From positions 11,904 through 75,903 of IMG/VR virus record IMGVR_UViG_3300046642_000603: a DNA stretch of 64,000 nucleotides; one strand, 5' to 3'. Below are positions 1 to 64,000 of this stretch, piece by piece. Numbering within the stretch: the stretch's first letter is position 1; every line of letters begins with the position of its first letter. The notes under the pieces were generated by a model. That model did not search any database. It saw only the letters and a program-made list of their open reading frames with translations, and was not told where the DNA came from. This DNA comes from a virus. Taxonomy: Duplodnaviria > Caudoviricetes. The translations under genes were made by a program, and so were the position numbers.

Positions 1-67
1 CCTGGTATTGGCGCCGCGACGCCTGGGAGATCAAGAACTACCTCGACTACCTGGTAAGGAGAGAGCA

Positions 68-1033
68 GTGCCCCGAGCAAAGGCCGGGTGGGACGCCATT
101 GGCAACCCCATCCCCGGAAACGTGACAGCCTGCCTCGACACCCTCGAACTGGAATACAAAGTCCAGGGCGACGAGATTCATATGCCCTGCCCCATGCACG
201 AGCAGCGCACCGGAAAGAAAGACGCGCACCCATCCTTTTCCATAAACTACGACGAGGGATATTTCAACTGCTTCTCCTGCGGATACCGTGGCGCGTTCTG
301 GGTCCTCGTCCGGGACGTCCACGAGATCTCCGAGGCCGACGCCAAGAACTGGGTCCGGCGCAGGGGAGGAGCGGAGAGGGTCCGGAAGTACCTGGAGAAG
401 AAGAAGGAGCAGCGCGCCGACAAGGCCGACACGACGAAGCAGATCAATGAGGCGTCGCTGGCCCTGTACACCGTGCCTCCGCTGAGTGCCTGCGCCGAGC
501 GGCTGTTCATGCCGGAGGACGCGGAGGCGTGCGGGGTGCTGTGGGATCCGGCCCGGGACATGTGGATCGTTCCGGTGCGCGACCCGGACACCGGGATGCT
601 GTGGGGCTGGCAGGAGAAGAACGCCCGGTACTTCCGCAACCGGCCGCCGGGCATGGCCAAGTCGAAGACGCTCTTCGGGCTGGACACCTACGACGACGAC
701 GTGGCCGTGCTGGTCGAGTCGCCGCTGGACGTGGCCCGGCTGTGGGCCTGCGGGGTCAGGGGAGGGCTGGCGTCCTACGGCGCCGGAGTCTCCGACGCGC
801 AGATGGACCTGATCCGCGACCACTTCGACACCGTCATCGTCGCCCTCGACAACGACGAGGCCGGAGCCGAGGCGTGCAAGCGGCTGCTGAAGGAGTGGAC
901 CGGCCGGGGCCTGACCCTCAAGTTCCTCGACTACTCCGTGGCCCCGCTCGCCAAGGACCCCGGCGACATGACCGCCGACCAGATCAAGGCCGCTGTACGC
1001 GGCGCCTACTCATCCGTCGTTGCACGTTTCTAG
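68..1033 (+). CDS. DNA primase (CHC2 zinc finger + TOPRIM)
   Basis: CPMH...FNCFSCG zinc finger; VLVESPLD and ALDNDEAG TOPRIM motifs; KDPGD; GTG start at 68 after an AGGAGAG RBS. Confidence 0.9.
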   Translation: MPRAKAGWDAIGNPIPGNVTACLDTLELEYKVQGDEIHMPCPMHEQRTGKKDAHPSFSINYDEGYFNCFSCGYRGAFWVLVRDVHEISEADAKNWVRRRGGAERVRKYLEKKKEQRADKADTTKQINEASLALYTVPPLSACAERLFMPEDAEACGVLWDPARDMWIVPVRDPDTGMLWGWQEKNARYFRNRPPGMAKSKTLFGLDTYDDDVAVLVESPLDVARLWACGVRGGLASYGAGVSDAQMDLIRDHFDTVIVALDNDEAGAEACKRLLKEWTGRGLTLKFLDYSVAPLAKDPGDMTADQIKAAVRGAYSSVVARF

Positions 1034-1042
1034 GAGACCGAC

Positions 1043-1087
1043 ATGACCCGGCTTAATACCTGCCCCCGCCAGGGGGACCACCGATGA
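1043..1087 (+). CDS. 14-aa minigene MTRLNTCPRQGDHR
   Basis: AGGAGA RBS; stop overlaps the next start (ATGA); carries a CTTAATACC copy in the LNT frame. Confidence 0.35.
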   Translation: MTRLNTCPRQGDHR

Positions 1088-1380
1088 AGGCACCCGAGGG
1101 CTACGAGCACCTGGGTGAGGACTTCTGGGCCCGCGTCGAGCCGGACCCGGACACCGACTGCCTCATCTTCCAGTCCACCGCGACGCGGCCGTACTACCAG
1201 GGCAAGACTCTGCTGTCCTTCCTGACCGGCGGCGACGGCCGACAGAAGCACCGGGCGTGCAGGCGCCGGATGTGCGCCAACCCGGACCACATCCAGGACG
1301 GGCACTTCGACATGGGGACGCCGTACGCCCGGCGCCCCCGGTCGAGTTCGCAGTTCGCCCGTCAGTACTCGCAGTGCTGA
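1084..1380 (+). CDS. HNH-like small protein, possibly degenerate
   Basis: FWARVE..DCLIF and HRACRRRMCANPDHI resemble phage HNH nucleases. Confidence 0.55.
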   Translation: MKAPEGYEHLGEDFWARVEPDPDTDCLIFQSTATRPYYQGKTLLSFLTGGDGRQKHRACRRRMCANPDHIQDGHFDMGTPYARRPRSSSQFARQYSQC

Positions 1381-3014
1381 CCGTCGACCTCCACCCCTTC
1401 CAGGAGTCTGCGGCCGACAGGATGGTGGAGAGGGGCTGCCTTCTCGTTGCCTACGAGATGGGGCTGGGCAAGACCGTGCTGGCCCTGGCCGCCATCGAGG
1501 AGCTACTGGAGAAGGGGGAGGTCGAGACCGCCGTCATCGTGGTCCCGGCCAACCTCAAGTACCAGTGGGCCAAGTCCATCGCGAAACTCACCGACGTGCC
1601 GACCCGTGTGGTCACGGTGCGCGAGGACGGGCTGAAGCAGGAGATCACCGTCCCGACGGAGGAGTACTGCGTCCTGATCGACGGCGACGCGAAGAAGCGC
1701 GCCGGGCTGTACGCCAAGGTCAAGACGCTCCGGCCGGACTACGTGATCCTCGGCTACGAGAACGTCGTCAACGACTGGAACTTCGTCAGGAGGATCAAAC
1801 CGGAGTGCATCGTCCTCGACGAGTGCACCGCGATCAAGACGTTCCGGGCCCAGCGCACCAGGAAGATCAAGCGGCTCACCGCGCCGTACCGCTTCGGGAT
1901 GACCGGCACTCCGGTGGAGAACGGGAAGCCCGAGGAACTGTTCTCGATCATGCAGTGGGTCGACGACCAGGTCCTGGGCCGGTTCGACCTGTTCGACAAG
2001 ACGTACATCGTGCGCAACAAGTTCGGCGGGGTGCAGAACTACCGCAACCTGCCGGTGCTGCACGCCAAACTGGCCGAGGTGATGGTCCGCAAGACGCGGC
2101 TGGACGAGGACGTCCGGCCGTACCTGCCCGAGGTGCAGGAGTCGGTCATCCCGGTCGCCCTGGACGCCAAGACGAAGAAGGCATACCAGGCCATCGCGGG
2201 GGACCTGCTCGCCGAGCTGCGGGCGGCCGGGCCGACGATGGGTGACTTCGATCTGTTCGCGCACTACCACGGGGGAGAGGCGGGCAACGAGAACAGCCAG
2301 CAGGGCAAGATCATGTCTCGCATGCAGGCGCTGGACATGCTGCTGAACCACCCGGACCTGATCGTCATGTCCGGGCAGAGTTACGAGGAGAGCGAGGAGG
2401 CCCGGCAGCGGGGCGTGCAGAAGAAGGTGTGGCCGGGCTCGAAGTACGCGTACGAGGTGTGGCAGTCCGGCCTGCTCGATGACGTCACCACGGCCCCGAA
2501 ACTGGACGCCGTGGCGGCTGCGGTCGAGGACATCATGGCGGTCCCCGGAAACAAGATCATCGTCTTCTCGGTCAACCCCGACATGCTGGACCTGATCGGT
2601 GACCGGCTGCCGGAGAACTCGTTCGTCACGTACACCGGCCGGATGTCCTCGGCGGCCAAGGCATATGCCGCCCAGCGGTTCGAGACCGACGAACAGTGTC
2701 GGGTGTTCCTGTCCAGCCACGCGGGAGCGTTCGGCACCGACCTGTACATGGCCAACTACCTGATCAACTACGACCTCGCCTGGTCGGCCGGGAAGCAGGA
2801 CCAGATCAACGCCCGGCACAACCGAGCGAGCAGCCAGTTCAAGGACATCTACATCCTGAACGCCATCACGTCGGGCACCACCGAGCCACGCAAGCTGGCG
2901 ATGCTGGCGCACAAGCGCAGGGTGGGCAGCGCCATCACAGACGGGCGCGGAGCCGACGAGAAGGGCCGGATCGAGAACGACGTCCAGACCCTTACGCAGT
3001 GCCTGGAGGCGTAA
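1374..3014 (+). CDS. SNF2/Rad54-family DNA helicase
   Basis: YEMGLGKT Walker A; VLDE; MTGTPVEN; C-terminal helicase motifs (LINYDL.W, QINARHNR). Confidence 0.9.
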   Translation: MLTVDLHPFQESAADRMVERGCLLVAYEMGLGKTVLALAAIEELLEKGEVETAVIVVPANLKYQWAKSIAKLTDVPTRVVTVREDGLKQEITVPTEEYCVLIDGDAKKRAGLYAKVKTLRPDYVILGYENVVNDWNFVRRIKPECIVLDECTAIKTFRAQRTRKIKRLTAPYRFGMTGTPVENGKPEELFSIMQWVDDQVLGRFDLFDKTYIVRNKFGGVQNYRNLPVLHAKLAEVMVRKTRLDEDVRPYLPEVQESVIPVALDAKTKKAYQAIAGDLLAELRAAGPTMGDFDLFAHYHGGEAGNENSQQGKIMSRMQALDMLLNHPDLIVMSGQSYEESEEARQRGVQKKVWPGSKYAYEVWQSGLLDDVTTAPKLDAVAAAVEDIMAVPGNKIIVFSVNPDMLDLIGDRLPENSFVTYTGRMSSAAKAYAAQRFETDEQCRVFLSSHAGAFGTDLYMANYLINYDLAWSAGKQDQINARHNRASSQFKDIYILNAITSGTTEPRKLAMLAHKRRVGSAITDGRGADEKGRIENDVQTLTQCLEA

Positions 3015-3241
3015 CTTCCAGGATCTCACGAGGCACGTCGAGTGGTTCTAAACCCGTAATCGCATGGCACCATCAGGGTATGCGAGAAGAACCACTCGAC
3101 GTGCTGCTCCGTGAGGGGCTTGACCACGTCATATGCCCTCCGGAGGAGCAGGAGGACTGGGATCTGACCCCCGTCCGCCTGGCGCTCCGTGGTGCCCCAG
3201 CCGACCGCTGGTGAAGTTGTAAACCGGATTCGGCGAATCCG

Positions 3242-3270
3242 TTGACAAGGGCATATGCGGAACGTAGAGT
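3242..3270 (+). promoter_or_regulatory. sigma70/HrdB-type promoter
   Basis: TTGACA-N17-TAGAGT upstream of gene 3323. Confidence 0.7.
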
Positions 3271-3322
3271 CGTCCTCACGAAGCGTTGATCGAACGAAGG
3301 ATCAAACCACGCAGGAGGACGC

Positions 3323-3688
3323 ATGACCACCATCGCGGAAGCCCTCGGCATCTCCTGGGGCAACGGTGCAACGGACGCCCCCGAGTACCGGCTGACCTAC
3401 CACGCACAGCAGCAGGCCGCAGCCAAGGGCTGGACCAGCGCGCAGGTGCTGGAGGCCGCGAACCGCCCGCAGCACACCTCCCCTTCCAGCCGGTTCCCCG
3501 GCCAGCAGCGCCACGTCCGAGGCGAGATAGTCGCCGTCGTCGACCCGGCCGACCACCGCGTCATCACCGTCTACCAGGACGTCCGTGAGACCGGTCTGCG
3601 CACCGACCAGACCGACCGCGACGCGAAGCGCTACGCCACCCGCCTGGGTCAGCAGGTCCCGGCCGAGGTCGACGAAGTTACGTACTGA
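3323..3688 (+). CDS. DUF4258-like protein
   Basis: YRLTYHAQQQ...AVVDPADHRVITVY pattern; AGGAGG RBS. Confidence 0.55.
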   Translation: MTTIAEALGISWGNGATDAPEYRLTYHAQQQAAAKGWTSAQVLEAANRPQHTSPSSRFPGQQRHVRGEIVAVVDPADHRVITVYQDVRETGLRTDQTDRDAKRYATRLGQQVPAEVDEVTY

Positions 3689-3784
3689 GAAACACGTAAT
3701 CTCGAATGGACAATCTCGAAGACGTAATGTAGAGTCGGACCTGCTCAACCGACCTACTACTCCGTAGAAAGAGAGCCCCGCTCT

Positions 3785-4261
3785 ATGGCTACCGTGCAGA
3801 GACGAGCAACCCAGCGCATCGAGCGCCCCATCTCCCTCAACCAGGCCGCCCCCTGGGAGAAGACCCGCCAGTTCCTGGCCCTGAAGTTCCAGGAGACCGA
3901 GATCGTCACCCGCAAGAACAAGTTGCGCGACGAGGTCAGCGTCCACGTGGACGCCAACGGCGACATCGACGAGAAGGGCAGCAAGTTCTGGAAGTTGGAC
4001 CCGCCCATCGAGGTCAACGGCCAGAAGTTCACCGAGGTCAAGCGTGAGCGCCGCGTCAGCGTGAACCTGGACGAAGAGGCCGTCGAGACCCTGGTCAACG
4101 CCAAGGGGATCCGCGACCGGGTCTTCAAGCAGGTGACCCAGGAGGTCCTGGACCAGGACGAGTTGTACGTCCTCAACCAGGAAGGCGTCATCACCGACGA
4201 GGAACTGGACGGACTGTTCACCGAGACCGAGTCCTTCGCGTTCAAGCCCATTCGCGGCTGA
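3785..4261 (+). CDS. hypothetical phage protein
   Basis: ORF with phage-like codon usage; TGGACA-N18-TAGAGT promoter upstream. Confidence 0.75.
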   Translation: MATVQRRATQRIERPISLNQAAPWEKTRQFLALKFQETEIVTRKNKLRDEVSVHVDANGDIDEKGSKFWKLDPPIEVNGQKFTEVKRERRVSVNLDEEAVETLVNAKGIRDRVFKQVTQEVLDQDELYVLNQEGVITDEELDGLFTETESFAFKPIRG

Positions 4262-4276
4262 TAGGAGACCCACCAC

Positions 4277-4747
4277 ATGAGCACCGTCGCAGACACCATC
4301 GACCAGTCCTTCGCCGAACTCGGTGAGCAGTTCTACCCCGGCTCGACGCGCCCCCTGGTACGTCACCGCAACCGCCTTAATACCGAGGCCGCCGCGTCGG
4401 CGGCCGAACCCGGAGCATGGGACGCCAAGCCCCGTAAGTACGTCGTGGCCGGAGTCGAGACGGAGTTCTTCACCGTCGGCGACCTCGCCAAGGCGCTGGG
4501 ACGGCAGCCCGTGACCATCCGGAAGTGGGAGCGCGAGGGAGTCATTCCCAAGAGCACCTACCAGTCCCCGGGCAAGGACGGAGACGTACGCGGCCGACGC
4601 CGCCTGTACATCCGCGAGCAGGTCGAGGGCATGGTCCGCATCGCGCACGAGGAAGGCGTCCTCGTGTCCCACCAGAAGCCCATCAAGGGCACCCGCTTCA
4701 CCGAGCGCGTCGTCGCCCTCTTCAAGGCCCTGGCGGGCGACGAGTGA
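4277..4747 (+). CDS. MerR-like HTH DNA-binding protein
   Basis: FTVGDLAKALGRQPVTIRKWEREGVIP ... RRLY. Confidence 0.8.
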   Translation: MSTVADTIDQSFAELGEQFYPGSTRPLVRHRNRLNTEAAASAAEPGAWDAKPRKYVVAGVETEFFTVGDLAKALGRQPVTIRKWEREGVIPKSTYQSPGKDGDVRGRRRLYIREQVEGMVRIAHEEGVLVSHQKPIKGTRFTERVVALFKALAGDE

Positions 4748-4980
4748 GGATCGTCAAGAGCCAGAAGCACCACGTGTCCATGGGGAACTTCGAGTGGGTG
4801 GAGTTCGGCTACGAGGTCGACATCACCACCGACGACTTCCCCAAGGCACGCACCCTCGACGACCTGGACAAGGTCGCCACCGACCAGATCACCAAGGCCC
4901 TCGCGGCCGACATCGAGGAAGCCCGTCTCAACACGGGCGAAGCATCCTCGTACATCCATCTCTACCAGCAGGAGAACTGA
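4744..4980 (+). CDS. hypothetical protein
   Basis: GTGA-coupled ORF with typical codon usage. Confidence 0.65.
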   Translation: MRIVKSQKHHVSMGNFEWVEFGYEVDITTDDFPKARTLDDLDKVATDQITKALAADIEEARLNTGEASSYIHLYQQEN

Positions 4981-5796
4981 ATGCCCCGCACCCTGACCCG
5001 CCGCCGCACCGCCCGCGACACCGAGGCGTACTCCCCGGCCGACGAGCCCGAGGACGAGCAGGGCTACGCGGAGGAAGAGGACGAGGCCCCGGCCCGTGGC
5101 TCCCGCCGAGGCTCGCGCCGCAGCCTTAATACCGAGGAGGCCGACACCTCCCGACGCTCCCGCCGCGCCCCCGCGCGTGACGAGGACGACGACGAGGACG
5201 ACGAGCCCACGCCGAAGGTCGGCGGCCGTGGCTGGGGATCGTACGAGAAGACCAAGCAGGCGTCCTCCGGCTTCCCCGACAACTTCAAGGCGTCCACCGA
5301 GTCCGTGATCGTGAAGTTCCTGGACGAGGAGCCGTTCCTGGTCTTCCTCCAGCACTGGATCGAGCGCTCCGGCAAGAAGTCATTCACCTGCCTGGAGAGC
5401 AAGTGCCCGCTGTGCGACGACGCGGGTGACAAGCCCAGCCAGCAGGTCTCCTTCAACGTCGTCGACTTCACCGACCCCGAGGACCCGCAGGTCAAGGTCT
5501 GGCAGGTCGGCCCGATGGTCGCGGACATCCTGAAGAACTACGCCAAGGACAAGAAGACGTCGCCGATCAACCGCGACGACCTCTACTTCTCCGTCCGCAA
5601 GGAGACCAAGAACAAGAAGACCAACTACTACATCACGCCGGTCAAGGAGCGTGACCTCCTCGACGACTGGGACATCGAGCCCCTGAGCGAGGACGACCTG
5701 GAGACGTTCGACGCCAAGGCGTACGACGAGGACATCCTCCAGGTCACCCGGCGCACGGAACTCAAGGTCATCGTCCGCGAGATCCTGAACGACTAG
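4981..5796 (+). CDS. ssDNA-binding protein (gp32-like)
   Basis: acidic N-terminus; VKFLD...HW...CLESKCPLC; located next to the DNA polymerase. Confidence 0.7.
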   Translation: MPRTLTRRRTARDTEAYSPADEPEDEQGYAEEEDEAPARGSRRGSRRSLNTEEADTSRRSRRAPARDEDDDEDDEPTPKVGGRGWGSYEKTKQASSGFPDNFKASTESVIVKFLDEEPFLVFLQHWIERSGKKSFTCLESKCPLCDDAGDKPSQQVSFNVVDFTDPEDPQVKVWQVGPMVADILKNYAKDKKTSPINRDDLYFSVRKETKNKKTNYYITPVKERDLLDDWDIEPLSEDDLETFDAKAYDEDILQVTRRTELKVIVREILND

Positions 5797-5875
5797 CAGC
5801 CTCCGACGGGGAGGCTCCAGCACAGCGCTGGGGCCTCCCCCTCAGCTTCCCCATCCACCACCACCGGAGCCCGCT

Positions 5876-7855
5876 GTGAAGATCCGCAACTCCGTCATCC
5901 TCACCCCCGACCGACTTAATACCGTGGTCGAGCGCTTCATGGAGCGTCCGGCCTTCGCATTCGACATCGAGACCTTCGGCCCCAACCGAGGCGTCCCGAC
6001 GCAGAACGTCGCCAACTGGCTCTCCCTGGCCTCCGACGGCATGGCCTACGCCATCCCCTTCGGGCACCCCAACGGCGACGTCCTGATCAGCAAGGCCACC
6101 CGCAAGAAGAACCGGCTCACCAACAAGTTCGACGCCATCCCGGCCGTCTACGACGCCCCGCCGGAGCAGATGCTCCCGAGCGAGGTCTTCTCCATCCTCC
6201 GGCCGCTGTTCTTCGCCGAAGACAAGATCAAGATCGCGCATAACGCCACGTTCGACCTGATCTCCACGGCGAAGTACTGGGGCGAGATCTGCCCGCCGGA
6301 GTACAGCGACACCATCGTCCTTCAGTGGCTCCTCGACGAGAACATGAAGCAAAAGGGCCTGAAGGAGTTGATCAAGCGCTACTACAAGGTCGACTACGAC
6401 ACCGAGAACGTCGGCAAGTGCGTCGAGGCCCACCCCTTCTCGAAGGTCGCCCACTACGCGTACATGGACTCCAAGTACACGTGGCTGCTCTGGAAGCGCT
6501 ACCAGAACCAGATCAAGGAGCAGAACCTCACCCACGTCCGGCGCCTGGAGGAAGACGTCCTGGGGGTGCTGCTCGACATGGGCATCACCGGAGCACCGGT
6601 CGACGAAGCCGCGATGCGTGAGCTGGTACAGGACATGTCCGCCCGGCTCGTCGACATCGAGGCCGACATCTACCGGGCCGCAGGCAAGCAGTTCAACCTG
6701 AACGCCCCGGCGCAGAAGGCCGAGGTGCTGTACGCCCCCAAGAGCGACGGCGGCCAGGGCCTCAAGCCGATGAAGCCCACCGACGGCGGCAAGAAGAAGC
6801 GCGACGCGGGCCAGACGCTGGAGTGGAAGGACTTCAGCACCGACTCCGACAGCCTGGAGAAGCACCCCAACAACCCGGTCGTCAAGAAGATGCTGGAGTA
6901 CGCGGAAGTCAGCAAACTGCTCGACTACCCCATCGCGTACCTCGGTGTCGAGGACGACCCGAAGAAGCCGTGCCGGATCTTCAACGGCAGGATCCACGCC
7001 GACTTCGTCCAGTACGGGACGGTGACCGGCCGGTTCTCCTGCCGCGAACCCAACCTCCAGAACATCCCCCGGCCCGACACCGACCTCGGCAAGCGGATCC
7101 GTGGACTGTTCGTCGCACCGCCCGGCTACAAGCTGGTCGTCGCGGACTACGGGCAGATCGAACTCGTCGTGCTCGCGCACTTCATCGGCCGTGGCGACCT
7201 CTACAAGGGGTTCCACAACGGCGTCGACCCGCACTCGGCGACGGCTGCCGCGCTGATGGGTGTGGACCCGCAGGAGTTCATGCGGCGGGTCAAGGAAGGC
7301 GACCGCACCTGCATCGACTTCCGCCAGGTCGCCAAGGGCATCAACTTCGCCGTCGTGTACGGCGCGGGCCCGGACAAGGTCGCCTCGATGGCAGGCATCT
7401 CCGTCAAGGACGCCAAGCGGTTCATGGAGATGCACCAGAAGATGTTCCCGGAGATCTACCGCTTCAAGGAAGAAGTCATCCGAGTGTGCCGGTCGCGTCG
7501 GCCCGCACACATCCGCACCCTGCTCGGCCGCAAGCGGCGCCTGCCGCTCATCCTCAGCCAGAACAACGGCCTGCGGATGGGAGCCGAGCGCCAGGCGGTG
7601 AACTCCCTCATCCAGGGATCCGCCGCCGACCTGATCAAACTGGCCATGATCCGGCTGAACAGCGCACTGCCGGACGAAATGCGCCTGATCCTCTCCGTGC
7701 ACGACGAACTCGTGACGCTCGCGCCGGAGGACCGGGCCGAGGAATGCGCCGACCTGGTTCGGGAAGCCATGCTCGGCGAAGGAATCCAGAAACTCCTGCG
7801 CGTCCCACTCTCGTCGGACGTGAAGATCGTGGACCGCTGGTCGGAGGCAAAGTAA
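5876..7855 (+). CDS. DNA polymerase family A with 3'-5' exonuclease
   Basis: FDIET exo I; AHNATFD; GTVTGRFSCREPNLQNIP; ADYGQIEL motif A; RQVAKGINFAVVYG motif B; VHDE motif C. Confidence 0.97.
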   Translation: MKIRNSVILTPDRLNTVVERFMERPAFAFDIETFGPNRGVPTQNVANWLSLASDGMAYAIPFGHPNGDVLISKATRKKNRLTNKFDAIPAVYDAPPEQMLPSEVFSILRPLFFAEDKIKIAHNATFDLISTAKYWGEICPPEYSDTIVLQWLLDENMKQKGLKELIKRYYKVDYDTENVGKCVEAHPFSKVAHYAYMDSKYTWLLWKRYQNQIKEQNLTHVRRLEEDVLGVLLDMGITGAPVDEAAMRELVQDMSARLVDIEADIYRAAGKQFNLNAPAQKAEVLYAPKSDGGQGLKPMKPTDGGKKKRDAGQTLEWKDFSTDSDSLEKHPNNPVVKKMLEYAEVSKLLDYPIAYLGVEDDPKKPCRIFNGRIHADFVQYGTVTGRFSCREPNLQNIPRPDTDLGKRIRGLFVAPPGYKLVVADYGQIELVVLAHFIGRGDLYKGFHNGVDPHSATAAALMGVDPQEFMRRVKEGDRTCIDFRQVAKGINFAVVYGAGPDKVASMAGISVKDAKRFMEMHQKMFPEIYRFKEEVIRVCRSRRPAHIRTLLGRKRRLPLILSQNNGLRMGAERQAVNSLIQGSAADLIKLAMIRLNSALPDEMRLILSVHDELVTLAPEDRAEECADLVREAMLGEGIQKLLRVPLSSDVKIVDRWSEAK

Positions 7856-8323
7856 ATGGGCATCTTCAGCCGCAAGAACGACGACGACATACCCGACATC
7901 CTTAATACCGAGGAGGACGACCTCCAGGTCGACCTCTACACCCCGCAGATGCTCACCAAGCGGCTGGCCTGGGACATCGTCCCGTGCAGCGAGGTCGAGG
8001 CACTGCTCCCGCTCATGGGACTCAGCCCCGACAGTGCGGAAGTATCCGAAATGGAGCACGAGGCCAGCCACGACCGGATAGAACAACTCACGCCGCTGAA
8101 GGAAATGCTAGCGCTGCTCATCCCGCTAGTTTCCGGCATTACTGCCTCGGCTATGCTGGTTAACTCCGGAAATTCCGTGGACGAGGAAACCGCCGCAGTT
8201 CTCCAGCGGCATCATTCCGTCGTCGTCCGCGCCGGAGTGGTGGCGGTCCTCGCCAATCTCCTCGACATGGGAATCATCACGTATTCGGATGGAGTGCAGT
8301 TCGGTGACCAACTTCTGGGCTAA
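7856..8323 (+). CDS. hypothetical protein
   Basis: ORF immediately after the polymerase stop. Confidence 0.7.
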   Translation: MGIFSRKNDDDIPDILNTEEDDLQVDLYTPQMLTKRLAWDIVPCSEVEALLPLMGLSPDSAEVSEMEHEASHDRIEQLTPLKEMLALLIPLVSGITASAMLVNSGNSVDEETAAVLQRHHSVVVRAGVVAVLANLLDMGIITYSDGVQFGDQLLG

Positions 8324-8753
8324 CAAACTGGGGGCGGCCCGACCGGCCGCCCCGGCCCCGGCCCCGGCGCCGGTCCAGCAGCAACAGCAGATCGGCGGCC
8401 CATGGTGGGCCTCTCCGCAACAGCAGCCCTACCCCCCGCAGCAGCCGGTCCAGCAGACAGTGCCAGAACCCCAGCAGAAGGCCCCGGCCCGAGCGATGGT
8501 GGCCAAGCAGGACACCCACTGCCCGGACTGCCAGGGCACGAACTACTTCCGCCCGGTCGGCATGATGAACGCGATGGCGCAGTGCTACGAGTGCGGATAC
8601 AACCCGCGCTTCCAGCAGAGCACCGCTGGACTCCCGTCCGGCAGCGGAGGAGACGGCCCCGCCACCCCAGCCAAGCAGGTCGCCTCGGGCGGTCTGGGAG
8701 GCCGAAGCAACTACAACCCGGGCGCCATCATCAGGGCCGACGGCTCGGTCTAG
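8304..8753 (+). CDS. hypothetical Zn-ribbon protein, Pro/Gln-rich
   Basis: CPDC...CYECG. Confidence 0.65.
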   Translation: MTNFWANKLGAARPAAPAPAPAPVQQQQQIGGPWWASPQQQPYPPQQPVQQTVPEPQQKAPARAMVAKQDTHCPDCQGTNYFRPVGMMNAMAQCYECGYNPRFQQSTAGLPSGSGGDGPATPAKQVASGGLGGRSNYNPGAIIRADGSV

Positions 8754-8796
8754 CGCCCACTCCTCCCTGCCGCACCACTACTGAATGGAATTACTG

Positions 8797-10746
8797 GTGA
8801 CCTCCCTGCTCACCCCCTCCGGCGACCTCTCCGATCCCTACCGCTCCTTCATCGCGAAATCGCGATACAGCCGCTGGATCGACGACGAGAACCGGCGCGA
8901 GACCTGGTCCGAGACCGTCGCCCGCTACGTGACGTTCATGCTCGGCCAGTTGAAGGACAAGCACGACTACACCCCCGACCGTGCCGTGGTCGACGAGATC
9001 CACGCGGCCATCCTCAACCACGAGGTCATGCCGTCCATGCGTGCGGTCATGACGGCCGGTCCCGCCCTGGACCGCTCGAACATCGCCGGGTTCAATTGCA
9101 GTTACTTGCCGCTGAAGGACGCCCGCGCTCTGGACGAGCTGCTGTACGTCCTGATGAACGGAACCGGCGTCGGCTACTCGGTCGAGCGGAAGTACACCGA
9201 CCAACTCCCGGCCGTCCCCGAGACCATCACCTTCAACGATGCCGTCTACATCCCCGTCGCCGACTCCAAGGAGGGCTGGGGCCTGGCCTTCCGTGCACTG
9301 CTCACCTCCCTGTGGAACGGCGAGTACTGCCACTGGGACCTGTCCGAGGTCCGTCCGGCTGGCGCCCGTCTTAATACCTTCGGAGGGCGAGCCTCCGGTC
9401 CGGGTCCGCTGGAAGAACTGTTCGCCTTCACGGTCGAGAAGTTCAAGCAGGCCGCCGGTCGCAAGTTCCGGCCGATCGAGGTCCACGACATCGCCTGCAA
9501 GATCGCATCCGTCGTGGTCGTCGGTGGTGTACGGCGCTCCGCGATGATCTCCCTGTCCGACCTGGACGACCGCGAGATGGCCGAGGCGAAGAGCGGGGAG
9601 TGGTGGGTCGAGCACCCCTACCGCGCCCTGTCGAACAACTCGGCTGTCTACACCGACGGCATGCGCTACGAGGAGTTCAACCAGGAGTGGGACTTCCTCG
9701 TCGCGTCCGGCTCCGGTGAGCGCGGCATCTTCCACCGTGGCGCAGCGCAGCGGCAGGCAGCGAAGTTCGGCAAGCGGGAGGCCGACACGGACTACGGGAC
9801 CAACCCCTGTAGCGAGATCATTCTGCGGCCGTTCTCCTTCTGCAACCTCTCCGAGGTCGTGGTCCGGGAGACCGACACCCCCCAGGACCTGACCCGCAAG
9901 GTGCGCCTGGCGGCCGTCCTCGGCACCTGGCAGTCCACGCTGACGGACTACCCGTACCTGCGCGAGGAGTGGAAGAAGAACGCGGAGGAGGAGCGGCTGC
10001 TGGGTGTCTCCCTCACGGGGGTCTACAGCAACCGCTGGACCAACGGCACGATCAACCTCAGCGCCACCGAGGTGCTGCTGGAGGGCCTGCGCGGGGAGGT
10101 CGTCGATGCCAACGCTGCGGAGGCCGACCGCATCGGTATCCCGCGCTCGGCTGCGACCACCTGCAACAAGCCCAGCGGCACCGTGTCCCAGTTGGTCGAC
10201 TGTGAGTCCGGCCTGCACCAGAAGCACGCGAAGTTCTACAAGCGCCGGGTGCGGGTGGACAAGAAGGACCCGATCGCGTTCGTGCTCAGTGACGCGGGCC
10301 TGCCGAAGGAGGAGGACTCCTACAACTCCTCCGCGTGGGTGTTCACCTTCCCGCAGAAGGCTGGCGCCACGGCCCTCGTGCGGGACGACGTGAGTGCGAT
10401 CGAGCACCTGGAACTGTGGCTGGCGTTCCAGCGGCACTGGTGCGAGCACAAGCCGTCCGTGACCATCAGCGTCCGCGAGCACGAGTGGGAGCAGGTCGGC
10501 GAGTGGGTGTGGGAGCACCTGGACGAGATCTCCGGCGTCTCCTTCCTGCCTTTCAGCGAGCACACGTACGTCCAGGCGCCGTACGAGGAGATCACGCAGG
10601 AGGAGTACGAGGCGCTGGCGGCCAAGGAGTACCGGGTCGAGTGGACGGACCTCGCGTTCTACGAGACCTACGACCAGACCACGGGGTCGCAGGAACTGGC
10701 CTGCGTCGCGGGTGCGTGTGAGGTCGTCGACCTCGTGACCACCTGA
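8797..10746 (+). CDS. nrdJ: class II (adenosylcobalamin-dependent) ribonucleotide reductase
   Basis: MPSMRA; FNCSY; GGVRRSA; TNPCSEI; KPSGTVSQL; C-terminal ACVAGACE. Confidence 0.93.
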   Translation: MTSLLTPSGDLSDPYRSFIAKSRYSRWIDDENRRETWSETVARYVTFMLGQLKDKHDYTPDRAVVDEIHAAILNHEVMPSMRAVMTAGPALDRSNIAGFNCSYLPLKDARALDELLYVLMNGTGVGYSVERKYTDQLPAVPETITFNDAVYIPVADSKEGWGLAFRALLTSLWNGEYCHWDLSEVRPAGARLNTFGGRASGPGPLEELFAFTVEKFKQAAGRKFRPIEVHDIACKIASVVVVGGVRRSAMISLSDLDDREMAEAKSGEWWVEHPYRALSNNSAVYTDGMRYEEFNQEWDFLVASGSGERGIFHRGAAQRQAAKFGKREADTDYGTNPCSEIILRPFSFCNLSEVVVRETDTPQDLTRKVRLAAVLGTWQSTLTDYPYLREEWKKNAEEERLLGVSLTGVYSNRWTNGTINLSATEVLLEGLRGEVVDANAAEADRIGIPRSAATTCNKPSGTVSQLVDCESGLHQKHAKFYKRRVRVDKKDPIAFVLSDAGLPKEEDSYNSSAWVFTFPQKAGATALVRDDVSAIEHLELWLAFQRHWCEHKPSVTISVREHEWEQVGEWVWEHLDEISGVSFLPFSEHTYVQAPYEEITQEEYEALAAKEYRVEWTDLAFYETYDQTTGSQELACVAGACEVVDLVTT

Positions 10747-10877
10747 AACTCGTTAAAAGATCTTGCTCTGACTAGTTGATACATGGCTGGACCGGTAGTT
10801 CCCGACCGATTACGGTATGGGGACTACCGGTTCTGCTTTACGGCTTCGGCATTACGGGATTGGAAGACACCACACAC

Positions 10878-12080
10878 ATGGCACTTAATACCAACGCGGG
10901 CGGCCCCGGCAAGGAAGCCCTCGCGCTCATCGCAAAGATCAACAAGGCCCACCCGGGCGCGGTCTGTTTCGCCTCCGAGATGCGGGTGGCCAAGCGCTTC
11001 ACCTCCGGCTCCCTCTCCCTCGACATCGCCCTCGGCGGTGGCTGGCCCGGCAACCAGTGGGTCGAGGTGATCGGGCGGGAGAGCAACGGCAAGACCGCCC
11101 TCGTCCTCAAGACGGTCGCGGCCAACCAGAAGAAGGACCCCAACTTCACCGCCCTGTGGATCGCCGCAGAGCACTACGACGTCGACCAGGCCACCGCGCT
11201 GGGCGTCGACAACGAGCGCGTCCTGGTGGTCCCCACGCAGGCCATGGAGTTCGCCTACCAGACGATGTTGGATTTCGCCGAGTCCCGCTCCGTCGACATG
11301 ATCGTCCTCGACTCCTACCCGGCGCTCATCGCCGACGAGGAGTCCGAGAAGGACATGGACGAGGCCGTCATGGCGCTCGGTGCCCGCCTCACCGGCAAGT
11401 TCTTCCGCAAGAGCGGGGCGGCCACCAAGCGGTCCATGACGGACGAAGACGACCGGCCGCTGCTCGGCATCGTGATCAACCAGTTCCGTGACGCCATCGG
11501 CAAGTTCAGCCCCCACGGCACACCGACCACGACCCCGGGCGGCAACGCCAAGAACTACGCGTTCTACACCCGCGTCGAGGTCCGGCGCGACGAGTGGATC
11601 CAGGAGTCCCGGCCGGGCAAGGGCAAGGTCAACGTCGGCCAGGTCATCAAGGTCAAGACGATCAAGAACAAGTCGGCCGCGCCGCAGCAGACCGCGACGA
11701 TCGACTTCTACTTCCGCTCCGCCCCGTACCTGAACTTCGCTCGCGGTGACTACGACATCGTGAAGGAGATCATGATCATGGGGATCCTCTTCGACGTCAT
11801 CCAGCGCAAGGGCGCCTACTTCCAGATCGACACCGGGGAGTACGACGACAAGGGCAAGCCGGTCCTGCGCTGGCAGGGCAAGGACCCCATGCTCGACCAC
11901 ATCCGCCAGGACCTGGACCTCCAGGAAACCCTCTACGAGAAGATCCTCATCGCCTCCAAGAAGGTCGACGAGCGGTCCATCTCCGAAGAGGACCTGGACG
12001 CCGCCGAGACGGCCGGAACCAAGAAGGTCACCCGACGGCCCAAGGCCGAGGACGAGGCGCTTAATACCGAGGCCGCCTGA
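10878..12080 (+). CDS. recA: RecA-family recombinase
   Basis: SGSLSLDIALGGG; GRESNGKT Walker A; IVLDS; INQFR; TPGGNA. Confidence 0.93.
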   Translation: MALNTNAGGPGKEALALIAKINKAHPGAVCFASEMRVAKRFTSGSLSLDIALGGGWPGNQWVEVIGRESNGKTALVLKTVAANQKKDPNFTALWIAAEHYDVDQATALGVDNERVLVVPTQAMEFAYQTMLDFAESRSVDMIVLDSYPALIADEESEKDMDEAVMALGARLTGKFFRKSGAATKRSMTDEDDRPLLGIVINQFRDAIGKFSPHGTPTTTPGGNAKNYAFYTRVEVRRDEWIQESRPGKGKVNVGQVIKVKTIKNKSAAPQQTATIDFYFRSAPYLNFARGDYDIVKEIMIMGILFDVIQRKGAYFQIDTGEYDDKGKPVLRWQGKDPMLDHIRQDLDLQETLYEKILIASKKVDERSISEEDLDAAETAGTKKVTRRPKAEDEALNTEAA

Positions 12081-12283
12081 TGGTGGCCCTGCTCTCCCTC
12101 CTCCTGGCCTTCGCGGCCCTCTACGTGGTGATCCTCGGCGTCCGGTACTCCCGGCGCCAGGGCCGCGCCCACAAGAAGTTCCTCATCCTCACCGACCTCC
12201 TGGAGAAGTCCTATGGCGGACATGCTGAAGAAATCCCAGAAGCAGGAGAGGCGGGGAGCAGCACTCCTCGGCGGGACGGTTAA
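12080..12283 (+). CDS. small membrane protein
   Basis: N-terminal hydrophobic helix; TGATG coupling. Confidence 0.5.
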   Translation: MVALLSLLLAFAALYVVILGVRYSRRQGRAHKKFLILTDLLEKSYGGHAEEIPEAGEAGSSTPRRDG

Positions 12284-12557
12284 CGCGGGCAGCGGAAACG
12301 GCTGGGTCCGGAAGAACGACGTACGGACCCCGGAGTACTCCGTCGAATACAAGGTCACCGGCAAGAAGCAATACCCCCTGAAAGACGCAGAACTCCAGAC
12401 CGCAGAGAAACAGGCCCTCCTCGACGGCAGGGAAATGCTCTTCGGGATCCAGATGGACAGCGGAAGGACCTGGATCGTGATGAGCGAGGAAACATTCCTC
12501 ACGCTTAATACCAAGGCGTTTCCGGACGCCGACCCCGACGAGGTGCTGTCGTGGTAA
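12213..12557 (+). CDS. PD-(D/E)XK Holliday junction resolvase-like protein
   Basis: QERR.A...GSG...KNDV...VEYK. Confidence 0.75.
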   Translation: MADMLKKSQKQERRGAALLGGTVNAGSGNGWVRKNDVRTPEYSVEYKVTGKKQYPLKDAELQTAEKQALLDGREMLFGIQMDSGRTWIVMSEETFLTLNTKAFPDADPDEVLSW

Positions 12558-12976
12558 TGCACCTGCGCCTCAACGCCCCCGAATGGGACGGCGGAGGGAA
12601 CCCGGACAAGGAAGCCGCCTGCCGGAAGTTCCGGCCGACCAGGGACCACGACGACTTCTTCGGAGACGGCACCGGGGAGGAGACCGAGGCCAAGCACGTC
12701 TGCAACGGCACCTATACCGACCGGGTGTGTCCGCTGCGAGAACAGTGTCTCCAATTCGCTCTGGTCAACAACGAGCACTACGGCGTCTGGGGCGGGCTCA
12801 CCGTCCTGGAGCGGGCCTACATCAGGAGGTTCGTCCCCAAGCAAGACTGGAGTTTCGACAATGCCCCGACCCGCGAAGACCTCGTCCGCGTCTGGCCGGA
12901 CCGGGTCGCGCCGGAAGACCTCGACGACGAAGGCGACGGGGAAGATGGCAGCGCTGGCGGAGTCGAAGAAGAGTAG
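12557..12976 (+). CDS. WhiB-family transcription factor
   Basis: C...FF...AKHVC...CPLREQCLQFAL...YGVWGGLT. Confidence 0.92.
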   Translation: MHLRLNAPEWDGGGNPDKEAACRKFRPTRDHDDFFGDGTGEETEAKHVCNGTYTDRVCPLREQCLQFALVNNEHYGVWGGLTVLERAYIRRFVPKQDWSFDNAPTREDLVRVWPDRVAPEDLDDEGDGEDGSAGGVEEE

Positions 12977-14126
12977 GTCCGTCCTCCTCGGGGACATCCA
13001 CAAGCACCTGCTCGACCAGCACGGCAAGCCGACCGACCGTCGGCAGGACATCATCCACCCCAGCGAGATGGCAAAGAGCGACTGGTGCCCCCGTCAGACC
13101 TACTACAGGCTGGCGGGGGTTTCCCCCGAGAAGGGCCGCTCGTTCTCCGCGCAACTGGAGGCCGTCTTCGAGGAGGGCCACGGCATCCACGCGAAGTGGC
13201 AGAAGTGGCTCCAGCAGATGGACCGCCTGTGGGGCAAGTGGAAGTGCCCGGTGTGCGATTACTGGGAGATGGGCACAGGCGGACGCAAGACCTGCCCGTC
13301 CTGCCGCGACCGCACCAGTATGGCGACCCTCCCGGTCTACCTGGACTACGCCGAGGTCCCCGTCCAGGCCGAATCGGATTTCCTGATCGCCGGGCACGAG
13401 GACGGCGCCATCGAGGACCTGAAAGCCCTGATCGAGATCAAGTCCGTCGGCATCGGAACCGTCCGCTTCGACCAGCCCGAACTGCTGCGCGAGTACACGG
13501 TGAAGACCGAGGACGGCAAGACCGTAATCGACCTGGACGGCCTGTGGAAGGCGCTGCGGCGTCCCTTCGGCAGCCATATCCGCCAGACCCAGATTTATCT
13601 GCGGCTCTGCCAGGAGATGGGATTGCCTTTCGACAAGGTCATATTCCTCTACGAGTACAAGGCGACGCAGGCCCACAAGGAATTCGTCGTCCAGTACAAC
13701 CCGGAGATCGCCGAGCCGCTTTTCGAGTCCGCGCTCGACATCAAATACGCCCTGAAGAAGGGCAAGCCACCGCCCCGGCCGGATTTCTGCGGCCAGGACA
13801 AAAAGGTCTGCAAGACCGAATGCCCATTCTTCACGCACTGCTGGGAGAACACCACAGATGACCAGAGCGGTAGCACGCAGGGGCTGGGAAGCAGTCCTGA
13901 GCCCGAGCCAGAGGGCGACGAAGCGTCTGGAGCGGGAGGACCTGTTCCTGCCTCCGAAGCCGGAGGGCGACGCGCCAGAACTTCCAGCGGATCCCACCGA
14001 ACTCGGCGACGGCGAACTGATGGCGCTGTTCGCCAGGACGACAGCGTGGGTGGAGTACACGGGCAGCCGACTGGCAGCGGCGGAGGTGGACGAAAAGTCG
14101 TGCGTCGACACACTCGAACAACATAA
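12861..14126 (+). CDS. Cas4-like PD-(D/E)XK exonuclease
   Basis: HPSE..WCPR; GHEDG; IEIKS; QTQIY; C-terminal C..C..CPF...C; start uncertain (12861 or 12945). Confidence 0.8.
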   Translation: MPRPAKTSSASGRTGSRRKTSTTKATGKMAALAESKKSRSVLLGDIHKHLLDQHGKPTDRRQDIIHPSEMAKSDWCPRQTYYRLAGVSPEKGRSFSAQLEAVFEEGHGIHAKWQKWLQQMDRLWGKWKCPVCDYWEMGTGGRKTCPSCRDRTSMATLPVYLDYAEVPVQAESDFLIAGHEDGAIEDLKALIEIKSVGIGTVRFDQPELLREYTVKTEDGKTVIDLDGLWKALRRPFGSHIRQTQIYLRLCQEMGLPFDKVIFLYEYKATQAHKEFVVQYNPEIAEPLFESALDIKYALKKGKPPPRPDFCGQDKKVCKTECPFFTHCWENTTDDQSGSTQGLGSSPEPEPEGDEASGAGGPVPASEAGGRRARTSSGSHRTRRRRTDGAVRQDDSVGGVHGQPTGSGGGGRKVVRRHTRTT

Positions 14127-14367
14127 GGCCCTATCCGCCGTCCGCAATGCGGGCCAGAAGACAGTGACGCAGGCCAAGGCGAAGGCGTACGAGGACCCGG
14201 AGTACATCGAGGCCCAGGAGGCCAAGACGGCCGCCTACGCCTACCGCAAGATGGTCCAGGCCCTGCACTCCTCCGCCGAACTGCGCAACACCCTGCTGAG
14301 CCGCGAACTGACCCGCCGGGTCGGCCGTGGTGACCGCGAGGCCCGCGCCGGACGGATGCAGGCGTGA
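13858..14367 (+). CDS. helical protein, possibly a UvsY-like recombination mediator
   Basis: AKAKAYEDPEYIEA pattern; lies in the recombination module. Confidence 0.5.
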   Translation: MTRAVARRGWEAVLSPSQRATKRLEREDLFLPPKPEGDAPELPADPTELGDGELMALFARTTAWVEYTGSRLAAAEVDEKSCVDTLEQHKALSAVRNAGQKTVTQAKAKAYEDPEYIEAQEAKTAAYAYRKMVQALHSSAELRNTLLSRELTRRVGRGDREARAGRMQA

Positions 14368-14789
14368 GGACCGTACGCCGCAAGGTGACACGCATGGAGC
14401 AGCCCCGGCCGCCGTGGGAGTGGCGACCCTCCTTCCGGGCCGGGGCGCCCCGCACGTGCCTGTCCAACCACCGTGACCCGGTCTTCCTGCGGCAGGGGGA
14501 GCACGTCTTCAGGGTGGGGCAGTTCGACTGGCTGCTGCGGCTGTACCAGCACGTGGGGGTCTCGGAGCAGTCCGTCCGGTGGGAGGGCTATGTCCTCTAC
14601 GACCTGGATTACGAGATTCCCCTAATCAGGTTGTCAACGGATTGGCTTGAGTACGTTGACAACCGTCGGGAGATGGTGTTTCGTATCTCCAAGAAGGAAG
14701 CACTCGCCGCCGGGGGAGAGGTTGAGACCCCCGACGGACCCCGCTTCGCAGTACCACTCAGCGCTTACTCGTCCTACGAAGGGGACTGA
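14364..14789 (+). CDS. hypothetical protein
   Basis: GTGA-coupled ORF. Confidence 0.6.
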   Translation: MRTVRRKVTRMEQPRPPWEWRPSFRAGAPRTCLSNHRDPVFLRQGEHVFRVGQFDWLLRLYQHVGVSEQSVRWEGYVLYDLDYEIPLIRLSTDWLEYVDNRREMVFRISKKEALAAGGEVETPDGPRFAVPLSAYSSYEGD

Positions 14790-14796
14790 CCACCAC

Positions 14797-15459
14797 ATGA
14801 CCGTCATCGCGTACCCGAAGTTCCGCCCGATCCCGCGCCTGCACCGCCGCATCGTGATCACCGAGAAGATCCACGGCTCGAACGGCTTGATCGAGGTCAC
14901 CAAGGTCGACGACTTCAACGACCCCGAGGGAGTCGGCGTCGTCGTCATCCACAACGGCGAGCACTACGTCCTCCGGGCGGGCAGCCGCAACCGATGGCTC
15001 ACCCCCGACGACGACAATTTCGGCTTCGCCCGCTTCGTCTGGGACAACGCCCAGTCCCTGGTCAACCTCGGCGAGGGCAAGCACTACGGCGAGTGGTTCG
15101 GCAAGGGCATCAACGCCGGATACGGCCTCGACGAGAAGCGCTTCGCCCTCTTCAACGTCGCCAAGTGGTACGACCCGCGCGACCCCGAGATCACCGAGAA
15201 GTTCCTCCAGACCTTCCCCAAGGCGCAGCCCGCGCCGGAAGCGGTCACCGTCGTCCCGGTCATCTCCGTCATCGACGGCAAGCACCTGAACTACGCGGTC
15301 GAAGAGGCGCTTAATACCCTGGAGTCCGAGGGCTCCTTCATCTCCCCCGGCTTCCGGGACCCCGAGGGCGTCGTCGTCTTCCACGACGCGGCCGGGACCT
15401 ACTTCAAGGCCACCCTCAAGAACGACGAGCAGCCCAAGTCCAAGGTGGCTGCCAAGTGA
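14797..15459 (+). CDS. RNA ligase (Rnl2-like adenylyltransferase domain)
   Basis: TEKIHGSN motif I; YGEWFG; FALFNV; PEGVVV; YFK. Confidence 0.85.
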   Translation: MTVIAYPKFRPIPRLHRRIVITEKIHGSNGLIEVTKVDDFNDPEGVGVVVIHNGEHYVLRAGSRNRWLTPDDDNFGFARFVWDNAQSLVNLGEGKHYGEWFGKGINAGYGLDEKRFALFNVAKWYDPRDPEITEKFLQTFPKAQPAPEAVTVVPVISVIDGKHLNYAVEEALNTLESEGSFISPGFRDPEGVVVFHDAAGTYFKATLKNDEQPKSKVAAK

Positions 15460-16163
15460 GCGTCACCTACCGATCCACCGTCTCCGCCGTCCTCGACACC
15501 GACAACATCGCCGGGTCCGACGCGAAGATCTGCCAGGCCGCCCGAGTCTCCACCGTCGGCTCCGCAGCAGCGGGGACCGAGGAGGCCGCCGGACTCATCC
15601 GGTACCTGATGAAGGGCCGCCACGGCAGCCCCTTCGAGCACGGCCAGATGTCCTTCATGATCGAGGCCCCGATCTTCGTCGCCCGGGAGTTCATGAGGCA
15701 CAGGGCTGGCTGGAGTTACAACGAATCCAGCGGAAGATACCGTGAGTTGGAGCCCGTCTTCTACATGCCCGACCCCGACCGGCCGCTCGTGCAGCAGGGC
15801 AAGGCGGGGGAGTACACCTTCGTCCAGGGCACCCAGGACCAGTACGCCAACACCCGCTGGCAGCACACCCTGGCCTACAGCGCCGCATGGTCCGCCTACC
15901 GCCTGATGCTCGCCGACGGCGTGGCCAAGGAAGTCGCCCGCAGCGTCCTGCCGGTCGGCACCTTCACCTCCTTCTACGCCACCTGCAACCCGCGCAGCCT
16001 CATGCACTTCCTGAGCCTGCGAACCAAGGCCGAACACTCCACGTTCCCCTCCTTCCCCCAGCAGGAGATCGAGCAGGTCGCCGTGGACATGGAGATCGCG
16101 TTCGGCGAGCACTTCCCGCTCACCTACCAGGCATTCGCCGACAACGGAAGGGTCGCACCATGA
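15456..16163 (+). CDS. thyX: flavin-dependent thymidylate synthase
   Basis: HGSPFEH; REFMRHR..SYNESSGRY; ARSVLP. Confidence 0.96.
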   Translation: MSVTYRSTVSAVLDTDNIAGSDAKICQAARVSTVGSAAAGTEEAAGLIRYLMKGRHGSPFEHGQMSFMIEAPIFVAREFMRHRAGWSYNESSGRYRELEPVFYMPDPDRPLVQQGKAGEYTFVQGTQDQYANTRWQHTLAYSAAWSAYRLMLADGVAKEVARSVLPVGTFTSFYATCNPRSLMHFLSLRTKAEHSTFPSFPQQEIEQVAVDMEIAFGEHFPLTYQAFADNGRVAP

Positions 16164-16321
16164 GCAGACGAAACGACGACCGCCCCACGACCATCGTGGC
16201 CCTCACCCTCCTGGCCCTCCTGATCAGCCTGTCCATCTGGTCCTGGACGTCCGCCCCGTGCGGCATGTGGAAGTTCGCCACCGCTGGAGACACGCCCGCC
16301 CGGTGCCTGATGCACCGATGA
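16160..16321 (+). CDS. small membrane protein
   Basis: hydrophobic helix; ATGA coupling. Confidence 0.55.
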   Translation: MSRRNDDRPTTIVALTLLALLISLSIWSWTSAPCGMWKFATAGDTPARCLMHR

Positions 16322-16683
16322 ACACCATCCTCCTCATCGCCGTCATCGTCGGCTGGGTCGGACTCCTCATGTTCATGGCCTGGGCCCTGATCAACCTCCG
16401 CACCCAACTCGACCGCAAGATCGACGAACTCGCCATGGAGCGCAACCGGCTCCGCAAGACCGAGAAGCAGGCCCTGCGGCTCGTCGAGACGGTCACCCCG
16501 CTGCTCGCGCAGACCGACTGGATGACCGGCCGCTGGAACGGCCAGTTCAACACCCTCCAGCGCCTGGAGGCCAAGCGCAACGAGTCGGTCGTCCAGGCCC
16601 GCCGGGCCCTGTGGGATATCCCCCTCGTCGCCGACCACATCAAGAAGAGCCTCACCACCAAGACCCCCGGAGCAGACCAGTGA
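16318..16683 (+). CDS. membrane-anchored coiled-coil protein
   Basis: N-terminal TM segment; ATGA coupling. Confidence 0.65.
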   Translation: MNTILLIAVIVGWVGLLMFMAWALINLRTQLDRKIDELAMERNRLRKTEKQALRLVETVTPLLAQTDWMTGRWNGQFNTLQRLEAKRNESVVQARRALWDIPLVADHIKKSLTTKTPGADQ

Positions 16684-17282
16684 ACGCCGCCACCGCACCC
16701 GTCGACCACGACACCGAGATCATCGAGTCCTGGCTCCCGCAGTACATCGGCCTCCACGGCTTCGCCGGGGCCGGTAAGGACACCGTCGCCGAGATCCTGG
16801 CCCAGTACGGCTACACCCGCGTCGCCTTCGCCGACGTCCTGCGCGAGGCCCTGTACGTCCTCAACCCGGTCATCCTCTTCCACCCCTACGGCGAGGACCA
16901 GCGAGTCCAGGACCTGGTGGACCGACACGGCTGGGACGAGGCCAAGCGCCAGTACGAGGAGATCCGCCGGATGCTCCAGGTCCTCGGCACCGAGGTCGGC
17001 CGGGAAATGATCGACCAGAACGTGTGGGTCGACTCGGTGTTCAAGAAGTTGGAGGAGGGCAAGAAGTACGTCTTCACCGACGTCCGCTTCGTCAACGAGC
17101 ACCACGCCATCGACTCCCGCCTCGGCACGCTCATCAAGATCGACCGGCCCGGATACGGTCCCGTCAACGACCACAAGTCCGACAAGGGACTGCCGCCCGA
17201 GTGGTTCGACGCCGCGATCGTCAACGACGGGACGATCGAGGACCTTAATACCAAGGTCCGCGAGATCCTTCGCCTCGCGTGA
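16680..17282 (+). CDS. deoxynucleoside monophosphate kinase
   Basis: IGLHGFAGAGKDT; AFADVLR; RRMLQVLGTEVGR; TDVRFVNE. Confidence 0.92.
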   Translation: MNAATAPVDHDTEIIESWLPQYIGLHGFAGAGKDTVAEILAQYGYTRVAFADVLREALYVLNPVILFHPYGEDQRVQDLVDRHGWDEAKRQYEEIRRMLQVLGTEVGREMIDQNVWVDSVFKKLEEGKKYVFTDVRFVNEHHAIDSRLGTLIKIDRPGYGPVNDHKSDKGLPPEWFDAAIVNDGTIEDLNTKVREILRLA

Positions 17283-17686
17283 CCGCCCCGAAGATCTGCA
17301 AGGACTGTGAGCCCGGGAGCAAACGCCCAGCGCCCAATCCCGGGCCACGGTGCGCCACGCACTGGCGCGAGGAGAAGAAGCGGCGCAGCCGGGCCGCCCA
17401 CGAGAAGCGCGTCCAGGCCACGTACGGACTCGGCGAAGGTGACTACGCCACCCTGTACGAGGCCCAGGGCGGGAAGTGCGCCATCTGCACCCGGGCCACC
17501 GGGGCGACCCGGCGCCTGTCGGTCGATCATGATCACAAGACGCTGCTCGTGAGGGGCTTGCTCTGCCGCCCGTGCAACGACCTCCTCGGGCATGCGAGGG
17601 ACGATCCGGAGTTCTTCTCCCGGGCCAAGGTCTACCTCGAAAAGCCACCAGCGCAGGAACTCGGCCGCTGGTACGCAACTGAATAG
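17279..17686 (+). CDS. endonuclease VII-like protein
   Basis: QGGKCAIC...LSVDHDHKT..VRGLLCRPCN..LG. Confidence 0.9.
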   Translation: MTAPKICKDCEPGSKRPAPNPGPRCATHWREEKKRRSRAAHEKRVQATYGLGEGDYATLYEAQGGKCAICTRATGATRRLSVDHDHKTLLVRGLLCRPCNDLLGHARDDPEFFSRAKVYLEKPPAQELGRWYATE

Positions 17687-17809
17687 CAACTCCGCACGCA
17701 GCAGGCCCCAGGTGTAGACGACGCCCTGGGGCCTGTTGTCATTAACACAAGATTCCTGCGTCTCCGTATTCTCGAATTGTGATCAGAATCGGACACACAG
17801 GAGTCACCA

Positions 17810-18109
17810 ATGGGAGTTCAGTACGACGACCAGGGGGCCAGTAACGAGGCCATCCTGCGCGTCAAGAGTTCGTCTTCTGCCGCCAGCCTGGCCAGCGCCA
17901 TTTCCCACGCCGTCTACGACGGTAAGCGGGTCACGCTGCGGGCCATCGGAGCCGGAGCGGTAAACCAGTCCATGAAGGCCATCGCCATCGCCAACAGTTT
18001 CGTGGCGCCCCGGGGAATCGTGCTCGACTGCCGACCCGGATTCACGACGGTCACCACACAGGACGCCGGAGATATCTCCGCCCTGCTGCTGCGGATCCTC
18101 GTCCACTGA
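17810..18109 (+). CDS. spoVS: SpoVS-family protein
   Basis: LRVKSSS...LASAI...LRAIGAGAVNQSMKAIAIA..F...G..L.C.PGF. Confidence 0.85.
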   Translation: MGVQYDDQGASNEAILRVKSSSSAASLASAISHAVYDGKRVTLRAIGAGAVNQSMKAIAIANSFVAPRGIVLDCRPGFTTVTTQDAGDISALLLRILVH

Positions 18110-18165
18110 GGTTCTAATCCGCTGCCTTTCCGTCTTTACACTTGGTTTGATCCAGTGGAGGCGTA

Positions 18166-18444
18166 ATGAATGGTGTTTCGGACGGGCGCAACGGCTCGTT
18201 TTCGACCGGCGCAATGGAGACAAAGTATCCCTCGCTAAATCTTCAGCCGGTCGCGCGTTTCCAGCCCACGTCTGTCTTCGACGAAACCCAGGTTCGCGGC
18301 TCCGCCAATGGCCTCGGCTCGGAGGACTACGACCGCAAGCGTATTGGCGGTGGCTTCGCGCCGTCGGCAAACGGTGCGTCGTCGCAGACGTACGACAAGC
18401 GGCTGTGGATTGACAAGAACCCCTACCGAACCATCGGCGGCTAA
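18166..18444 (+). CDS. hypothetical protein
   Basis: GGAGG RBS; ORF. Confidence 0.6.
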   Translation: MNGVSDGRNGSFSTGAMETKYPSLNLQPVARFQPTSVFDETQVRGSANGLGSEDYDRKRIGGGFAPSANGASSQTYDKRLWIDKNPYRTIGG

Positions 18445-18454
18445 GGAGCCAGCA

Positions 18455-18793
18455 GTGGCGAAGAAGAAGAGCGACATCGTGACGACGGACAATCCGTCGC
18501 TGCGTCCGACCATGGGCACCGACGCCTCCCGGCTCGCCAACGTGGCCAAGCCGATCAAGGGCCGGTCCGTGCCGAAGAAGAACCAGGCCAAGGGTGGCTT
18601 CCTTGAGTCCGCTACGGCCCAGCACCGCCCCAACATCCTGGAGCGCAACGGCGCCTCCCTGCGGCCGACCGCGACCCTCTACGCCGCCAACGCGGCCGAG
18701 GCCGGTGTGGTCCAGCGCAACGTCGTGACCGTCCCGAGCGCCGTCGGCAACCGGGACTTCTACCTGCGCCGCCAGTACCGGCAGGGGATGTGA
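18455..18793 (+). CDS. hypothetical protein
   Basis: AAGGAG RBS; GTG start. Confidence 0.65.
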   Translation: MAKKKSDIVTTDNPSLRPTMGTDASRLANVAKPIKGRSVPKKNQAKGGFLESATAQHRPNILERNGASLRPTATLYAANAAEAGVVQRNVVTVPSAVGNRDFYLRRQYRQGM

Positions 18794-18804
18794 CGTAGGC
18801 AGCC

Positions 18805-19362
18805 ATGTCCAGTAACTGGTCGTACAACACCCCGTACGCCATCGGACAGCCGGGCGCTCCAGTGCGCGCGAACGGAGGAGCCGGAACAGACGGCCTCTCC
18901 TTCCGTGACCCGCTGGACGCCCGGCGCGCTGCTATGGGTGCCCGCACCCCGGCAGCCGAGTACCCCGACGGCTACCTCGGCACCATCAACGACAGACGGC
19001 GTGACCGCGTCATGGAAGGCGTCCAGAAGCGCCTGACCGACCGCAGCTATCAGCGCGGTGTCCACAAGGGCGACGTCATCGACCGCTCCGACTACTTCTG
19101 GCCGGACGTCGGCGGGGTCAACCCGCAGGCCGGTCTCCTCTATGAGTCCCAGGGCCTGAAGTGGACCCAGTCCGGGAACGTCACCGAGCGCCTGGCCCAC
19201 GGCGGCAAGAACACCGCGCTGTCCCCGGCCGAGATGGGCGCCCTCCAGCAGAAGTACGGCATCTCCGAGGTCATGGCCGACATCGACCCGATCCGCAGCC
19301 AGCGGATGAAGAAGTTGCTGCCGTCCGCGTCGCCGTACAACTCGCCCGACCAGTGGAGGTGA
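18805..19362 (+). CDS. hypothetical protein, possibly virion-associated
   Basis: ORF with strong codon bias in the putative late region. Confidence 0.65.
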   Translation: MSSNWSYNTPYAIGQPGAPVRANGGAGTDGLSFRDPLDARRAAMGARTPAAEYPDGYLGTINDRRRDRVMEGVQKRLTDRSYQRGVHKGDVIDRSDYFWPDVGGVNPQAGLLYESQGLKWTQSGNVTERLAHGGKNTALSPAEMGALQQKYGISEVMADIDPIRSQRMKKLLPSASPYNSPDQWR

Positions 19363-19477
19363 GTGTGCGCACTCAGGAATTCCGGGGCCAGATCCAGGCG
19401 ATCAAGAAGGCCACCCCCAAGAGCCCAGTGCAGTCCATCCGCGACGCACAGAAGACCCAGGGAGCAGGTTCGTCGTA

Positions 19478-21232
19478 ATGGCAGCACCGAAGAAGGAAGA
19501 GACCCCCGGGCCTTCCATGTCCTTCCTGAACAAGCGCCCGCTGTTCAACGAGGACCTGACTCCGGCCGAGGACAAGCGCTCCAACACCAAGCGCTCGGAG
19601 CACATACGCTCCATCCCCAAGCGTGCGAAGTCCTACCAGGACAACGCGCAGGCCACGGCCAGCGACGCGAGCAAGCCGGAGGCGGTGCGCAAGAAGGCGC
19701 AGTCGACGGCCGACATGTACAAGGCCGTACGGCCGCACCTCAAGAGCGTCAACGAGTCCCGTGGCAAGGCCGCTGAGCGCATCGCCGGGCGTCTGATGAC
19801 TCCCAACCCGGCGACCCGCATGAAGGGCGAGACGGCGGCCCCTGGAGCCTCCTGGTACGTCGACCACAACCGGCACATCCACGAGGCGATCCAGGGCACC
19901 GACGTCCCGTTCAGGCACGCTGCGGTGTCCTCCGGCTCGATGTCCCCGCTCAACAGCCCGGACAACGAGGTCGCGGCCGTCCGTGCCATCGCGCAGGCCA
20001 CGCACACCAACGCCAAGACCCACATCACGCCCGAGCTGGCGGAGCACGTGCGGTCCAAACTGGCCAAGGACAACACCGTGGGCGGCGCCAAGCCGTCGGA
20101 CATCCTCCCCGACCACCAGATCGGCCGGGAGGTCGGGTTCAACGAGTTGCACCCCGCCGCGATCTCGCACATCACCGGCACCGACACCCAGAAGAAGTTC
20201 CCGGGGCTTAATACCGGCATCGACCTGAACGGCATCCGCCGCGCCGGGCCGAACCGCGTGTCAGGCATCGAGGGCATCCGAGGCAAGTCGAACAACGAAC
20301 TGAACCCGCCCGCCGGAGCGCCGAAGGTCAACACCTACGTCCACAACGGTCTGGCGTTCAACTCCAAGGACCCGGCGATCAAGGACGAGATCGACTTCCG
20401 GGCCACCGACGCGGTCCGCCGCAAGCGGCACGAGGACCTGGAGACCAAGCGGAACACGGTCGGCCTGAGCCCGGCCGAGCACCAGGAGCAGAAGTACCTG
20501 CCCTCCCGGCACGACGTCCCGCTGGACTTCCACAACACCCACGACGACCGCTTCCACATGACGGCCGCCCACGCCGCGCACATCGAGGCGCACGGCGGCC
20601 CGACGGACAGCGGCCCCGGGATGGTCCGGATGCGCGACATGCACCCGGCCGCCGTGATGGCGCTGTCCCACCCGGACAACCCCGACCCGCACACCCGTCG
20701 CCTGGCCGTCCTGTCCAGCCAGCACCCCACGGTGCAGGACTCCTGGGCGCAGGCGGAGGTCCACAACCAGCCCAACGTCAACGTCGGCCGTTCGACGAAC
20801 ATCCGCAAGACGGCCGGGTCGGAGAAGTTGGGCTACTGGCAGGGCAAGAACGCGGGCGGCACCTGGAACGGCGAAAAGGCCAAGTTCGAGGGCGGCGAGT
20901 CGGTCATCAACCGCAAGCGTCCCGAGGGTGCGAAGGTCACGCCGGTCGGCCTGGGTCACACCGAGTACGACAAGATCACGCGCATGGCGGCCCAGCACGT
21001 CCAGAAGCACCTGGACACGCCGTACGACTACCCGTCCACCGCCGCCCAGGCCATGCCGTGGGTGGAGATGCGCCGGGAGGCCCCGGGCAAGGACAAGGAA
21101 TTCGAGACGCACAAGAAGGCCCAGCAGCCTGCCACCCCGGCCATTCACGCCCAGGGCAACGCCGGACGGTCCCAGCAGTTCATTGCCAGCGCCGAATCGC
21201 TGCGGGCGACCGCACACCCGAGGCTGTTCTAA
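19478..21232 (+). CDS. large hypothetical protein, possibly an internal virion protein
   Basis: 584 aa ORF, His/Lys-rich, strong codon bias. Confidence 0.7.
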   Translation: MAAPKKEETPGPSMSFLNKRPLFNEDLTPAEDKRSNTKRSEHIRSIPKRAKSYQDNAQATASDASKPEAVRKKAQSTADMYKAVRPHLKSVNESRGKAAERIAGRLMTPNPATRMKGETAAPGASWYVDHNRHIHEAIQGTDVPFRHAAVSSGSMSPLNSPDNEVAAVRAIAQATHTNAKTHITPELAEHVRSKLAKDNTVGGAKPSDILPDHQIGREVGFNELHPAAISHITGTDTQKKFPGLNTGIDLNGIRRAGPNRVSGIEGIRGKSNNELNPPAGAPKVNTYVHNGLAFNSKDPAIKDEIDFRATDAVRRKRHEDLETKRNTVGLSPAEHQEQKYLPSRHDVPLDFHNTHDDRFHMTAAHAAHIEAHGGPTDSGPGMVRMRDMHPAAVMALSHPDNPDPHTRRLAVLSSQHPTVQDSWAQAEVHNQPNVNVGRSTNIRKTAGSEKLGYWQGKNAGGTWNGEKAKFEGGESVINRKRPEGAKVTPVGLGHTEYDKITRMAAQHVQKHLDTPYDYPSTAAQAMPWVEMRREAPGKDKEFETHKKAQQPATPAIHAQGNAGRSQQFIASAESLRATAHPRLF

Positions 21233-21273
21233 ATAACTCCCACCAAGCAGTCAGATCCGTATAAGATCATGAC

Positions 21274-21825
21274 ATGACTACTACTGACTGCTTGGTGGAC
21301 GACTGCAAGGTGCCCGTGAAGGCAAAGGGTTACTGTGGCCCGCATTACCATAGATTTGTTCGTTACGGCGATCCCCTTGTAGTTAAAGGACCCTCTAGGA
21401 CGAAGTTTGTCCCGGATAAGTGCTACGTGGAGGATTGCGAGGCCGATAGCCTCAGTCTCGGCCTGTGCAACAAGCACTACATGCGCTACAGGCGGTACGG
21501 AACCACGGGTCTGCCCCAGCGGGAACGCAAGAAGAAGGCTAAGTCGGGGAAGTACACGTACTTGTGGCTCCCGGAGCACCCTAACGCCTATGCAAATGGC
21601 TACGTGGCAGAGCATGTCGTCGTAATGTCCAACCATCTCGGACGCCCCCTTAGAAAGGGGGAGAACGTCCACCACAAGAACGGCATCCCGACCGACAACC
21701 GGATAGAAAACCTGGAACTCTGGGTCTCTCGGCAACCTCACGGTCAGCGTCCCGCCGATCTAGTCGCGTGGGCTAAAGAGATCCTTGAACTGTACGCGGA
21801 AGAGGTCGAGGAGGACCTGTGCTGA
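21274..21825 (+). mobile_element. free-standing HNH homing endonuclease gene
   Basis: two C..C...G.C..HY.R..RYG repeats; EH..VM..HLGRPL...ENVHHKNG...[10 protein letters not shown]; visibly lower GC than flanks. Confidence 0.88.
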
Positions 21826-22118
21826 GTAGTGACGGGTGTTATGACCGGACGCATCCGTGGGCTTCCCTCCCTGAGCGGATTCTCACGGATGCGCTCGGCG
21901 TAGCCAACATTCCGGGCGATGTGATCGCACTCCAGAGCGCACCGCCCCCGGTCGTCCGACCTCTTTTCCCTCCGAGGTTCGGATACAGAGACACGGCCCT
22001 CGGAATTGAGGACGTGCTCCAGGTAGACCAGGTGTATCCCTCGCCCTCGACGAACTTCTATACGGGAAGTCAGGGCGGATACTCTGGTAGTTCGAGGTCC
22101 ACCAATGGGGGCTCATAA
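21819..22118 (+). CDS. hypothetical protein
   Basis: ORF after the HNH gene; atypical codon usage. Confidence 0.5.
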
Positions 22119-22282
22119 TGTCCAAGCACAGAAAGCCGCATCGCGCTGACGACAAGCGGCGTCCAGGCATGTCCGACAACTCCAAGCGCACGGTTTCGGA
22201 CGGTTCTACCGGAGCCGCGAGGCCGCTGGCCATCTTCAACGACCGCCGTGGCGCTAACGGCAACGGAAAGCGAGCGAAGTAA
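22118..22282 (+). CDS. small basic protein (MSKHRKPH...)
   Basis: TAATG coupling at both ends. Confidence 0.5.
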   Translation: MSKHRKPHRADDKRRPGMSDNSKRTVSDGSTGAARPLAIFNDRRGANGNGKRAK

Positions 22283-22530
22283 TGGCTTACGCCCCCTCGC
22301 GTTCGATGAACGCTGAACTAAACGAGGGCGCCACCGACGGGCGATACAAGAAGGTCGTCAGGGACAGGGGCGGCCTCGGCGTCACGCACAGCGAGACCGC
22401 GCACGTTCGCGGAGACCTCAACGACGTCTGGTACGGCATCCACGAGAAGCCGGAGAAGGTCCGGCCCGACGGCCGTGCCGTCCGTACCCCCAACTTCATT
22501 CCGACCCCACCCGCGCAGGCAGGATTCTGA
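22282..22530 (+). CDS. hypothetical protein
   Basis: coupled ORF. Confidence 0.6.
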   Translation: MAYAPSRSMNAELNEGATDGRYKKVVRDRGGLGVTHSETAHVRGDLNDVWYGIHEKPEKVRPDGRAVRTPNFIPTPPAQAGF

Positions 22531-22531
22531 C

Positions 22532-23512
22532 GTGTCCCTCCACGGAGTCGACCTCTCCAACAACAACGACGCGGCGCACATCGCGTCGGCCATCGCCAGC
22601 AAGAACAACGCCTTCATCATCGCGAAGGCGTCCGAGGGCGAGCACACGGGCGACGCGAAGCACGCGAGCATCGTCAAGGCGGTCCGGGCGGCGAAGAAGC
22701 CCCTGGGCCACTACCACTTCGCCCACCCGACCCAGGACGCGGTGACCGAGGCCAAGCACTTCCTGTCCGCCGCTGGCGCGCAGGCCGGTGAGGTCCTGGT
22801 GCTCGACCTGGAAGCCTCCGAGGGCTCCTGGAGCCAGCGGCTGCACTACGCCCTGGCGTGGCTGAAGTACGTGAAGGCGCAGACGAAGGCGTCTCCGCTG
22901 CTGTACACGTACACCTCGTACCTCACCGGCCTGCTCGGTGTGGCCACGGAGGCGCAGAAGACCGAACTGCGGTCCTACCCGCTGTGGGTGGCCGACCCGA
23001 ACAACCCGGCCGGGCACCCGCTGACGGCGGGCTGGGCGACGTGGACCCTGCACCAGTACGGCATCGTCGGCGGCCTGGACCAGAACCTGCTGAACGGCGA
23101 CCTTAATACCTGGAAGGCCCTGGCCATCCCGGCCAAGGCTGTCGTCAAGCCGACTCCGGCCCCCGCTCCGGCGCCCAAGCCGACCCCCGCTCCCGCTCCT
23201 GCTCCAACCCCTGCGAAGGCGTACACGATGGTGATCTTCGGCGAGAACATCGACTCCATGACCGCTGCGGCGGCCACCGATGCGTTCCAGCCCAAGGGCG
23301 CTGTCGCCACCGGCCGTCTGGACGTGGCCAAGGCCGCTCTGGCTGCCGGTGACGTCGTCGTCGCGGTCGGCGGTCCGGCCAACACCGCGCTGGGCTACGC
23401 GCACGCCAAGTCCGGCACGGTGGCCGTCTCCGGCAAGAAGGTATCCGTCCTCGGTGCCACGGCCGGTGACTCCTACGTGCTGCTCGGCCGCTACCTGGCC
23501 ACCGGCAAGTAA
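22532..23512 (+). CDS. endolysin, GH25 muramidase with Pro-Ala linker and C-terminal domain
   Basis: GVDLSNNN; KASEG; GHYHFA; LVLDLE; LWVA; WTLHQY; LDQN; (PA)n linker. Confidence 0.9.
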   Translation: MSLHGVDLSNNNDAAHIASAIASKNNAFIIAKASEGEHTGDAKHASIVKAVRAAKKPLGHYHFAHPTQDAVTEAKHFLSAAGAQAGEVLVLDLEASEGSWSQRLHYALAWLKYVKAQTKASPLLYTYTSYLTGLLGVATEAQKTELRSYPLWVADPNNPAGHPLTAGWATWTLHQYGIVGGLDQNLLNGDLNTWKALAIPAKAVVKPTPAPAPAPKPTPAPAPAPTPAKAYTMVIFGENIDSMTAAAATDAFQPKGAVATGRLDVAKAALAAGDVVVAVGGPANTALGYAHAKSGTVAVSGKKVSVLGATAGDSYVLLGRYLATGK

Positions 23513-23529
23513 CACCTTCCCGACTACGT

Positions 23530-23566
23530 CATCCCCATTACGTCTTCCCAAGGCGTAATGGGGATG
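23530..23566. promoter_or_regulatory. 17-bp-arm palindrome containing ATTACGTCTT operator-like half-sites; may also act as a terminator
   Basis: CATCCCCATTACGTCTT-CCC-AAGGCGTAATGGGGATG. Confidence 0.6.
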
Positions 23567-23606
23567 CTATGTTTGGTCCCTGAACAGCCCCCCGAGGAAG
23601 GACAAC

Positions 23607-24092
23607 ATGTCCGAGCACGTACGGCTCCTGCTCTGTAAGACCTGCGGATCCCTGGAGGAACTGCCCGACTACGAGGGCGACCCGAGCCGGGACTGGCTCC
23701 TCGAAGCCCTGGTCCAGAAGCACCCCAACCACATCGCACACCCGATGCTGCGCGTGGAGAAGAAGCACTGGGACTCCCCGAGCACCCGCGACTCGATCAT
23801 CGCCAAGATCCGCGAGACCACCGGGCACACCGGCTTCGACCCGTCGTTCTACGCGGCCAAGAACACCTTCCAGGAAGACGCCCACGCCTGCTGGGCCAAG
23901 CACCTGCGCAACCCCGGCTGCAACGACTACAAGACCGCCTCCAAGCGGCTCACCCCGGACACCGCAGCCGAACGCAAGGCCGCCGGACTCCCCAGGTACA
24001 AGTCCGCCCAGGACCGCTACCTCTGCGAGTTCTGCCCCGTCCACTCCCTCGTGGTCCAGTCGGCCCGCGAGAAGGCCGGACTCTACAAGTAA
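23607..24092 (+). CDS. hypothetical Cys-containing protein
   Basis: CKTC, C...C, CEFCP; GAGGAAGG RBS. Confidence 0.7.
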   Translation: MSEHVRLLLCKTCGSLEELPDYEGDPSRDWLLEALVQKHPNHIAHPMLRVEKKHWDSPSTRDSIIAKIRETTGHTGFDPSFYAAKNTFQEDAHACWAKHLRNPGCNDYKTASKRLTPDTAAERKAAGLPRYKSAQDRYLCEFCPVHSLVVQSAREKAGLYK

Positions 24093-24121
24093 CCCCACCC
24101 GAACCACACCTGGAGCACTGC

Positions 24122-24514
24122 ATGCCCAACATCCCGATCCTCGGCCAGACGACCCCCACCGCCGACAAGGGGCTTAATACCGAAGACCTCACCCCCGAGC
24201 AGCGCGAGGCCCTGGCCAAGATGGCCGAGGACAACCCGCCCTCCGAGGACGAGGTCGGTACCCCCGTCACCACGGCGTTCCTCGTCGCCGTCGGCCTGGA
24301 CGGAGCGGTCGTGGCCACCTCCGACCTCACCCAGCAGTTCGTCCCCCGTCGCGGCGCCACCCCGGACGACATCTACGGTGCGGCCTCCGTCGTGCTGAAG
24401 GACCTGGAAGTCATGGAGACGGCCTCCCGGACCCAGCAGGCCATGATGATGATGGGCCAGGCCATGCAACAGCAGCAGCAGGAAGCCGCGCTGCGATCCC
24501 GCCTGAAACTCTAA
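24122..24514 (+). CDS. hypothetical protein
   Basis: GGAG RBS; ORF. Confidence 0.7.
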   Translation: MPNIPILGQTTPTADKGLNTEDLTPEQREALAKMAEDNPPSEDEVGTPVTTAFLVAVGLDGAVVATSDLTQQFVPRRGATPDDIYGAASVVLKDLEVMETASRTQQAMMMMGQAMQQQQQEAALRSRLKL

Positions 24515-24604
24515 ACGGGTAAGTAGCAACTATAAAGCCCCCAGTCTCCCTCCATATCGGATCGGATTCTGGGGGCTTTCCCTATTCCAGCTAGAATCGA
24601 AACC

Positions 24605-25597
24605 ATGGCCGGATACGAGTTCTACCTCAATCGAGCAATAGCCCAGGGACAGCAGCCCGACATTCACACGGGCGCCTCCGGGTATTTCAGCGCACCCCAG
24701 GCAGGGCTCGACCCGCACATCTTCGACGGCGAACACATCAAGCCGGACGTCCGCGACCACATTCTCGGCGTCCTTAATACCTACCTCGACGGCCACTACC
24801 AGGGCGTACGCATCTGGCTGGCCGCCTGGCTCGCCGGATCCGGTATCTCTTTCCAGTGGGCCGGAGACCGGGGGAACGGTGACCTCGACGTTCTCTTCGG
24901 AATTGACTTCCCGAAGTTCTACGAGATGAACCCGACCTACCAGGGCATCTCTGAGGCGGAATTCTCCGACCTGATGAACTCGGACCTGAAGAAGAACCTG
25001 TGGCCGCGCACCGCGACCACCGATTTCCACGGCCAGGTATACGAGGTCACCTACTACCTGAACCCGGGTACGACGTCGCAGTCCATCGCGGCAATCAACC
25101 CTTACGCCGCCTATAACCTCACCCGGGACCGCTGGGACATCCGGCCTCCGTCCCTGCCCGCCGACCCCCACAGCCTGTACCCCAAGCACTGGTGGGGCGC
25201 CGTGCAGCGCGAGGAAGACCACGCCCGCACCCTCGTCGAGCGCTACAACCACCTGCGCTCGGCCACCTCCAGCGCCTCACCCAACTCCGCCGCCTGGCAC
25301 AACTCCCTCGCCTCCCAGAAGATCGTCGTCGAGCAGGCCAAGGCCCTCTTCGACGACATCCACCTCGGCCGCAGGCAGGCATTCGGCCCCGGGGGATCCG
25401 GCTACGGCGACTACTACAACTTCCGCTGGCAGGCACACAAGCAGGCAGGCACGGTCCAGGCACTCAACTCCCTGGCCACAGCGGACGTCGAGGCCCACAA
25501 GGCGCAGGAGACCGACCTCTACGGGGCTCCGCTCGATGACGCCGCCAACGCACTCGCGAAGGCGGCTCTTTGGAACACCCCCTACCGGAGGTCGTAA
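24605..25597 (+). CDS. Pol-beta-superfamily nucleotidyltransferase-like protein
   Basis: LAGSG.S...GDLDVLFGID; distal EVTYY. Confidence 0.65.
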   Translation: MAGYEFYLNRAIAQGQQPDIHTGASGYFSAPQAGLDPHIFDGEHIKPDVRDHILGVLNTYLDGHYQGVRIWLAAWLAGSGISFQWAGDRGNGDLDVLFGIDFPKFYEMNPTYQGISEAEFSDLMNSDLKKNLWPRTATTDFHGQVYEVTYYLNPGTTSQSIAAINPYAAYNLTRDRWDIRPPSLPADPHSLYPKHWWGAVQREEDHARTLVERYNHLRSATSSASPNSAAWHNSLASQKIVVEQAKALFDDIHLGRRQAFGPGGSGYGDYYNFRWQAHKQAGTVQALNSLATADVEAHKAQETDLYGAPLDDAANALAKAALWNTPYRRS

Positions 25598-26430
25598 TGG
25601 CCAACTCCCTCGGGCCACAGTTCGAGCAGACCGCGCTGCCGGTCCCGCTCGGCAGCCGCGTGTCCCCGCAGAACCAGAAGCAGACCGCGCTGCGCGCCCA
25701 GTACCACCTGACGCGGGACACTCCGCTGCACCTCCAGACGAGCTACGCGCCAGGGAAACTTAATATCCCGCATCCCGCTCCCCACCCGGGCGGGATGCAC
25801 ACCAAGGTCACTGCCATCGGCTCGCCGCGCGACCACGATCTGATCCACGACGAGGAGCGCACCAACTACCCCCAGGCCGAGGGGCAGATGGTCATGGGCC
25901 CGCCGCACAATCCGCAGCAGTTCGGGCACCTGGACGGCCACGGCAACGTCGTCGACCCCAAGATCGGCGACCGCTGGTACGTCAAGCACGGCCCGCAGAT
26001 GAGCGACAGCAACGAAGCCTTCTGGAACAAGCACGCCAAGGTCACCAGCATCAGCACCAGCTCGCCGCTGCACACCGGCCAGACTGCCTTCGAGACCGGC
26101 TCCCACTCCTACATCACCGGCCCGCTCGACCCCGACCACCCGCACGTCAAGGTCATCGTCCAGGGCGGCACACCGTACGTCGCCGACGCGCACCACCGGC
26201 TCGCCGAAGCGCGCGGCCGGGGAGACAGCCACGTCGGCGCGCACGTGCTCAACCTCGACCAGTTCCAGGCCAAGACCCTGCCGAAGATCAAGAAGAAGAC
26301 GGCGCCCGAGGACATCGTCGCGCACCTGGCCGAGCACCACGGCTACAGCCCGAACATGAACCCCAAGCACGCCTTCAACGCCCACGAGACCGCGCACCGC
26401 ACCGGTCTCCACGAGCACGAGCACGGGTGA
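25597..26430 (+). CDS. ParB/Srx-like N-terminal domain protein
   Basis: VKVIVQGGTPYVADAHHRLAEARGRG...VGAHV. Confidence 0.65.
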   Translation: MANSLGPQFEQTALPVPLGSRVSPQNQKQTALRAQYHLTRDTPLHLQTSYAPGKLNIPHPAPHPGGMHTKVTAIGSPRDHDLIHDEERTNYPQAEGQMVMGPPHNPQQFGHLDGHGNVVDPKIGDRWYVKHGPQMSDSNEAFWNKHAKVTSISTSSPLHTGQTAFETGSHSYITGPLDPDHPHVKVIVQGGTPYVADAHHRLAEARGRGDSHVGAHVLNLDQFQAKTLPKIKKKTAPEDIVAHLAEHHGYSPNMNPKHAFNAHETAHRTGLHEHEHG

Positions 26431-26437
26431 TGGCGCC

Positions 26438-26932
26438 ATGACTGCAACCGTCGCCATCGTCATCGAGGGTGTACTCCAGCGGGAAGTCGGAGACGCGGTC
26501 ATCCACCAGGGCCAGCGCCTGTACTGGGGCCTGATGGAGACCTACAAGGTCGCCCTGGTCACCGACGACACCGACGCCGCACCGGTCCAGCACTGGCTGC
26601 GCGTCAACGGCTTCAACAAGCACCCCTACCTGATCACCGCCAACGTGCTGGACCCCGAGGACGAAGGCCCACGAAGGCTCCAGCAGATCTCCCGGCTGCG
26701 GCAGGCCGGATGCAACGTCGAGCTGGTCATCGAGCCCAACCCCCAGGTCGCCGCCTACCTCATGGCGAACGGCATCGGTGTCCTGAACTACCTGCACCCG
26801 AACTACTCCAACCCCAAGTTCCGGCCGGACTACCAGGAGACCGTCACCCCCTGGTCGGAACTGGTCGGCGAGGTGGAGCGGCAGCGAGCACTACGCGAAG
26901 AAGACACGAGACCACACATGGAGATCCTGTGA
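26438..26932 (+). CDS. HAD-fold-like protein
   Basis: VAIVIEGVL (degenerate DxDGVL); VALVT...WLRVNG. Confidence 0.5.
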   Translation: MTATVAIVIEGVLQREVGDAVIHQGQRLYWGLMETYKVALVTDDTDAAPVQHWLRVNGFNKHPYLITANVLDPEDEGPRRLQQISRLRQAGCNVELVIEPNPQVAAYLMANGIGVLNYLHPNYSNPKFRPDYQETVTPWSELVGEVERQRALREEDTRPHMEIL

Positions 26933-27219
26933 CCGTCGCCCTGGTGATCACCATCACCCGCATGCTCAACGCCCTCGTCGGCGCCGCGTTCTCGGCCCTG
27001 CTCCTGCGGGCCACCATCCCCGTCTGGCGACAGCTCGGCGCCGCAGAGAAGTGGCTGTCCGCAGCCCTCTTCCTCTACAGCGCCAACATCGCCGTCTTCT
27101 GCGCCGTCTTCTGGACCTCCCCGTCCTCCGGCCGGTCCTGGATCAACGTCGGCTTCCTCCTCTCCCTCCTCGCCGCGCACCGCTACCTCTACTTCGTCCG
27201 AAGGGACACACGACCATGA
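26929..27219 (+). CDS. 3-TM membrane protein, holin candidate
   Basis: three hydrophobic segments, about 96 aa. Confidence 0.55.
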   Translation: MTVALVITITRMLNALVGAAFSALLLRATIPVWRQLGAAEKWLSAALFLYSANIAVFCAVFWTSPSSGRSWINVGFLLSLLAAHRYLYFVRRDTRP

Positions 27220-28007
27220 GCGTCGAAGGCATCCACGCGATCACCAGCAAGTTCAAGGAGCGCTGGCTCTCCCCGCTCCAGTTCCCCGGCTCCCACCGCT
27301 CCGTCGACCAGCGCCTGGACGACCTGGAGAACGCCAAGCAGGGCCAGCAGCCCGCCAACTCCCGCATCAAGATCCGCGTCAAGGGTCAGAAGAGCAAGGC
27401 CGCCGCCCCGCAGGCGTCCCCGGCCGCCCGCGAGGAGATCAAGCGCGTCGGCGAGGACCACGTCTCGGACTCCTACGGCTGGCACGCGGAGCACTCCACT
27501 GCCGCGACCGACCTGCTGCACACCTTCAACCAGCGCATGAACTCCATCCAGGCGCAGCAGAAGCCGTCCGCGTCCGGCGGCTGGGCCGCGTACAACGACA
27601 CCTTCGGCGCGGGTGCCCACTCGACCGCCAGCCCGTCCCCGGCGCCCGGCGGCCAGGCCGAGTGGCGTGACCACGGCCAGGGCCACCAGATCCGCACCTA
27701 CCCGACCTACAACCCCGACGGCTCGCGCGGTGCCCGCAAGATCGGTATCCGGCCCAAGCCGGAAGGCGCCTCGGCCGCTCCCGCAGCCCCGCTTAATACC
27801 TCGGCGGCCCCGGCCGCCAAGAAGCCGCAGCGCGTCACCCAGCCCGGCCTGTTCGGCCCGAGCCAGGTCGCCCCGGTCCGCTCCCAGCAGCAGTTCGGCC
27901 AGGCCGCCAAGGCCGCCCCGTCGAAGGGCGGTCCGACCCCGGCCCGCAAGCCCCGAGTCACCCAGCCCGGCCTCTTCCCGAAGAGCGCCGTCAAGCCCCC
28001 GCAGTAA
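27216..28007 (+). CDS. low-complexity protein with two RVTQPGLF motifs
   Basis: ATGA coupling; repeated peptide. Confidence 0.65.
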   Translation: MSVEGIHAITSKFKERWLSPLQFPGSHRSVDQRLDDLENAKQGQQPANSRIKIRVKGQKSKAAAPQASPAAREEIKRVGEDHVSDSYGWHAEHSTAATDLLHTFNQRMNSIQAQQKPSASGGWAAYNDTFGAGAHSTASPSPAPGGQAEWRDHGQGHQIRTYPTYNPDGSRGARKIGIRPKPEGASAAPAAPLNTSAAPAAKKPQRVTQPGLFGPSQVAPVRSQQQFGQAAKAAPSKGGPTPARKPRVTQPGLFPKSAVKPPQ

Positions 28008-28033
28008 CCAACTCAGATTCGGAGAAACAACCC

Positions 28034-29572
28034 GTGGAACTGTACTTCGGCGGTTCAGAGATTCCCGGCTGGCGCAAGATGCTGGCCGAGGAAGGCGTCG
28101 AGAACGTCTCCCTCTCCTACATGGGGCTGCGGAGGCGGACCAAGTTCTCCCGGCCGTGGCTCATCGAGGACCACTACCTGGAGGGCCAGAAGGTCTTCCT
28201 CGACTCCGGCGCCTACACCGTGAACAAGGCCGAGGACGACGCGTACTCGGTCGGTGAACTCAAGGAGATCGCCGCTCATTACGAGGCGTTCGTCCAGCAG
28301 AATATCGACTCGCTTAATATGGTGTCCGAGTTCGACGCGGTCGTTCTCGGGCGCGAGTGGATAGAGGCCCGGCGCGAGGATTTCTGGGAGGATCTGCCGG
28401 AGGACAAGTTCCTTCCTATCTGGCACGCGGAATGGGGCGTCGATGAACTCGACCGCCTCGCTCAGCGGTATAAGCGTGTCGGAATTACCCAGACGGATTT
28501 GGACGGACGGAATCTCTCTCCCGTTCTCAACGAGATCACCCGGAAATACGGAACCCTGCTCCACGGCGTCGCAATGACGAAGCCTGCGGAAATGGCTGCC
28601 GTCACCTGGGATTCCGTCGCGTCCACCTCCTGGATTTCCCCCTCGCAGTACGGTGACACCATCGTCTGGACCGGCCGGGAATTGAAGCGGTACCCGAAGA
28701 AATACAAGGACCAGGCGCGTAAGCGGCACCGCACGCTTTTCCAGGAAGCGGGCTTCGACCCGGACAAGATAGAGGACGGGGACAACAACGAGGTCCTGCG
28801 GTTCACCATCTGGTCGTGGCAGCAGTTGGCGGCCTCCATCGAGCAGCACCGTGCGCCCGAGACCGAAGCAGTTACTACTTCCGCTTCAGGGATACTCTCC
28901 GCTTTCTCTCAAACGCAGGGGGGCACAGTTGATACGACGACCGGAGAAGTGGTCAACGCCGTAGCAACTCCCACCCCTCGCCGGGACCGCCCGCGTACCA
29001 ACTTGCCGGTGATCGGCGTGGTGCAGGAGAAGGAGGTCTACACCGACCCCGACGACGGCGTGAACAAGGAGCGCGACGTCCCGCTGGTCACCGTCCGCTC
29101 GCAGTCCATGCGGGTCTGCTCGTCCTGCTTCCTCTCCTCGAAGTGCCCGGCCTTCGACAAGGATGCCAACTGCGCGTACGACATCCCGGTCGAGGTGAAG
29201 AGCAAGCAGCAGATGGGCGCGCTCCAGAATTCGCTCATTGAGATGCAGGCGCAGCGGGTCCTCTTCATGAAGATGGTCGAGGATATGACCGGCGGTTACG
29301 CGGATCCGAACCTCTCCGGTGAGATCGACCGGCTCCAGAAACTGGTGAAGGTGAAGACCGAACTGGAGCAGGACTCCTTCTCCGTGAAACTGGAGGCTAA
29401 GGGGAACGGTGCGCAGGCCGGTATGATCAGCCGTCTGTTCGGAAAAGACGCAGGGCAGCAGATGACCGCCTTCGACAACCCCGTGTCGGCGGACCGGATG
29501 ATCGAGTCCGGCAGCGGATTCATCGACGCGGAAATCGTCGATGTACCAACTCTCTACAACCAGGAAGGTTAG
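28034..29572 (+). CDS. TGT/DpdA-like transglycosylase-fold protein fused to a Cys4 domain
   Basis: VFLDSGAYT; LPIWH; LLHGV; DSVASTSW; C-terminal CSSC...CPAF...C. Confidence 0.65.
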   Translation: MELYFGGSEIPGWRKMLAEEGVENVSLSYMGLRRRTKFSRPWLIEDHYLEGQKVFLDSGAYTVNKAEDDAYSVGELKEIAAHYEAFVQQNIDSLNMVSEFDAVVLGREWIEARREDFWEDLPEDKFLPIWHAEWGVDELDRLAQRYKRVGITQTDLDGRNLSPVLNEITRKYGTLLHGVAMTKPAEMAAVTWDSVASTSWISPSQYGDTIVWTGRELKRYPKKYKDQARKRHRTLFQEAGFDPDKIEDGDNNEVLRFTIWSWQQLAASIEQHRAPETEAVTTSASGILSAFSQTQGGTVDTTTGEVVNAVATPTPRRDRPRTNLPVIGVVQEKEVYTDPDDGVNKERDVPLVTVRSQSMRVCSSCFLSSKCPAFDKDANCAYDIPVEVKSKQQMGALQNSLIEMQAQRVLFMKMVEDMTGGYADPNLSGEIDRLQKLVKVKTELEQDSFSVKLEAKGNGAQAGMISRLFGKDAGQQMTAFDNPVSADRMIESGSGFIDAEIVDVPTLYNQEG

Positions 29573-29584
29573 TTAGTACTTCTC

Positions 29585-29734
29585 ATGGACACGCACGTGC
29601 ATGCAGTGTCTTTCGCCGAAAGCGGCGAGAGCACGGCAGAAGAGGTCGAGTGCAAGCGCTGCTACGGCACGGGGGAGGACCGCGACGGAGCGGACTGTGT
29701 CCCCTGCGAGGGCTACGGTACGGTGCTGGTATGA
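29585..29734 (+). CDS. small DnaJ-type zinc-finger protein
   Basis: CKRCYGTG...CVPCEGYG; stop overlaps the next ATG. Confidence 0.55.
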   Translation: MDTHVHAVSFAESGESTAEEVECKRCYGTGEDRDGADCVPCEGYGTVLV

Positions 29735-30114
29735 ACAGATTCCGCCGAGTAAAGGCCGCCCTCATCACAATCGGAATTCTCGCGATTCCTGCGATCGGAC
29801 TTTCCGTGATCCCCGAGCAGGATTCCACCGGGCTTAATACCGGAGTTTCCAGGTCGGTTTCTTCCGGAACAGAGGGGGATTCCAACCCGCAGCCTGTTGC
29901 CACAGTCACCCGGTATGCCGAGGCGCCCGCTAAGCGGAATACGGGCACATGCAAGGTGTCGCTCGTGATCGGGCCCTCGCCCGCCGTACCCGCACCTACG
30001 TCCTCGGCCACGCCTTACGCACCCGTGAATGGGCTCGCACATACGCATTCCGTGCAGGTCAAGATTCCGTGCCCCGTGGAGACGGTGACGGAAACACCAA
30101 CGTCTACCAAGTAA
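29731..30114 (+). CDS. secreted or membrane hypothetical protein
   Basis: signal-like N-terminus; Ser/Thr/Pro-rich. Confidence 0.55.
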   Translation: MNRFRRVKAALITIGILAIPAIGLSVIPEQDSTGLNTGVSRSVSSGTEGDSNPQPVATVTRYAEAPAKRNTGTCKVSLVIGPSPAVPAPTSSATPYAPVNGLAHTHSVQVKIPCPVETVTETPTSTK

Positions 30115-30136
30115 TCCACCGCCTGGTCAACATATG

Positions 30137-30178
30137 AAAGCCGTGAGCTGCCTGTGACGCAGCTCACGGCTTTCTTCG
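30137..30178 (+). terminator. intrinsic terminator
   Basis: AAAGCCGTGAGCTGC...GCAGCTCACGGCTTT followed by T-rich tail. Confidence 0.8.
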
Positions 30179-30199
30179 TTACGTCTCGCAGATTACGTC

Positions 30200-30272
30200 T
30201 TGACGGTTACGGCTTTCGGAGTAGTGTTCTCCCTGTCAACACCAACCGCCCCCACAGCAGGAGGAGCACCCC
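30200..30272 (+). promoter_or_regulatory. promoter + conserved CAACCGCCCC...CAGGAGG leader (first of about 11 copies, to 41570)
   Basis: TTGACG..TAGTGT then ACCAACCGCCCCCACAGCAGGAGG. Confidence 0.75.
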
Positions 30273-30632
30273 ATGACCGACAACAGCGTCCGCGAATACC
30301 TCGCCCTGGAGCAGAAGTACTCCGAGGTGATCCACATCGTCGAGGCCGCCATGAACGGCGAGCGCGTGAACATCACCGACGTGCGCCGCGCCCTCGACGA
30401 CATCTACAACGCGGGCCGCGACAAGGGCCCCGCCATCGAGACCCCGCGCCGTCCGCTGTCCTACGAGATCAGCGACAACATCGTCCTGGTCATGGGCGGT
30501 GGCACCTCCGAGAAGGGCGCCCGCCAGCACACCGAGAACCTGGTCAACGCGGCCAAGGAGCACGGCTTCAAGCAGGGCTACGCCGAGGCCAAGCGCAAGG
30601 TCCTGCTCGCCCTGACCGGCAAGGAGGTCTGA
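30273..30632 (+). CDS. hypothetical early protein
   Basis: follows promoter/leader. Confidence 0.75.
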   Translation: MTDNSVREYLALEQKYSEVIHIVEAAMNGERVNITDVRRALDDIYNAGRDKGPAIETPRRPLSYEISDNIVLVMGGGTSEKGARQHTENLVNAAKEHGFKQGYAEAKRKVLLALTGKEV

Positions 30633-30634
30633 GC

Positions 30635-31150
30635 ATGCGCGACAACCAGAAGTCCAAGGTCTACAGCGCCGAAAACCTCGTCATGGACGTGCTGGCCACC
30701 GTCGCCAAGACCGACGCCCGCACCTTCGACTTCTACGGCTCCGGCCTGGTCCTGCCCGACGAGCGCAAGTTCGGCGACCTCGACGGCGTCCAGCGCTACA
30801 TCGACCAGGTCCTCGGCCTGAACTGGGTACGCGCCACCTGGCCCACCCGGGCCGCCCTGCCGGTCACCGTCCGCGCCAGGAAGGGCGACGCCCACGCCCA
30901 CTACGAACCGCTGCGCCACGTCATCGCCGTCCCCGAGCACCATCGCGGGATCTCCTGGGCCATGCGCGAGATGGTCATCATCCACGAGCTGGCCCACCAT
31001 CTCGCCCGGGGCGGAGAGGTCCACGGCGTGCAGTTCGTCTCCACCTACCTGCACCTGGTCAAGGAACTGGTAGGCGACGAGGTCGGTCTGCTGCTCACCG
31101 ACGCCTTCGCCCGTAACGGCGTCGCCTTCGGCGCCCTCGTCGCCGCCTGA
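30635..31150 (+). CDS. SprT-like zinc metalloprotein (TIGR04338-like)
   Basis: RDNQKSKVYSAE; MREMVIIHELAHHL; HGVQF. Confidence 0.8.
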   Translation: MRDNQKSKVYSAENLVMDVLATVAKTDARTFDFYGSGLVLPDERKFGDLDGVQRYIDQVLGLNWVRATWPTRAALPVTVRARKGDAHAHYEPLRHVIAVPEHHRGISWAMREMVIIHELAHHLARGGEVHGVQFVSTYLHLVKELVGDEVGLLLTDAFARNGVAFGALVAA

Positions 31151-31159
31151 GAGGTCCCC

Positions 31160-31363
31160 ATGCCCATCGAGCCCAAGCGTGAAGCCCGAATCCGTCGCAT
31201 GGTCGCGCACCTCATGAACGAGGCATTGCGTACGGCGCCCATCGCCCCCGAGGACGGGAAGCCCTTCCAGCCTGACGACGTGAACGTCTGGGAGATCATC
31301 TCCTACGTCCGCAACGCCACGATCACCGAATTCCGCGACGCCGTGGAAGACCTGCGTCACTGA
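31160..31363 (+). CDS. hypothetical protein
   Basis: GAGG RBS. Confidence 0.55.
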   Translation: MPIEPKREARIRRMVAHLMNEALRTAPIAPEDGKPFQPDDVNVWEIISYVRNATITEFRDAVEDLRH

Positions 31364-31411
31364 AAGGCCCTCGTGTCTCTCACTGTCCCGCAAGTAATCT
31401 CGCAATAACGC

Positions 31412-31482
31412 TTGACAACGGGTTTCGTGAACCCGTAACGTCTACCTCACACCAACCGCCCCCGTAACAGGAGGAGCCCACG
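31412..31482 (+). promoter_or_regulatory. promoter + conserved leader
   Basis: TTGACA-N18-TAACGT; CACCAACCGCCCCCGTAACAGGAGG. Confidence 0.8.
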
Positions 31483-32340
31483 ATGGCTGACCGCATGCTC
31501 GACAAGCTGGCCAAGATCCTCGCCCAGGCCGAGAACGCCTCGACCCCCGAGGAAGCCGCGACCTACATGAAGAAGGCGCAGTCCCTGGCTACCCTCGGCA
31601 GCATCGACCTCGCCGTGGCCCGGCAGCACACCGCGAAGAAGGAGCAGCGCGAGCAGCCGACCCACAAGATGATCACCATCGGCCAGGCCCGCAAGCAGAA
31701 CAACGCGCGGCTGGTCAACCTGTTCAACGCCATCGCGTACGCCAACGACGTCCGGCTCAACATCGCGAACAACAGCACCTTCGTCATCGCGTTCGGCATG
31801 CCGTCGGACATCGAGGTCGTCGAGGTCCTGTACGCCAGCCTGCTCTTCCAGATGGTCGAGTCCGCCAACGCCTGGCTGAAGACCGGCGAGTACAAGAAGG
31901 AGACGGTCCGGGGCAAGAAGAAGGTCTGGGACGCCTACTGGGGCGAGTGGGACTACGAGACGGTCTACAAGCCCATGGACGGCCGCACCGCCCGCGCCAA
32001 CTTCTACGACGCCTTCACCGGCCGCATCTCCGCCCGCCTGCAAGAGGCCCGCCGGGAGGCCCTGGAGGCCGCCAAGGAGAAGACCTACAGCGTGCCCAGC
32101 ACGGGCGTGGACGGCCGTGAGTACGAGATCGAGGTGACCGCTGCCCTCGTCCTCTTCGACAAGAAGAAGGAGGTCTCCGACTACTTCAACGCGAAGTCCA
32201 CCGCCAGGGGCACCTGGAAGGGCGCCAGCACCACCACCCGCAGCAGCACCGCCCGCAGCGCCGGGGACAGCGCGGCCAGGTCCGCCCGTCTGGGCAGCGC
32301 CAAGGCCATCGGTGGTCAGCGCACGCCCCTCGCCGCCTGA
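31483..32340 (+). CDS. DUF2786-domain protein
   Basis: MLDKLAKILAQAENASTPEEAATYMKKAQSL; FGMPSDIEVVEVLYASLLFQM. Confidence 0.8.
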   Translation: MADRMLDKLAKILAQAENASTPEEAATYMKKAQSLATLGSIDLAVARQHTAKKEQREQPTHKMITIGQARKQNNARLVNLFNAIAYANDVRLNIANNSTFVIAFGMPSDIEVVEVLYASLLFQMVESANAWLKTGEYKKETVRGKKKVWDAYWGEWDYETVYKPMDGRTARANFYDAFTGRISARLQEARREALEAAKEKTYSVPSTGVDGREYEIEVTAALVLFDKKKEVSDYFNAKSTARGTWKGASTTTRSSTARSAGDSAARSARLGSAKAIGGQRTPLAA

Positions 32341-32360
32341 GACCCTAGGAGATCACCAGC

Positions 32361-32591
32361 ATGCGCACCGTCGCCCGCACCGCCACGAAGAAGATCGCCG
32401 CCATCAAGGCCGACTTCACCGACTGCCGCTCCTACGACGGCACGGAGATGGTCTCCGTGGACGCCGACCACGCCTGGCAGGCCCTGACGGCCTACCCCAA
32501 GGCCCGGCTGATCGAGTCCTCGGACGGCACCCGCTACACCATCCAGGTCCACGGCGGCAAGTTCTACCACCTGCGGCGCCCCGCCGCGTGA
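32361..32591 (+). CDS. hypothetical protein
   Basis: AGGAG RBS. Confidence 0.65.
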   Translation: MRTVARTATKKIAAIKADFTDCRSYDGTEMVSVDADHAWQALTAYPKARLIESSDGTRYTIQVHGGKFYHLRRPAA

Positions 32592-32694
32592 TCCTTGCGC
32601 ACCCCCTGCGTACGGGCCGTCCGACTCGACACCTGAGCCGGGCGGCCCGTACGCTTCCCGCGACCATCAATCCCCGCACCAGGAGGAGCCCACC

Positions 32695-33030
32695 ATGCCC
32701 GCGCCCCGCAGCATGTCCCGCAGCGACTACGAGACCCTGTCCGCCGCCCTCGCCGACTCCGACGACCAGGACATCAACGCCCGCCGCAACATCGCCTTCA
32801 ACATCGCCGACGCCCTCACCGGCACGGGCGACCGCTTCGACCCCATCCTGTGGCTGCGCCAGTGCAAGATCGGCCCGTTCTCCCCGGCCGACGTGGCCGA
32901 CTGGTCCACCCGCCTGGACCTGCGCATCAAGGCCATCGGCAAGAAGCGCCGCAACTCCCTGGACATGGGGTACGACATCGAGCAGTACATCGACGCAAGC
33001 GGTTCGCCGATTACGGTTGACAAGGCGTAG
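32695..33030 (+). CDS. hypothetical protein
   Basis: AGGAGG RBS. Confidence 0.7.
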   Translation: MPAPRSMSRSDYETLSAALADSDDQDINARRNIAFNIADALTGTGDRFDPILWLRQCKIGPFSPADVADWSTRLDLRIKAIGKKRRNSLDMGYDIEQYIDASGSPITVDKA

Positions 33031-33087
33031 CCGCCCTCATAGAGTCTTACCTGTCAGCAACAACCGCCCCGAAACAGGAGGCCCCAG
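33017..33087 (+). promoter_or_regulatory. promoter + conserved leader
   Basis: TTGACA-N17-TAGAGT; CAACAACCGCCCCGAAACAGGAGG. Confidence 0.8.
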
Positions 33088-34050
33088 GTGAACCTCACCA
33101 CCGCTACCCCCGTCGAGATCGACACCGTCCTCTCCGACATGTGGGCCGAGCAGCAGGCCGTCGAGCTGCGCATCGCTGGCTACCAGCGCGCCGAGGCCGA
33201 GACCTTCGTGATCATCGAGAAGATCAGGAACGGCTTCCGGCTGCCGCAGTACCGCACCGTCCTCGACGGCATCGAGCTGGTGGAACAGCTCAACCTGCTC
33301 AAGGGGAACATCGAGGCGTACAAGGCCGAGCTGGCCGAGCTGGAGAAGAAGTCCCTCCCCTACGAGAACGAGTACGTCCGTCGCGGCGGCTGGGCCCGAG
33401 TGTTCCTGGCCAAGAGCAGCGACGGCCACGCCCACAACGGCCAGAACTGCTCCACCTGCCACCACGGCGAGTACCGCACGCAGTTCGCCTGGCTGGTCGA
33501 GTACTCCGGCAAGCCGGAGGCCGAGATCGTCGCCGATGCCGGGAAGCGCGCCTGCACCACCTGCTACCCCTCGGCCCCGGTGAACGCCAAGGACACCAAG
33601 ATGTTCACGCCGGAGGAGCGCGAGGCCCAGCAGGCCCGCGAGGAGCGCGAGGCGGAGCGGACCCGCAAGGCCCGGGAGGCGGCCGACAAGAGCATCACCA
33701 CCCCCGAGGGCGAGAAGCTGTACGCGGGCAAGGACCACGACTCCTGGGACGTCTGCAAGACCCTTCGTACCGCCGAGGTCGCCGCGACCGACGCCCTGCT
33801 GGAGGTCCTGCTGGACCAGGCGCGCGAGAACGACCCGGAGTGGGCCCACTACTTCGAGCACAGGTCCTACGCCCAGCGGCAGATGGAGAACACCCGCCAC
33901 GCCTGGTACCTGCTCCGGGCCATCGCCAACAAGAAGGGCCTGACCTTCCAGGAGGTCTTCGAGACCCACGAGAAGAAGGCCCAGGCGAAGCAGCGCAAGA
34001 TCGAGCGCGAGTGGGCGAAGGACACGCGCAACCCGAACCGCGTCAAGTGA
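33088..34050 (+). CDS. hypothetical early protein with Cys/His motifs
   Basis: GHAH...CSTC...ACTTCYPSAP. Confidence 0.8.
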   Translation: MNLTTATPVEIDTVLSDMWAEQQAVELRIAGYQRAEAETFVIIEKIRNGFRLPQYRTVLDGIELVEQLNLLKGNIEAYKAELAELEKKSLPYENEYVRRGGWARVFLAKSSDGHAHNGQNCSTCHHGEYRTQFAWLVEYSGKPEAEIVADAGKRACTTCYPSAPVNAKDTKMFTPEEREAQQAREEREAERTRKAREAADKSITTPEGEKLYAGKDHDSWDVCKTLRTAEVAATDALLEVLLDQARENDPEWAHYFEHRSYAQRQMENTRHAWYLLRAIANKKGLTFQEVFETHEKKAQAKQRKIEREWAKDTRNPNRVK

Positions 34051-34271
34051 AGCCGTAACTCGGAAGCCGTAGGGGAGAACCCATAACCTGGAATCTTCCC
34101 TACGGCCCCGGAGGCACCCGTGAACGACCAGCAGCAGACCCCCGAGCACGTCCGCGCCGTCCAGGAGCGTCGGCGCAGCGGAGCGGCCGGAGGACACGAT
34201 TCCCGCCCCCGCAAGCAGCGAACGCGCAAGACTGCCAAGCACGCAGCCATACGAGACCAGGAGTAGCCACC

Positions 34272-34676
34272 GTGGACGCCAACGCGACCGCCAAGTACAT
34301 CGAGAAGGCCGTCACCGGAGCCGTGGACGGCGCCAACAAGGCCCGCGCGAACTACGCCGACCTGCTGCGCCTCCCGCTCAACGTCGGCAGCTCCATGTCC
34401 TCCCCGCACGTCCTGGACGCCGTCACCCACGCCGAGGCCGTCGCCCTGTCGTTCCTGGAGATCCACGACGTGGCCAACGGCACCCTGGAGCAGGTCGGCA
34501 CGGAGAAGTTCCTGGAGGCCACCGAGACCGTGCGCAAGCGAATCCTGGACTGGCTGCGCACCTCCCGCGTGGAGAACGGCGGCATCGTCCAGGTGCAGGC
34601 CAACGCCCGCCACAACGCCGCCACCCGCGTGCTGTCCGTCACGGACATCATCGAACTCATCGACGAGGAGGACTGA
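34272..34676 (+). CDS. hypothetical protein
   Basis: AGGAG RBS; ORF. Confidence 0.7.
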   Translation: MDANATAKYIEKAVTGAVDGANKARANYADLLRLPLNVGSSMSSPHVLDAVTHAEAVALSFLEIHDVANGTLEQVGTEKFLEATETVRKRILDWLRTSRVENGGIVQVQANARHNAATRVLSVTDIIELIDEED

Positions 34677-34838
34677 CCGTGTGCAAGTGCCGTGCCACCA
34701 CCTACCAGGGGCACCTCAAGAAGGTCGAGCAGGACGGTTACCCGGCCCACGTCTACAAGGGGCACTACTGGGCCCCCAAGGACGACACCGCAGCTCCCCA
34801 GCACTGACCAACCACCCCACCATCAGGAGGGCACCACC

Positions 34839-35189
34839 ATGAAGATCGTCCCCACCAACTGGGCCACCCGCCGCGAGGTCTTCGTCCCCGTCGAGGACGG
34901 GCCGACCATCCCCACCGGGGCCTACTCGGGCCGGGCCAAGGACAAGGAGATGAAGGTCGTCCGGTTCCACCTGACCTACTGGCCGAGCAACGGTGAGTGG
35001 AAGGCCGCGTCCCTGCCGGTCATCGGGGTCCTGCTGAAGCAGGACGGCACGCCGGGACAGGTCGAGCACCTGACCTCCTACAGCCTGGAGAACGACGACA
35101 TCCCGCAGTGGGCGAGGGACGTCGTCGAGCACTTCCGCCCGAAGGAGCCCGCGCCGACCTCGCCGGACTCCCTGGAACTCAGCGTCTGA
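34839..35189 (+). CDS. hypothetical protein
   Basis: leader CAACCACCCC..CAGGAGG. Confidence 0.7.
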   Translation: MKIVPTNWATRREVFVPVEDGPTIPTGAYSGRAKDKEMKVVRFHLTYWPSNGEWKAASLPVIGVLLKQDGTPGQVEHLTSYSLENDDIPQWARDVVEHFRPKEPAPTSPDSLELSV

Positions 35190-35206
35190 CACACGAGGAG
35201 CACGAC

Positions 35207-35449
35207 ATGAGCGAGCAGCCCGAAGAGCTGGAGTGCCTGGAAGACAACACGGGCGCGTGCAGCGGCCCCGTGGAGTTCCGTGACCCGCTGTCCGGCACGG
35301 GCAAGTCCTTCCCGCGCTGCGCCGCCCACTGGTCGGCACGGCTGAAGAAGCAGGAGGAGATCGTCGCCCGGTACGCGCCGTTCTCCGACGTCCCGCCGAG
35401 CGGCTTCGACCCGACGTACGCGGGCGAGCGCTGGGACGAGGACTACTGA
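35207..35449 (+). CDS. hypothetical protein
   Basis: GAGGAG RBS. Confidence 0.7.
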   Translation: MSEQPEELECLEDNTGACSGPVEFRDPLSGTGKSFPRCAAHWSARLKKQEEIVARYAPFSDVPPSGFDPTYAGERWDEDY

Positions 35450-35538
35450 TCGCAAGCACTTTAAGGGGATCGCTTGACGACTGTCGAGCGGTCCCCTTAA
35501 CTGTTGTCTGACAACGCACCCCACACCAGGAGGAGCAG

Positions 35539-35781
35539 ATGGCAGGCAGCCCGTTCCGATCCGTCCTGCTGGCCACGCGCCACGAGGCCGCCGACGAGCT
35601 GATCAGGCAGCGCGAGAAATCGCTGAAAGTCCTGGAGAGCCGCTGGCGCAAGGAGTCCAGGGCAGCCCGCCAGCGCATCCTCATGACCCGCATCCAGGCA
35701 ACACGCAACAGCCTTGTCAGTTGGCAGGACTACATTGCCCAGGGATGCCCCCGCGTCGACAACGCCACCACCCGAGTCTGA
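35539..35781 (+). CDS. hypothetical protein
   Basis: TTGACG promoter and leader upstream. Confidence 0.65.
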   Translation: MAGSPFRSVLLATRHEAADELIRQREKSLKVLESRWRKESRAARQRILMTRIQATRNSLVSWQDYIAQGCPRVDNATTRV

Positions 35782-35795
35782 GCAGGAGCAGCACC

Positions 35796-36008
35796 GTGGA
35801 GAGTTTCAAGGTCTTGTGGACCGACACCAACGGCCACGCGCACGTGTCCGTCGTGAGCTACGACAAGACCAGCGCCGACCGCCGGGCCGGGGAGTTGCGG
35901 GGGACCATGACCAACGTCTCGGTCGTCCCTGTCTTCCCGCCCAACTGGACGTTCGAGCAGCAGCCCAAGGGGCGCATCGTCCAGCGCAGGCACACCGCAG
36001 TCAAGTAA
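35796..36008 (+). CDS. hypothetical protein
   Basis: AGGAG RBS; GTG start. Confidence 0.6.
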   Translation: MESFKVLWTDTNGHAHVSVVSYDKTSADRRAGELRGTMTNVSVVPVFPPNWTFEQQPKGRIVQRRHTAVK

Positions 36009-36093
36009 GTTCAGGGTAGCGCTTGACGAGACGTATTGAAGGCGACTAGCTTCGTCCTGTCACCAACCACCCCGCCCGAATAAGGAGCGAACC

Positions 36094-36516
36094 ATGGTCG
36101 AGGCCACCACCCCCGAGCCGACGTTCACCGCCCAGCTCACCCGCGCACAGGTCACCGCCCTCCTGATCGACGGCAACGCCGTCCACTTCCCCGGCCTGGA
36201 CAGCTCGGACTCCACGGTCAAGTTCTTCGCCGAGCTGAAGGACTGGTACCTGGAGAACAAGACCGACACGGCCCCCGCGTACTGGGCGCAGGTCAAGGGC
36301 CGCCACGAGGGCGCCGGGTGGTACACGGTCGGATCCTCCGAGAAGGATGGCCACGACGCCGCCTGGGGCGAACTGACCAACGAGATGCAGCGCCGGGGCC
36401 TGCGCTACGGCGAGCTGGCCGCGCACATCGCCGACATGGAGAACGGTCACGAGCTGGGCGCCGAGGACGGCACAATGTTCCGCATCCTCAAGCCCGGCCA
36501 GGAGATCACCCAGTGA
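36094..36516 (+). CDS. hypothetical protein
   Basis: TTGACG..TAGCTT promoter and leader. Confidence 0.7.
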   Translation: MVEATTPEPTFTAQLTRAQVTALLIDGNAVHFPGLDSSDSTVKFFAELKDWYLENKTDTAPAYWAQVKGRHEGAGWYTVGSSEKDGHDAAWGELTNEMQRRGLRYGELAAHIADMENGHELGAEDGTMFRILKPGQEITQ

Positions 36517-36974
36517 GTACACCCCCCATGGTCTGCCAGACCTGCAAGCGCCCCCTGGAGCGCCACATCGAGAAGGGGACGGGGGAGGAGTCCTGGCAGC
36601 ACCACGAACAGGACTCCCTCTCCGGGCACAAGGCAATTCCCGTGGAACCCGAGGGCGGAAAAGTCCACGGCCGCTGCGACTTCTGCAACCAGGATCTGGG
36701 AGCGGAAAAGTTCCTCCTGCCGGTGGCGGATTTCGTGGCGGGACGGCATCCGGTCAGCGGCAAGATGCAGGGCTACGAGGGCGACTGGATGGCCTGCGGA
36801 ATCTGCGCCGCGCTGATCGACACCAACCAGTGGTCGGCGCTGCTGCGCAGGGTCCAGCACTCCTGGGAGAAGGACCACGGGATGCCCGCCCCGCAGGACA
36901 AGAAGACCGGCTGGGCCCACCTGTACCGGCTGCTGCGGCGCAACATCACCGGAGCGCTCCGCCCGGCCGAGTAG
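36513..36974 (+). CDS. hypothetical Zn-binding protein
   Basis: CQTC, CDFC, CGIC. Confidence 0.7.
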   Translation: MSTPPMVCQTCKRPLERHIEKGTGEESWQHHEQDSLSGHKAIPVEPEGGKVHGRCDFCNQDLGAEKFLLPVADFVAGRHPVSGKMQGYEGDWMACGICAALIDTNQWSALLRRVQHSWEKDHGMPAPQDKKTGWAHLYRLLRRNITGALRPAE

Positions 36975-36989
36975 GCCCGGGACATGACG

Positions 36990-37028
36990 AAGGCCCCCAC
37001 CGAATCGAGCTGGCCGGTGGGGGCCTTC
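36990..37028 (+). terminator. terminator hairpin (family also at 38820, 42110, 45503, 46270)
   Basis: AAGGCCCCCACCG...CGGTGGGGGCCTT. Confidence 0.75.
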
Positions 37029-37137
37029 GGTGTCCATGAGAACACGCGAAAGCTGCTGAGGCAAACGGGTAGACAACGGCTTCCAGAAGCCGTAATCTCA
37101 TGCGAGTCAACAACCCGCCCCGCATCAGGAGGCCCGC

Positions 37138-38805
37138 ATGTCCGCGCGAATCGACAGCTACCAGCTCGCCACCACCCTCGCGAAGATCGAGAAGATCAAC
37201 GACCGCGCGGCCAAGCGGGGCCTGTCCGGCCGCCTGGACCTGGACGTGACCGAGGTCGAGGTGAAGACCAAGGACGACCTGGGCTTCGAGGTCGTCGAGA
37301 TCCTGTACGACGTCTTCTTCACGGGCGAGGCGCCCAAGCACAACGGCTGGACCTTCCTCGCCACCCTGGACTGGGACGAGAACGCCGGTCTCATCGTGCG
37401 CACCGCGCCCGGCGTCCACTCCGTCGACCGCGAGGCCGTCCGCGAGGGCGTCTGCGACCACTGCAAGAAGATCCGCACCCGCCGCGAGACCTTCCTCGTC
37501 AAGCACGAGGAGACCGGCGAGGAGAAGCAGATCGGCCGCTCCTGCATCAAGGACTTCCTCGGCTGGGACACCACCGTCGCCTGGCCCACCAGCCCCGCCG
37601 ACGACGACGAGGAGAAGGAGTTCTACGGCATGGGCGGCGGGGACCGCGACGTGTCCACCGAGACCGTCCTCGCCTACGCCTGGGCCTGCGTCAAGGCGTT
37701 CGGTTTCGTCCGCAGCCAGGACTACCACGCCACCCCCACCGTGCGGCTCGTGCGCAACGCGCTCTCCCCCTCCCGCGCCAAGCGTGACCGGGAGTTCGCC
37801 GACAAGATGGCGCCGCTGGCCGGGGAGGCCAAGGGCAAGGCCGCCGAGATCCGCGCGTTCATCCTCTCCGACGACTTCTCCGGCACCTCGGAGTACGTCA
37901 CCAACCTGAAGGCCATCGCGGGCGCCAAGATGGTCTCCTCGCGCAACTTCGGCATCCTCGTCTCCGCCCCGCAGGCGTGGGCCCGCTTCAACGAGCAGAC
38001 CCTCATCCGCAAGCAGCGCGAGGGCAAGCCGTCCGAGTGGATCGGCACCGCGCCCGACAAGGCCGCCGGGGTCAAGGGCTCGCGTATCACCTTCACCGGC
38101 ATCGTGGAGTCCATCCGCTACATCGACAGCGTGTACGGCTCGACCACCCTCTACCAGGTGCGCGCCGAGGACTCCGGCGTCGTCGTGAAGTGGTTCGCCT
38201 CCAGCCACGCGCTGGGCGAGGACACGGGCGTGCGCGTCACCCTCCGGGGCACCGTCAAGGCGCACGACGAGTACAAGGGCACCAAGGCCACCGTCCTCAC
38301 CCGCTGCACCCTCGTCGAGGACCACGTGACCGAGCCGAAGCCGTACGAGATCGACGCGGTCAAGAAGGCCCGCACCCCGCGCAAGAAGGCCGCTGCGGCT
38401 CCCGTCGAGGAGACCCCGGCCCCTGCGCCCGTCGTCGAGGAGATCGCCCCGGAAATCGCCGAGGAGACCCCGCAGAACACCGAGTCGGATTCTGTCGCGG
38501 ACACCACGGCGAACGACGACCAGAATCGCCTGGCGTACTACGCGGGCGGGGCGGACGGATTCGCCCGCTCGATCGCCGAGAACACCGAGGAGGAATCCCG
38601 GTTCCGCGCCCGGATGGATTCCCGTCAGATGTGGGTCCGGCTCGGTGAGGACGTCGAGCTGATGTCCATGGCGGATGCCTTCGACCTGATGGCCCAGGCA
38701 TACGCCGATGGCGCCGAGTGGGTCGACGGGGTCGGCATCGACGCCGCCAACTGGGACGGCCTGCTGCTGGCCATCGGCCAGGCCGCCGAGGCCGCCACCG
38801 TCTGA
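37138..38805 (+). CDS. hypothetical protein with Zn motif and probable OB-fold
   Basis: CDHC..R.R...VG.SC-like motif; RITFTGIV...VTLRGTVKAHDEYKGTKATVLTRC. Confidence 0.75.
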   Translation: MSARIDSYQLATTLAKIEKINDRAAKRGLSGRLDLDVTEVEVKTKDDLGFEVVEILYDVFFTGEAPKHNGWTFLATLDWDENAGLIVRTAPGVHSVDREAVREGVCDHCKKIRTRRETFLVKHEETGEEKQIGRSCIKDFLGWDTTVAWPTSPADDDEEKEFYGMGGGDRDVSTETVLAYAWACVKAFGFVRSQDYHATPTVRLVRNALSPSRAKRDREFADKMAPLAGEAKGKAAEIRAFILSDDFSGTSEYVTNLKAIAGAKMVSSRNFGILVSAPQAWARFNEQTLIRKQREGKPSEWIGTAPDKAAGVKGSRITFTGIVESIRYIDSVYGSTTLYQVRAEDSGVVVKWFASSHALGEDTGVRVTLRGTVKAHDEYKGTKATVLTRCTLVEDHVTEPKPYEIDAVKKARTPRKKAAAAPVEETPAPAPVVEEIAPEIAEETPQNTESDSVADTTANDDQNRLAYYAGGADGFARSIAENTEEESRFRARMDSRQMWVRLGEDVELMSMADAFDLMAQAYADGAEWVDGVGIDAANWDGLLLAIGQAAEAATV

Positions 38806-38818
38806 CCCCGGGCATGCA

Positions 38819-38860
38819 AAAGGCCCCCACCGCGTCCCGCTGGCCGGTGGGGGCCCTGTT
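38819..38860 (+). terminator. terminator hairpin
   Basis: GGCCCCCACCG...CGGTGGGGGCC. Confidence 0.7.
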
Positions 38861-39012
38861 GTGTCCGGCCCCCAGGAGAACACACCCCCGCCGGGGCCGC
38901 TGGTCACAGCTTCATAACGTCTTGTAAATCCATGTGCTCAAAGGGCTTGACAAGGGGTTCCCCCTACGGAAAAGTCAGCGCTCCCACCACACACGTACGA
39001 AGGAGCGACACC

Positions 39013-40164
39013 ATGGACACGATCTCCGGTTACAAGCTGGCGCAGGTCGGCAAGGGCAAGACCGCGCACTACAGCACCGGCAACGACGAGACCGTCTGCG
39101 GGCGCCTGGTCACCACCTACGTCAGCTTCGGCGACGCGGCCAACATGCCGGGCGGCTTCTGCTCCCGCTGCTCCCGCTACGTCGACACGCACGGCGACTA
39201 CCAGGGTTACGACGCGGAGACCGGCGCCCGCTTCCTGTCCATCACGAACCCGCGCCCGGAGGCGGTCGACCTGACCGGCCACTACGAGCCCAACGAGCCC
39301 GGCGCCCGCACCCTGCGCGACGCCCGCCCGCTGCACATCGACGGCAAGCGCGTGACGGTGTCCATCGAGGGCGACCAGCTTTACCTGTACGTCGGCACCA
39401 CGTGGCTTTACAGCGGCCCCATCCCGGCGGAGATCAAGACCCGCGCCGACGTGAACCCCTGGGCCGCCCGCACCGCGCTGGCCGACCCCGCCAAGTGGGC
39501 CCAGGTGGGCGCCCGCATCTCCACCAGCCTCGGCCGTGGCACGGTCACCGGCCGCACCATCTGGGACGACGGCACGTACGCCGTGGTCTACCGCGCCGAC
39601 AAGCGCGACGGTGACGACTGGGTGATCACGGCCGGTTCCGAGCACCTGGGCCGACTGTGCGTCATGTGCGACACCATCGGCGACTCGGACGACGACCCGG
39701 AGTACCCCGCCCGGTTCTCGCGGTTCGGCGCCTACCTGTGCGGCTTCTGCGCCCACGCCTACACCGGCCGCTACGTGGCCCGCATGATGCCGGGCCGTCC
39801 CGAGGACGGCTGGGCGATCTTCGACCGTGAGCTGATCATGTGGACGACCCTCCGCATGACCGAGGACGACGCCAACGCCCGCGCCGAGGAGCTGAACGCG
39901 CGCCAGGAGCCCCAGGAAGCCCCCCAGGGCGGCCGCGCGTCGCTGTCCGGCCTCCCGCTGCCCGTGGTGACCGTTGCGGAGGCCCTGGAGCTGCTGAAGC
40001 CCGTTGCGTACACCCCCGCGCCGACGTCGGTCTACGTGACGACCGAGGGCGGCGAGCGCATCGAGTACGCGCACGTCCCGAGCGGCGACCTGGACCGCGT
40101 CGCGCACTTCCTGGACGCCGCCCGCGCCGTCCCCGCGTTCCGGGACGTGTCCACCACCCGCTAG
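39013..40164 (+). CDS. hypothetical multidomain protein
   Basis: TTGACA promoter, AAGGAG RBS; Cys pairs. Confidence 0.75.
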   Translation: MDTISGYKLAQVGKGKTAHYSTGNDETVCGRLVTTYVSFGDAANMPGGFCSRCSRYVDTHGDYQGYDAETGARFLSITNPRPEAVDLTGHYEPNEPGARTLRDARPLHIDGKRVTVSIEGDQLYLYVGTTWLYSGPIPAEIKTRADVNPWAARTALADPAKWAQVGARISTSLGRGTVTGRTIWDDGTYAVVYRADKRDGDDWVITAGSEHLGRLCVMCDTIGDSDDDPEYPARFSRFGAYLCGFCAHAYTGRYVARMMPGRPEDGWAIFDRELIMWTTLRMTEDDANARAEELNARQEPQEAPQGGRASLSGLPLPVVTVAEALELLKPVAYTPAPTSVYVTTEGGERIEYAHVPSGDLDRVAHFLDAARAVPAFRDVSTTR

Positions 40165-40287
40165 CCCTGGGTCACAACTCTATAAAGACTTGTCCACTGA
40201 TCCCCGAAACTGGCTTTACAAGTCGTAATCGGGGGCTAGTGTGAGCACACAACAACACACCAACCGCCCCGCAACAGGAGGCCCCCA

Positions 40288-41031
40288 ATGCGTACCGCCA
40301 ACGTCCCCGCCCTGACCGTCTCGCCCATCCGCGCCATCGTCGAGGGCTCGCGCAACTTCTGCGCCAAGGCCGGACTGTCCACCCGCGACCACTGGGACTA
40401 CTCCCGCGTCATCGTCGCCCCCTCGGCCGTCGAGAAGATCGCCGCCGCGTACGGGGAACTGCCGTTCATCGACAACGCCGCCCCGGCCGCCTGGCGCGCC
40501 ATGGCCGAGGGCGTCAAGCGGCAGTACGAGTTCATGACCGCCCCCGCGTCGCGTGGCGGCCTCGGCATCGCCGTGAGCGTCGAGGACGCCGACCCCTACG
40601 ACATGGACAAGCAGGGCACCCGCGCGTTCTTCGAGGACGTCCGCAACGGCCGCATGCGCATCCTGGCGACGGCCGCCACGGGCGGGCACTTCTTCTTCGA
40701 CGACGACACGAACGACATGTTCCGCGCCGTGCACGACGTGTTCGGCCACTGCGGCACCGGGCGCGGCGTCGACCGCCACGGCGAGGAGGCCGCGTTCCGT
40801 AAGCACTCCCTGATGTTCTCCCCCCTCGCCCGCAAGGCGCTGGCCACGGAGACCCGCGCGCAGAATCACGCGATGATCGCCGCCGGGGGCGTCTTCCAGA
40901 CGCAGAAGGTCGCCGTAATGCCGCACTGGGCCCGCCAGTTCGAGGCGGTCCGCCCGGCCTCGCTCGCGGAGTACCGCGCCACGTTCAAGCAGGCGCAGAA
41001 GATGCACGCCGCGCAGGGCCTCGCCGAGTAG
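40288..41031 (+). CDS. hypothetical protein with FRAVHDVFGH motif (possible zincin-like fold)
   Basis: HDxxGH...GEE motif; conserved leader upstream. Confidence 0.7.
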   Translation: MRTANVPALTVSPIRAIVEGSRNFCAKAGLSTRDHWDYSRVIVAPSAVEKIAAAYGELPFIDNAAPAAWRAMAEGVKRQYEFMTAPASRGGLGIAVSVEDADPYDMDKQGTRAFFEDVRNGRMRILATAATGGHFFFDDDTNDMFRAVHDVFGHCGTGRGVDRHGEEAAFRKHSLMFSPLARKALATETRAQNHAMIAAGGVFQTQKVAVMPHWARQFEAVRPASLAEYRATFKQAQKMHAAQGLAE

Positions 41032-41104
41032 CACCCGCCCCACACCACGGGGGCCGGGGAAGCGCTCCGGCCCCCTCCCACTCACCCCAGGGAGGCCCCC
41101 CCCC

Positions 41105-41536
41105 ATGCTCCGCACCGTCTACGGCTGCCCGACCACCACGCCCCACCCCGCCCACGACTGGACGGCCGCCCGCTTCGGCCGCGTCTCCTGTGACGGTCTG
41201 GAGCCCGTCCCCGCCACCCTCGCGCAGGACCTGACCGCCCGGTTCCCCGGCGTCCGCGTCTCCCTGGAAACGAACGGTGCAGGGTTCGTGATCCTGTCCG
41301 TTCTGATCGTCCCCAAGGGGGAGCGCAACAACGGCTCCGGCTCGGCCGTCATGGGCGAACTGACCGCCTACGCCGACGCGCACGGCCTGCCCCTGGCCAC
41401 CACCCCTAGCCCCGACTTTGGCGGGAGCGTCCGGCGCCTCACCGCCTTTTACCGCCGGTTTGGGTTCGCGCCCAACAAGGGACGCGCCCGCGACTACGGC
41501 ACGCAGGAAACCATGATCCGCCGCCCCCAGCACTGA
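41105..41536 (+). CDS. GNAT-like acetyltransferase
   Basis: VPKGERNNGSGSAVM..L..YAD; RLTAFYRRFGF. Confidence 0.7.
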   Translation: MLRTVYGCPTTTPHPAHDWTAARFGRVSCDGLEPVPATLAQDLTARFPGVRVSLETNGAGFVILSVLIVPKGERNNGSGSAVMGELTAYADAHGLPLATTPSPDFGGSVRRLTAFYRRFGFAPNKGRARDYGTQETMIRRPQH

Positions 41537-41572
41537 CCAACCAACCCGCCCCACATCAGGAGGACAACCCCC

Positions 41573-42088
41573 ATGCGCATCACGCACACCACCGCCGCCA
41601 TGGTCGCCGCCCACCTCGGCGCCCTCACCCATGAGCGCGTGTCCGTCCAGGTCGGCACCGGCCGCGACGGTCACGGGTACCGCGTCACCGTCTCCGCCTC
41701 CCCGCTGGCGCGACAGCTCACGTGGGATTCCGCGCGCAACGAAGGACGCCAGGCCGTCGCGTACATGCTCGGCGCCGTGGACGCCTACACCGACGGGGAA
41801 GCCTTCGACCGTACGCCGTTCCTGGCCGACCTGCGCCGCGTCCTGGCATGGCGCCCCGAACTGGCCGACTCCCTGGAAATGGGCCGCGAGGATGGCACCG
41901 CCGCCCGCCCCACCACCCCCGCGCCCCTCGGCGTCGGCGACGAATACACCGGCATTGCGACCAACGGTCACCGCATGGTCTACACCGTCGCCGGGTTCTA
42001 CGAGGACGGCACGCCCCGCGCGGCCAACGGGAGCGCGTACCACGCCGACACCTGCCCGTGTGTGACCGAAGCTGAGACCGACTACTGA
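41573..42088 (+). CDS. hypothetical protein
   Basis: conserved leader upstream. Confidence 0.7.
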   Translation: MRITHTTAAMVAAHLGALTHERVSVQVGTGRDGHGYRVTVSASPLARQLTWDSARNEGRQAVAYMLGAVDAYTDGEAFDRTPFLADLRRVLAWRPELADSLEMGREDGTAARPTTPAPLGVGDEYTGIATNGHRMVYTVAGFYEDGTPRAANGSAYHADTCPCVTEAETDY

Positions 42089-42109
42089 CCGCCTGAACGG
42101 CCCTACGCA

Positions 42110-42152
42110 GCCCCTCACCGCCCTTTCTCGGGCCGGTGGGGGGCTTCTTCGT
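42110..42152 (+). terminator. terminator ending the cassette region
   Basis: GCCCCTCACCG...CGGTGGGGGGCTTCTT. Confidence 0.65.
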
Positions 42153-43330
42153 GTTCGCCTCCACCACGGGGATACAGGGCCACCCAGGTAATGCCGTGCT
42201 CCGAGTGCCACCGCTTCCCACGGCACACCGCGTGCAGTCCGTCCGTGCACATCTCACACCGCAGCACGCCCGCTGAGTGCTTCAACAGGCACCCGCGCCA
42301 GCCCGGCTGATATCGGGCCAGGGAGCGCCGTACAGAGCTGTTCAGGGCATGCGCTGCGGCGTCCACCGTGGGGAACTCTCCCCATGCCTGGCCGTACCCC
42401 AACGCGCCCCAAGACATACCTACGCCCATACGTCAAGGGTCCCACCATGCCGACCGCATGGCCAGGGATTCCGGGGCCGGGGGAAGGCTCCCCACTGCTG
42501 CTCTCCCTGGTAGACACAGCACTGACACACGTACGGCCATGCGGTCGCCAGGCTCACAGTCAATACGCCGTAACTCCCTGGCCCCCCTGGTTGTCGAGTT
42601 GCTACAGCGAACCCCACCCCTCCATATGTCGGGGCATATTTGCAGCAACGTAAATCAGCGAATTGGGGTAGTGGCCTCATGAATAACGCCGAATTGCCAT
42701 GCATAATATGCGTCGATCCCAGGGGTTGACAGGCCCAAGGGGGTGTGTATGGGTGCTGGGAGTGGTGCAGGTCACACCAAAAGCAAGGGTGCAGATACTG
42801 AAAGGAAGCGCGAGGCTTGATATTGCCCGGCTCAGGGGATTGACGGGCCGCGTGTCAATAGTGTAGGGCCAATGAATAAATATTCGACCCCCCTACCCTT
42901 AAGTGCAAATTTGCAGAAGCAAAGGGCCTAGACAGCCGCGCAGCGCACCGATTGTGGGAATCGGACAGTGTCACAGTGCCAGGGGAATTCGGGGAATTGG
43001 GGGCACCGGGAACTGGGGGATCAGGGCTTGCGGGGTTCGAGGAAGACGCCGTAGGGACGCTCCTCGTAGGTAGCGTTGCCGTACCTGCGGAGGGTGCCGT
43101 GCACCACGGCGTTGTAGCCCATGCGGCGGGCGGTGGTCGTCAGCTTCCGGGCTTCGTCGAGTGCAGCGGCTCGGGTGCCGCGCCACATGAGTGCATCACG
43201 CAGGTTTCGCATGTATTTAAGCTAAACGGACTCGGTGATTCCGGCAACGCAAACGAGTTGACCAAACAGCTTGACAGGGCGGAGTGTGACCCATAGAGTT
43301 AACCCGTAATTGAGAACGGCGGAAGGGGAG
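42150..43330. other. largely non-coding region with AT-rich core and skew switch; candidate origin or genome terminus
   Basis: no convincing long ORF; AT-rich 42640-42910; several TTGAC elements. Confidence 0.55.
43271..43299 (+). promoter_or_regulatory. sigma70-type promoter
   Basis: TTGACA-N17-TAGAGT. Confidence 0.75.
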
Positions 43331-43335
43331 TTGAG

Positions 43336-43533
43336 ATGGCGCAGGGCAAGGTCACCACCGGCTACACGGTCGAGCCCCGCACGGTGGACGGCAAGCGCAT
43401 CTTCGCGGTCATGCGGGAGTACGTGTACCGGGGCAGCCCGGGGTCGCAGTTGGTCACGATCTACGGGGACGAGGGCGTCGCCGACAGCATCAGCGCGACG
43501 CTCAACGTGAACAAGGGATCGGAGTACCGATGA
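43336..43533 (+). CDS. hypothetical protein
   Basis: GGGGAG RBS after promoter. Confidence 0.65.
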   Translation: MAQGKVTTGYTVEPRTVDGKRIFAVMREYVYRGSPGSQLVTIYGDEGVADSISATLNVNKGSEYR

Positions 43534-43916
43534 GTGACGCACGCGAGCGGTTGCTCGGAATGACGGTCGACCACGCGCACTCGGGCAGGGTTGCATCCCG
43601 CCGGTCGGAGGCCGAGTCGCTGCTGGACAAGGTGATCGCGGCGGAGGCGCGGAGCGCCGAGGTGTACGTCCTGGCCATGAGCGTGGGGCCGGAGGCTGTG
43701 AGCACCGACCTGGAACTGCTCAAGCGGACTGCCGAGAAGAAGGAGGAGTGGGCGGCCTCGGAGTTCGAGTGGCGGCGCGATCCGTACATCGGCTGGACCG
43801 AGCGCCTGCAACTCCACTACGTCTCCAAGAGCACCGGCCGTTGGAACAAGAGCGGGCACTACATCGACAGGGTGAAGGTGCTGGAAAAGGCCGGGCAGGC
43901 GCAGAGCGCCGAGTAG
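43530..43916 (+). CDS. hypothetical protein
   Basis: ATGA coupling. Confidence 0.7.
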   Translation: MSDARERLLGMTVDHAHSGRVASRRSEAESLLDKVIAAEARSAEVYVLAMSVGPEAVSTDLELLKRTAEKKEEWAASEFEWRRDPYIGWTERLQLHYVSKSTGRWNKSGHYIDRVKVLEKAGQAQSAE

Positions 43917-43968
43917 GCTTACCGGCCCCAATTTCGATCATTTAAAAAGCGCGGGGAGGGTTTGGAAG

Positions 43969-44691
43969 ATGGCCAAGCTGAAGGATGACGGCGAGTTCAC
44001 GGTCGAGGGAACGGTCACCATGTGGCTGCCCCTGGAACCGGAGGAGGGCGAGCGCCTGGAGATCAGTTCCTCGCAGACGATTAGCCCCCTCCAGGTGTGG
44101 GTCAGTGTGCACCCGGAGGACGGGCAGTGGGAGTTCGGCTCGATCATTGTGAAGGGGCGTCTGTACCGGAAGGACAACGCGGTCGGCGGGCGCTGGGCCG
44201 ATCGGATGTACTCGGGCCCGCTGGACAAGGACTTCGAGGGACCGGACTGGCTGGTCGCCCTCCTGGAGAGGGAGATCCCCCGGCGCCTGAGCGGCCGGAC
44301 GCAGGCGACAGAGGCCGGTTCGTGTGTCTCCCTCACGGACAAGCAGGTCTACGACCTCAACAACCGGCTGAACTCGAACCTCGGACTCCAGCCGACTCGC
44401 AAGGTGCTGGAGGACGTGCTCGGTACGTCGTCGGCGGCCCCGGCCGAGCCGGTCAAGGAGCGCAGCCCTCAGCGACGCTCCTTCGAGACTGCGCTCAACG
44501 TGCTGCTGATCAAGGAGAACCTGGACGGAGCGGAGTGGGCGCTCCAGCAGATCCTCGACGAGGCCGAGATCCTTGACGGTGGCCCCGGGCTGGGGGACAC
44601 GGCCGTGGCGGAGTACCTGCGCACGCTGGTGGAGAAGGTCAGCGGCGGCCTGGACAAGCGGACGGCCGAGCTGGCCACGCGGGAGAACTGA
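43969..44691 (+). CDS. hypothetical protein
   Basis: ORF with RBS. Confidence 0.7.
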   Translation: MAKLKDDGEFTVEGTVTMWLPLEPEEGERLEISSSQTISPLQVWVSVHPEDGQWEFGSIIVKGRLYRKDNAVGGRWADRMYSGPLDKDFEGPDWLVALLEREIPRRLSGRTQATEAGSCVSLTDKQVYDLNNRLNSNLGLQPTRKVLEDVLGTSSAAPAEPVKERSPQRRSFETALNVLLIKENLDGAEWALQQILDEAEILDGGPGLGDTAVAEYLRTLVEKVSGGLDKRTAELATREN

Positions 44692-44692
44692 C

Positions 44693-45028
44693 GTGATAGA
44701 GCAGAGGGACCTAGAAGAGCAGCTCGCGCTCGATCTGGCGCCGCACGGCTGGGCGCGGGCGCCCCATACGAACGAGGGCAAACCTGCCGCGCCCGGCTGG
44801 AAGGTCTTCCTCTATAACGGCCTGGGCTACGCGGGCCTGTTGTGGTCGGAGCCGGACGACGGTGAGAACGCCGGGGAGGCGGGGTCCAGGCCCCTCGACG
44901 ACGCCGCGATGCGCATCGCGAACATGACCGCGATCCACGAGGTTCTGCTCAGCAGGGGGTACACGGCGGAGCTGGAGGTCGGACTCAACGACACTCCGCA
45001 GATCAGGATCACGCGCATTCCTGCCTGA
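44693..45028 (+). CDS. hypothetical protein
   Basis: ORF directly downstream. Confidence 0.6.
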   Translation: MIEQRDLEEQLALDLAPHGWARAPHTNEGKPAAPGWKVFLYNGLGYAGLLWSEPDDGENAGEAGSRPLDDAAMRIANMTAIHEVLLSRGYTAELEVGLNDTPQIRITRIPA

Positions 45029-45104
45029 CGTCGTACGCGCAGCGTGCGCTGAACAAGGTTGTGCAGGCGCTGGTGGAAGGGAGTTAGTGGATATGGGGGG
45101 CGTT

Positions 45105-45488
45105 ATGAGCAAGAGGGTATTGGCGGCTGTGGTCGTGCTGTTCGCGGTCGCCGGGTGTGGTGGGGCCGGGGGCTCGAAGGGGTCTGCGAAGCCGAGCGCG
45201 TCCAAGTCGGGGTACACCAAGGCGGTGGAGACCTGCTTCGTCGAGGTGATCAAGGCGGTGGACCTGACCTTGAGTACGGCCCAGGGTGCTCCGTCCGGGG
45301 TCGAGACCGAGGAGGAGTTCGCGGACTTCGGGGTGAAGGCTCAGGGGACGCCGACCTGGGACATCTACAAGACGTACGCGGACATGGGTGCCCGGGATCT
45401 GGCGAAGGGGTCGTACGCCACGGCGACCGACGCTGTGGCGGCGTACGCGCCCTCGGTGAAGTTGGAGTGCGTGCGGGCGTACGGCTGA
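45105..45488 (+). CDS. putative lipoprotein
   Basis: MSKRVLAAVVVLFAVAGC lipobox. Confidence 0.75.
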   Translation: MSKRVLAAVVVLFAVAGCGGAGGSKGSAKPSASKSGYTKAVETCFVEVIKAVDLTLSTAQGAPSGVETEEEFADFGVKAQGTPTWDIYKTYADMGARDLAKGSYATATDAVAAYAPSVKLECVRAYG

Positions 45489-45502
45489 CGTAGGGCTGTA
45501 GG

Positions 45503-45600
45503 AGGCCCCTGCCTGGGTGACCGGGTGGGGGCCTTTTTCATGCTTGGAAAGCTGTATGCGGATACCGCTTGACAGTGAATGATCCACGGGGATAGCGTGT
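45503..45600 (+). repeat. terminator + promoter block, duplicated at about 46270-46361
   Basis: GGCCCCTGCC..GGGTGGGGGCCTT.TTCATGCTTGGAAAGCTGT..CTTGAC..GATAG in both copies. Confidence 0.8.
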
Positions 45601-45654
45601 GGATTACGCGGACAGGGGGTCCGCAGGAACGATCCAGAAAGTGGGGGGACACTC

Positions 45655-46203
45655 GTGTCTCAGCCTTACGGTCAGACGCCGCAGCAGCCCTACGGCCAGA
45701 TGCCGCAGCCTTACCCGCAGCCCCAGCCGCCGAAGAAGAAGAGGGGCGTGCTGAAGTTCGGCTGCCTCGGGTTCGTCGGCATCATCGTCATCGCCGGTAT
45801 CGCGTCTGCGGGGGGTGGTGGTAAGGGCGACAACTCGTCCTCCTCTAGCACCTCGTCCTCCTCCAGCGCCTCCTCGAAGGCCCCGGCGCACAAGTCGGCG
45901 CCCCAGAAGAACACGGTTGACGCCTTCAAGGCGTACGCGAAGAAGAACGAGTCCTCGCAGACCAGCGCTGCTGTGCAGCACGTCACGAAGGTGCAGGGAG
46001 GGGACTCGCAAAACGACATCCTCGACGCCGCCGACGTCTACACCAGTTACTCCGGCGGCCTCATGAGCGCCGACACCGGGAAGGCCAAGTTGATCGCCTC
46101 GGCGTTCGCGGACTTCCAGAAGAGCCGGGGCAAGTCCAGCAAGAACGGTCTGGTGACGGTCTACGGCGCGGACGGAGACCTCCTCAGCAACGGTAAGTAC
46201 TGA
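45655..46203 (+). CDS. membrane-anchored protein (Pro/Gln N-terminus, TM helix, Ser linker)
   Basis: QPYGQ repeats; KKKRG + TM segment. Confidence 0.75.
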   Translation: MSQPYGQTPQQPYGQMPQPYPQPQPPKKKRGVLKFGCLGFVGIIVIAGIASAGGGGKGDNSSSSSTSSSSSASSKAPAHKSAPQKNTVDAFKAYAKKNESSQTSAAVQHVTKVQGGDSQNDILDAADVYTSYSGGLMSADTGKAKLIASAFADFQKSRGKSSKNGLVTVYGADGDLLSNGKY

Positions 46204-46412
46204 CGATCGCGGCGGCTCGCCGGGAGGACCTTGGGGGAGGACCGCCTCGGCTGATATGACCACGTGAAGAAGGCCCCTGCCCTGACGGGTGGGGGCCTTC
46301 TTCATGCTTGGAAAGCTGTTTGATGAAACGCCTTGACGAGACCTATCAACTCCGATAGATTCTCATTACTGCTTCGGAAGCCGTAAGTACGAAGCCGTAA
46401 TGAGGAGGAAGC

Positions 46413-46667
46413 GTGGCGCAGAAGAGGGCACCGTTCAAGGCCGGGGACCGCGTCTCGATCATGTACGACCACAGCCTGGCCCCGGGGATCGTGCTCAAGG
46501 TCGAGCAGGGTTCCTCCGGTTCCTGGCGTGGTGACGTCCGGACCGCTGACGGCGTCCTGGAGAACCGCTCCCTCCACTCGGACTACGTCATGAAGGAGTC
46601 CCGCTTGGAGCCGGGGACGCGGACGGCATGGGCGTCGGCCTGGGAGCGCCTGGAGAGCAGGGGCTAG
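46413..46667 (+). CDS. small SH3-like hypothetical protein
   Basis: PFKAGDRVSI; GAGGAGG RBS. Confidence 0.6.
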   Translation: MAQKRAPFKAGDRVSIMYDHSLAPGIVLKVEQGSSGSWRGDVRTADGVLENRSLHSDYVMKESRLEPGTRTAWASAWERLESRG

Positions 46668-46729
46668 CTGATCCTCCGGTCCGGTCCGTCGGCGGATAGG
46701 GGTCGACGGGCCGGGCCGGGTCAGGTACA

Positions 46730-46751
46730 TTACGTCTTCCAGAAGACGTAA
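46730..46751. promoter_or_regulatory. perfect palindromic operator-like site
   Basis: TTACGTCTTC-CA-GAAGACGTAA. Confidence 0.7.
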
Positions 46752-46771
46752 GGAGCAAGGGGGAGTGAGAG

Positions 46772-47134
46772 ATGAACATCCCGATGACGGACGATCCGAG
46801 GTTCGAGCGCCTGCCGAAGTGGGTCAGGGACCGCGTCCACGCGAAGGACGAAAAGATCCAGCGCCTGGAGCAGGAGCTGGCCACGGCCCGCGCGCTGCTG
46901 AACGAGGGGCCGGAGGACGCCACGGTCCGCGTCGACCCCTACAGCGCGAACCGGCGGGCGCTGCACGGCAACCCGACCATCGAGTTCCGGTGGAAGAAGC
47001 CGGGCGAGAAGTTCTGGACGTACTTCCTGGTGCGGCTGGAAGAGGACCGGCGGCTGGAGATCCACGCCAGCAGCAGCGTCGCGATCCACCCGTCGTCCGG
47101 CAACTCGATACGGGCGGAGGTCGTCGGCCGCTGA
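46772..47134 (+). CDS. hypothetical protein
   Basis: ORF with RBS. Confidence 0.7.
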   Translation: MNIPMTDDPRFERLPKWVRDRVHAKDEKIQRLEQELATARALLNEGPEDATVRVDPYSANRRALHGNPTIEFRWKKPGEKFWTYFLVRLEEDRRLEIHASSSVAIHPSSGNSIRAEVVGR

Positions 47135-47441
47135 CCCTGAACGACTTCGAGCGACGAGTCGTCAACCGCTACCGCCAGAAGGAGAAGAAGATGAGCAGCC
47201 CCCTGACGGTCGACTACCTGGGGTTCATCGAGAGGTTCAGGGCGGGCCCGCGCCAGCAGCGCATCCGCATCCGGCCCGAGACGCTTGCTCAGTGTGAGCA
47301 GTCTGTGGGGACGGCGGCCTACGTCCGCTGGTACCTCGGTCAGCTCGCTGAGCGGCTTAATACCTAGATGGGTATTCGGGCGCCCGGCGGAGGATGAGTC
47401 CACCGGGCGCCTGTCCCACCAACGAGAGGTGTGCACTCTCC

Positions 47442-48128
47442 ATGGGACTGACCAAGCCTATCCAGAGCTGGCGCGAGAGTCGCGCGAGCAAGACTGAGAC
47501 AGACCCTGTCTCGCCCCCGTCTCAGCCGTTCAACGGCCTGCACGCGACCGGTCTGGTCATCGGGTTCACTCTGATCCTGGTGGCGCTGGCGTTCGTGGCG
47601 CTGGTCGGTATGCGGGTGAGCTGGGTTCCCCTTCGAGACACCGCAGACGGCATCGGCCTGCACGAGGTCAGGGAGTACTACCCCCTGGTCATCGACGGGC
47701 TGGACGGTCTGGGTGTGGTCGCCTCGCTGGCGCTGGTCGGCTCCCCGGGATACCGGTGGGCGATCGGCACGGTGGTCGGTCTCACCGCTGTCTCACTCGT
47801 TCTCAACGTCGCCCACGGCTCTGCGTACGCGCATGTGACGGGGCAGTCCGCGAAGACGACGTGGGGGCACGTGATCCTGGCCTCGGCCGCTCCGACGATC
47901 TGCATCGCGCTGGGTACGCACCTGGCCGCGCTGACGTTTCACCGGCTGGCCGGGGTGCTGAGACAGCGGCGAGACAGCAGTGAGGTCACCCTGGTCACGG
48001 CCCGGGAGCTGGCCAAGATCCTTGAGGTGAGCCCGAGCACGATCAGCACGTGGGTCGACCGGGGCAAGCTCACCCCTGTCTCGAAGGACCCCGACGGCCG
48101 CAACCTGTTCAACCCTGCATCTCTGTGA
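47442..48128 (+). CDS. DUF2637/SpdB-like membrane protein with C-terminal HTH
   Basis: 4 TM helices, YPLVIDG, SLVLNVAH; VTARELAKILEVSPSTISTWVDRGKL. Confidence 0.7.
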   Translation: MGLTKPIQSWRESRASKTETDPVSPPSQPFNGLHATGLVIGFTLILVALAFVALVGMRVSWVPLRDTADGIGLHEVREYYPLVIDGLDGLGVVASLALVGSPGYRWAIGTVVGLTAVSLVLNVAHGSAYAHVTGQSAKTTWGHVILASAAPTICIALGTHLAALTFHRLAGVLRQRRDSSEVTLVTARELAKILEVSPSTISTWVDRGKLTPVSKDPDGRNLFNPASL

Positions 48129-48178
48129 CCACTCGCGGGGCCTGGTACGCCGGGCCCCGCCCCACCCCGGGAGGACCC

Positions 48179-48415
48179 GTGTCCGACTCCATCGAGATCC
48201 CCCTGCCGCTGATCCAGGTCGTCACGACGGAGTCCTGGAAGAGCGCCGGATGGTCCGGCTACCGCGAGTTCACCTGCACCATCTCCGTCGGCGACGTCGT
48301 CCTCCTGGAGCGCAAGGGCGACGACGAGGAGGACTACAACATGCACGAGGACCGGCTGCGCGAAGAGACCGTCAACGAGTTCGGCAAGCGACTGAAGGAG
48401 GTACTGGGACTGTGA
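48179..48415 (+). CDS. hypothetical protein
   Basis: GGAGG RBS. Confidence 0.6.
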   Translation: MSDSIEIPLPLIQVVTTESWKSAGWSGYREFTCTISVGDVVLLERKGDDEEDYNMHEDRLREETVNEFGKRLKEVLGL

Positions 48416-48552
48416 GCATCCGATCCCTGCTGGAACACGTCGGTATCGACGTGGGGGACGTCATCTTCGTCAACGGCGTTCTGCTGGACGAGACCATCAC
48501 CACGGAGCCCGATGAGGGCTTCGAGTTCGACTGCTCCTGAAAGGGCACCACC

Positions 48553-49017
48553 ATGACGCTTAATACCCAGGCCCACGAGGCCATCGAGATCACCCTGGAC
48601 GATGCGAAGACGCTGCTGGCCCGCGCGGTCGAGGAGCGGGGCGCCGACTACCAGTACAAGATGCTCACGATCGAGTTGGAGCCGGGCCGCCAGGAGTCGC
48701 TGTGCGCCTACTTCGACCCGCAGACGAAGGTGCCGTCGTGCATCGTCGGCCAGGTGCTGTCCTACAAGGGCGTCACGTTCGACGACATGGCCGCCAAGGA
48801 CAAGAACGTCTACGCCTCGGCGGGGACGCTGATCGACACCGCGTTCATCAAGGCCGACAGCGAGACGCGGGCGCTGCTGGAGGCGGTGCAGTCCGAGCAG
48901 GACTCCGGTATGCCGTGGGGCCAGGCCGTCGAAGAGGCGCTGTCGACGTACGAGGCCGTGGCGCAGGGCTACGAGGAGGAGGGTTACGACGACCCCTCCG
49001 AGGCGTACTGGTTCTGA
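48553..49017 (+). CDS. hypothetical protein
   Basis: ORF with typical codon usage. Confidence 0.7.
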   Translation: MTLNTQAHEAIEITLDDAKTLLARAVEERGADYQYKMLTIELEPGRQESLCAYFDPQTKVPSCIVGQVLSYKGVTFDDMAAKDKNVYASAGTLIDTAFIKADSETRALLEAVQSEQDSGMPWGQAVEEALSTYEAVAQGYEEEGYDDPSEAYWF

Positions 49018-49667
49018 TGGGGACGAACATCCTGCTGAGCGGGGTCGTGGGCAGCACTGCCTTCGGCCTCGCCCGGCCCGGCTCGGACACCGACCGGCTC
49101 GGCATTTTCATCCGTCCCACTCCGGAGTTCTTCCGTATTGGTTCCCAGCATCAGGACTCGCTGGTGACCACGGCTCCGGACGTCACCCTGCACGAGGTCG
49201 GCAAGTACGTGAACCTCGCGCTGAAGTGCAACCCGACGATCATGGACCTGATGTACCTGGAGGAGTACGAGCAGCAGTCCTGGGAGGGGGAGTGGTTGGT
49301 CGACATCCGCGAGGACTTCCTGTCCGAGGGCTACGTGCGCTCCGCGTACGGCGGCTACGCCATGGGCCAGATCAAGCGGATCAAGCAGGAGCTGGCCAAC
49401 GAGGCCAGGCAGAAGCGGGTGGCCAAGCACGCCAGGCATTGCTTCCGGCTGCTGCGGCAGGGCCAGCAACTGCTGGAGTACGGCACGTTGACCGTCCGTG
49501 TGCCGGACCCGGACTTCTACTGGGCGTTCGACGAGATGTCGGGTGACCAGATCGAGGCCGAGTTCTGGAAGGCGTTCGACGTCTTCAACAACCTGGTCGG
49601 CATCCTTCCGGCGCAGCCGCGTACGGACCGGCTCCAGGACTTCATCAACTACGTGAGGAAGATCTGA
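49017..49667 (+). CDS. RlaP/YcgL-like nucleotidyltransferase
   Basis: VVGSTAFGLARPGSDTDRLGIF; KCNPTIMD; KHARHCFRLL. Confidence 0.85.
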   Translation: MGTNILLSGVVGSTAFGLARPGSDTDRLGIFIRPTPEFFRIGSQHQDSLVTTAPDVTLHEVGKYVNLALKCNPTIMDLMYLEEYEQQSWEGEWLVDIREDFLSEGYVRSAYGGYAMGQIKRIKQELANEARQKRVAKHARHCFRLLRQGQQLLEYGTLTVRVPDPDFYWAFDEMSGDQIEAEFWKAFDVFNNLVGILPAQPRTDRLQDFINYVRKI

Positions 49668-49981
49668 ATGAAGTGGTTCCGTGAGGTTCCGGACGGTGTC
49701 TGGATCCTGGCGCTCCTGGTGGACGCGGCTGCGGCCCTGTACGTCGGGCACGCGCTGCTGGTGGCGTCCGGTCACTGACCGGTCCTGACCTGCGAAGACC
49801 CCTGCTACGGCGGGGGTCTTTTGCATGTTCGCGCAACCCCCTAGGAGTGTGATCCACGCCATACGGGTTCAGTTGAACAGATTCACGATTACGGGCTTGA
49901 GATTACGTCTTCTTCGTTATAGGTTTCTCGATGTCGGGGTCGCCCCCGGCACCACAGAACCGCAGAGCCGAGGAGCACCGC

Positions 49982-50395
49982 ATGAGCACCACCGCCACCG
50001 ACGAGCAGCGCCGCCTCTACATCCGCGAGTTCCTGAACAACCAGGGACACCATGGCCTCGGTGCGGTGCTCGCGGAGATCAACGACGGCGACACCTCGGA
50101 CGACTACCTCGATTTCGGCGCCACCCTCCAGATCCAGGACTGCTCCCGCAGCGTGACCCTCGACTTCGGCGTCTACGGCCAGACCGGCACCGAGGAAGAC
50201 CGTGACCAGCTCCGCAAGGACCTGGAGAACGCCCGCGCGAAGGCCGACCGCCTCAAGGGCGCCATCTACCTCTTCATCGAGAAGTTGGACGAGGCCCTGA
50301 GCGACGTGGAGACCGACCTCGACAAGCGCGACCGCCGCGCCGCGAAGAAGTCCAAGAACAAGCGCAAGAACAAGAAGGCCGCGAAGAAGGGCTGA
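49982..50395 (+). CDS. hypothetical protein with basic tail
   Basis: GAGGAG RBS. Confidence 0.7.
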   Translation: MSTTATDEQRRLYIREFLNNQGHHGLGAVLAEINDGDTSDDYLDFGATLQIQDCSRSVTLDFGVYGQTGTEEDRDQLRKDLENARAKADRLKGAIYLFIEKLDEALSDVETDLDKRDRRAAKKSKNKRKNKKAAKKG

Positions 50396-50397
50396 AC

Positions 50398-50628
50398 ATG
50401 ACCGCGAAGCAGGACGACGACCGCCCCCTCATGGGACTCGGTCATCTGGTGATCCCCAACGTCAGCGCCGCGAAGGACTGGCTGGAGCGCCAGGGCAAGA
50501 AGCGCGAGGAAGCCGTCGAGATCGTCGTCCTTGAGACCAAGAAGTGGTTCGCCATCGACCACCTCCCCGACGAGTTCTACGAGACCTTCGCCAAGCGCGT
50601 GGTCGCCGCACTCGACCAGCGTCTCTGA
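50398..50628 (+). CDS. hypothetical protein
   Basis: ORF. Confidence 0.6.
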   Translation: MTAKQDDDRPLMGLGHLVIPNVSAAKDWLERQGKKREEAVEIVVLETKKWFAIDHLPDEFYETFAKRVVAALDQRL

Positions 50629-50650
50629 CCCACCACACCCCGGAGGACAC

Positions 50651-51757
50651 ATGACCAACCTCATGAGCATCATGTCCCAGAGCCTGCTCAAGGAAATGCT
50701 CGACAAGGGCTACGTCCGCAGGCAGAACCACCCCGACGCGTCGCTGGCCATCCTCAACTACACGAACAAGGCCCAGTACGAGGGCATGTGGAACGACGTC
50801 ACGAAGAAGACGCGCGGCCTGATCGTCGACAGCGTCACCAACGAGGTCATCTCCCGCCCGTTCGAGAAGTTCTTCAACTGGGACCAGGTACCCGAACTGC
50901 ACTCCACGCTCCTGGCGCAGCCGGTCGAGGGATACGTGAAGTGGGACGGCTCTCTGGGCGTCGGCTACACGCTTAATACCGGGGAGTTCCGCATCGCCAC
51001 GCGGGGCTCCTTCACCAGCCCCCAGGCCCTGCACGCCACCGCGCTCGTGCAGGAGCGGTACCCCGAGTTCGAGCCCATCCTCGGCCTGACGTACCTCTTC
51101 GAGATCGTCTTCCCGGCCAACCGCATCGTCGTGGACTACCAGAGCCTGGACGACCTGGTGCTCCTCGCCGTCATCGACACCGCGACCGGCAAGACGCTCC
51201 CCTTCGGCACCTACGACTGGCCCGGCCTGGTCAATGAGCCGGTCGGCTTCAAGACGATGCCCGACGTCCTGGACTACATGCGCCACGTGCAGGAGAAGAA
51301 CCTGGAGGGCTTCGTCGTCCGCTTCCCCTGGAGCGACACCCGGGTGAAGTTCAAGTACGACGAGTACGTCCGCCTGCACCGCATCCTGACGAACGTCTCC
51401 ACCCTCTCCGTGTGGGACGCGCTGGCCAACGGGCAGGGCATCGACTCCTGGATCGACCACGTGCCGGACGAGTTCTACACCTGGGTCCACCAGCAGGTGT
51501 ACCGCCTGGAGGGTGACTTCGCCCGCGAGAAGGCCCAGATCATGGACGACTACGCCTGGATCCTCAAGCGGTTGCGGCGGCCGGAGACGGACGCACAGAA
51601 GCGCCGCAAGGAGTTCGCGCTGCTCGCCCAGGAGACGCCGTACCCGGGTCTGCTGTTCCGCATCTACGGCGGCAAGGACATCACGGCCGACGTCTGGAAG
51701 CGGGTCCGGCCGACGTACGAGAAGCCGTTCCAGACGCTCTCGGAGGATGCGGCCTGA
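50651..51757 (+). CDS. T4 Rnl1-family RNA ligase
   Basis: RGLI; RPFEKFFN; KWDGSLG; ATRGSF; YLFEIV; EGFVV; VKFK. Confidence 0.92.
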   Translation: MTNLMSIMSQSLLKEMLDKGYVRRQNHPDASLAILNYTNKAQYEGMWNDVTKKTRGLIVDSVTNEVISRPFEKFFNWDQVPELHSTLLAQPVEGYVKWDGSLGVGYTLNTGEFRIATRGSFTSPQALHATALVQERYPEFEPILGLTYLFEIVFPANRIVVDYQSLDDLVLLAVIDTATGKTLPFGTYDWPGLVNEPVGFKTMPDVLDYMRHVQEKNLEGFVVRFPWSDTRVKFKYDEYVRLHRILTNVSTLSVWDALANGQGIDSWIDHVPDEFYTWVHQQVYRLEGDFAREKAQIMDDYAWILKRLRRPETDAQKRRKEFALLAQETPYPGLLFRIYGGKDITADVWKRVRPTYEKPFQTLSEDAA

Positions 51758-52062
51758 TGGAGCCCGACGACCTCGGCGGCTGGTTCGAGGCGGCGGAACT
51801 GGTGGGCGGGGAACGACTCCTCGCCCACCCCCGCAAGGACTGCATCGGCCGCCACTGCTGCGTACACAATCCCTCCGATCACCACATGGCCGACTGGCCC
51901 CAGCACTTCCGCATGGACCGCGCCCTGATGGAGCGGATGTGCTCCCACGGCGTCGGTCACCCCGACCCGGACGACCTCGCCTACAAGCGGATGTTGCAGG
52001 GCGAGGACTACAACCCCTACGAGGGCCTGCACGGCTGCGACGGGTGCTGCCGATGCCCGTGA
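51757..52062 (+). CDS. hypothetical Cys/His-rich protein
   Basis: CCVHNPSDHHM; CSHGVGHPDPD; HGCDGCC. Confidence 0.7.
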   Translation: MEPDDLGGWFEAAELVGGERLLAHPRKDCIGRHCCVHNPSDHHMADWPQHFRMDRALMERMCSHGVGHPDPDDLAYKRMLQGEDYNPYEGLHGCDGCCRCP

Positions 52063-52103
52063 AGTGCCAGTGCTGCGGACCGAAGAAGACGAAGGAGAAG
52101 CCT

Positions 52104-52973
52104 GTGACGACGCTGACCATGACCAAGGGCCTGCCGGGCTCCGGCAAGACGACGTGGGCCCGGGAGCAGGTCCTCAAGGCCATCCCCGGCTCCGTCGTGA
52201 TCGTGTGCAAGGACGACCTGCGGGCGATGCTGCACGCCGACCGCTGGCACGGCAAGAACGAGCGGCAGGTCGTCAAGGCCCGCGACGCGCTCGTGGAGAT
52301 GTTCCTGCTCCAGGGCGTCAGCGTGATCGTCGCCGACACCAATCTCAACCCGTTCCACGAGGAGCGCCTGGAGCGGCTGGCGGAAAGCCGGGGAGCGAGG
52401 TTCTTCGTCAAGGACTTCACCGACGTGACGCTTAATACCTGCGTCCGCCGCGACCTGAAGCGGGAGAAGAGCGTCGGCGAGAAGGTCATCAGGGACATGT
52501 ACGAGAAGTACCTGGCCCCGAAGCCTGCCGACCCTCCGGAGTACATAGAGGGCCGCCCGCACGCGGTCCTGGTGGACCTGGACGGCACGCTGGCCCTGAT
52601 GGCCGACCGCAGCCCGTTCGACTGGGACCGGGTGGACGAGGACGCGGCGCACCAGGACGTCGTCGACCTGGTGAACACCCTGCGGGATGCGGGCGCCGAG
52701 ATCATCTTCGTCTCCGGCCGCGACGCGAGGGCCTACAAGCGGACTCGGTCCTGGCTGGTGCAGCACGTTGGCGACTGGACGCCCCTGGCGCCGCTGCTGA
52801 TGCGCGCCGAGTTCGACATGCGCAAGGACTCGATCGTCAAGGAGGAGATCTACCGGCAGGAGATCCTGGGCCGCTACAACGTGTGGATGGTCCTGGACGA
52901 CCGTGACCAGGTGGTCGAGATGTGGCGCAATCTCGGCTTGCGCGTCCTCCAAGTGGCCCCCGGCGCCTTCTAG
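52104..52973 (+). CDS. polynucleotide kinase / 3'-phosphatase (T4 PseT-like)
   Basis: GLPGSGKTTW; DDLR; VADTNL; VDLDGTLA HAD motif; SGRD; LDDRDQVV. Confidence 0.93.
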   Translation: MTTLTMTKGLPGSGKTTWAREQVLKAIPGSVVIVCKDDLRAMLHADRWHGKNERQVVKARDALVEMFLLQGVSVIVADTNLNPFHEERLERLAESRGARFFVKDFTDVTLNTCVRRDLKREKSVGEKVIRDMYEKYLAPKPADPPEYIEGRPHAVLVDLDGTLALMADRSPFDWDRVDEDAAHQDVVDLVNTLRDAGAEIIFVSGRDARAYKRTRSWLVQHVGDWTPLAPLLMRAEFDMRKDSIVKEEIYRQEILGRYNVWMVLDDRDQVVEMWRNLGLRVLQVAPGAF

Positions 52974-53448
52974 ATGGGGCTTCACTATCTGAAATAACAG
53001 CGCTTGACCCCTGACCCCGTTACGGCTTCCCGTAGCGGGGTCAAGTCGTACCCGCTGGTAGCTTGACAATATCGATCTTAGCGGCCTCTTAACAGGTGCG
53101 TGATCCCCGTCACATCAACACCGTGTCGAAGTGTCCCGTTTGTATGGGCTACTCCGGAGTAGCGTAAAGAATGTGAAACCTTAAGTAACCCTCGGAAGCC
53201 GCTAAACCCAAGAAACGGTAAAGAAACACAGTTGCGGAAGCCTGTCCAGACCTGTCCGCTTTGATCTCTGAGTGCTACGGTCGGTGCACTGGCCATCCAC
53301 CACTTCTTCACAGTCGATCCCCGAGGCTCTTTGCTGACAGCGAAGGCACGAAACTCGGCTCCGTGGTTGGGCGTTGGCCAGTTCCATGTGTCTCACGCGC
53401 TCCAGGGCCATCTCGGGGAGCACGTTGTTGGAGGGGTTAGCAAGGACC

Positions 53449-54297
53449 ATGAACTTGATCAGTCGCGACGGACGCGATGACACCGGGGAGCAGGACGTCC
53501 GCGAGCTGCGTCACAGATTTGCCGGGGAGCCCCCCACACCCACCGGCCTCCCGAACGAACCGCACCTGCGCGACAAGGAAGACGTACCGCACGAGGGGGC
53601 CCTGGCGGACTTCTACGGCCCCGAGGACGATGTCGACGAAGAACTCTCCGCCCTCGTGGACGCCGGAGAGCTGTGCATGGGCTGGGACAGCGAGGCCCAG
53701 GAAGCCATCTACTGGCTCCCCGAGCAGCCCGAGCAGCCGCAGAGCACCCCGAAGCGCTCCCGCCGGGCCCCCAAGCCGCGCAGCCGCTCGAAGCTGTACC
53801 GCCGCACCCTGCTGACCCTGGTCGCCTCCGTCGCGCCGTTCTTCGTCGGCATGACCGCCGAGGCCGCCCTGGACATGCACGCCGAGCGCTCACACCCCCG
53901 GGACCGGCCGGACCTCGCAGGCAACGACGTCCCCGAACCCCCGAGCGAGCACGCCACCTACACCACCTACCGTCCCACCGGCTCCGCCTACGAGCACGCC
54001 GCCCGGCACGCCAAGGTGACAACGTCCCCGACGGTGGAGAAGCCCCAGTCGTACGTGGGCAAGCACCGCAAGGCCCTTCCGGAGAAGGCCGTGGACGCCA
54101 TGAAAGCGCCCAAGAAGCCGGAATCCACGACCCCGAAACCGGCCGTTAAGGCCACTGCTGCGCCCGCTGCCACGGTCCGCCAGGCTGCCCAGACGCCTGC
54201 TGCGGTACCGCCTGCGCCCGCCGAGCAGAAGCCCCACACGCCCGTCGAAGCCGTGGTCACAGGCGTTCTGGGCACTGTGGACTCACTGATCAAATAG
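53449..54297 (+). CDS. membrane-anchored hypothetical protein
   Basis: central TM segment; Pro/Ala-rich C-terminus. Confidence 0.6.
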   Translation: MNLISRDGRDDTGEQDVRELRHRFAGEPPTPTGLPNEPHLRDKEDVPHEGALADFYGPEDDVDEELSALVDAGELCMGWDSEAQEAIYWLPEQPEQPQSTPKRSRRAPKPRSRSKLYRRTLLTLVASVAPFFVGMTAEAALDMHAERSHPRDRPDLAGNDVPEPPSEHATYTTYRPTGSAYEHAARHAKVTTSPTVEKPQSYVGKHRKALPEKAVDAMKAPKKPESTTPKPAVKATAAPAATVRQAAQTPAAVPPAPAEQKPHTPVEAVVTGVLGTVDSLIK

Positions 54298-54422
54298 GGC
54301 TTATTGATACGGCCTTGTCGAGCGTGTGACGCAAGACGCTTGACAAGGCCGTGCCCTAGAGGCAACATGACTGACGTGCCTAACGCTCGGAACGAGGCGA
54401 GGCCGTTAAGGAGTGATCATTC

Positions 54423-54797
54423 ATGGGTGAGCGCGTCAGCGTTGACAAGTTCTGCGATTTCAAGGTGAAGCACGGCCGCAAGACCGAGACATGCGGCCAG
54501 GACGTACCCGGTAACGAGGCCACGGCCATCACCATCGGTACGACGAGGTACTTCATGGATCTATGCCTGGACCATCAGCAGCTCATGGTCGGTGCCCTGG
54601 AGCCCTTCACCTCCGTCGCCCACAACACCGAGAAGCGCGTCGGCACGCAGGTGCTGAAGGCCATCAAGGGCCGGGGCGGCCAGACCTTCACCGCTGCGGA
54701 CGTGCGCCTGTGGCTGAAGGAGCAGGGCCGGGAGATCGCCCACACCGGGCGGATCCCCACGGACCTCATCCGCGAGTTTGAGGCCGCGCACAAGTAG
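54423..54797 (+). CDS. lsr2: Lsr2-family nucleoid-associated protein
   Basis: YFMDLC; VRLWLKEQG.EI..TGRIP..LIREFEAAH. Confidence 0.85.
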   Translation: MGERVSVDKFCDFKVKHGRKTETCGQDVPGNEATAITIGTTRYFMDLCLDHQQLMVGALEPFTSVAHNTEKRVGTQVLKAIKGRGGQTFTAADVRLWLKEQGREIAHTGRIPTDLIREFEAAHK

Positions 54798-55209
54798 AGC
54801 TGACACCTGCCTTGGCAAGGGTCGGAGGGACAACGGCGTCCCCCCGGCCCTTTTTGCTGCCCTGGACAGTGTCCTACCCCCCGCCTCGCGCGAGGGAAAC
54901 GGGGCAGTGGCCTCGGATTACAAACACGTAATCATGATCCTGTAAAAAGGATGCATGAACACGATGAGCGAGCGACGGCCGGGCAAGGGGAGCAACCTCC
55001 CCTTCGCCAGCATGCCCGCGCCCATCACGGCCTTGACGGCGTTCTGCCTCGGCCGCTTCCCGTTCCCCGCCCGCTAGGGCAGCCCCTTGGCCCGCTACCC
55101 CAAGCGAGGCGTAAGACCCGGCGGGGAACTGTCTCTCCATGGCAAGCTAGTTGCTAAATGGGGTTGACAAGGCCCAACCTTGATAACGTAATGTGTAGCC
55201 CATCAACCT

Positions 55210-55283
55210 CTGGACGTAGCGCAGCCCGGTAGCGCGCCTGCTTTGGATGCAGGGGGTCGCAGGTTCGAATCCTGCCGTCCAGA
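55210..55283 (+). tRNA. tRNA-Pro(TGG)
   Basis: cloverleaf; CCTGC-TTTGGAT-GCAGG anticodon arm; GGTTCGAATCC. Confidence 0.93.
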
Positions 55284-55289
55284 CTTCAC

Positions 55290-55362
55290 GGCCCTTTGGC
55301 AGAGACAGTTAATGCGCCCGCCTGAAAAGCGGGAGATCTTGGTGCGATTCCAAGGGGGGCCA
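55290..55362 (+). tRNA. tRNA-Phe(GAA), atypical T-loop
   Basis: CCCGC-CTGAAAA-GCGGG; T-arm CTTGG-TGCGATT-CCAAG. Confidence 0.8.
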
Positions 55363-55373
55363 CTTTGTCCAGA

Positions 55374-55520
55374 CGCCGAGCCCTGTTCCTGGACAAAAAC
55401 TGCAATCAACCCTGAACAGGGGCGGGAGACCGAAACGCAGTACTGGGGCGAATCCGCAGAACCACGTGTGGTAGGGAACAGCACTTATCCCGAGCCCGTC
55501 ACCTAATTTCGTAGGCGTGC
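55374..55520 (+). ncRNA. ydaO/yuaA-class (cyclic di-AMP) riboswitch
   Basis: CGCCGAG.CCTG...GGGGCGAATC...GTAGGG...CCCGAGCCCGTCACCTAA..CGTAGGCG directly upstream of a cell-wall hydrolase gene. Confidence 0.8.
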
Positions 55521-55530
55521 GGAGTGCATC

Positions 55531-56163
55531 ATGAATAAGAGGATCGCTGGAATCGCACTTGCGGGCGCACTGGCCATTACGCCGATAGCGGTTACCGCCG
55601 CAGAGGCCGCAGCCAGTTACGTGACCGTCAAAAGCGGAGACACACTGAGTGGGATCGCATCAGCCCACAAGACGACGTATCAGCACCTCGCGTCCATCAA
55701 CCACATATCCAACCCCAACCGGATTTACCCCGGCGAGAGAATCCTTCTGGCCGCATCGTCCACGCCCGCACCGGCCAAGCCCGCATCCACGACCGGCAGC
55801 TCGACCTCGTCGGGCACGAAGATCGTCAACCAGGCCGCCAAGTACATCGGTACGCGGTACGTCTGGGGCGGCACCTCGCCGTCGGCTGGCTTCGACTGCT
55901 CCGGCCTGACCTACTACACCTTCAAGAAGCTGGGGAAGAGCATTCCCCGCGTCGCGAGCGACCAGCACCGCGCGGCGGCGAAGGTCTCGAAGCCCCAGAA
56001 GGGCGACCTGGTCTTCGTGCACGACTCCAGCGGTCACGTCTACCACGTGGCCATCTACGTCAATTCCACGACGTGGCTGGAGGCGGAGCGCCCGGGTAAG
56101 GGCGTGAACTACTACAAGCCGTGGTCGAAGTCGGTTTACTACGGCCGCTACACGGTGAAGTAG
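55531..56163 (+). CDS. secreted LysM + NlpC/P60 peptidoglycan endopeptidase
   Basis: signal peptide; VKSGDTLSGIA...NPNRIYPGE LysM; YVWGG...FDCSGL...HVAIY. Confidence 0.95.
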   Translation: MNKRIAGIALAGALAITPIAVTAAEAAASYVTVKSGDTLSGIASAHKTTYQHLASINHISNPNRIYPGERILLAASSTPAPAKPASTTGSSTSSGTKIVNQAAKYIGTRYVWGGTSPSAGFDCSGLTYYTFKKLGKSIPRVASDQHRAAAKVSKPQKGDLVFVHDSSGHVYHVAIYVNSTTWLEAERPGKGVNYYKPWSKSVYYGRYTVK

Positions 56164-56180
56164 GATTCACCAGTAAGAAA

Positions 56181-56210
56181 GGCCGGAGGGAACCTATCTT
56201 CCCTCCGGCC
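56181..56210 (+). terminator. hairpin after the hydrolase gene
   Basis: GGCCGGAGGGAA..TTCCCTCCGGCC. Confidence 0.6.
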
Positions 56211-56213
56211 CAC

Positions 56214-56296
56214 GGCCGAGTGGTGAAATGGCAGCCACGCCGTCCTCAAAAGACGGTGCCTGAAAGGGCGTGCGGGTTCGAGTCCCGCCTTGGCTA
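56214..56296 (+). tRNA. tRNA-Leu(CAA)
   Basis: CCGTC-CTCAAAA-GACGG; long variable arm; GGTTCGAGTCC. Confidence 0.9.
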
Positions 56297-56301
56297 CGCA
56301 A

Positions 56302-56374
56302 TCCCTCATAGCTCAATTGGCAGAGCAGCGCACTGTTAATGCGCGGGTTCCTGGTTCGAGTCCAGGTGAGGGAG
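56302..56374 (+). tRNA. tRNA-Asn(GTT)
   Basis: GCGCA-CTGTTAA-TGCGC; GGTTCGAGTCC. Confidence 0.93.
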
Positions 56375-56415
56375 CCCTGTAAGCCCCGGTAACCTAATTG
56401 GTTGCCGGGGCTCAG

Positions 56416-56697
56416 TCATTCTCCGATGCCGGTCACGACGAACGTGAGCAGTGCCACAACCGCAGATACCCCCAGCAGGGACGGGTAGCGGGTGGACAGT
56501 AGCCCGAGGAGAGCCGTTATACCCCACGCCGCGTTCTTCAGCGTCCAGACAGTGACCTCGTCCGGCTCCTCCTCGGCGGCCGGTGGGGGAGCGTCGGAGC
56601 CCTGGTGGGCGTCCAGGTGCCGCTGCTTGTCGACAGCCATGTCCACCTCCGTCTCGGACACACCCCAGCCGTTGCAGTCATCGCAGTACCAGAACAT
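56416..56697 (-). CDS. small membrane protein with N-terminal Zn finger
   Basis: CDDC...H...H; two C-terminal TM segments. Confidence 0.55.
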   Translation of the reverse strand: MFWYCDDCNGWGVSETEVDMAVDKQRHLDAHQGSDAPPPAAEEEPDEVTVWTLKNAAWGITALLGLLSTRYPSLLGVSAVVALLTFVVTGIGE

Positions 56698-56811
56698 GGC
56701 TGCCCCTACTCTTTACGTCTTTTGGATGCTTAATGGTAGGCGCGTAGCTGCTCTGACCTGCTAACTTGCCCTCACTCCAGGGGTGAGACCGGTTCACTTC
56801 AGGAGTGAGTG

Positions 56812-56841
56812 TTGACATGGAAGACGTAATCCGTATAGCGT
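56812..56841 (+). promoter_or_regulatory. promoter with an operator half-site in the spacer
   Basis: TTGACA-tggAAGACGTAATccgta-TAGCGT. Confidence 0.75.
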
Positions 56842-56898
56842 AATCGTTGTCGGGCCGGGAGGTCCGGCACCACCAACCCCCCTGCGAGAGGAACCACC

Positions 56899-58140
56899 TT
56901 GAGCGCCCTTACCGAGTCCACTGACGTCGAGTGGGTCCGCGAGATCCTGATGGACCCCACCGTCGGCCACGAGGCCGCCGCTGCGGACCTCGTCTTCAAC
57001 GGCATCGAGACGTCCGAGACGGCCGTCCGGCGCTGGCGCAAGGCCAACGGCTACAAGCGCGCCATCCTCGTCGAGCCGGGCAAGGAACCGAAGCGTCTTA
57101 ATACCCTGCCCGAGGAGGGCACGGCCGAGGCAGTGGCCGAGAACGAGGAGGTGCTGCGGGACCGCATCGAGTCCCTGACCTCCGACAACCGCCGACTCTT
57201 CCAGCAGTTCACCAAGGCCAAGGCGCGCGGCGACGAGTACATCGAGGCCGTCTACAAGGCCGCCCGCGACGCCGCCCAGTTCGTCGGGGCGAGCCCGGTG
57301 ACCCCGCCGAAGGCCGACAAGCGCACCAAGCCGTCCGAGGTAGCCCTGTGGCACCTCACCGACTGGCAGGGCGGCAAGAAGACGATCACCTACGACCGCA
57401 CCATCATGCGGACCCGGGTGATGCGCTACGTCGAGAAGGCCACCGAGATCACCGAGATCCAGCGCGCAGACCACCCCGTCCGCAAGGCGGTCCTCCTCTT
57501 CACCGGAGACATGGTCGAAGGCGTGAGCATCTTCCCCGGCCAGGTCTGGGAGTTGGACGGCACGCTCTACGAGCAGATGTTCGACGTCTCCGACCTGATG
57601 ATGTGGACGATCAAGAAGGCCCTCCAGGTCTACGAGGAGGTCGAGGTCGTCGCCGAGTACGGCAACCACGGCCGCCTCGGCAAGAAGTCCGACGGCATCA
57701 AGGCGTCCGACAACGTCGACCGCATGGTCTACAACATCGTCCGCGAGCGTCTGGCCCACGAGGGACGGCTGACGAAGTTCCAGACCTCCGGGGACTGGTA
57801 CCAGAACTTCTCCATCGGCAACTACAAGGCCATGGCCATCCACGGCGACGAGATCAAGTCCTTCGGCGGCAACATCCCCGCCTACGGCATCCTCCGCAAG
57901 GCCAACCAGTGGGCGAGCGGGGTCCTGCCGACCTTCCGCGACCTGTACATCGGCCACTACCACCAGTCCATGCAGTTGCAGTTGGCCAACGGCGGCTCCG
58001 TCTACATGACCGGAAGCCCCGAATCGGACAACGTGTACGCCCACGAGTTCGTGGCCGCGACCGGTGACCCGAGCCAGCGCCTGCATTTCGTCCACCCCGA
58101 GAAGGGACGCGTCACCAGTGAGCACCGCATCTGGCTGTAA
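56899..58140 (+). CDS. calcineurin-like metallophosphoesterase
   Basis: LTDWQ; GDMVEG; GNHG; HGD; GHYH. Confidence 0.88.
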   Translation: MSALTESTDVEWVREILMDPTVGHEAAAADLVFNGIETSETAVRRWRKANGYKRAILVEPGKEPKRLNTLPEEGTAEAVAENEEVLRDRIESLTSDNRRLFQQFTKAKARGDEYIEAVYKAARDAAQFVGASPVTPPKADKRTKPSEVALWHLTDWQGGKKTITYDRTIMRTRVMRYVEKATEITEIQRADHPVRKAVLLFTGDMVEGVSIFPGQVWELDGTLYEQMFDVSDLMMWTIKKALQVYEEVEVVAEYGNHGRLGKKSDGIKASDNVDRMVYNIVRERLAHEGRLTKFQTSGDWYQNFSIGNYKAMAIHGDEIKSFGGNIPAYGILRKANQWASGVLPTFRDLYIGHYHQSMQLQLANGGSVYMTGSPESDNVYAHEFVAATGDPSQRLHFVHPEKGRVTSEHRIWL

Positions 58141-58168
58141 GCCGACCACCACGACCCTGGAGTACCCG

Positions 58169-58444
58169 TTGAGCATCGTCACCGAGATCACCTCCGACCA
58201 CGAGGCCGCGTACCACTACATCGTCGGCGACGACGAGGAGACGTACGTGTCCATCAAGGACGTCGTCGGAACCCTGCTGGAGTTCTCCGAGAAGTTGGAG
58301 GGCATGGGCGGCATCTACGAGCAGATCGGCGACGCCTTCAGCCAGGTCGCCGTCCAGATCGCCGAACCGTTCATGCAGGTCCCCACCGAGACCGCGACCA
58401 TCCTCAGCCTGCTTAATACCTCCCCCTCCGGGGGCGCTGAGTGA
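58169..58444 (+). CDS. hypothetical protein
   Basis: GGAG RBS; TTG start. Confidence 0.6.
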   Translation: MSIVTEITSDHEAAYHYIVGDDEETYVSIKDVVGTLLEFSEKLEGMGGIYEQIGDAFSQVAVQIAEPFMQVPTETATILSLLNTSPSGGAE

Positions 58445-58635
58445 AGACAGCCCGCGACAACGCGGTCTGGAAGGTGCGGGTCCTGCTGAAGGTCCCCTCG
58501 GGCTGGAAGCCCAAGACGTTCTTCTACTCCCGCCAGTTCCACGTAACGGACTGGCGGGACAAGGCCGAGCGGGCCCCGCACCTGTTCCAGATCGACTTCA
58601 TCGGCAAGTACAACCTGGAGGAAGACAGTGGCTGA
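58441..58635 (+). CDS. hypothetical protein
   Basis: coupled ORF. Confidence 0.55.
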   Translation: MKTARDNAVWKVRVLLKVPSGWKPKTFFYSRQFHVTDWRDKAERAPHLFQIDFIGKYNLEEDSG

Positions 58636-59122
58636 AGGAACCCCGCCCCCGGTCGGATCGATAGGCGTCACCGCGACCGGAGGGATCATCGGCTGGGGCA
58701 TCCGGCTGCTGACGTTCTCCCGCTACAACCACGCCTTCATCGTCGGCCCGGCCGGTCTCCTCGTCGAGGCCCAGCCGGGCGGCGCCCGCATCGGCCACAT
58801 CTCGATGTACCCGAAGGCGAAGTACAACACCCACACCGTCATCCCGGACGAGACCCGGGAGAAGATCTGGGAGACCGCCCTCGGCTTCGCCCAGGCCAAC
58901 GGAGGCAAGGGCATCGGCTACGGCTGGCTCGACGACATCGCACTCGGGCTCCGGTTCTTCGGCTTCTGGTCGGACTGGATCGCGGAGCGCATCGCACGCC
59001 AGGACCGGCTCCAGTGCGCCCAGTTGTGCGACCTCGCCTACAGCCGCAACGGCATCTACCTCTTCGACGACGGCCGCCTCCCGCTGGCGGTCGACCCGGG
59101 CGACATCGCCGACATCATCTGA
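58628..59122 (+). CDS. permuted papain-like (YiiX/YaeF) NlpC/P60-superfamily enzyme
   Basis: SRYNHAFIV...VEA..GG; G.GY; QCAQLCDLAY. Confidence 0.75.
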   Translation: MAEGTPPPVGSIGVTATGGIIGWGIRLLTFSRYNHAFIVGPAGLLVEAQPGGARIGHISMYPKAKYNTHTVIPDETREKIWETALGFAQANGGKGIGYGWLDDIALGLRFFGFWSDWIAERIARQDRLQCAQLCDLAYSRNGIYLFDDGRLPLAVDPGDIADII

Positions 59123-59155
59123 CCACCCCACCCCATCCGCGAGGAGCACCAGACA

Positions 59156-59659
59156 GTGACAGCGAAGACCTGGCTTAATACCCGCCCCCACCGGCCCATG
59201 GCGTCCCTGAGACAGTGGCACCAGGCAGTGGGGGAGAAGCGGTTCATCGAGCGCGAGGAGGCCGGACGGGACGACCTGATCGCCCTGCGGTCCACCCTCA
59301 TCGCCGAGGAGGTCCAGGAGGCCCTGGAGGCCCTTCTGAACTACCGCAAGGCCCAGATCATGGACGACCACTTCGAGGCCAACCAGGACATGCTCCTCAG
59401 CCGGAAGCACGTCGTCGAGGCGCCGCACTGGTACGAGGCCCTGGCCAAGGAACTCGCCGACGCCCTGTACGTCATCTACGGCACCGCCGACCTCCTGGAG
59501 ATCCCCCTGGAGCCCGTCTTCGCCGAGGTCCACCGCTCGAACATGAGCAAGGTCGGCCCCAACGGCCAGGTGATCCGCCGCGAGGACGGCAAGATCCTCA
59601 AGCCGGACACCTACCGCGAGGCCAACGTCCACGGCGCACTCACCGGAGAGTGGGTGTAG
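59156..59659 (+). CDS. MazG-like NTP pyrophosphohydrolase
   Basis: LIAEEVQE; KELADALYVIYG; EVHRSNMSK; REDGKILKP. Confidence 0.9.
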   Translation: MTAKTWLNTRPHRPMASLRQWHQAVGEKRFIEREEAGRDDLIALRSTLIAEEVQEALEALLNYRKAQIMDDHFEANQDMLLSRKHVVEAPHWYEALAKELADALYVIYGTADLLEIPLEPVFAEVHRSNMSKVGPNGQVIRREDGKILKPDTYREANVHGALTGEWV

Positions 59660-59713
59660 GACATACGGAAGCCCCCGACTCCCCACCTGGAGGAGCCGGG
59701 GGCTTCCGGCGTA

Positions 59714-59917
59714 TCAGAGGTCGAACTCTCCGGCCTTGACACCACTGACGAACGCCGACCACTCGGCCGGGGTGTAGAACTGCGTCCCGCCCGCGCGGTC
59801 CTTCGTGTCCCTTACGGCACGTCCACCATCAGGAGTCGCGGCAACCTCGACGCAGCTCCCCTCGCCGTTGCTGAAGCTGGACTTGTACCAGTGCAGCTCG
59901 CCGCTCATGTCGTTCAT
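59714..59917 (-). CDS. DUF397 protein
   Basis: WYKSSFS..GSCVEVA...AVRDTK...EWSAFVSGVKAGEFD. Confidence 0.93.
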   Translation of the reverse strand: MNDMSGELHWYKSSFSNGEGSCVEVAATPDGGRAVRDTKDRAGGTQFYTPAEWSAFVSGVKAGEFDL

Positions 59918-60813
59918 TTTCCGAACCTCTCTGCTGTTTCCTTCAACCAAGCGACGGAGCTATCCGGCCGCGTAGAAGCCGCCACGAGCTGTTGGAAGAT
60001 CTCCTCGTGGCGACTTACATCTGAGGTCTTGTCCAGATACACAGCGCTCGTCAACTGCTCGGAGTAGACGAGCGAGCCAGGGGTGTCCTCGAACGACAAG
60101 ATCGAGAAGGAATACCCCATGCTGGCGTGTGCCCCCGCCTCGAAGGGCAGGATCTGGACAGTGACATTCGGGTTGTTCTCCGCCACATCTGCAAGGTGGC
60201 TCAACTGCTCGCGCATCACGCCGCGCGTCGCCACCACTCGGTGAATGACGGCTTCGTTGAGCACCACCCACACCTTGGGCGGGCTGTCCCGCGTAAGGAT
60301 CTCCTTGCGCTGGAGCCGTGCACTTGCACGGCGGTCTACCTCATCCGCCGACGGTGCCTGAGACATGGAGCGGATCACCGACTGCGCGTACCGCTCCGTC
60401 TGGAGCAGACCGTGGACCAGTTCGGTCTCGTAGATGAGCATCTGAGCCGCGTCCGCTTCGAAGCCCAGGTAGGGCTTGAACCACTCCGGCAGGGCATCGC
60501 CGTAGGAGTGCCACCAGCCGTTCTGCCGACTCCGTCGGACCAGGTCGACGAACTGCCGGATCTCCTGGGAATCCTGAACTCCGTACTCGTTCAGCAGGAG
60601 TTTGGCATCCTTGTCGGAAAGCGGGGATTTGCCTCCCTCGATCCGGCTGACCTTGGACTCGGACCATCCGAGCGACTTGGCTACCTGCGCTGCCGTGAGT
60701 TTCTTTGACTCGCGCAAGTTGCGCAGCTCTTGGCCGAGCCGTCGCCTCAGCACGGTCGGACTGGCTGCCAACGGGACCTCCCAGGTTGCGGGTACTGCTG
60801 CACAGTCTGCCAC
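59914..60813 (-). CDS. XRE-family HTH regulator with DUF5753 (WhiJ/Scr1-like)
   Basis: RRRLGQELRNLRE; SKVSRIEGG; GWW; GLLQTERYA; VLNEAVI; TVQILPF. Confidence 0.92.
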   Translation of the reverse strand: MADCAAVPATWEVPLAASPTVLRRRLGQELRNLRESKKLTAAQVAKSLGWSESKVSRIEGGKSPLSDKDAKLLLNEYGVQDSQEIRQFVDLVRRSRQNGWWHSYGDALPEWFKPYLGFEADAAQMLIYETELVHGLLQTERYAQSVIRSMSQAPSADEVDRRASARLQRKEILTRDSPPKVWVVLNEAVIHRVVATRGVMREQLSHLADVAENNPNVTVQILPFEAGAHASMGYSFSILSFEDTPGSLVYSEQLTSAVYLDKTSDVSRHEEIFQQLVAASTRPDSSVAWLKETAERFGK

Positions 60814-60988
60814 CCCCTCCTAGCACACAACAGCCTTCACCCTTACGTGCACTTGCTCATCTCATGCACTTGCATGACGGGCGGATGCGGAGGATGCTAC
60901 TAGCGCAGGGTGGTGACGTCGTTACTCGCCCTTGCAACTGCTGTTCGAATTACGGCTGTTGGGCCTGGCGAAGGCGGAGGAGAAGCAG

Positions 60989-61264
60989 ATGGCGGGGACG
61001 AGAGCGAAGAAGCAGGGGCCACCGCCCACCACGTGGTCCACCAAGGAGGCGACCGACGCGGTCCAGGCGCTGAAGGACGGACTGGCGGCGGTGGGCGTCA
61101 CGTTCCCCTCCCTGGACCGCGAGTACAGCGCGATGTCCAGCCCGCTCGTCGACCTCGGCCGGTGCCGTCCCGACGTCGCCCAGGACCTGGCGGCCTGTCT
61201 GGTCGAGCTGGTCGAACTGCGGGGGAAGGTCGCGGCAGCCGAGGAGGCGAACGCGCGTGGCTGA
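60989..61264 (+). CDS. hypothetical actinobacterial protein
   Basis: L..VGVTFPSL...PLVDLGRC...A..LA; divergent from the XRE gene. Confidence 0.7.
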   Translation: MAGTRAKKQGPPPTTWSTKEATDAVQALKDGLAAVGVTFPSLDREYSAMSSPLVDLGRCRPDVAQDLAACLVELVELRGKVAAAEEANARG

Positions 61265-61484
61265 GCAGTGGTTCGAGCCTGAACTGCACGCCCTGGCGTA
61301 CGACAAGACCAAGAACCTGGTGGCCGAGGTCATGGAGATCGGTCCCGAACGCTGCGCCATGCGCAAGAAGACCGGCGGCACGGAGTGGTGGACGTCGAAG
61401 GCCGACCTGCGTCAGCCCACCGCGTCCGAGCTGCTGAGTACCGGGGTCGCGCTGGCCAACGCCCGCAGTCGGGGGGAGCTGTGA
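61257..61484 (+). CDS. hypothetical protein
   Basis: GGTEW motif; overlapping start. Confidence 0.65.
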   Translation: MAEQWFEPELHALAYDKTKNLVAEVMEIGPERCAMRKKTGGTEWWTSKADLRQPTASELLSTGVALANARSRGEL

Positions 61485-61741
61485 CGACGAAGGCCCTGTA
61501 CCGCTTCGTGGACCACTCCATCGGTCCGGAGCCCACTGCCGAGAAGGACATGGAGGAGATGGCGTGCACCTCCTGCGATGAGACCTCCGGGTGCCTGCCG
61601 TACGACCAGTGCCAGGAGTGGGCGCTCAGGCACGCGGGCCGCACCGCGCACTTCGGCTACCGGCAGACCACGACGAACTACCACCGGGTCGTGCGGCACG
61701 AGGACGGCCCGCCTGAAGCCCCTGCTCTGTTGGTCCCCTGA
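61481..61741 (+). CDS. hypothetical Zn-ribbon protein
   Basis: CTSC...WALRHAGRT.H..YR. Confidence 0.7.
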   Translation: MTTKALYRFVDHSIGPEPTAEKDMEEMACTSCDETSGCLPYDQCQEWALRHAGRTAHFGYRQTTTNYHRVVRHEDGPPEAPALLVP

Positions 61742-61939
61742 CAGGGCAGGTTCCCCGGCCGCTGTGGATCATCCCCTCGGCGGTCGGATGGAAGCCCCGG
61801 CTCACTGCTCCTCCCCCGAGGCAGTGGCCGGGGCTTCGTATTGCCCATCTGTGTCAAGTTAGTTAAAAAGACTGCTTGACAACACGTAACTACCGGAGTA
61901 AGTTCCTGCCCGTAGAATTTGCACGTCTGGGAGGGACCA

Positions 61940-63082
61940 ATGGCACAGGACAAGCACCGCAGGGCAGCAGAGACCCACCGCGCTGCCATGGCACACGTCG
62001 ACAAGCTGGTCGAGGCGTCCACGGAGCTGCGCAGCATCCCGAAGGTCGCACGCGGGATCGACTCGATGATGCGAGGCATCGCACCCCGCTGGGACATGCA
62101 GGACCGTGCCCAGTTCAGCCAGGCCACCCTGGAGCGGACCGGCGACCTGATGGGCGAGATCGCCGTCTGCGAGCTGTGGAAGCGCAACGGCCGGGTGATC
62201 TACGACCTCAACGACGACCTGGCCAACGCGCTGTACCGGTCGAAGATGGCCAAGGTCCCCGGCGACCTGTTCGACCGCCTGCCGCACATCAATCCGATGA
62301 TCGTCATCCCCGACCCCTGGCCCGCAGGAAAGGGCCGTGGCGGGCTGGCTGAGGGATACGTGCGCTGCATCTTCATCGTCGGCATCTCCGGCAGCGGACT
62401 CTGCAACAGCAACGACGCCGACCGGGACGGCCTGGCCCTCCTCTTCTGCTACGACGTGGTCGACGAGGAGACCGGAGAGATCATCCCCGGGGACTTCCGC
62501 GACCTCATCCCGCTGCCGATGGGCCGCAAGACCTTCACCGCCGACGAGGCCATCGAGTACGCCGAGGAGTGGCAGGGAGGCAGCGCCGACGGGAAGGACC
62601 GCAACGACGCCATCAAGACCTTCCGGCCCATCCTCCAGAAAGCCTTCGCCGTCCTCACCTACCTGTGCACCGACAACCGGGACGTCGAACAGCCCCCGGA
62701 GTGGGCGATGGCCCAGCGGAAGCGGAAGACCGGCAAGGGACGCAGGCCCGCACGCGACCCCTTCTGGGTCAGGGTCGGCTACTACATCGGCCCCAAGCTG
62801 CACTCGGCGCTCGGCCAGCGCGCGGCCTCCGCCGACCACTCCGGTATCTCCATCCCCTCCGGCGTCGAGTACGGGCCCCAGCACAGGGCCGGGCACTTCA
62901 AGACGGTCTGGATCGGGAAGGGCAAGACCAACGAGCGCACTCAGTCCACCACCACGTGGGTCGAGCCCTACTGGACCAAGCTGGAGGACCTTCCCGAAGG
63001 TGTGGACGCTCCCACGCAGATCGTTCCCGTGGATGCCCAGCGCGGAGACCCGCTGCGCCGTCGCGACACGATCGGCCGTTAG
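61940..63082 (+). CDS. hypothetical protein with an AcrVA2/FinQ-like C-terminal motif
   Basis: PQHRAGHFKTVWIGKG...WVEPYW; TTGACA promoter at about 61877. Confidence 0.6.
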   Translation: MAQDKHRRAAETHRAAMAHVDKLVEASTELRSIPKVARGIDSMMRGIAPRWDMQDRAQFSQATLERTGDLMGEIAVCELWKRNGRVIYDLNDDLANALYRSKMAKVPGDLFDRLPHINPMIVIPDPWPAGKGRGGLAEGYVRCIFIVGISGSGLCNSNDADRDGLALLFCYDVVDEETGEIIPGDFRDLIPLPMGRKTFTADEAIEYAEEWQGGSADGKDRNDAIKTFRPILQKAFAVLTYLCTDNRDVEQPPEWAMAQRKRKTGKGRRPARDPFWVRVGYYIGPKLHSALGQRAASADHSGISIPSGVEYGPQHRAGHFKTVWIGKGKTNERTQSTTTWVEPYWTKLEDLPEGVDAPTQIVPVDAQRGDPLRRRDTIGR

Positions 63083-63327
63083 CCTGGCCGCACGCAGCCC
63101 CGTTTGCCACACTGGCAGGCGGGGTTTTGTGCTGTCCGGGCACTCCTCACTCTCCGTACACGAACGACCTGTAGTTAGGTGGACCTTACACACGTCGATC
63201 GTCAACACTTTCGAGCCCGATGTGGCCTAGGTCACGTCAATCGGTTTGGCGAAGTAGCTTGCGGAGCCGTAATGGCGCCCCTTACAGTTACTACATCACC
63301 CAGTACTACTCGACCTAGGAGGTCCCA

Positions 63328-63615
63328 ATGCCCCCCAAGGGCAAGGCAGTTGCTGGAAGCGGAGGACGCGGAAAGCTCGGCACGAACAAGGAGACGGAGG
63401 CCCTGGCCAAGACGGCCCGGAAGCAGGGCTGGACGATCGAGGTCACCGGAGGCAACCACCTCAAGTGGACCCCACCGCCCCTCGACAAGCCCCGGAAGGA
63501 CTGGACCGATGCAGACCGAGAGAAGCAGATTCCTGAGATCTGCGGCCTTACCCCGGTCAGCGTGGCTTTCGTGAAGCTGAAGAACCGCCTCGTAAAGAAG
63601 GGACTTAATCTCTAG
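63328..63615 (+). CDS. HicA-like protein
   Basis: ARKQGWTIEVTGGNHLKWTPP; AGGAGG RBS. Confidence 0.65.
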   Translation: MPPKGKAVAGSGGRGKLGTNKETEALAKTARKQGWTIEVTGGNHLKWTPPPLDKPRKDWTDADREKQIPEICGLTPVSVAFVKLKNRLVKKGLNL

Positions 63616-63687
63616 CCCTAATAGGCCAAGAATCATCCCGGGTACCATTAAAGTCGCAAGCCCCAATAGCGACGGACGGTACCCGGG

Positions 63688-64000
63688 ATGTTTCTTTTGC
63701 TAGCTTCCGGACCAGGAGGGGGCGGACTGTCCGTCGACAACCCCTTGGTCCTAGGCCCGATCGCGGCCTTCATATTCGCCGTGTTCGTCACCGAAGTCGT
63801 CGTCTCCGGCAAGGCATACCGACGCGAGGTCGAAGAGAACAAACGACTCCGCGCCCTGACCGAGAAGGTCGTCCCCCTCGCCGAGCAGATGGTCTCCGCA
63901 GCCAAGGACCTCGTCCAGGCCACCCGGGACAGCGTAGCCACACAGGCCACCGTCACCGACGTCCTGGAAGACGTACTGGACCTGTTTCAGAGCGACGGAG
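63688..64000 (+). CDS. partial membrane/coiled-coil protein, truncated by the window end
   Basis: TM segment LGPIAAFIFAVFV followed by an open coiled-coil frame. Confidence 0.5.
   Translation, partial: MFLLLASGPGGGGLSVDNPLVLGPIAAFIFAVFVTEVVVSGKAYRREVEENKRLRALTEKVVPLAEQMVSAAKDLVQATRDSVATQATVTDVLEDVLDLFQSDG

Follow-up and report, generated by a model that had tools for sequence, protein, structure and literature searches.

A strand-polar nine-base box with a downstream hairpin, repeated in a temperate Streptomyces phage, looks like an undescribed signal on translated mRNA and not on DNA

The DNA analysed here (64,000 nucleotides, the window) belongs to a phage residing as a prophage in Streptomyces, and raises the question of why a temperate phage should carry about 40 copies of one short motif in structural, replication, lysis and RNA-repair genes (Table 1). 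The exact sequence CTTAATACC occurs 24 times on the + strand of the window and never on the − strand, at the very positions listed in a preliminary description of this DNA (26 forward and no reverse copies in the full 75,903-base record); a both-strand count had been proposed there as a check, and dinucleotide shuffles of the window average 0.05 copies, never exceed 1, and reach 24 in 0 of 100 cases. The three near variants were likewise recovered (CTTAATATC at 25759, CTTAATATG at 28313 and CTTAATCTC at 63604), as were the gene assignments (PolA, class II RNR, RecA twice, GH25 lysin, two RNA ligases and PNKP) and the in-frame, normal codons CTC-AAC-ACG at 4927-4935; the G+C content, taken to be 68%, is in fact about 65%, and the recurrence every 0.5-5 kb is right for most copies (0.4-5 kb, average about 2.7 kb) but not for a 17.5-kb gap between 29833 and 47356. 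Enrichment is seen at both ends of ORFs and in leader mini-ORFs that are coupled to the gene behind them; 12-14 copies lie within 60 nt of starts versus 4.5-6 expected. A Chi-like or host polar motif was rejected, because a 10.7-Mb Streptomyces genome outside the prophage holds only 33 copies, on both strands, and is not enriched.

Table 1. Motif copies, hairpins and associated features of the window
Feature	Coordinates	Strand	Context
Mini-ORF, 14 codons (MTRLNTCPRQGDHR)	1043..1087	+	GGAGA ahead of ATG
Motif; hairpin	1052-1060; 1063-1076	+	Mini-ORF 1043..1087; TGA overlaps next gene's ATG
Motif + hairpin (stem from +12)	4376..4405	+	MerR-like HTH gene, codon 34
Motif + hairpin	5125..5152	+	271-aa gene, codon 49
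Motif + 11-bp hairpin	5915..5953	+	PolA, codon 14
Motif + hairpin	7901..7937	+	155-aa gene, codon 16
Motif + hairpin	9370..9398	+	Class II RNR, codon 196
Motif + hairpin	10884..10925	+	RecA, codon 3
Motif + hairpin	12060..12088	+	6 codons short of RecA stop
Motif + hairpin	12504..12530	+	17 codons short of 114-aa gene stop
Motif + hairpin	15310..15336	+	RNA ligase (PF09414) gene
Motif + hairpin	17244..17284	+	12 codons short of dNMP kinase stop
Motif + structure	20207..20255	+	584-aa gene, codon 244
Motif + hairpin	23102..23143	+	GH25 lysin
Motif + weak structure (-10.5 kcal/mol)	24173..24209	+	130-aa gene, codon 18
Lineage-specific motif copy	24773..24824	+	Structure late, from +18
Variant CTTAATATC + 11-bp hairpin from +12	25759..25798	+	
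Motif + hairpin	27792..27818	+	263-aa gene
Variant CTTAATATG + hairpin	28313..28354	+	TGT/DpdA-like gene, codon 94
Motif + hairpin	29833..29883	+	Uncalled ORF 29650-30114; last before copy-free block
Copy-free block	29884..47355	+	About 35 small ORFs
Special copy	47356..47444	+	Motif 47356-47364, then TAG stop
Anti-motif GGTATT	47371-47376	+	Special copy; paired with motif bases 4-9
Long hairpin	47379-47411	+	Special copy
Hairpin over Shine-Dalgarno	47424-47440	+	Special copy; ATG at 47442
Motif + weak hairpin	48559..48582	+	154-aa gene, codon 3
Motif + 11-bp hairpin	50972..51011	+	Rnl1-type RNA ligase
Motif + structure	52431..52482	+	PNKP
tRNA-Asn(GTT)	56302..56376	+	Phage tRNA; reads middle codon AAU
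Motif + hairpin	57097..57121	+	Exonuclease-like 413-aa gene
Motif + hairpin	58412..58434	+	10 codons short of 108-aa gene stop
Motif + structure	59174..59225	+	MazG-like gene, codon 7

What is conserved at these sites emerges from the comparison with orthologues, a check suggested beforehand: in a sister clade the sites are kept in position, with CTTCATAYN (Leu-His-Thr) where the present phage has CTTAATAYN. Since sister phages have Leu-His-Thr at the same positions, selection acts on the nucleotides and not on the peptide, as had been supposed. A-type and C-type motifs differ by a concerted one-base switch, and genomes are almost pure for one type; new copies arise from codons resembling CTG-AAC-ACC or xxx-CAC-ACC, the variant site at 28313 reads CTTCATATG in C-type relatives, and the relatives devoid of the motif include G004, G005 and L046.

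All copies are read CTT-AAT-AYN (Leu-Asn-Thr). According to the gene calls for the window, made with a crude gene caller, 21 of the 24 copies lie inside called genes, all 21 in the phase CTT-AAT-ACC, and the copies at 1052, 29833 and 47356 are in the same phase in ORFs missed by the caller, so that the earlier statement that each copy sits in an ORF in this reading stands; in-gene copies are in phase 0 in 36/36 cases in G001 and in 36/36 in G002. The fixed frame had been explained by the TAA or TTA that the other frames would give, and for this phage the explanation is right; in C-type genomes the other two phases of CTTCATA are stop-free, yet 32 and 34 occurrences are in phase 0 and none in the other two. 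There, ATA and TCA codons are about as frequent as non-motif CAT, the sequence xxC-TTC-ATC-Y, one synonymous change away from the motif, is still unused at 3-4 sites per genome, and every one of at least six lineage-specific gains is in phase 0. One reverse copy each in G001, G002 and G003 lies in phase 0 of a small minus-strand ORF, 7-12 codons past its ATG, while the gap copies found in G000-G003 all (12/12) fall within mini-ORFs of 9-28 codons, which end at most 12 nt from the next start and show a Shine-Dalgarno match in 9 of the 12 cases; a 15-codon leader keeps its length and phase with a variable peptide, and the box at RecA codon 3 is a separate mini-ORF before RecA in the C-type genomes G002 and G003. 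The motif tracks gene orientation and frame, and does so even in the C-type, with its stop-free alternative frames; because a new copy needs room for a hairpin too, the frame rule may partly reflect the peptides tolerated in linkers and termini.

A G+C-rich stem-loop usually comes 0-2 nt behind the box, the stable hairpin starting as a rule 10-12 nt from the motif start, with a mode at +12. Folding energies of the +10..+49 interval average -13.9 to -15.3 kcal/mol versus -10.1 to -10.4 in controls (400 positions per genome, four genomes; Mann-Whitney p < 0.0001 in 4/4), and windows flanking this interval, folded likewise, show no difference from controls; the first paired base falls at +10 to +12 in 123 of 155 copies (222/400 controls) and exactly at +12 in 58 (51/400 controls). 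Third-codon-position columns are variable in 22% of 79 paired versus 73% of 131 unpaired cases; at the PolA site 95.2% of cells are paired across 15 orthologues, with U·G pairs and three compensatory pairs, a level reached by 0 of 500 shuffles. The structure favours the + strand over background (p = 0.005), and several gained copies also gained a hairpin (mean -13.2 versus -11.0, p = 0.008); of 42 comparisons with an orthologue lacking the site, only 26 show the motif site to be the more stable, and a strong hairpin is often absent from young A-type copies made by synonymous changes. The unit is best read as an mRNA cassette, CUU-MAU-AYN (M being A here and C in the sister clade) plus stem-loop, and not the bare 9-mer.

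One copy per genome pairs with an anti-motif, which fits the motif type in 10/10 genomes (GGTATT in four A-type, GGTATG in six C-type); the motif/anti-motif helix is 100% paired, its loops vary in length, and the anti-motif lies 1-2 nt ahead of a long hairpin with four compensatory pairs. Other + strand GGTATK hexamers look randomly distributed, and base 10 after the motif shows no complementarity. An ARAGORN scan of five motif genomes finds tRNA-Asn(GTT), which may be tied to the motif, in every one and in both motif types; an extra tRNA-His(GTG) is present in 5/6 C-type versus 0/2 A-type genomes covering the tRNA region, the C-type G003 having none, and a TGT-like gene also occurs in the motif-less G004 and G005. 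In the copy-free block, 1 of 13 proteins scanned has a Pfam match (DUF2786/DUF7168), and among 30 called genes weak tblastn matches were obtained for two in G004 and one in G005. The phage also encodes HTH regulators and a DnaG-type primase, and a separate intergenic operator-like motif, GAAGACGTAAT, is present.

The gene-oriented frame, the hairpin with G·U pairs, the mini-ORFs and the co-varying anti-motif point to mRNA and translation, and the element looks like a signal on translated mRNA for which literature searches returned no description. The cis-acting site system first proposed is upheld as regards selection on nucleotides, whereas its DNA-level candidates are not favoured, in view of frame, hairpin, mini-ORFs and anti-motif. 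Our preferred explanation, to which we assign a probability of roughly 0.4, is that motif and hairpin form an RNA-level, translation-coupled cassette read by translating ribosomes, the mechanism being conjectural. On first touching the stem with its entry channel, a ribosome would have CUU in its P site and the U-ending AAU or CAU in its A site, and the 5 nt between A-site codon and stem would give the geometry typical of programmed pause or recoding sites; some 40 such checkpoints might bring most lytic ORFs under a common post-transcriptional control, the accessory small-gene block being exempt. Specificity for the Asn or His codon would be set by a clade-specific reader, candidates being the phage tRNA-Asn or tRNA-His, possibly modified by the phage TGT-like enzyme, or another factor recognising the A-site codon. 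Against ribosome reading, AAU and CAU are not obviously hungry codons, because their tRNAs also serve the common AAC and CAC; as a -1 slippery heptamer CUU-MAU would be non-canonical, a +1 shift would make the rare AUA the next codon, and the lengths of shifted-frame ORFs past the copies reveal no clear design. A tRNA/TGT reader is opposed by the absence of tRNA-His from G003, by tRNA-Asn in both types and by the TGT-like gene in G004 and G005; a purely ribosomal reader alone leaves the near-purity of genomes unexplained, and the anti-motif pairing suits an RNA-pairing reader as well or better.

The copies might be targets of a trans-acting RNA or RNA-binding factor, as a post-transcriptional regulon or in immunity, which we consider somewhat unlikely: an RNA derived from the 3' end of the copy-free operon would carry, just ahead of a terminator-like hairpin, a seed (GGUAUU in the A-type, GGUAUG in the C-type) able to pair with bases 4-9 of the motif. 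Through this pairing, in about 40 mRNAs, it would block initiation at early-codon or coupled leader boxes or else trigger decay, and a one-base seed change would create a new specificity. The anti-motif covariation despite variable loops, its position just before the compensated hairpin, the near-purity of genomes, the excess of copies near starts, and the copies at codons 3-7 and in leader ORFs all fit, the Y at motif base 8 could pair with G as G-C or G·U, and an immunity role would be consistent with the temperate lifestyle; however, the phase-0 rule, the invariant CUU outside the 6-nt pairing and the fixed +12 stem are left unexplained, base 10 lacks complementarity, other GGTATK hexamers look random, and the anti-motif may be merely a cis hairpin partner, the transcript being putative. 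Lowest in our ranking stand processing sites of a sequence-specific endoribonuclease, phage-encoded or guided, with T4 RegB, the RNase III sites of T7 and MazF enzymes (recognition sites up to 7 nt) as analogues; cleavage within the single-stranded A/U-rich box would place a stem-loop a few nucleotides from the new 5' end, where it would stabilise RNA, long operon transcripts being dissected near gene borders. The hairpin immediately past the box, the enrichment near ORF ends and starts and the + strand structure with G·U pairs agree with this, and the sole base-paired copy (47356) would be protected; but cutting at codons 3-7 would strip a gene of its own start codon, the frame rule is again unaccounted for, and a nuclease search in Pfam, PHROGs and NCBIfam gave no candidate, only a sub-threshold DUF4258 match (3323-3688, E = 7e-4) in a gene also present in the motif-less L046.

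Sites acting at the DNA level appear improbable, be they stoperator-like repressor sites, signals for priming on the lagging-strand template or nicks like those of T5, tf and phiKMV-like phages; nick sites, like a modification target, retain some probability. In the available parts of the respective reports, tf nick sites show a comparable one-strand 9-bp consensus with a one-base switch (PMC3517423), and stoperators are numerous, asymmetric, mostly in one orientation and co-vary with the repressor (PMC6550527). The temperate lifestyle, the HTH regulators and primase and the average spacing would also suit such sites; yet intergenic DNA would be the cheapest place for them, and all gap copies lie in phase-0 mini-ORFs, most with a Shine-Dalgarno, the reverse copy obeys gene orientation and frame, G·U pairs occur in the stems, which favour the + strand, the variable loops of the anti-motif helix are ill-suited to a dimeric DNA binder, and an operator-like intergenic motif is already there.

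Compared with known systems, the element resembles programmed ribosomal frameshift or pause cassettes, composed of shift site, spacer and stem-loop and including the prfB- and Ty1-type CUU shift sites, in its short in-frame sequence, in the 5 nt that separate the presumed A-site codon from a stable stem-loop of generic type, conserved by structure and not by sequence, and in CUU as presumed P-site codon; it differs in lacking an X XXY YYZ heptamer, in an A-site codon that is no stop and needs no rare tRNA, in having about 40 copies per genome where those have one or two, and in a clade-wide one-base switch, and no conserved trans-frame ORF was found at the copies. With the P1/P7 c4 antisense-RNA immunity system and seed-based sRNA regulons, in which sRNAs repress within the first five codons, the element shares a short complement whose base change matches that of the targets and putative action via translational coupling of a leader ORF; here, the targets number about 40, complementarity spans only 6 nt, the trans RNA is putative, and frame and CUU would stay unexplained. 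Phage tf, in the accessible portion of its description, has 14 nicks in the 9-bp consensus TACTRTGMC, all on one strand even across convergent transcription units, and its relatives have TACTATGAC at similar positions, from which nickase-site co-evolution was deduced by the authors (PMC3517423); tf, T5 and phiKMV-like nick sites are similar in being 9-bp, asymmetric and present in many one-strand copies at shared positions with a one-base switch, whereas here the odd copy follows its gene, any nicks are hypothetical, and the frame rule, hairpin and leader ORFs are not among the tf features described in that portion. The stoperators of Cluster A mycobacteriophages, which are repressor-bound DNA sites of 13 bp (PMC6550527, in part), likewise occur in temperate actinophages as asymmetric sites by the dozen, oriented along transcription and with a motif that varies between related phages; here, in contrast, frame, G·U hairpin and anti-motif helix are RNA-level signatures, and any repressor link is putative. 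A precedent from Streptomyces and its temperate phages, both for leader ORFs with rare codons and for recoding triggered by a codon, is given, in the part of the account available, by bldA/UUA control, with the in-frame UUA of the adpA leader ORF and UUA-triggered bypassing in the phage Hau3 terminase (PMC10732093); as described there, it too employs codons rare at high G+C as signals, short leader ORFs adjoining the main start and RNA structure around the codon, but in the present phage TTA is out of frame, and the signal is a box of fixed sequence, 8-9 nt long and accompanied by its own hairpin, which recurs about 40 times and comes in two exclusive types.

The 24 exact copies of CTTAATACC listed in the preliminary description were all recovered, at the same coordinates and on the + strand, against a shuffle expectation of 0.05 (none of 100 shuffles reaches 24), and the gene names that it had assigned to the copy-bearing genes hold. 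In the whole 75,903-base IMG/VR record (estimated completeness 77%), of which the window is bases 11904-75903, this nonamer occurs 26 times forward and never in reverse, and the shorter CTTAATA 31 times forward and never in reverse, five of the latter being the variants CTTAATATC or CTTAATATG; G+C is about 65% and, according to our own crude codon-usage gene caller, the + strand holds nearly all genes. When the box is written as CTTMATAYC (M being A or C), the copies lying with and against the gene strand number 39 and 1 in G001, a relative of 105,651 bases carrying the Leu-Asn-Thr or A-type box, 37 and 0 in G002 and 32 and 1 in G003, both of which carry the Leu-His-Thr or C-type box; the pattern is absent from the whole record of the more distant G004, and the one copy in G005 is a chance occurrence, equal to its reversed-pattern control. 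Near-miss variants stay at background level, with 5-6 per A-type genome on both strands. Of 24 sequencing runs found, all as contigs, two RNA and two DNA runs were compared with the phage; they contain no start, end or joint that could be used, and one RNA contig covers copy 12504.

The distribution of the two types was followed by means of a PolA search of IMG/VR, which returned 47 loci, 36 of them with a full PolA; among these 36 loci and the window, 19 rows carry CTTAATAY, 16 carry CTTCATAY and 2 carry neither. BLAST-based orthology of every copy identifies about 28 positions common to the present phage (G000) and G001-G003, at which base 4 of the box distinguishes the types, being A in the two A-type and C in the two C-type genomes, a switch extending even to the variant (CTTAATATG in A-type, CTTCATATG in C-type genomes). 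Because the encoded peptide thereby changes from Leu-Asn-Thr to Leu-His-Thr at orthologous sites, the earlier suggestion that selection acts on the nucleotide sequence is borne out. Lineage-specific copies arise where the protein had the right residues beforehand, the C-type orthologues of A-type-only copies reading CTGAACACC-like and the A-type orthologues of C-type-only copies CAGCACACC- or CTGCACACC-like; the A-type genomes encode 27 and 41 Leu-Asn-[Thr/Ile/Met] tripeptides vs 12 in G002, and 3 and 3 Leu-His-[Thr/Ile/Met] tripeptides vs 37. An artefact of base calling or modification was rejected, both types being found in contigs named with the same metagenome number and new copies matching the encoded Asn or His.

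Mixed genomes are rare: a single A-type copy accompanies 14 C-type copies in locus L034 and 11 in locus L035, and in a C-type Streptomyces prophage one A-type copy precedes a C-type one by 21 nt. The PolA tree unites 17 A-type rows in a clade of support 99 and places two others, L021 and L022, with C-type rows (support 85); a single origin is compatible with its starred branches. No comparable motif was found in G004, G005, L046, L052, L050 and L054, whose PolA identity is 48-68% (TCTCGTTC in L046 was dismissed as an ordinary codon string); among isolates, BRock-like Streptomyces phages come closest in PolA (about 52% identity), and megablast against GenBank phages gave ThyX matches only.

The claim that the copies are read in frame as CTT-AAT-ACC also stands, since 21 of the 24 window copies lie in called genes, all 21 in phase, and the remaining three have the same phase in ORFs missed by the gene caller; in-gene copies are in phase 0 in 36 of 36 cases in both G001 and G002. 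The accompanying argument, that the other phases would give a TAA stop or a TTA codon (used 0-1 times per genome), is right for the A-type box, whose phase-0 rule could be forced in this way. In the C-type box neither other phase contains a stop, and the counts per genome of the codons available there, 29-37 for ATA and 20-31 for TCA, are comparable with the 23-33 for CAT outside the box. Nevertheless, two C-type genomes hold 32 and 34 phase-0 copies of CTTCATA and none in either other phase; each C-type genome keeps unconverted 3-4 xxC-TTC-ATC-Y sites that a single synonymous change would turn into the box, and phase 0 is shared by every one of the gains (at least six) peculiar to G002 or G003. 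When 320 distinct + strand copies, taken from all loci, were phased by the cruder criterion of GC3, 286 fell in phase 0; of the 34 others, most of those inspected sit at gene borders, where this criterion cannot be relied on, and an in-frame ATG lies 2-4 codons upstream of many. The lone opposite-strand copy of G001, G002 and G003 lies in phase 0 in a small minus-strand ORF, 7-12 codons past its ATG, adjoining the integrase region, and the prophage junction maps beside it. The phase bias may in part reflect peptide tolerance (Leu-His-Thr vs Phe-Ile or Ser-Tyr); a functional copy seems to need a hairpin too, so that new copies would be confined to tolerant stretches.

Translation extends to the copies in gaps between genes. 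All 12 gap copies found in G000-G003 (2, 3, 3 and 4 per genome) lie inside mini-ORFs of 9-28 codons, which start 2-16 codons before the box, stop no more than 12 nt from the start of the next gene and, in 9 of 12 cases, have a Shine-Dalgarno match; the box is present in roughly half of the mini-ORFs of this kind in the four genomes. Of three further copies outside called genes, two belong to longer ORFs that were not called and the third to a G001 leader ORF of 6 codons, the window counterpart of which is the end of a 200-aa ORF. Within 60 nt of a start there are 12-14 copies where 4.5-6 would be expected (P <= 0.006), and within the same distance of a stop 9-15 vs 4.4-5.9. Fusion of a leader ORF to the next gene by frameshifting is not supported, given the TAA in the -1 phase of the A-type box, and a promoter role was rejected because copies occur at codons 3-7 of their own genes with unconserved flanks and because conventional TTGACN-N14-20-TANNNT candidates are already present (11 on the + strand, 0 on the - strand).

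The box is usually followed by a hairpin. The 40 nt from +10, counted from the box start, fold at a mean of -13.9 to -15.3 kcal/mol, compared with -10.1 to -10.4 for 400 random in-frame gene positions per genome (Mann-Whitney p < 0.0001 in all four genomes), and the 40 nt upstream and the interval +49 to +89 show no difference from the controls. The first paired base falls at +10 to +12 in 123 of 155 copies (222 of 400 controls), most often at +12 (58 of 155; controls 51 of 400). Stem sequences differ from site to site, yet they are conserved among orthologues, third-codon-position columns being variable in 22% of 79 paired vs 73% of 131 unpaired cases. Over 15 distinct orthologues of the PolA site, pairing extends to 95.2% of cells (28-56% in slid controls), three pairs are changed on both sides, and none of 500 shuffles reaches the observed pairing or covariation; two stem positions are U·G in most rows, and in the L032 lineage the stem has been rebuilt from a different sequence in the same place. 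Folding of the + strand is favoured over background by about 0.9 kcal/mol (p = 0.005). Lineage-gained copies are on average 2.2 kcal/mol more stable than the non-site orthologues (p = 0.008), several of them by a wide margin (-21.0 vs -9.4 to -11.2 and -21.6 vs -10.3 to -12.2), although the gained site is the more stable in only 26 of 42 comparisons; young A-type copies derived from synonymous changes often have weak stems.

One locus carries, besides the box, its complement. At window 47356 the box terminates an ORF and is followed by TAG, by 5-8 variable nt and by an anti-motif, GGTATT in A-type and GGTATG in C-type genomes, complementary to box bases 4-9; it matches the type in four of four A-type genomes (G000, G001, G012, G013) and in six of six C-type ones (G002, G003, G006, G007, G009 and the prophage). 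In an alignment of six usable rows this helix is 100% paired, with A-U vs C-G covariation; downstream are a long hairpin with four compensatory pairs and then a conserved TGTCCCAMC together with a helix covering the Shine-Dalgarno of the next gene. Rfam gave no match for the locus at E <= 1. The anti-motif lies at the end of a copy-free block of about 35 small ORFs, with Pfam hits in 1 of 13 scanned proteins and few matches in G004 and G005.

Coordinates of the features discussed (window positions unless another record is named)
Feature	Position	Remarks
Mini-ORF MTRLNTCPRQGDHR	1043-1087	GGAGA precedes ATG; ATGA overlap with next gene
15-codon leader		Length and phase kept in all four genomes; peptide variable
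RecA box		A-type: fused at RecA codon 3; both C-type: separate 10-codon ORF before RecA
(G)AAGACGTAAT copies	3720, 23545, 30186-30200, 46737-46751, 49910, 56720, 56822; record position 9093	Intergenic, both strands, once as inverted pair
512-aa TGT/DpdA-like protein	28034-29572	Conserved DSG and Cys-rich motifs
GGAWTYCC-like repeated words	29650-30114	Lower G+C; around copy 29833
Copy-free block	29884-47355	17.5 kb
200-aa ORF	46765-47367	
RNA-repair module RlaP-Rnl1-PNKP	49017-52973	
Lsr2-like DNA-binding protein	54423-54797	
Four tRNA genes	55210-56376	Beside the RNA-repair module
c-di-AMP riboswitch (ydaO/yuaA)	55391-55531	Rfam RF00379, 57 bits; inside the tRNA cluster
LysM-NlpC/P60 hydrolase gene	55621-56163	Riboswitch just upstream
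TTGACA-N17-TATAGC promoter-like site	56812	One (G)AAGACGTAAT copy in spacer
XRE HTH/DUF5753 regulator	59714-60753	Minus strand; small upstream partner ORF
tRNA-His(GTG) of G002	L063:8973-9058	Minus strand of locus
tRNA-His(GTG) of prophage	G014:C18, ~172.6 kb	
Prophage in Streptomyces sp. NPDC002088	G014:C18 (L087-L093), ~78-183 kb	In 203 kb contig
Integrated relatives, further locus	L056:1-3519	
A-type and C-type copies, 21 nt apart	G014:C18:136147 and 136168	In C-type prophage

The gene complement is that of a large actinophage, with replication and nucleotide genes (primase, SNF2 helicase, PolA, class II RNR, RecA, WhiB, ThyX and dNMP kinase), lysis genes (a GH25 lysin and an NlpC/P60 protein), an RNA-repair module, MazG and HTH proteins. 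The arrangement of the RNA-repair module next to tRNAs is that expected for defence against anticodon nucleases, and the Lsr2-like and XRE/DUF5753 genes are possible immunity or silencing genes. The (G)AAGACGTAAT repeat looks like a conventional operator, and the region of GGAWTYCC-like words might encode a repetitive peptide or represent a stretch of iteron-like repeats. G001 encodes a serine recombinase and a tyrosine integrase, and relatives integrated in Streptomyces have both recombinases; one of these, a C-type prophage in Streptomyces sp. NPDC002088, has a G+C of 0.65 between flanks of 0.71. In this 10.7 Mb genome, 39 copies lie in the prophage of about 105 kb and 33 (19 forward, 14 reverse) in the other 10.6 Mb or so; occurring on both strands, the latter indicate that the motif is not a host feature, and the Chi-like role suggested in the preliminary description, like a KOPS-like host polar motif, was rejected because the host chromosome has neither enrichment nor strand skew.

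As regards candidate readers, ARAGORN found tRNA-Pro, -Phe, -Leu(CAA) and -Asn(GTT) in all five motif genomes scanned. An extra 86-nt tRNA-His(GTG) is present in five of six C-type genomes (G002, G006, G007, G009 and the prophage) and in neither of the two A-type genomes covering the region; its absence from G003 led to its rejection as an obligatory C-type partner. This tRNA directly follows tRNA-Asn, and has a long variable arm (class II shape) and a G at -1 opposite C73. The 512-aa protein matches PHROG 887, "queuine tRNA-ribosyltransferase" (E = 2e-78), and AlphaFold models it as a TIM barrel (mean pLDDT 70), for which the best Foldseek matches include archaeosine and bacterial TGTs (E about 4e-4), mixed with other barrels; Pfam gave no match and a PDB profile search nothing significant, no preQ0 synthesis genes occur among the scanned neighbours, and the gene is also present in motif-less relatives. 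A DUF4258-like gene was not supported as the reader.

The frame rule, the orientation following the genes, the translated intergenic copies and the G·U-containing stem at a fixed distance point to translated mRNA and are hard to reconcile with a double-stranded DNA site. RNA-level explanations, taken together, are accordingly considered probable, and DNA-level ones, taken together, improbable. The strongest precedent for the latter is phage tf, for which 14 nicks at a 9-bp one-strand consensus have been described, the site of its relatives differing by one base at similar positions (PMC3517423, as far as the portion of that account used here extends); the tf nick sites, however, keep to one strand whatever the gene direction, whereas the odd copy of the present box sits in frame in an opposite-strand ORF. 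Stoperators, in the part of their description relied upon (PMC6550527), are likewise numerous and oriented and co-vary with their reader, as the box does in copy number, orientation relative to transcription and co-variation; but they are double-stranded DNA sites bound by an immunity repressor, whereas here the stems contain G·U pairs and the box obeys the frame rule, which argues for RNA over repressor-bound DNA.

At the RNA level, the preferred reading, to which a probability of roughly 0.4 is assigned, is that box and hairpin form a programmed pause or recoding-type cassette serving as a genome-wide checkpoint: a ribosome reaching the stem would hold CUU in its P site and MAU in its A site, with the stem 5 nt beyond the A-site codon. 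Pausing appears likelier than frameshifting, since there is neither a canonical slippery site nor a visible trans-frame design. The clade-wide switch requires a type-specific reader, for which the candidates are the tRNA of the middle codon (Asn vs His), a factor reading the A-site codon, or the anti-motif RNA; tRNA-Asn and tRNA-His are both GUN-anticodon tRNAs, substrates of TGT enzymes, and G34 of a tRNA reader might be exchanged by the phage TGT-like enzyme.

A more elaborate form of this pausing cassette, which we regard as speculative and somewhat doubtful, is a translational checkpoint regulon in which about 40 in-frame CUU-AAU-AY or CUU-CAU-AY boxes, most with a stem-loop, would stall or divert ribosomes unless the clade-specific reader (phage tRNA-Asn/tRNA-His or the anti-motif RNA) were present, and in which the switch of the box from a His to an Asn codon would found a new specificity group. 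If so, it would be a translational counterpart of repressor-stoperator heteroimmunity, and a single post-transcriptional switch, embedded in coding sequences and decoded in frame, would govern most lytic genes; we know of no such regulon in phages or bacteria. It would also offer a testable model of joint change in cis-site and reader specificity, with two types that are pure except in a few mixed genomes and an anti-motif that matches them, and may tie tRNAs, TGT/DpdA-like enzymes and RNA-repair modules, which are common and poorly explained phage cargo, to gene control. Were DNA nicking the true explanation, temperate actinophages would join the phages with localized nicking and would provide a record of co-evolution of unusual clarity. 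Ordinary annotation does not reveal the composite element, which indicates that phage synonymous sites can hold a dense regulatory code.

Among known translational systems, -1 frameshift sites usually have their structure 5-9 nt after the A-site codon; it is by this spacing and by the position of the ribosomal helicase that the geometry of the element matches a ribosome running into a stem. The stem of the present element begins mostly at +10 to +12, i.e., 3-5 nt after MAU, as the structural part of such a site would demand; the slippery heptamer X XXY YYZ is lacking, N-CUU-MAU being unable to re-pair in the -1 frame, and downstream of the copies the -1 and +1 frames stay open slightly farther than at control positions, without pattern. 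Sites of +1 shifting of the prfB/Ty1 type combine a P-site CUU with an A-site codon that is decoded slowly, either a stop or the codon of a rare tRNA; in the box CUU is invariant, and the rare AAU and CAU, used about 1-3 times per 1000 elsewhere, share their tRNAs with the common AAC and CAC. Control through bldA involves an in-frame TTA, whereas the TTA of the present box falls in its +1 phase, in a genome with 0-1 in-frame TTA. In Streptomyces, codon-based control by leader ORFs and codon-triggered recoding in temperate phages have been described (PMC10732093, in the sections concerned). A seed-target sRNA regulon is resembled in that a phage-encoded complement co-varies with its targets, in 10 of 10 genomes. 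Open-access papers and bioRxiv, without their supplements, yielded no description of the motif or of a repeated in-frame box-plus-hairpin phage element; the element departs from defining features of each family compared.

Follow-up and report, generated by a model that had tools for sequence, protein, structure and literature searches.

A c-di-AMP riboswitch in front of a LysM-NlpC/P60 hydrolase gene in a temperate Streptomyces phage lineage

In a 64,000-nucleotide stretch of DNA (hereafter, the window) from an IMG/VR virus record of 75.9 kb, the 5′ leader of a wall-hydrolase gene located among tRNA genes contains an element that, according to its covariance-model match, is a genuine c-di-AMP riboswitch (ydaO/kimA class), and its carrier is a temperate Streptomyces phage lineage of roughly 100 kb. 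Judging from its pairing and from related systems, the riboswitch is most likely a translational OFF switch. The explanation as a whole, i.e., a genuine c-di-AMP riboswitch carried by a temperate phage and working as a translational OFF switch over a wall hydrolase, appears to us probable. Note that an aptamer in the 5′ leader of a wall-hydrolase gene is a known actinobacterial regulon type and that the class, the type of target gene and the likely mechanism are all known; the advance therefore concerns the context and the biology, and not a new kind of molecule. The features of the unit and its surroundings are given in Table 1.

Table 1. Features of the riboswitch-hydrolase unit and its neighbourhood (positions in the window)
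Feature	Position	Strand	Basis or remark
Promoter-like site: TTGACA (55164-55169), 19-nt spacer, TAATGT (55189-55194)	55164-55194	+	read from sequence
tRNA-Pro (TGG)	55210-55284	+	ARAGORN; Rfam tRNA 68.4 bits
tRNA-Phe (GAA), without encoded CCA	55290-55363	+	ARAGORN; Rfam tRNA 56.4 bits; CCA absence read from sequence
5′ leader hairpin, 9-bp stem UUUGUCCAG/CUGGACAAA, 16-nt loop	55364-55397	+	folding and alignment
Loop segment CCCUGUUC	55381-55388	+	complementary to aptamer 55414-55421 (GAACAGGG); possible alternative helix
c-di-AMP riboswitch aptamer (RF00379)	55391-55531	+	Rfam covariance model
Pseudoknot 5′ strand GCACUU, loop of last hairpin	55481-55486	+	pairs with 55522-55527
Shine-Dalgarno sequence (RBS) GGAG	55521-55524	+	sequence; 6 nt before ATG
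Pseudoknot 3′ strand GAGUGC, overlapping the Shine-Dalgarno sequence	55522-55527	+	pairs with 55481-55486
CDS, 210 aa: signal peptide (by eye), LysM, NlpC/P60	55531-56163	+	Pfam
LysM, PF01476	55624-55746 (residues 32-72)	+	Pfam, 54.5 bits
NlpC/P60 endopeptidase domain, PF00877	55849-56121 (residues 107-197)	+	Pfam, 82.6 bits vs 23
GC-rich 3′ hairpin between stop codon and tRNA-Leu	56180-56211	+	folding; no U-tract on + strand
tRNA-Leu (CAA)	56214-56297	+	ARAGORN, Rfam
tRNA-Asn (GTT)	56302-56376	+	ARAGORN, Rfam

Aptamer identity and mode of control

A sequence-only reading of this DNA had recognised a ydaO-type leader from short sequence blocks and proposed an Infernal search with the Rfam ydaO-yuaA model. 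When the whole window was compared with 4227 Rfam families by cmscan, RF00379 scored 57.1 bits (gathering score 38, E = 1.3e-10), and the match covers model positions 1-134 of 134 without truncation, which bears out the proposed identity. Indeed, the blocks that had been named occur in the order given, with GGGGCGAATC at 55445, GTAGGG at 55471, CCCGAGCCCGTCACCTAA at 55489 and CGTAGGCG at 55510. The leader is present as described, but it begins at 55364, directly 3′ of tRNA-Phe, and not at 55374; its end had been placed just before the RBS, and the last helix (P1 3′ strand) does stop there, at 55517 and 3 nt 5′ of the RBS, whereas the 3′ tail of RF00379 extends across the RBS as far as the A of the ATG. 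Based on homology, the phage aptamer is expected to bind c-di-AMP.

The loop of the last hairpin is complementary to the Shine-Dalgarno region over 6 bp, its GCACUU matching UGC and the preceding 3′ half of the Shine-Dalgarno sequence, and all pairs of this pseudoknot are invariant in 13 of 13 phage leaders. A comparison of 31 distinct loop/tail pairs (30 of Streptomyces host units and the window's own, with unit L075 left out because it had no core match) places the longest stem between loop and tail on the Shine-Dalgarno region in 25 cases and elsewhere in 6. The flavours of loop and tail differ, i.e., CCUUCC/GGAAGG, UCUCC/GGAGA and CUCAC/GUGAG in the Streptomyces host units and GCACUU/GAGUGC in the phage. 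Cognate loops and tails form stems of 6.1 bp on average against 4.9 bp for non-cognate ones, a weak control since many pyrimidine-rich loops find a partner in a purine-rich Shine-Dalgarno tail. Note that the covariation argument for the pseudoknot comes from comparing the phage with the host units, the phage pseudoknot itself being invariant.

The position of the phage pseudoknot corresponds to that described for the Thermoanaerobacter pseudethanolicus riboswitch, in which a 6-bp long-range pseudoknot between loop and 3′ end sequesters the Shine-Dalgarno sequence and c-di-AMP leads to ~6-fold repression (PMC11963983); this translational OFF switch is experimentally supported and stands on a Firmicute chromosome, and its likeness to the phage pseudoknot concerns the general arrangement. 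The closest parallel in target gene is RSnlpC of Corynebacterium glutamicum nlpC (cg2402), described by Reich et al. 2023 (PMC9960051) as actinobacterial, located before an NlpC/P60 peptidase gene and without terminator, as here; there, c-di-AMP represses at the level of translation, and a pseudoknot onto the GGAG of the RBS was proposed. In contrast to the phage element, RSnlpC is chromosomal and does not stand among tRNA genes, and its anti-Shine-Dalgarno sequence is CUCC where the phage loop reads GCACUU (PMC9960051). In Streptomyces coelicolor rpfA and other Streptomyces units, the aptamer precedes a secreted muralytic enzyme (St-Onge et al. 2015, cited in PMC9960051), an arrangement that the phage shares with its putatively secreted hydrolase.

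The phage aptamer could also act mainly on the RNA level, by premature termination (Rho-dependent or not) or by ligand-dependent decay. As reported for S. coelicolor (cited in PMC9960051), the rpfA riboswitch has no canonical terminator and its removal raised transcript levels, so that control need not be purely translational. However, the end of P1 and the ATG are separated by 13 nt in the phage, which leaves no room for a terminator, and no terminator-like site was found there on the + strand; moreover, the conserved complementarity sits exactly on the Shine-Dalgarno sequence. Even though blocked translation commonly destabilises bacterial mRNA, we consider a control exerted mainly on the RNA level unlikely. 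The two experimental precedents (PMC9960051 and PMC11963983) likewise favour translational repression, and together with the complementarity they suggest both the OFF logic and the translational level of the switch.

Conservation of the leader and its structure

The module is conserved. Every one of the 22 IMG/VR contigs with a hydrolase of 54% identity or more (19 out of 20 pattern hits and 3 additional contigs, reaching 110 kb in length) has flanking tRNAs and an RF00379 match above the cut-off, as does a prophage of Streptomyces sp. NPDC002088 (59.8 bits); the aptamers of the relatives score 49.2-71.9 bits. A Streptacidiphilus contig of 1.7 kb (L023), which encodes a partial homologue with 55% identity, shows no RF00379 match in the 180 nt upstream of the gene. 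In 12 of 12 comparisons, the leader is more similar than the NlpC/P60 coding region (84–99% against 69–94% nucleotide identity), and this holds even where the hydrolases are only 56–57% identical; the riboswitch leader is thus under stronger constraint than the gene downstream.

Pairing was evaluated over 13 distinct leaders of the phage family. For the aptamer, the 5′ hairpin and the pseudoknot combined, 93.9% of the cells are paired, against 34–51% when the partners are slid by 1–3 columns. Five of the seven helices of the Rfam model are 98–100% paired, while P1 reaches 65% (one pair is unformed in 13/13 leaders and another unpaired in 5/13) and a 2-bp inner helix 50%. All 5 variable pairs switch solely between G-C and G-U, and none of the 41 pairs in the Rfam helices shows a compensatory double change within the phage family, so that the structural support comes from the family model and not from covariation here. 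The minimum-free-energy fold of the leader recovers the 5′ hairpin and misses the aptamer (z = 0.49, no better than shuffles), and is uninformative for an RNA of this pseudoknotted, ligand-stabilised type. The 5′ hairpin (−12.6 kcal/mol, z = −3.36, matched by 3 of 200 shuffles) is fully paired in 13/13 leaders with a single C-G to U-G change, and it may protect the 5′ end of the mRNA. The alternative helix between its loop segment and the aptamer is paired in all 13 leaders; L003 has a double change (U-A to C-G), and one further change affects a single side. As 90 of 500 shuffles pair equally well, it is a hint and not a finding.

Such features raise the question of whether the aptamer has become a relic or changed its specificity, the leader then serving just mRNA stability or constitutive expression. 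Its score of 57 bits is low beside those of host copies, the best of which reach 99 bits, its P1 is weak where the P1 of Streptomyces host aptamers is a clean CGCC/GGCG by eye, and the model alignment shows GGGAGA in place of the consensus GGGGGA. In contrast, the match is full-length with every conserved block present, the G-to-A change is matched by a C-to-U change on the partner strand, which gives an A-U pair in 13/13 leaders, and a leader better conserved than its coding sequence is not expected of a relic. Loss or shift of function therefore seems quite improbable, and we keep the reading of a working c-di-AMP sensor, predicted to be compact with its 141 nt (157–174 nt in the 8 host copies of Streptomyces genome G001) and lower in GC content than the window as a whole.

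tRNA neighbourhood, phage context and origin

The ARAGORN coordinates agree with the earlier placement of the unit between tRNA-Phe and tRNA-Leu. The co-transcription with the tRNAs that had been suggested is only partly borne out: the gap between tRNA-Phe and aptamer (27 nt), a conserved promoter-like site and contigs from RNA libraries are consistent with it and point lightly in this direction. The promoter-like site stands 5′ of tRNA-Pro, and may function as a promoter; its TTGACA is shared by all 10 aligned relatives, and the rows that extend far enough show TAnnGT for the second hexamer; a consensus promoter scan gave 0 sites, missing this one because its spacer limit is 18 nt and the site's spacer is 19 nt. 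Two RNA-library contigs bridge tRNA-Phe into the aptamer (55306-55462, with 2 mismatches, and 55310-55448), for which DNA carry-over is possible, and two others (55419-55555 and 55388-55649), which link the aptamer to the CDS, may also derive from DNA. Such contigs cannot show transcript ends, and the region 55650-55977, uncovered in each of 4 runs, cannot be read as attenuation. Downstream, the 3′ hairpin (−25.9 kcal/mol, z = −5.82, matched by none of 200 shuffles) is replaced in most relatives by a hairpin of other sequence at the equivalent place, by eye (L003 is unclear); read on the minus strand, it is the sole terminator-like hit of the consensus scan.

That the leader could also bind and sequester c-di-AMP had already been raised from the sequence. 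This neighbourhood bears on the reading that the leader is mainly a c-di-AMP sponge made in bulk with the tRNAs, the hydrolase being secondary. Two ligands are bound per RNA in this class, as described in PMC11963983, and the leader adjoins tRNA genes that are presumably strongly transcribed. However, in every case (22/22 contigs and the prophage) the aptamer stands before the hydrolase gene and the pseudoknot falls on the Shine-Dalgarno sequence of that gene, no stand-alone aptamer copy was seen, and the record has no match to the c-di-AMP cyclase domain PF02457 nor any other sign of messenger manipulation, which makes a sponge very improbable. We continue with a leader that serves its own hydrolase gene.

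The presence of the riboswitch in a phage, as had been claimed, holds. Phage replication and lysis genes stand on both sides of the unit, PHROG matches in the record include primase, helicase, DNA polymerase, RNR, endolysin and others, and the neighbours of the unit are RNA ligase, polynucleotide kinase and Lsr2-like genes upstream and an exonuclease gene downstream. In genome G001 (Streptomyces sp. NPDC002088), contig 18 is syntenic with the window (71–88% nucleotide identity, DNA polymerase 89% identical in amino acids) and carries a prophage of ~106 kb that splits a host luciferase-like monooxygenase gene, whose profile positions 13-186 are found on the left and 192-244 on the right, about 106 kb apart. 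The left end of this prophage contains a serine recombinase, a tyrosine integrase and a terminase with host genes outside, and its riboswitch unit lies about 11 kb inside the right boundary. Since the prophage splits a host gene, the lineage is temperate, a point absent from the sequence-only reading. Judging from these relatives, the window's own phage is probably temperate as well; its 75.9-kb record, short by about 23%, contains no integrase. The second of two exact-pattern scans of IMG/VR, made with a general consensus, gave RF00379 in 3 of 10 loci, of which one (L045) is unexplained and two look like host flank by eye; although these two lie near contig ends of isolate-derived records and precede host-type genes by eye (a membrane permease-like ORF and a LysM/M23-like ORF), we give practically no credence to the unit being host DNA misplaced in a viral bin, given its phage flanks, the equal arrangement inside the viral contigs, its place within the prophage boundary and a gene found in just 1 of 401 Streptomyces genomes.

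That Streptomyces hosts gate wall hydrolases with c-di-AMP riboswitches was confirmed in 7 of 7 genomes, with 5–9 copies each. As an example, a reading of the translations by eye places the 8 host copies of G001 before M23, Rpf-like, SLT-like and NlpC/P60 genes; swl is among the gene names of Streptomyces riboswitch-gated wall hydrolases. In contrast, the proposed capture of a complete unit from a host found no donor: a close hydrolase homologue is missing from 400 of the 401 Streptomyces species genomes searched, the remaining one being the prophage, and the closest host-type Streptomyces NlpC/P60 units are far from the phage protein. The lack of a donor, combined with a shorter and less GC-rich phage aptamer, implies that any capture is old.

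The closest cultured relatives are the ~113-kb Streptomyces phages BRock and pSt2308 (DNA polymerase 51–52% and catalytic half of the peptidase 47–50% identical), whose gp44 and C40 family peptidase, respectively, are small NlpC/P60 proteins like the phage hydrolase. No RF00379 match was found in the whole records of the five closest cultured phages (0/5), nor upstream of the BRock and pSt2308 peptidase genes at E ≤ 1, and no tRNAs flank these genes in the annotated regions. Megablast and blastn against cultured phages returned tRNA pieces only (4 records, ≤5% of the query) and nothing for the aptamer. In a broad survey (McCown et al. 2017, PMC5473149), the phage riboswitches are c-di-GMP-I in Clostridioides difficile prophages and glutamine in cyanophages only, and no c-di-AMP example in phages is listed there; the C. 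difficile element also senses a cyclic dinucleotide but differs from the phage c-di-AMP aptamer in class and ligand (PMC5473149). Literature searches found no report of a phage-borne c-di-AMP riboswitch.

Hydrolase and proposed role

The target had been described as a secreted LysM-NlpC/P60 hydrolase gene; Pfam confirms both domains, and the aptamer match ends at the ATG of this gene. The N-terminus MNKRIAGIALAGALAITPIAVTAAEAAAS looks like a Sec signal peptide by eye (MNKR, a hydrophobic run, then AEA/AA), a pattern kept in 10/10 homologues, and suggests that the enzyme is secreted. The triad of NlpC/P60 (C40) enzymes consists of a catalytic Cys, a His and a third polar residue, and C123, H172 and E184 are invariant in 10/10 homologues. 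The best solved-structure match is Bacillus subtilis LytE (PDB 8i2e, E = 1.7e-23), which likewise combines LysM with an NlpC/P60 D,L-endopeptidase domain at its C-terminus; LytE carries three LysM repeats, whereas the phage protein has one and about half of the relatives none, and the third catalytic residue is His in LytE while Glu184 occupies the aligned position in the phage protein.

These elements may be combined into one mechanism. The host-type promoter would transcribe the unit along with tRNA-Pro and tRNA-Phe, and tRNA maturation enzymes may then free an mRNA that starts with the protective 5′ hairpin and ends with the 3′ hairpin before tRNA-Leu. With c-di-AMP bound, the aptamer would close and the pseudoknot would cover the GGAG, so that the Sec-exported peptidoglycan endopeptidase is not made; when c-di-AMP is low, the Shine-Dalgarno sequence would be free and the enzyme made and exported. 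The phage hydrolase would in this way share its signal with the 5–9 riboswitch-gated wall hydrolase genes of the host. As for the biological role, the temperate lineage means that the unit may act in lysogens and not just during lytic growth, and an effect in lysogens (wall remodelling, germination, growth) probably matters at least as much.

More tentatively, and with clearly less confidence than in the switch itself, we put forward that the phage reads host c-di-AMP as a cell state and times wall cutting by it, with an edge gained by the lysogen. In a lysogen, falling c-di-AMP would derepress the prophage hydrolase alongside the riboswitch-gated hydrolases of the host, the weak P1 possibly giving the phage aptamer its own threshold, and the edge would lie in germination or hyphal remodelling; in lytic growth, a collapse of c-di-AMP might time an auxiliary wall attack. 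If true, the phage would be the first virus for which the reading of c-di-AMP by an RNA sensor is shown, on an mRNA whose ends are cut by tRNA processing.

Riboswitches are rare in phages, and here a c-di-AMP element is kept across a whole ~100-kb temperate Streptomyces phage lineage, which offers a clean test case for the way a virus joins the second-messenger regulon of its host and a probable example of a phage mRNA punctuated by tRNAs. In addition, Streptomyces sp. NPDC002088 is a named and sequenced lysogen that carries the module.

Identity and viral context of the riboswitch–hydrolase unit

On sequence evidence, the conserved phage-borne c-di-AMP riboswitch located before a predicted secreted NlpC/P60 endopeptidase is real, and our overall verdict is that it would gate this enzyme within a transcription unit punctuated by tRNAs, in a lineage of temperate Streptomyces phages. 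Indeed, the Rfam scan of the whole window gave five matches at or above the gathering score, i.e., four tRNAs and one full-length c-di-AMP riboswitch, and the ydaO riboswitch proposed by the sequence-only reading was thus borne out by the covariance model, while its four named blocks (starting at 55445, 55471, 55489 and 55510) and the ribosome-binding site were all recovered by sequence search. Its placement of the element inside a tRNA cluster and upstream of a LysM-NlpC/P60 gene also held, since tRNA-Phe lies upstream, tRNA-Leu lies downstream and the ORF has both domains, with an N-terminus resembling (by eye) a Sec signal peptide. The closest solved structure to the hydrolase is B. subtilis LytE (8i2e, E = 1.7e-23); C123, H172 and E184 are unchanged in 10/10 homologues, and the LysM domain is absent from about half of the homologous proteins (160–165 aa vs 207–217 aa).

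Features of the riboswitch–hydrolase unit and related sites in the window
Feature	Position	Strand	Evidence
ACGTAAT sites	3694, 3722, 23537, 30192, 46729, 49902, 54926, 55186, 56824		
Endolysin	22475-23509		PHROGs match
Promoter-like site (TTGACA, 19-nt spacer, TAATGT)	upstream of tRNA-Pro	+	sequence
tRNA-Pro	55210-55284	+	ARAGORN
tRNA-Phe, without encoded CCA	55290-55363	+	ARAGORN; sequence (CCA)
Leader 5' hairpin, 9 bp	55364-55397	+	-12.6 kcal/mol, z = -3.36
c-di-AMP riboswitch (RF00379)	55391-55531	+	57.1 bits vs cut-off 38, E = 1.3e-10, model 1-134 of 134
Pseudoknot 5' strand GCACUU, loop of last hairpin	55481-55486	+	complementary to 55522-55527
Shine-Dalgarno (RBS) GGAG	55521-55524	+	sequence
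Pseudoknot 3' strand GAGUGC	55522-55527	+	overlaps Shine-Dalgarno
Hydrolase CDS, 210 aa	55531-56163	+	LysM 54.5 bits, NlpC/P60 82.6 bits
3' hairpin after hydrolase stop codon	56180-56211	+	-25.9 kcal/mol, z = -5.82, 0/200 shuffles as good
tRNA-Leu	56214-56297	+	ARAGORN
tRNA-Asn	56302-56376	+	ARAGORN

The window covers bases 11904–75903 of an IMG/VR virus record of 75,903 bases (estimated completeness 77%), and in a PHROGs scan of 32 long ORFs, many matched phage functions, including primase, helicase, DNA polymerase, ribonucleotide reductase, UvsX-like recombinase and thymidylate synthase. Genes for RNA ligase, polynucleotide kinase and an Lsr2-like protein are directly upstream of the unit and an exonuclease gene is downstream; with phage genes on both sides, the unit therefore lies inside the phage genome and not in a host flank. 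The closest cultured phages (BRock, Alone3, LuckySocke, pSt2308 and GiJojo, all Streptomyces phages of 112–116 kb) have DNA polymerases only 51–52% identical to that of the window; RF00379 was found in 0/5 of their whole records, and upstream of their C40 peptidase genes there was no match at E <= 1.

Neither the riboswitch class, nor its link with wall hydrolases of actinobacteria, nor the OFF logic is new; the novelty lies in the viral carrier. A broad survey describes phage riboswitches as rare and gives only c-di-GMP-I and glutamine examples (PMC5473149), and the papers returned by full-text searches, among them PMC9569102, PMC10986025 and PMC10732093, are host-side or unrelated. No report of a phage-borne c-di-AMP (ydaO) riboswitch was found in the open-access main texts searched, so that an earlier mention elsewhere is possible. 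Molecule and mechanism both belong to a known type, and the viral context merits experiment.

Note that the Lsr2-like nucleoid-associated protein gene (54423–54797) adjoins the tRNA/riboswitch unit. RNA-repair genes (50531–52973 and 14647–15459), coding for an RNA ligase, a polynucleotide kinase/phosphatase and another RNA ligase, precede the tRNA cluster by a few kb and suggest a tRNA-repair counter-defence module. The window also has a queuine tRNA-ribosyltransferase-like gene (28034–29572; phrog_887, E = 2.1e-78), a type often tied in phages to 7-deazaguanine modification. Just past the tRNA cluster, a 93-aa ORF with coding-like GC3 (56416–56697, - strand) has no match in Pfam or PHROG.

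Conservation, prophage relative and origin

When IMG/VR was scanned for the exact pattern of the aptamer core, 20 loci emerged, 19 of which carry RF00379 above the cut-off (54.8–71.9 bits), always flanked by tRNAs and with a complete ORF for a homologous hydrolase downstream (19/19); the twentieth, L016, had no RF00379 match. Of 122 relatives from a protein-based scan, 80 were kept, and 20 of these 80 loci were searched with Rfam. At least 54% identity to the hydrolase was found in 22 of the 80, namely the 19 pattern contigs and L085, L088 and L089, the last three carrying both the riboswitch (59.6, 62.7 and 49.2 bits, respectively) and tRNAs; the module is therefore present in 22/22 close IMG/VR homologues. 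Among the 58 more distant relatives, RF00379 was found in 0/17 sampled loci. Nucleotide identity to the window is 84–99% for the leader vs 69–94% for the NlpC/P60 domain, the most conserved coding part, and the leader is higher in 12/12 comparisons, where whole-protein identity goes down to 56%. Such conservation of a non-coding sequence above the coding one points to selection acting directly on the RNA.

A second pattern scan of IMG/VR, with the general consensus, gave three genuine RF00379 elements in 10 loci, two resembling host flank by eye. L045, a 6.4-kb GC-rich viral IMG/VR contig outside the phage family carrying the tRNA-flanked module, has RF00379 at 1176–1319 (- strand, 54 bits), after which, by eye, the only ORF is a membrane-like one of 63 aa that lies 123 nt downstream.

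Scanning of genome contigs also revealed the module in Streptomyces sp. NPDC002088 (hydrolase 78% identical over its full length, RF00379 at 59.8 bits, five flanking tRNAs). Contig 18 of this genome is syntenic with the window (71–88% nucleotide identity; DNA polymerase 89% identical), and at its left edge an N-terminal fragment of a luciferase-like monooxygenase (profile positions 13–186 of 314) is followed successively by genes for a large serine recombinase, a tyrosine integrase and a terminase, the monooxygenase C-terminal part (positions 192–244) lying ~106 kb to the right and ordinary host genes lying outside both ends. This ~106-kb element is an integrated, window-related prophage that splits its target gene, and the lineage is thus temperate and infects Streptomyces. 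It was seen in G001:C18:66000-84000 (L078) and G001:C18:180000-199999 (L079), G001 being this genome, with recombinase and integrase side by side at the left end. The record identifier of L085, a 105.7-kb module-bearing IMG/VR record, is numbered unlike metagenome-derived ones, suggesting an isolate origin.

NPDC002088 has nine RF00379 matches, and the other eight precede M23-, Rpf-, SLT- and NlpC/P60-type secreted hydrolases (translations, by eye). Close homologues of the phage hydrolase are named from seven Streptomyces assemblies; at E <= 1e-45, only 1/401 Streptomyces species genomes searched gave a match, NPDC002088 itself, and the gene is outside the normal Streptomyces repertoire. As identity also falls to about 40% past the phage-type group, no donor for a recent capture was found among the 401 genomes and the protein homologues, which leaves the earlier proposal that the phage captured a complete unit without a source.

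Predicted structure and switching

We aligned 13 distinct leaders on a structure combining the Rfam helices (mapped from the window's alignment), the 5' hairpin and a pseudoknot. Standard pairs occupy 93.9% of 528 cells vs 34–51% when partners are slid by 1–3 columns; the five variable pairs all exchange G-C and G-U, and no pair shows a double (compensatory) change in these leaders. The aptamer helix P1 is weak, with one pair never formed and another failing in 5/13 leaders. Relative to the family consensus, the long helix of the phage element has A in place of G, and its partner strand carries the corresponding change from C to U.

The distance from the last base of P1 (55517) to the ATG is a mere 13 nt, leaving no room for a terminator, and 6/6 pairs of the loop-tail pseudoknot are present in 13/13 leaders. 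When 33 host Streptomyces units (7 genomes) and the window were compared (31 distinct loop/tail combinations; one further unit, without core match, was dropped), the longest loop-tail stem was on the Shine-Dalgarno region in 25/31, with differing sequence flavours, and elsewhere in 6/31; its mean was 6.1 bp for cognate vs 4.9 bp for non-cognate pairs, a weak control. According to PMC11963983, a 6-bp loop-to-3'-end pseudoknot hides the Shine-Dalgarno of the T. pseudethanolicus riboswitch, and c-di-AMP causes about 6-fold repression, abolished by pseudoknot or Shine-Dalgarno mutation. For C. glutamicum nlpC, PMC9960051 describes translational repression, no terminator and a proposed CUCC-GGAG pseudoknot. 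The phage element resembles the former in its 6-bp loop-to-3'-tail pairing over the Shine-Dalgarno, and the latter in its lack of terminator and predicted pseudoknot onto GGAG. The main rival reading has the phage aptamer changing RNA levels, an effect that PMC9960051 cites for S. coelicolor rpfA. Based on the missing terminator room, the pseudoknot position and the experimental precedents, we read the element as a translational OFF switch, in which bound c-di-AMP would lead the loop to pair with the tail, hide the Shine-Dalgarno and turn hydrolase translation off.

Transcription and proposed tRNA processing

The 27 nt between the tRNA-Phe end and the aptamer form the 9-bp hairpin and leave no room for a separate promoter. 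The TTGACA upstream of tRNA-Pro is kept in 10/10 aligned relatives, and its second hexamer reads TAnnGT in the rows that reach it. The 3' hairpin ends 2 nt short of tRNA-Leu, and in most relatives this post-stop position is occupied, by eye, by a hairpin that differs in sequence. In Bacillus subtilis, RNase Z cleaves tRNA precursors without encoded CCA on the 3' side of the discriminator. A similar cut at the tRNA-Phe 3' end would free the mRNA 5' end, RNase P cleavage at the tRNA-Leu 5' end would produce its 3' end, and the hydrolase mRNA would be excised by tRNA maturation with one hairpin per end. RNA-library contigs bridge tRNA-Phe into the aptamer (two studies; 55306–55462 with 2 mismatches, and 55310–55448) and the aptamer into the CDS (55419–55555 and 55388–55649), lending weak support to co-transcription, as DNA carry-over is possible and the contigs hold no information on ends.

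Just 5' of the promoter-like site, a conserved GC-rich inverted repeat (55040–55135; UUCCCCGCC ... GGCGGGGAA), whose 3' arm GCGTAAGACCCGGCGGGGAA is nearly invariant among relatives, could serve to terminate the gene before it or form a structured RNA. The heptamer ACGTAAT occurs nine times in the window vs 1.05 expected, with 0/9 sites inside the ORFs judged to be coding; many copies extend to GAAGACGTAAT, and the site at 46729 is a near-palindrome (ATTACGTCTTC..GAAGACGTAA). Two copies come right after TTGACA, one upstream of the tRNA/riboswitch unit and one upstream of the exonuclease gene, and the motif looks like a phage-regulator binding site.
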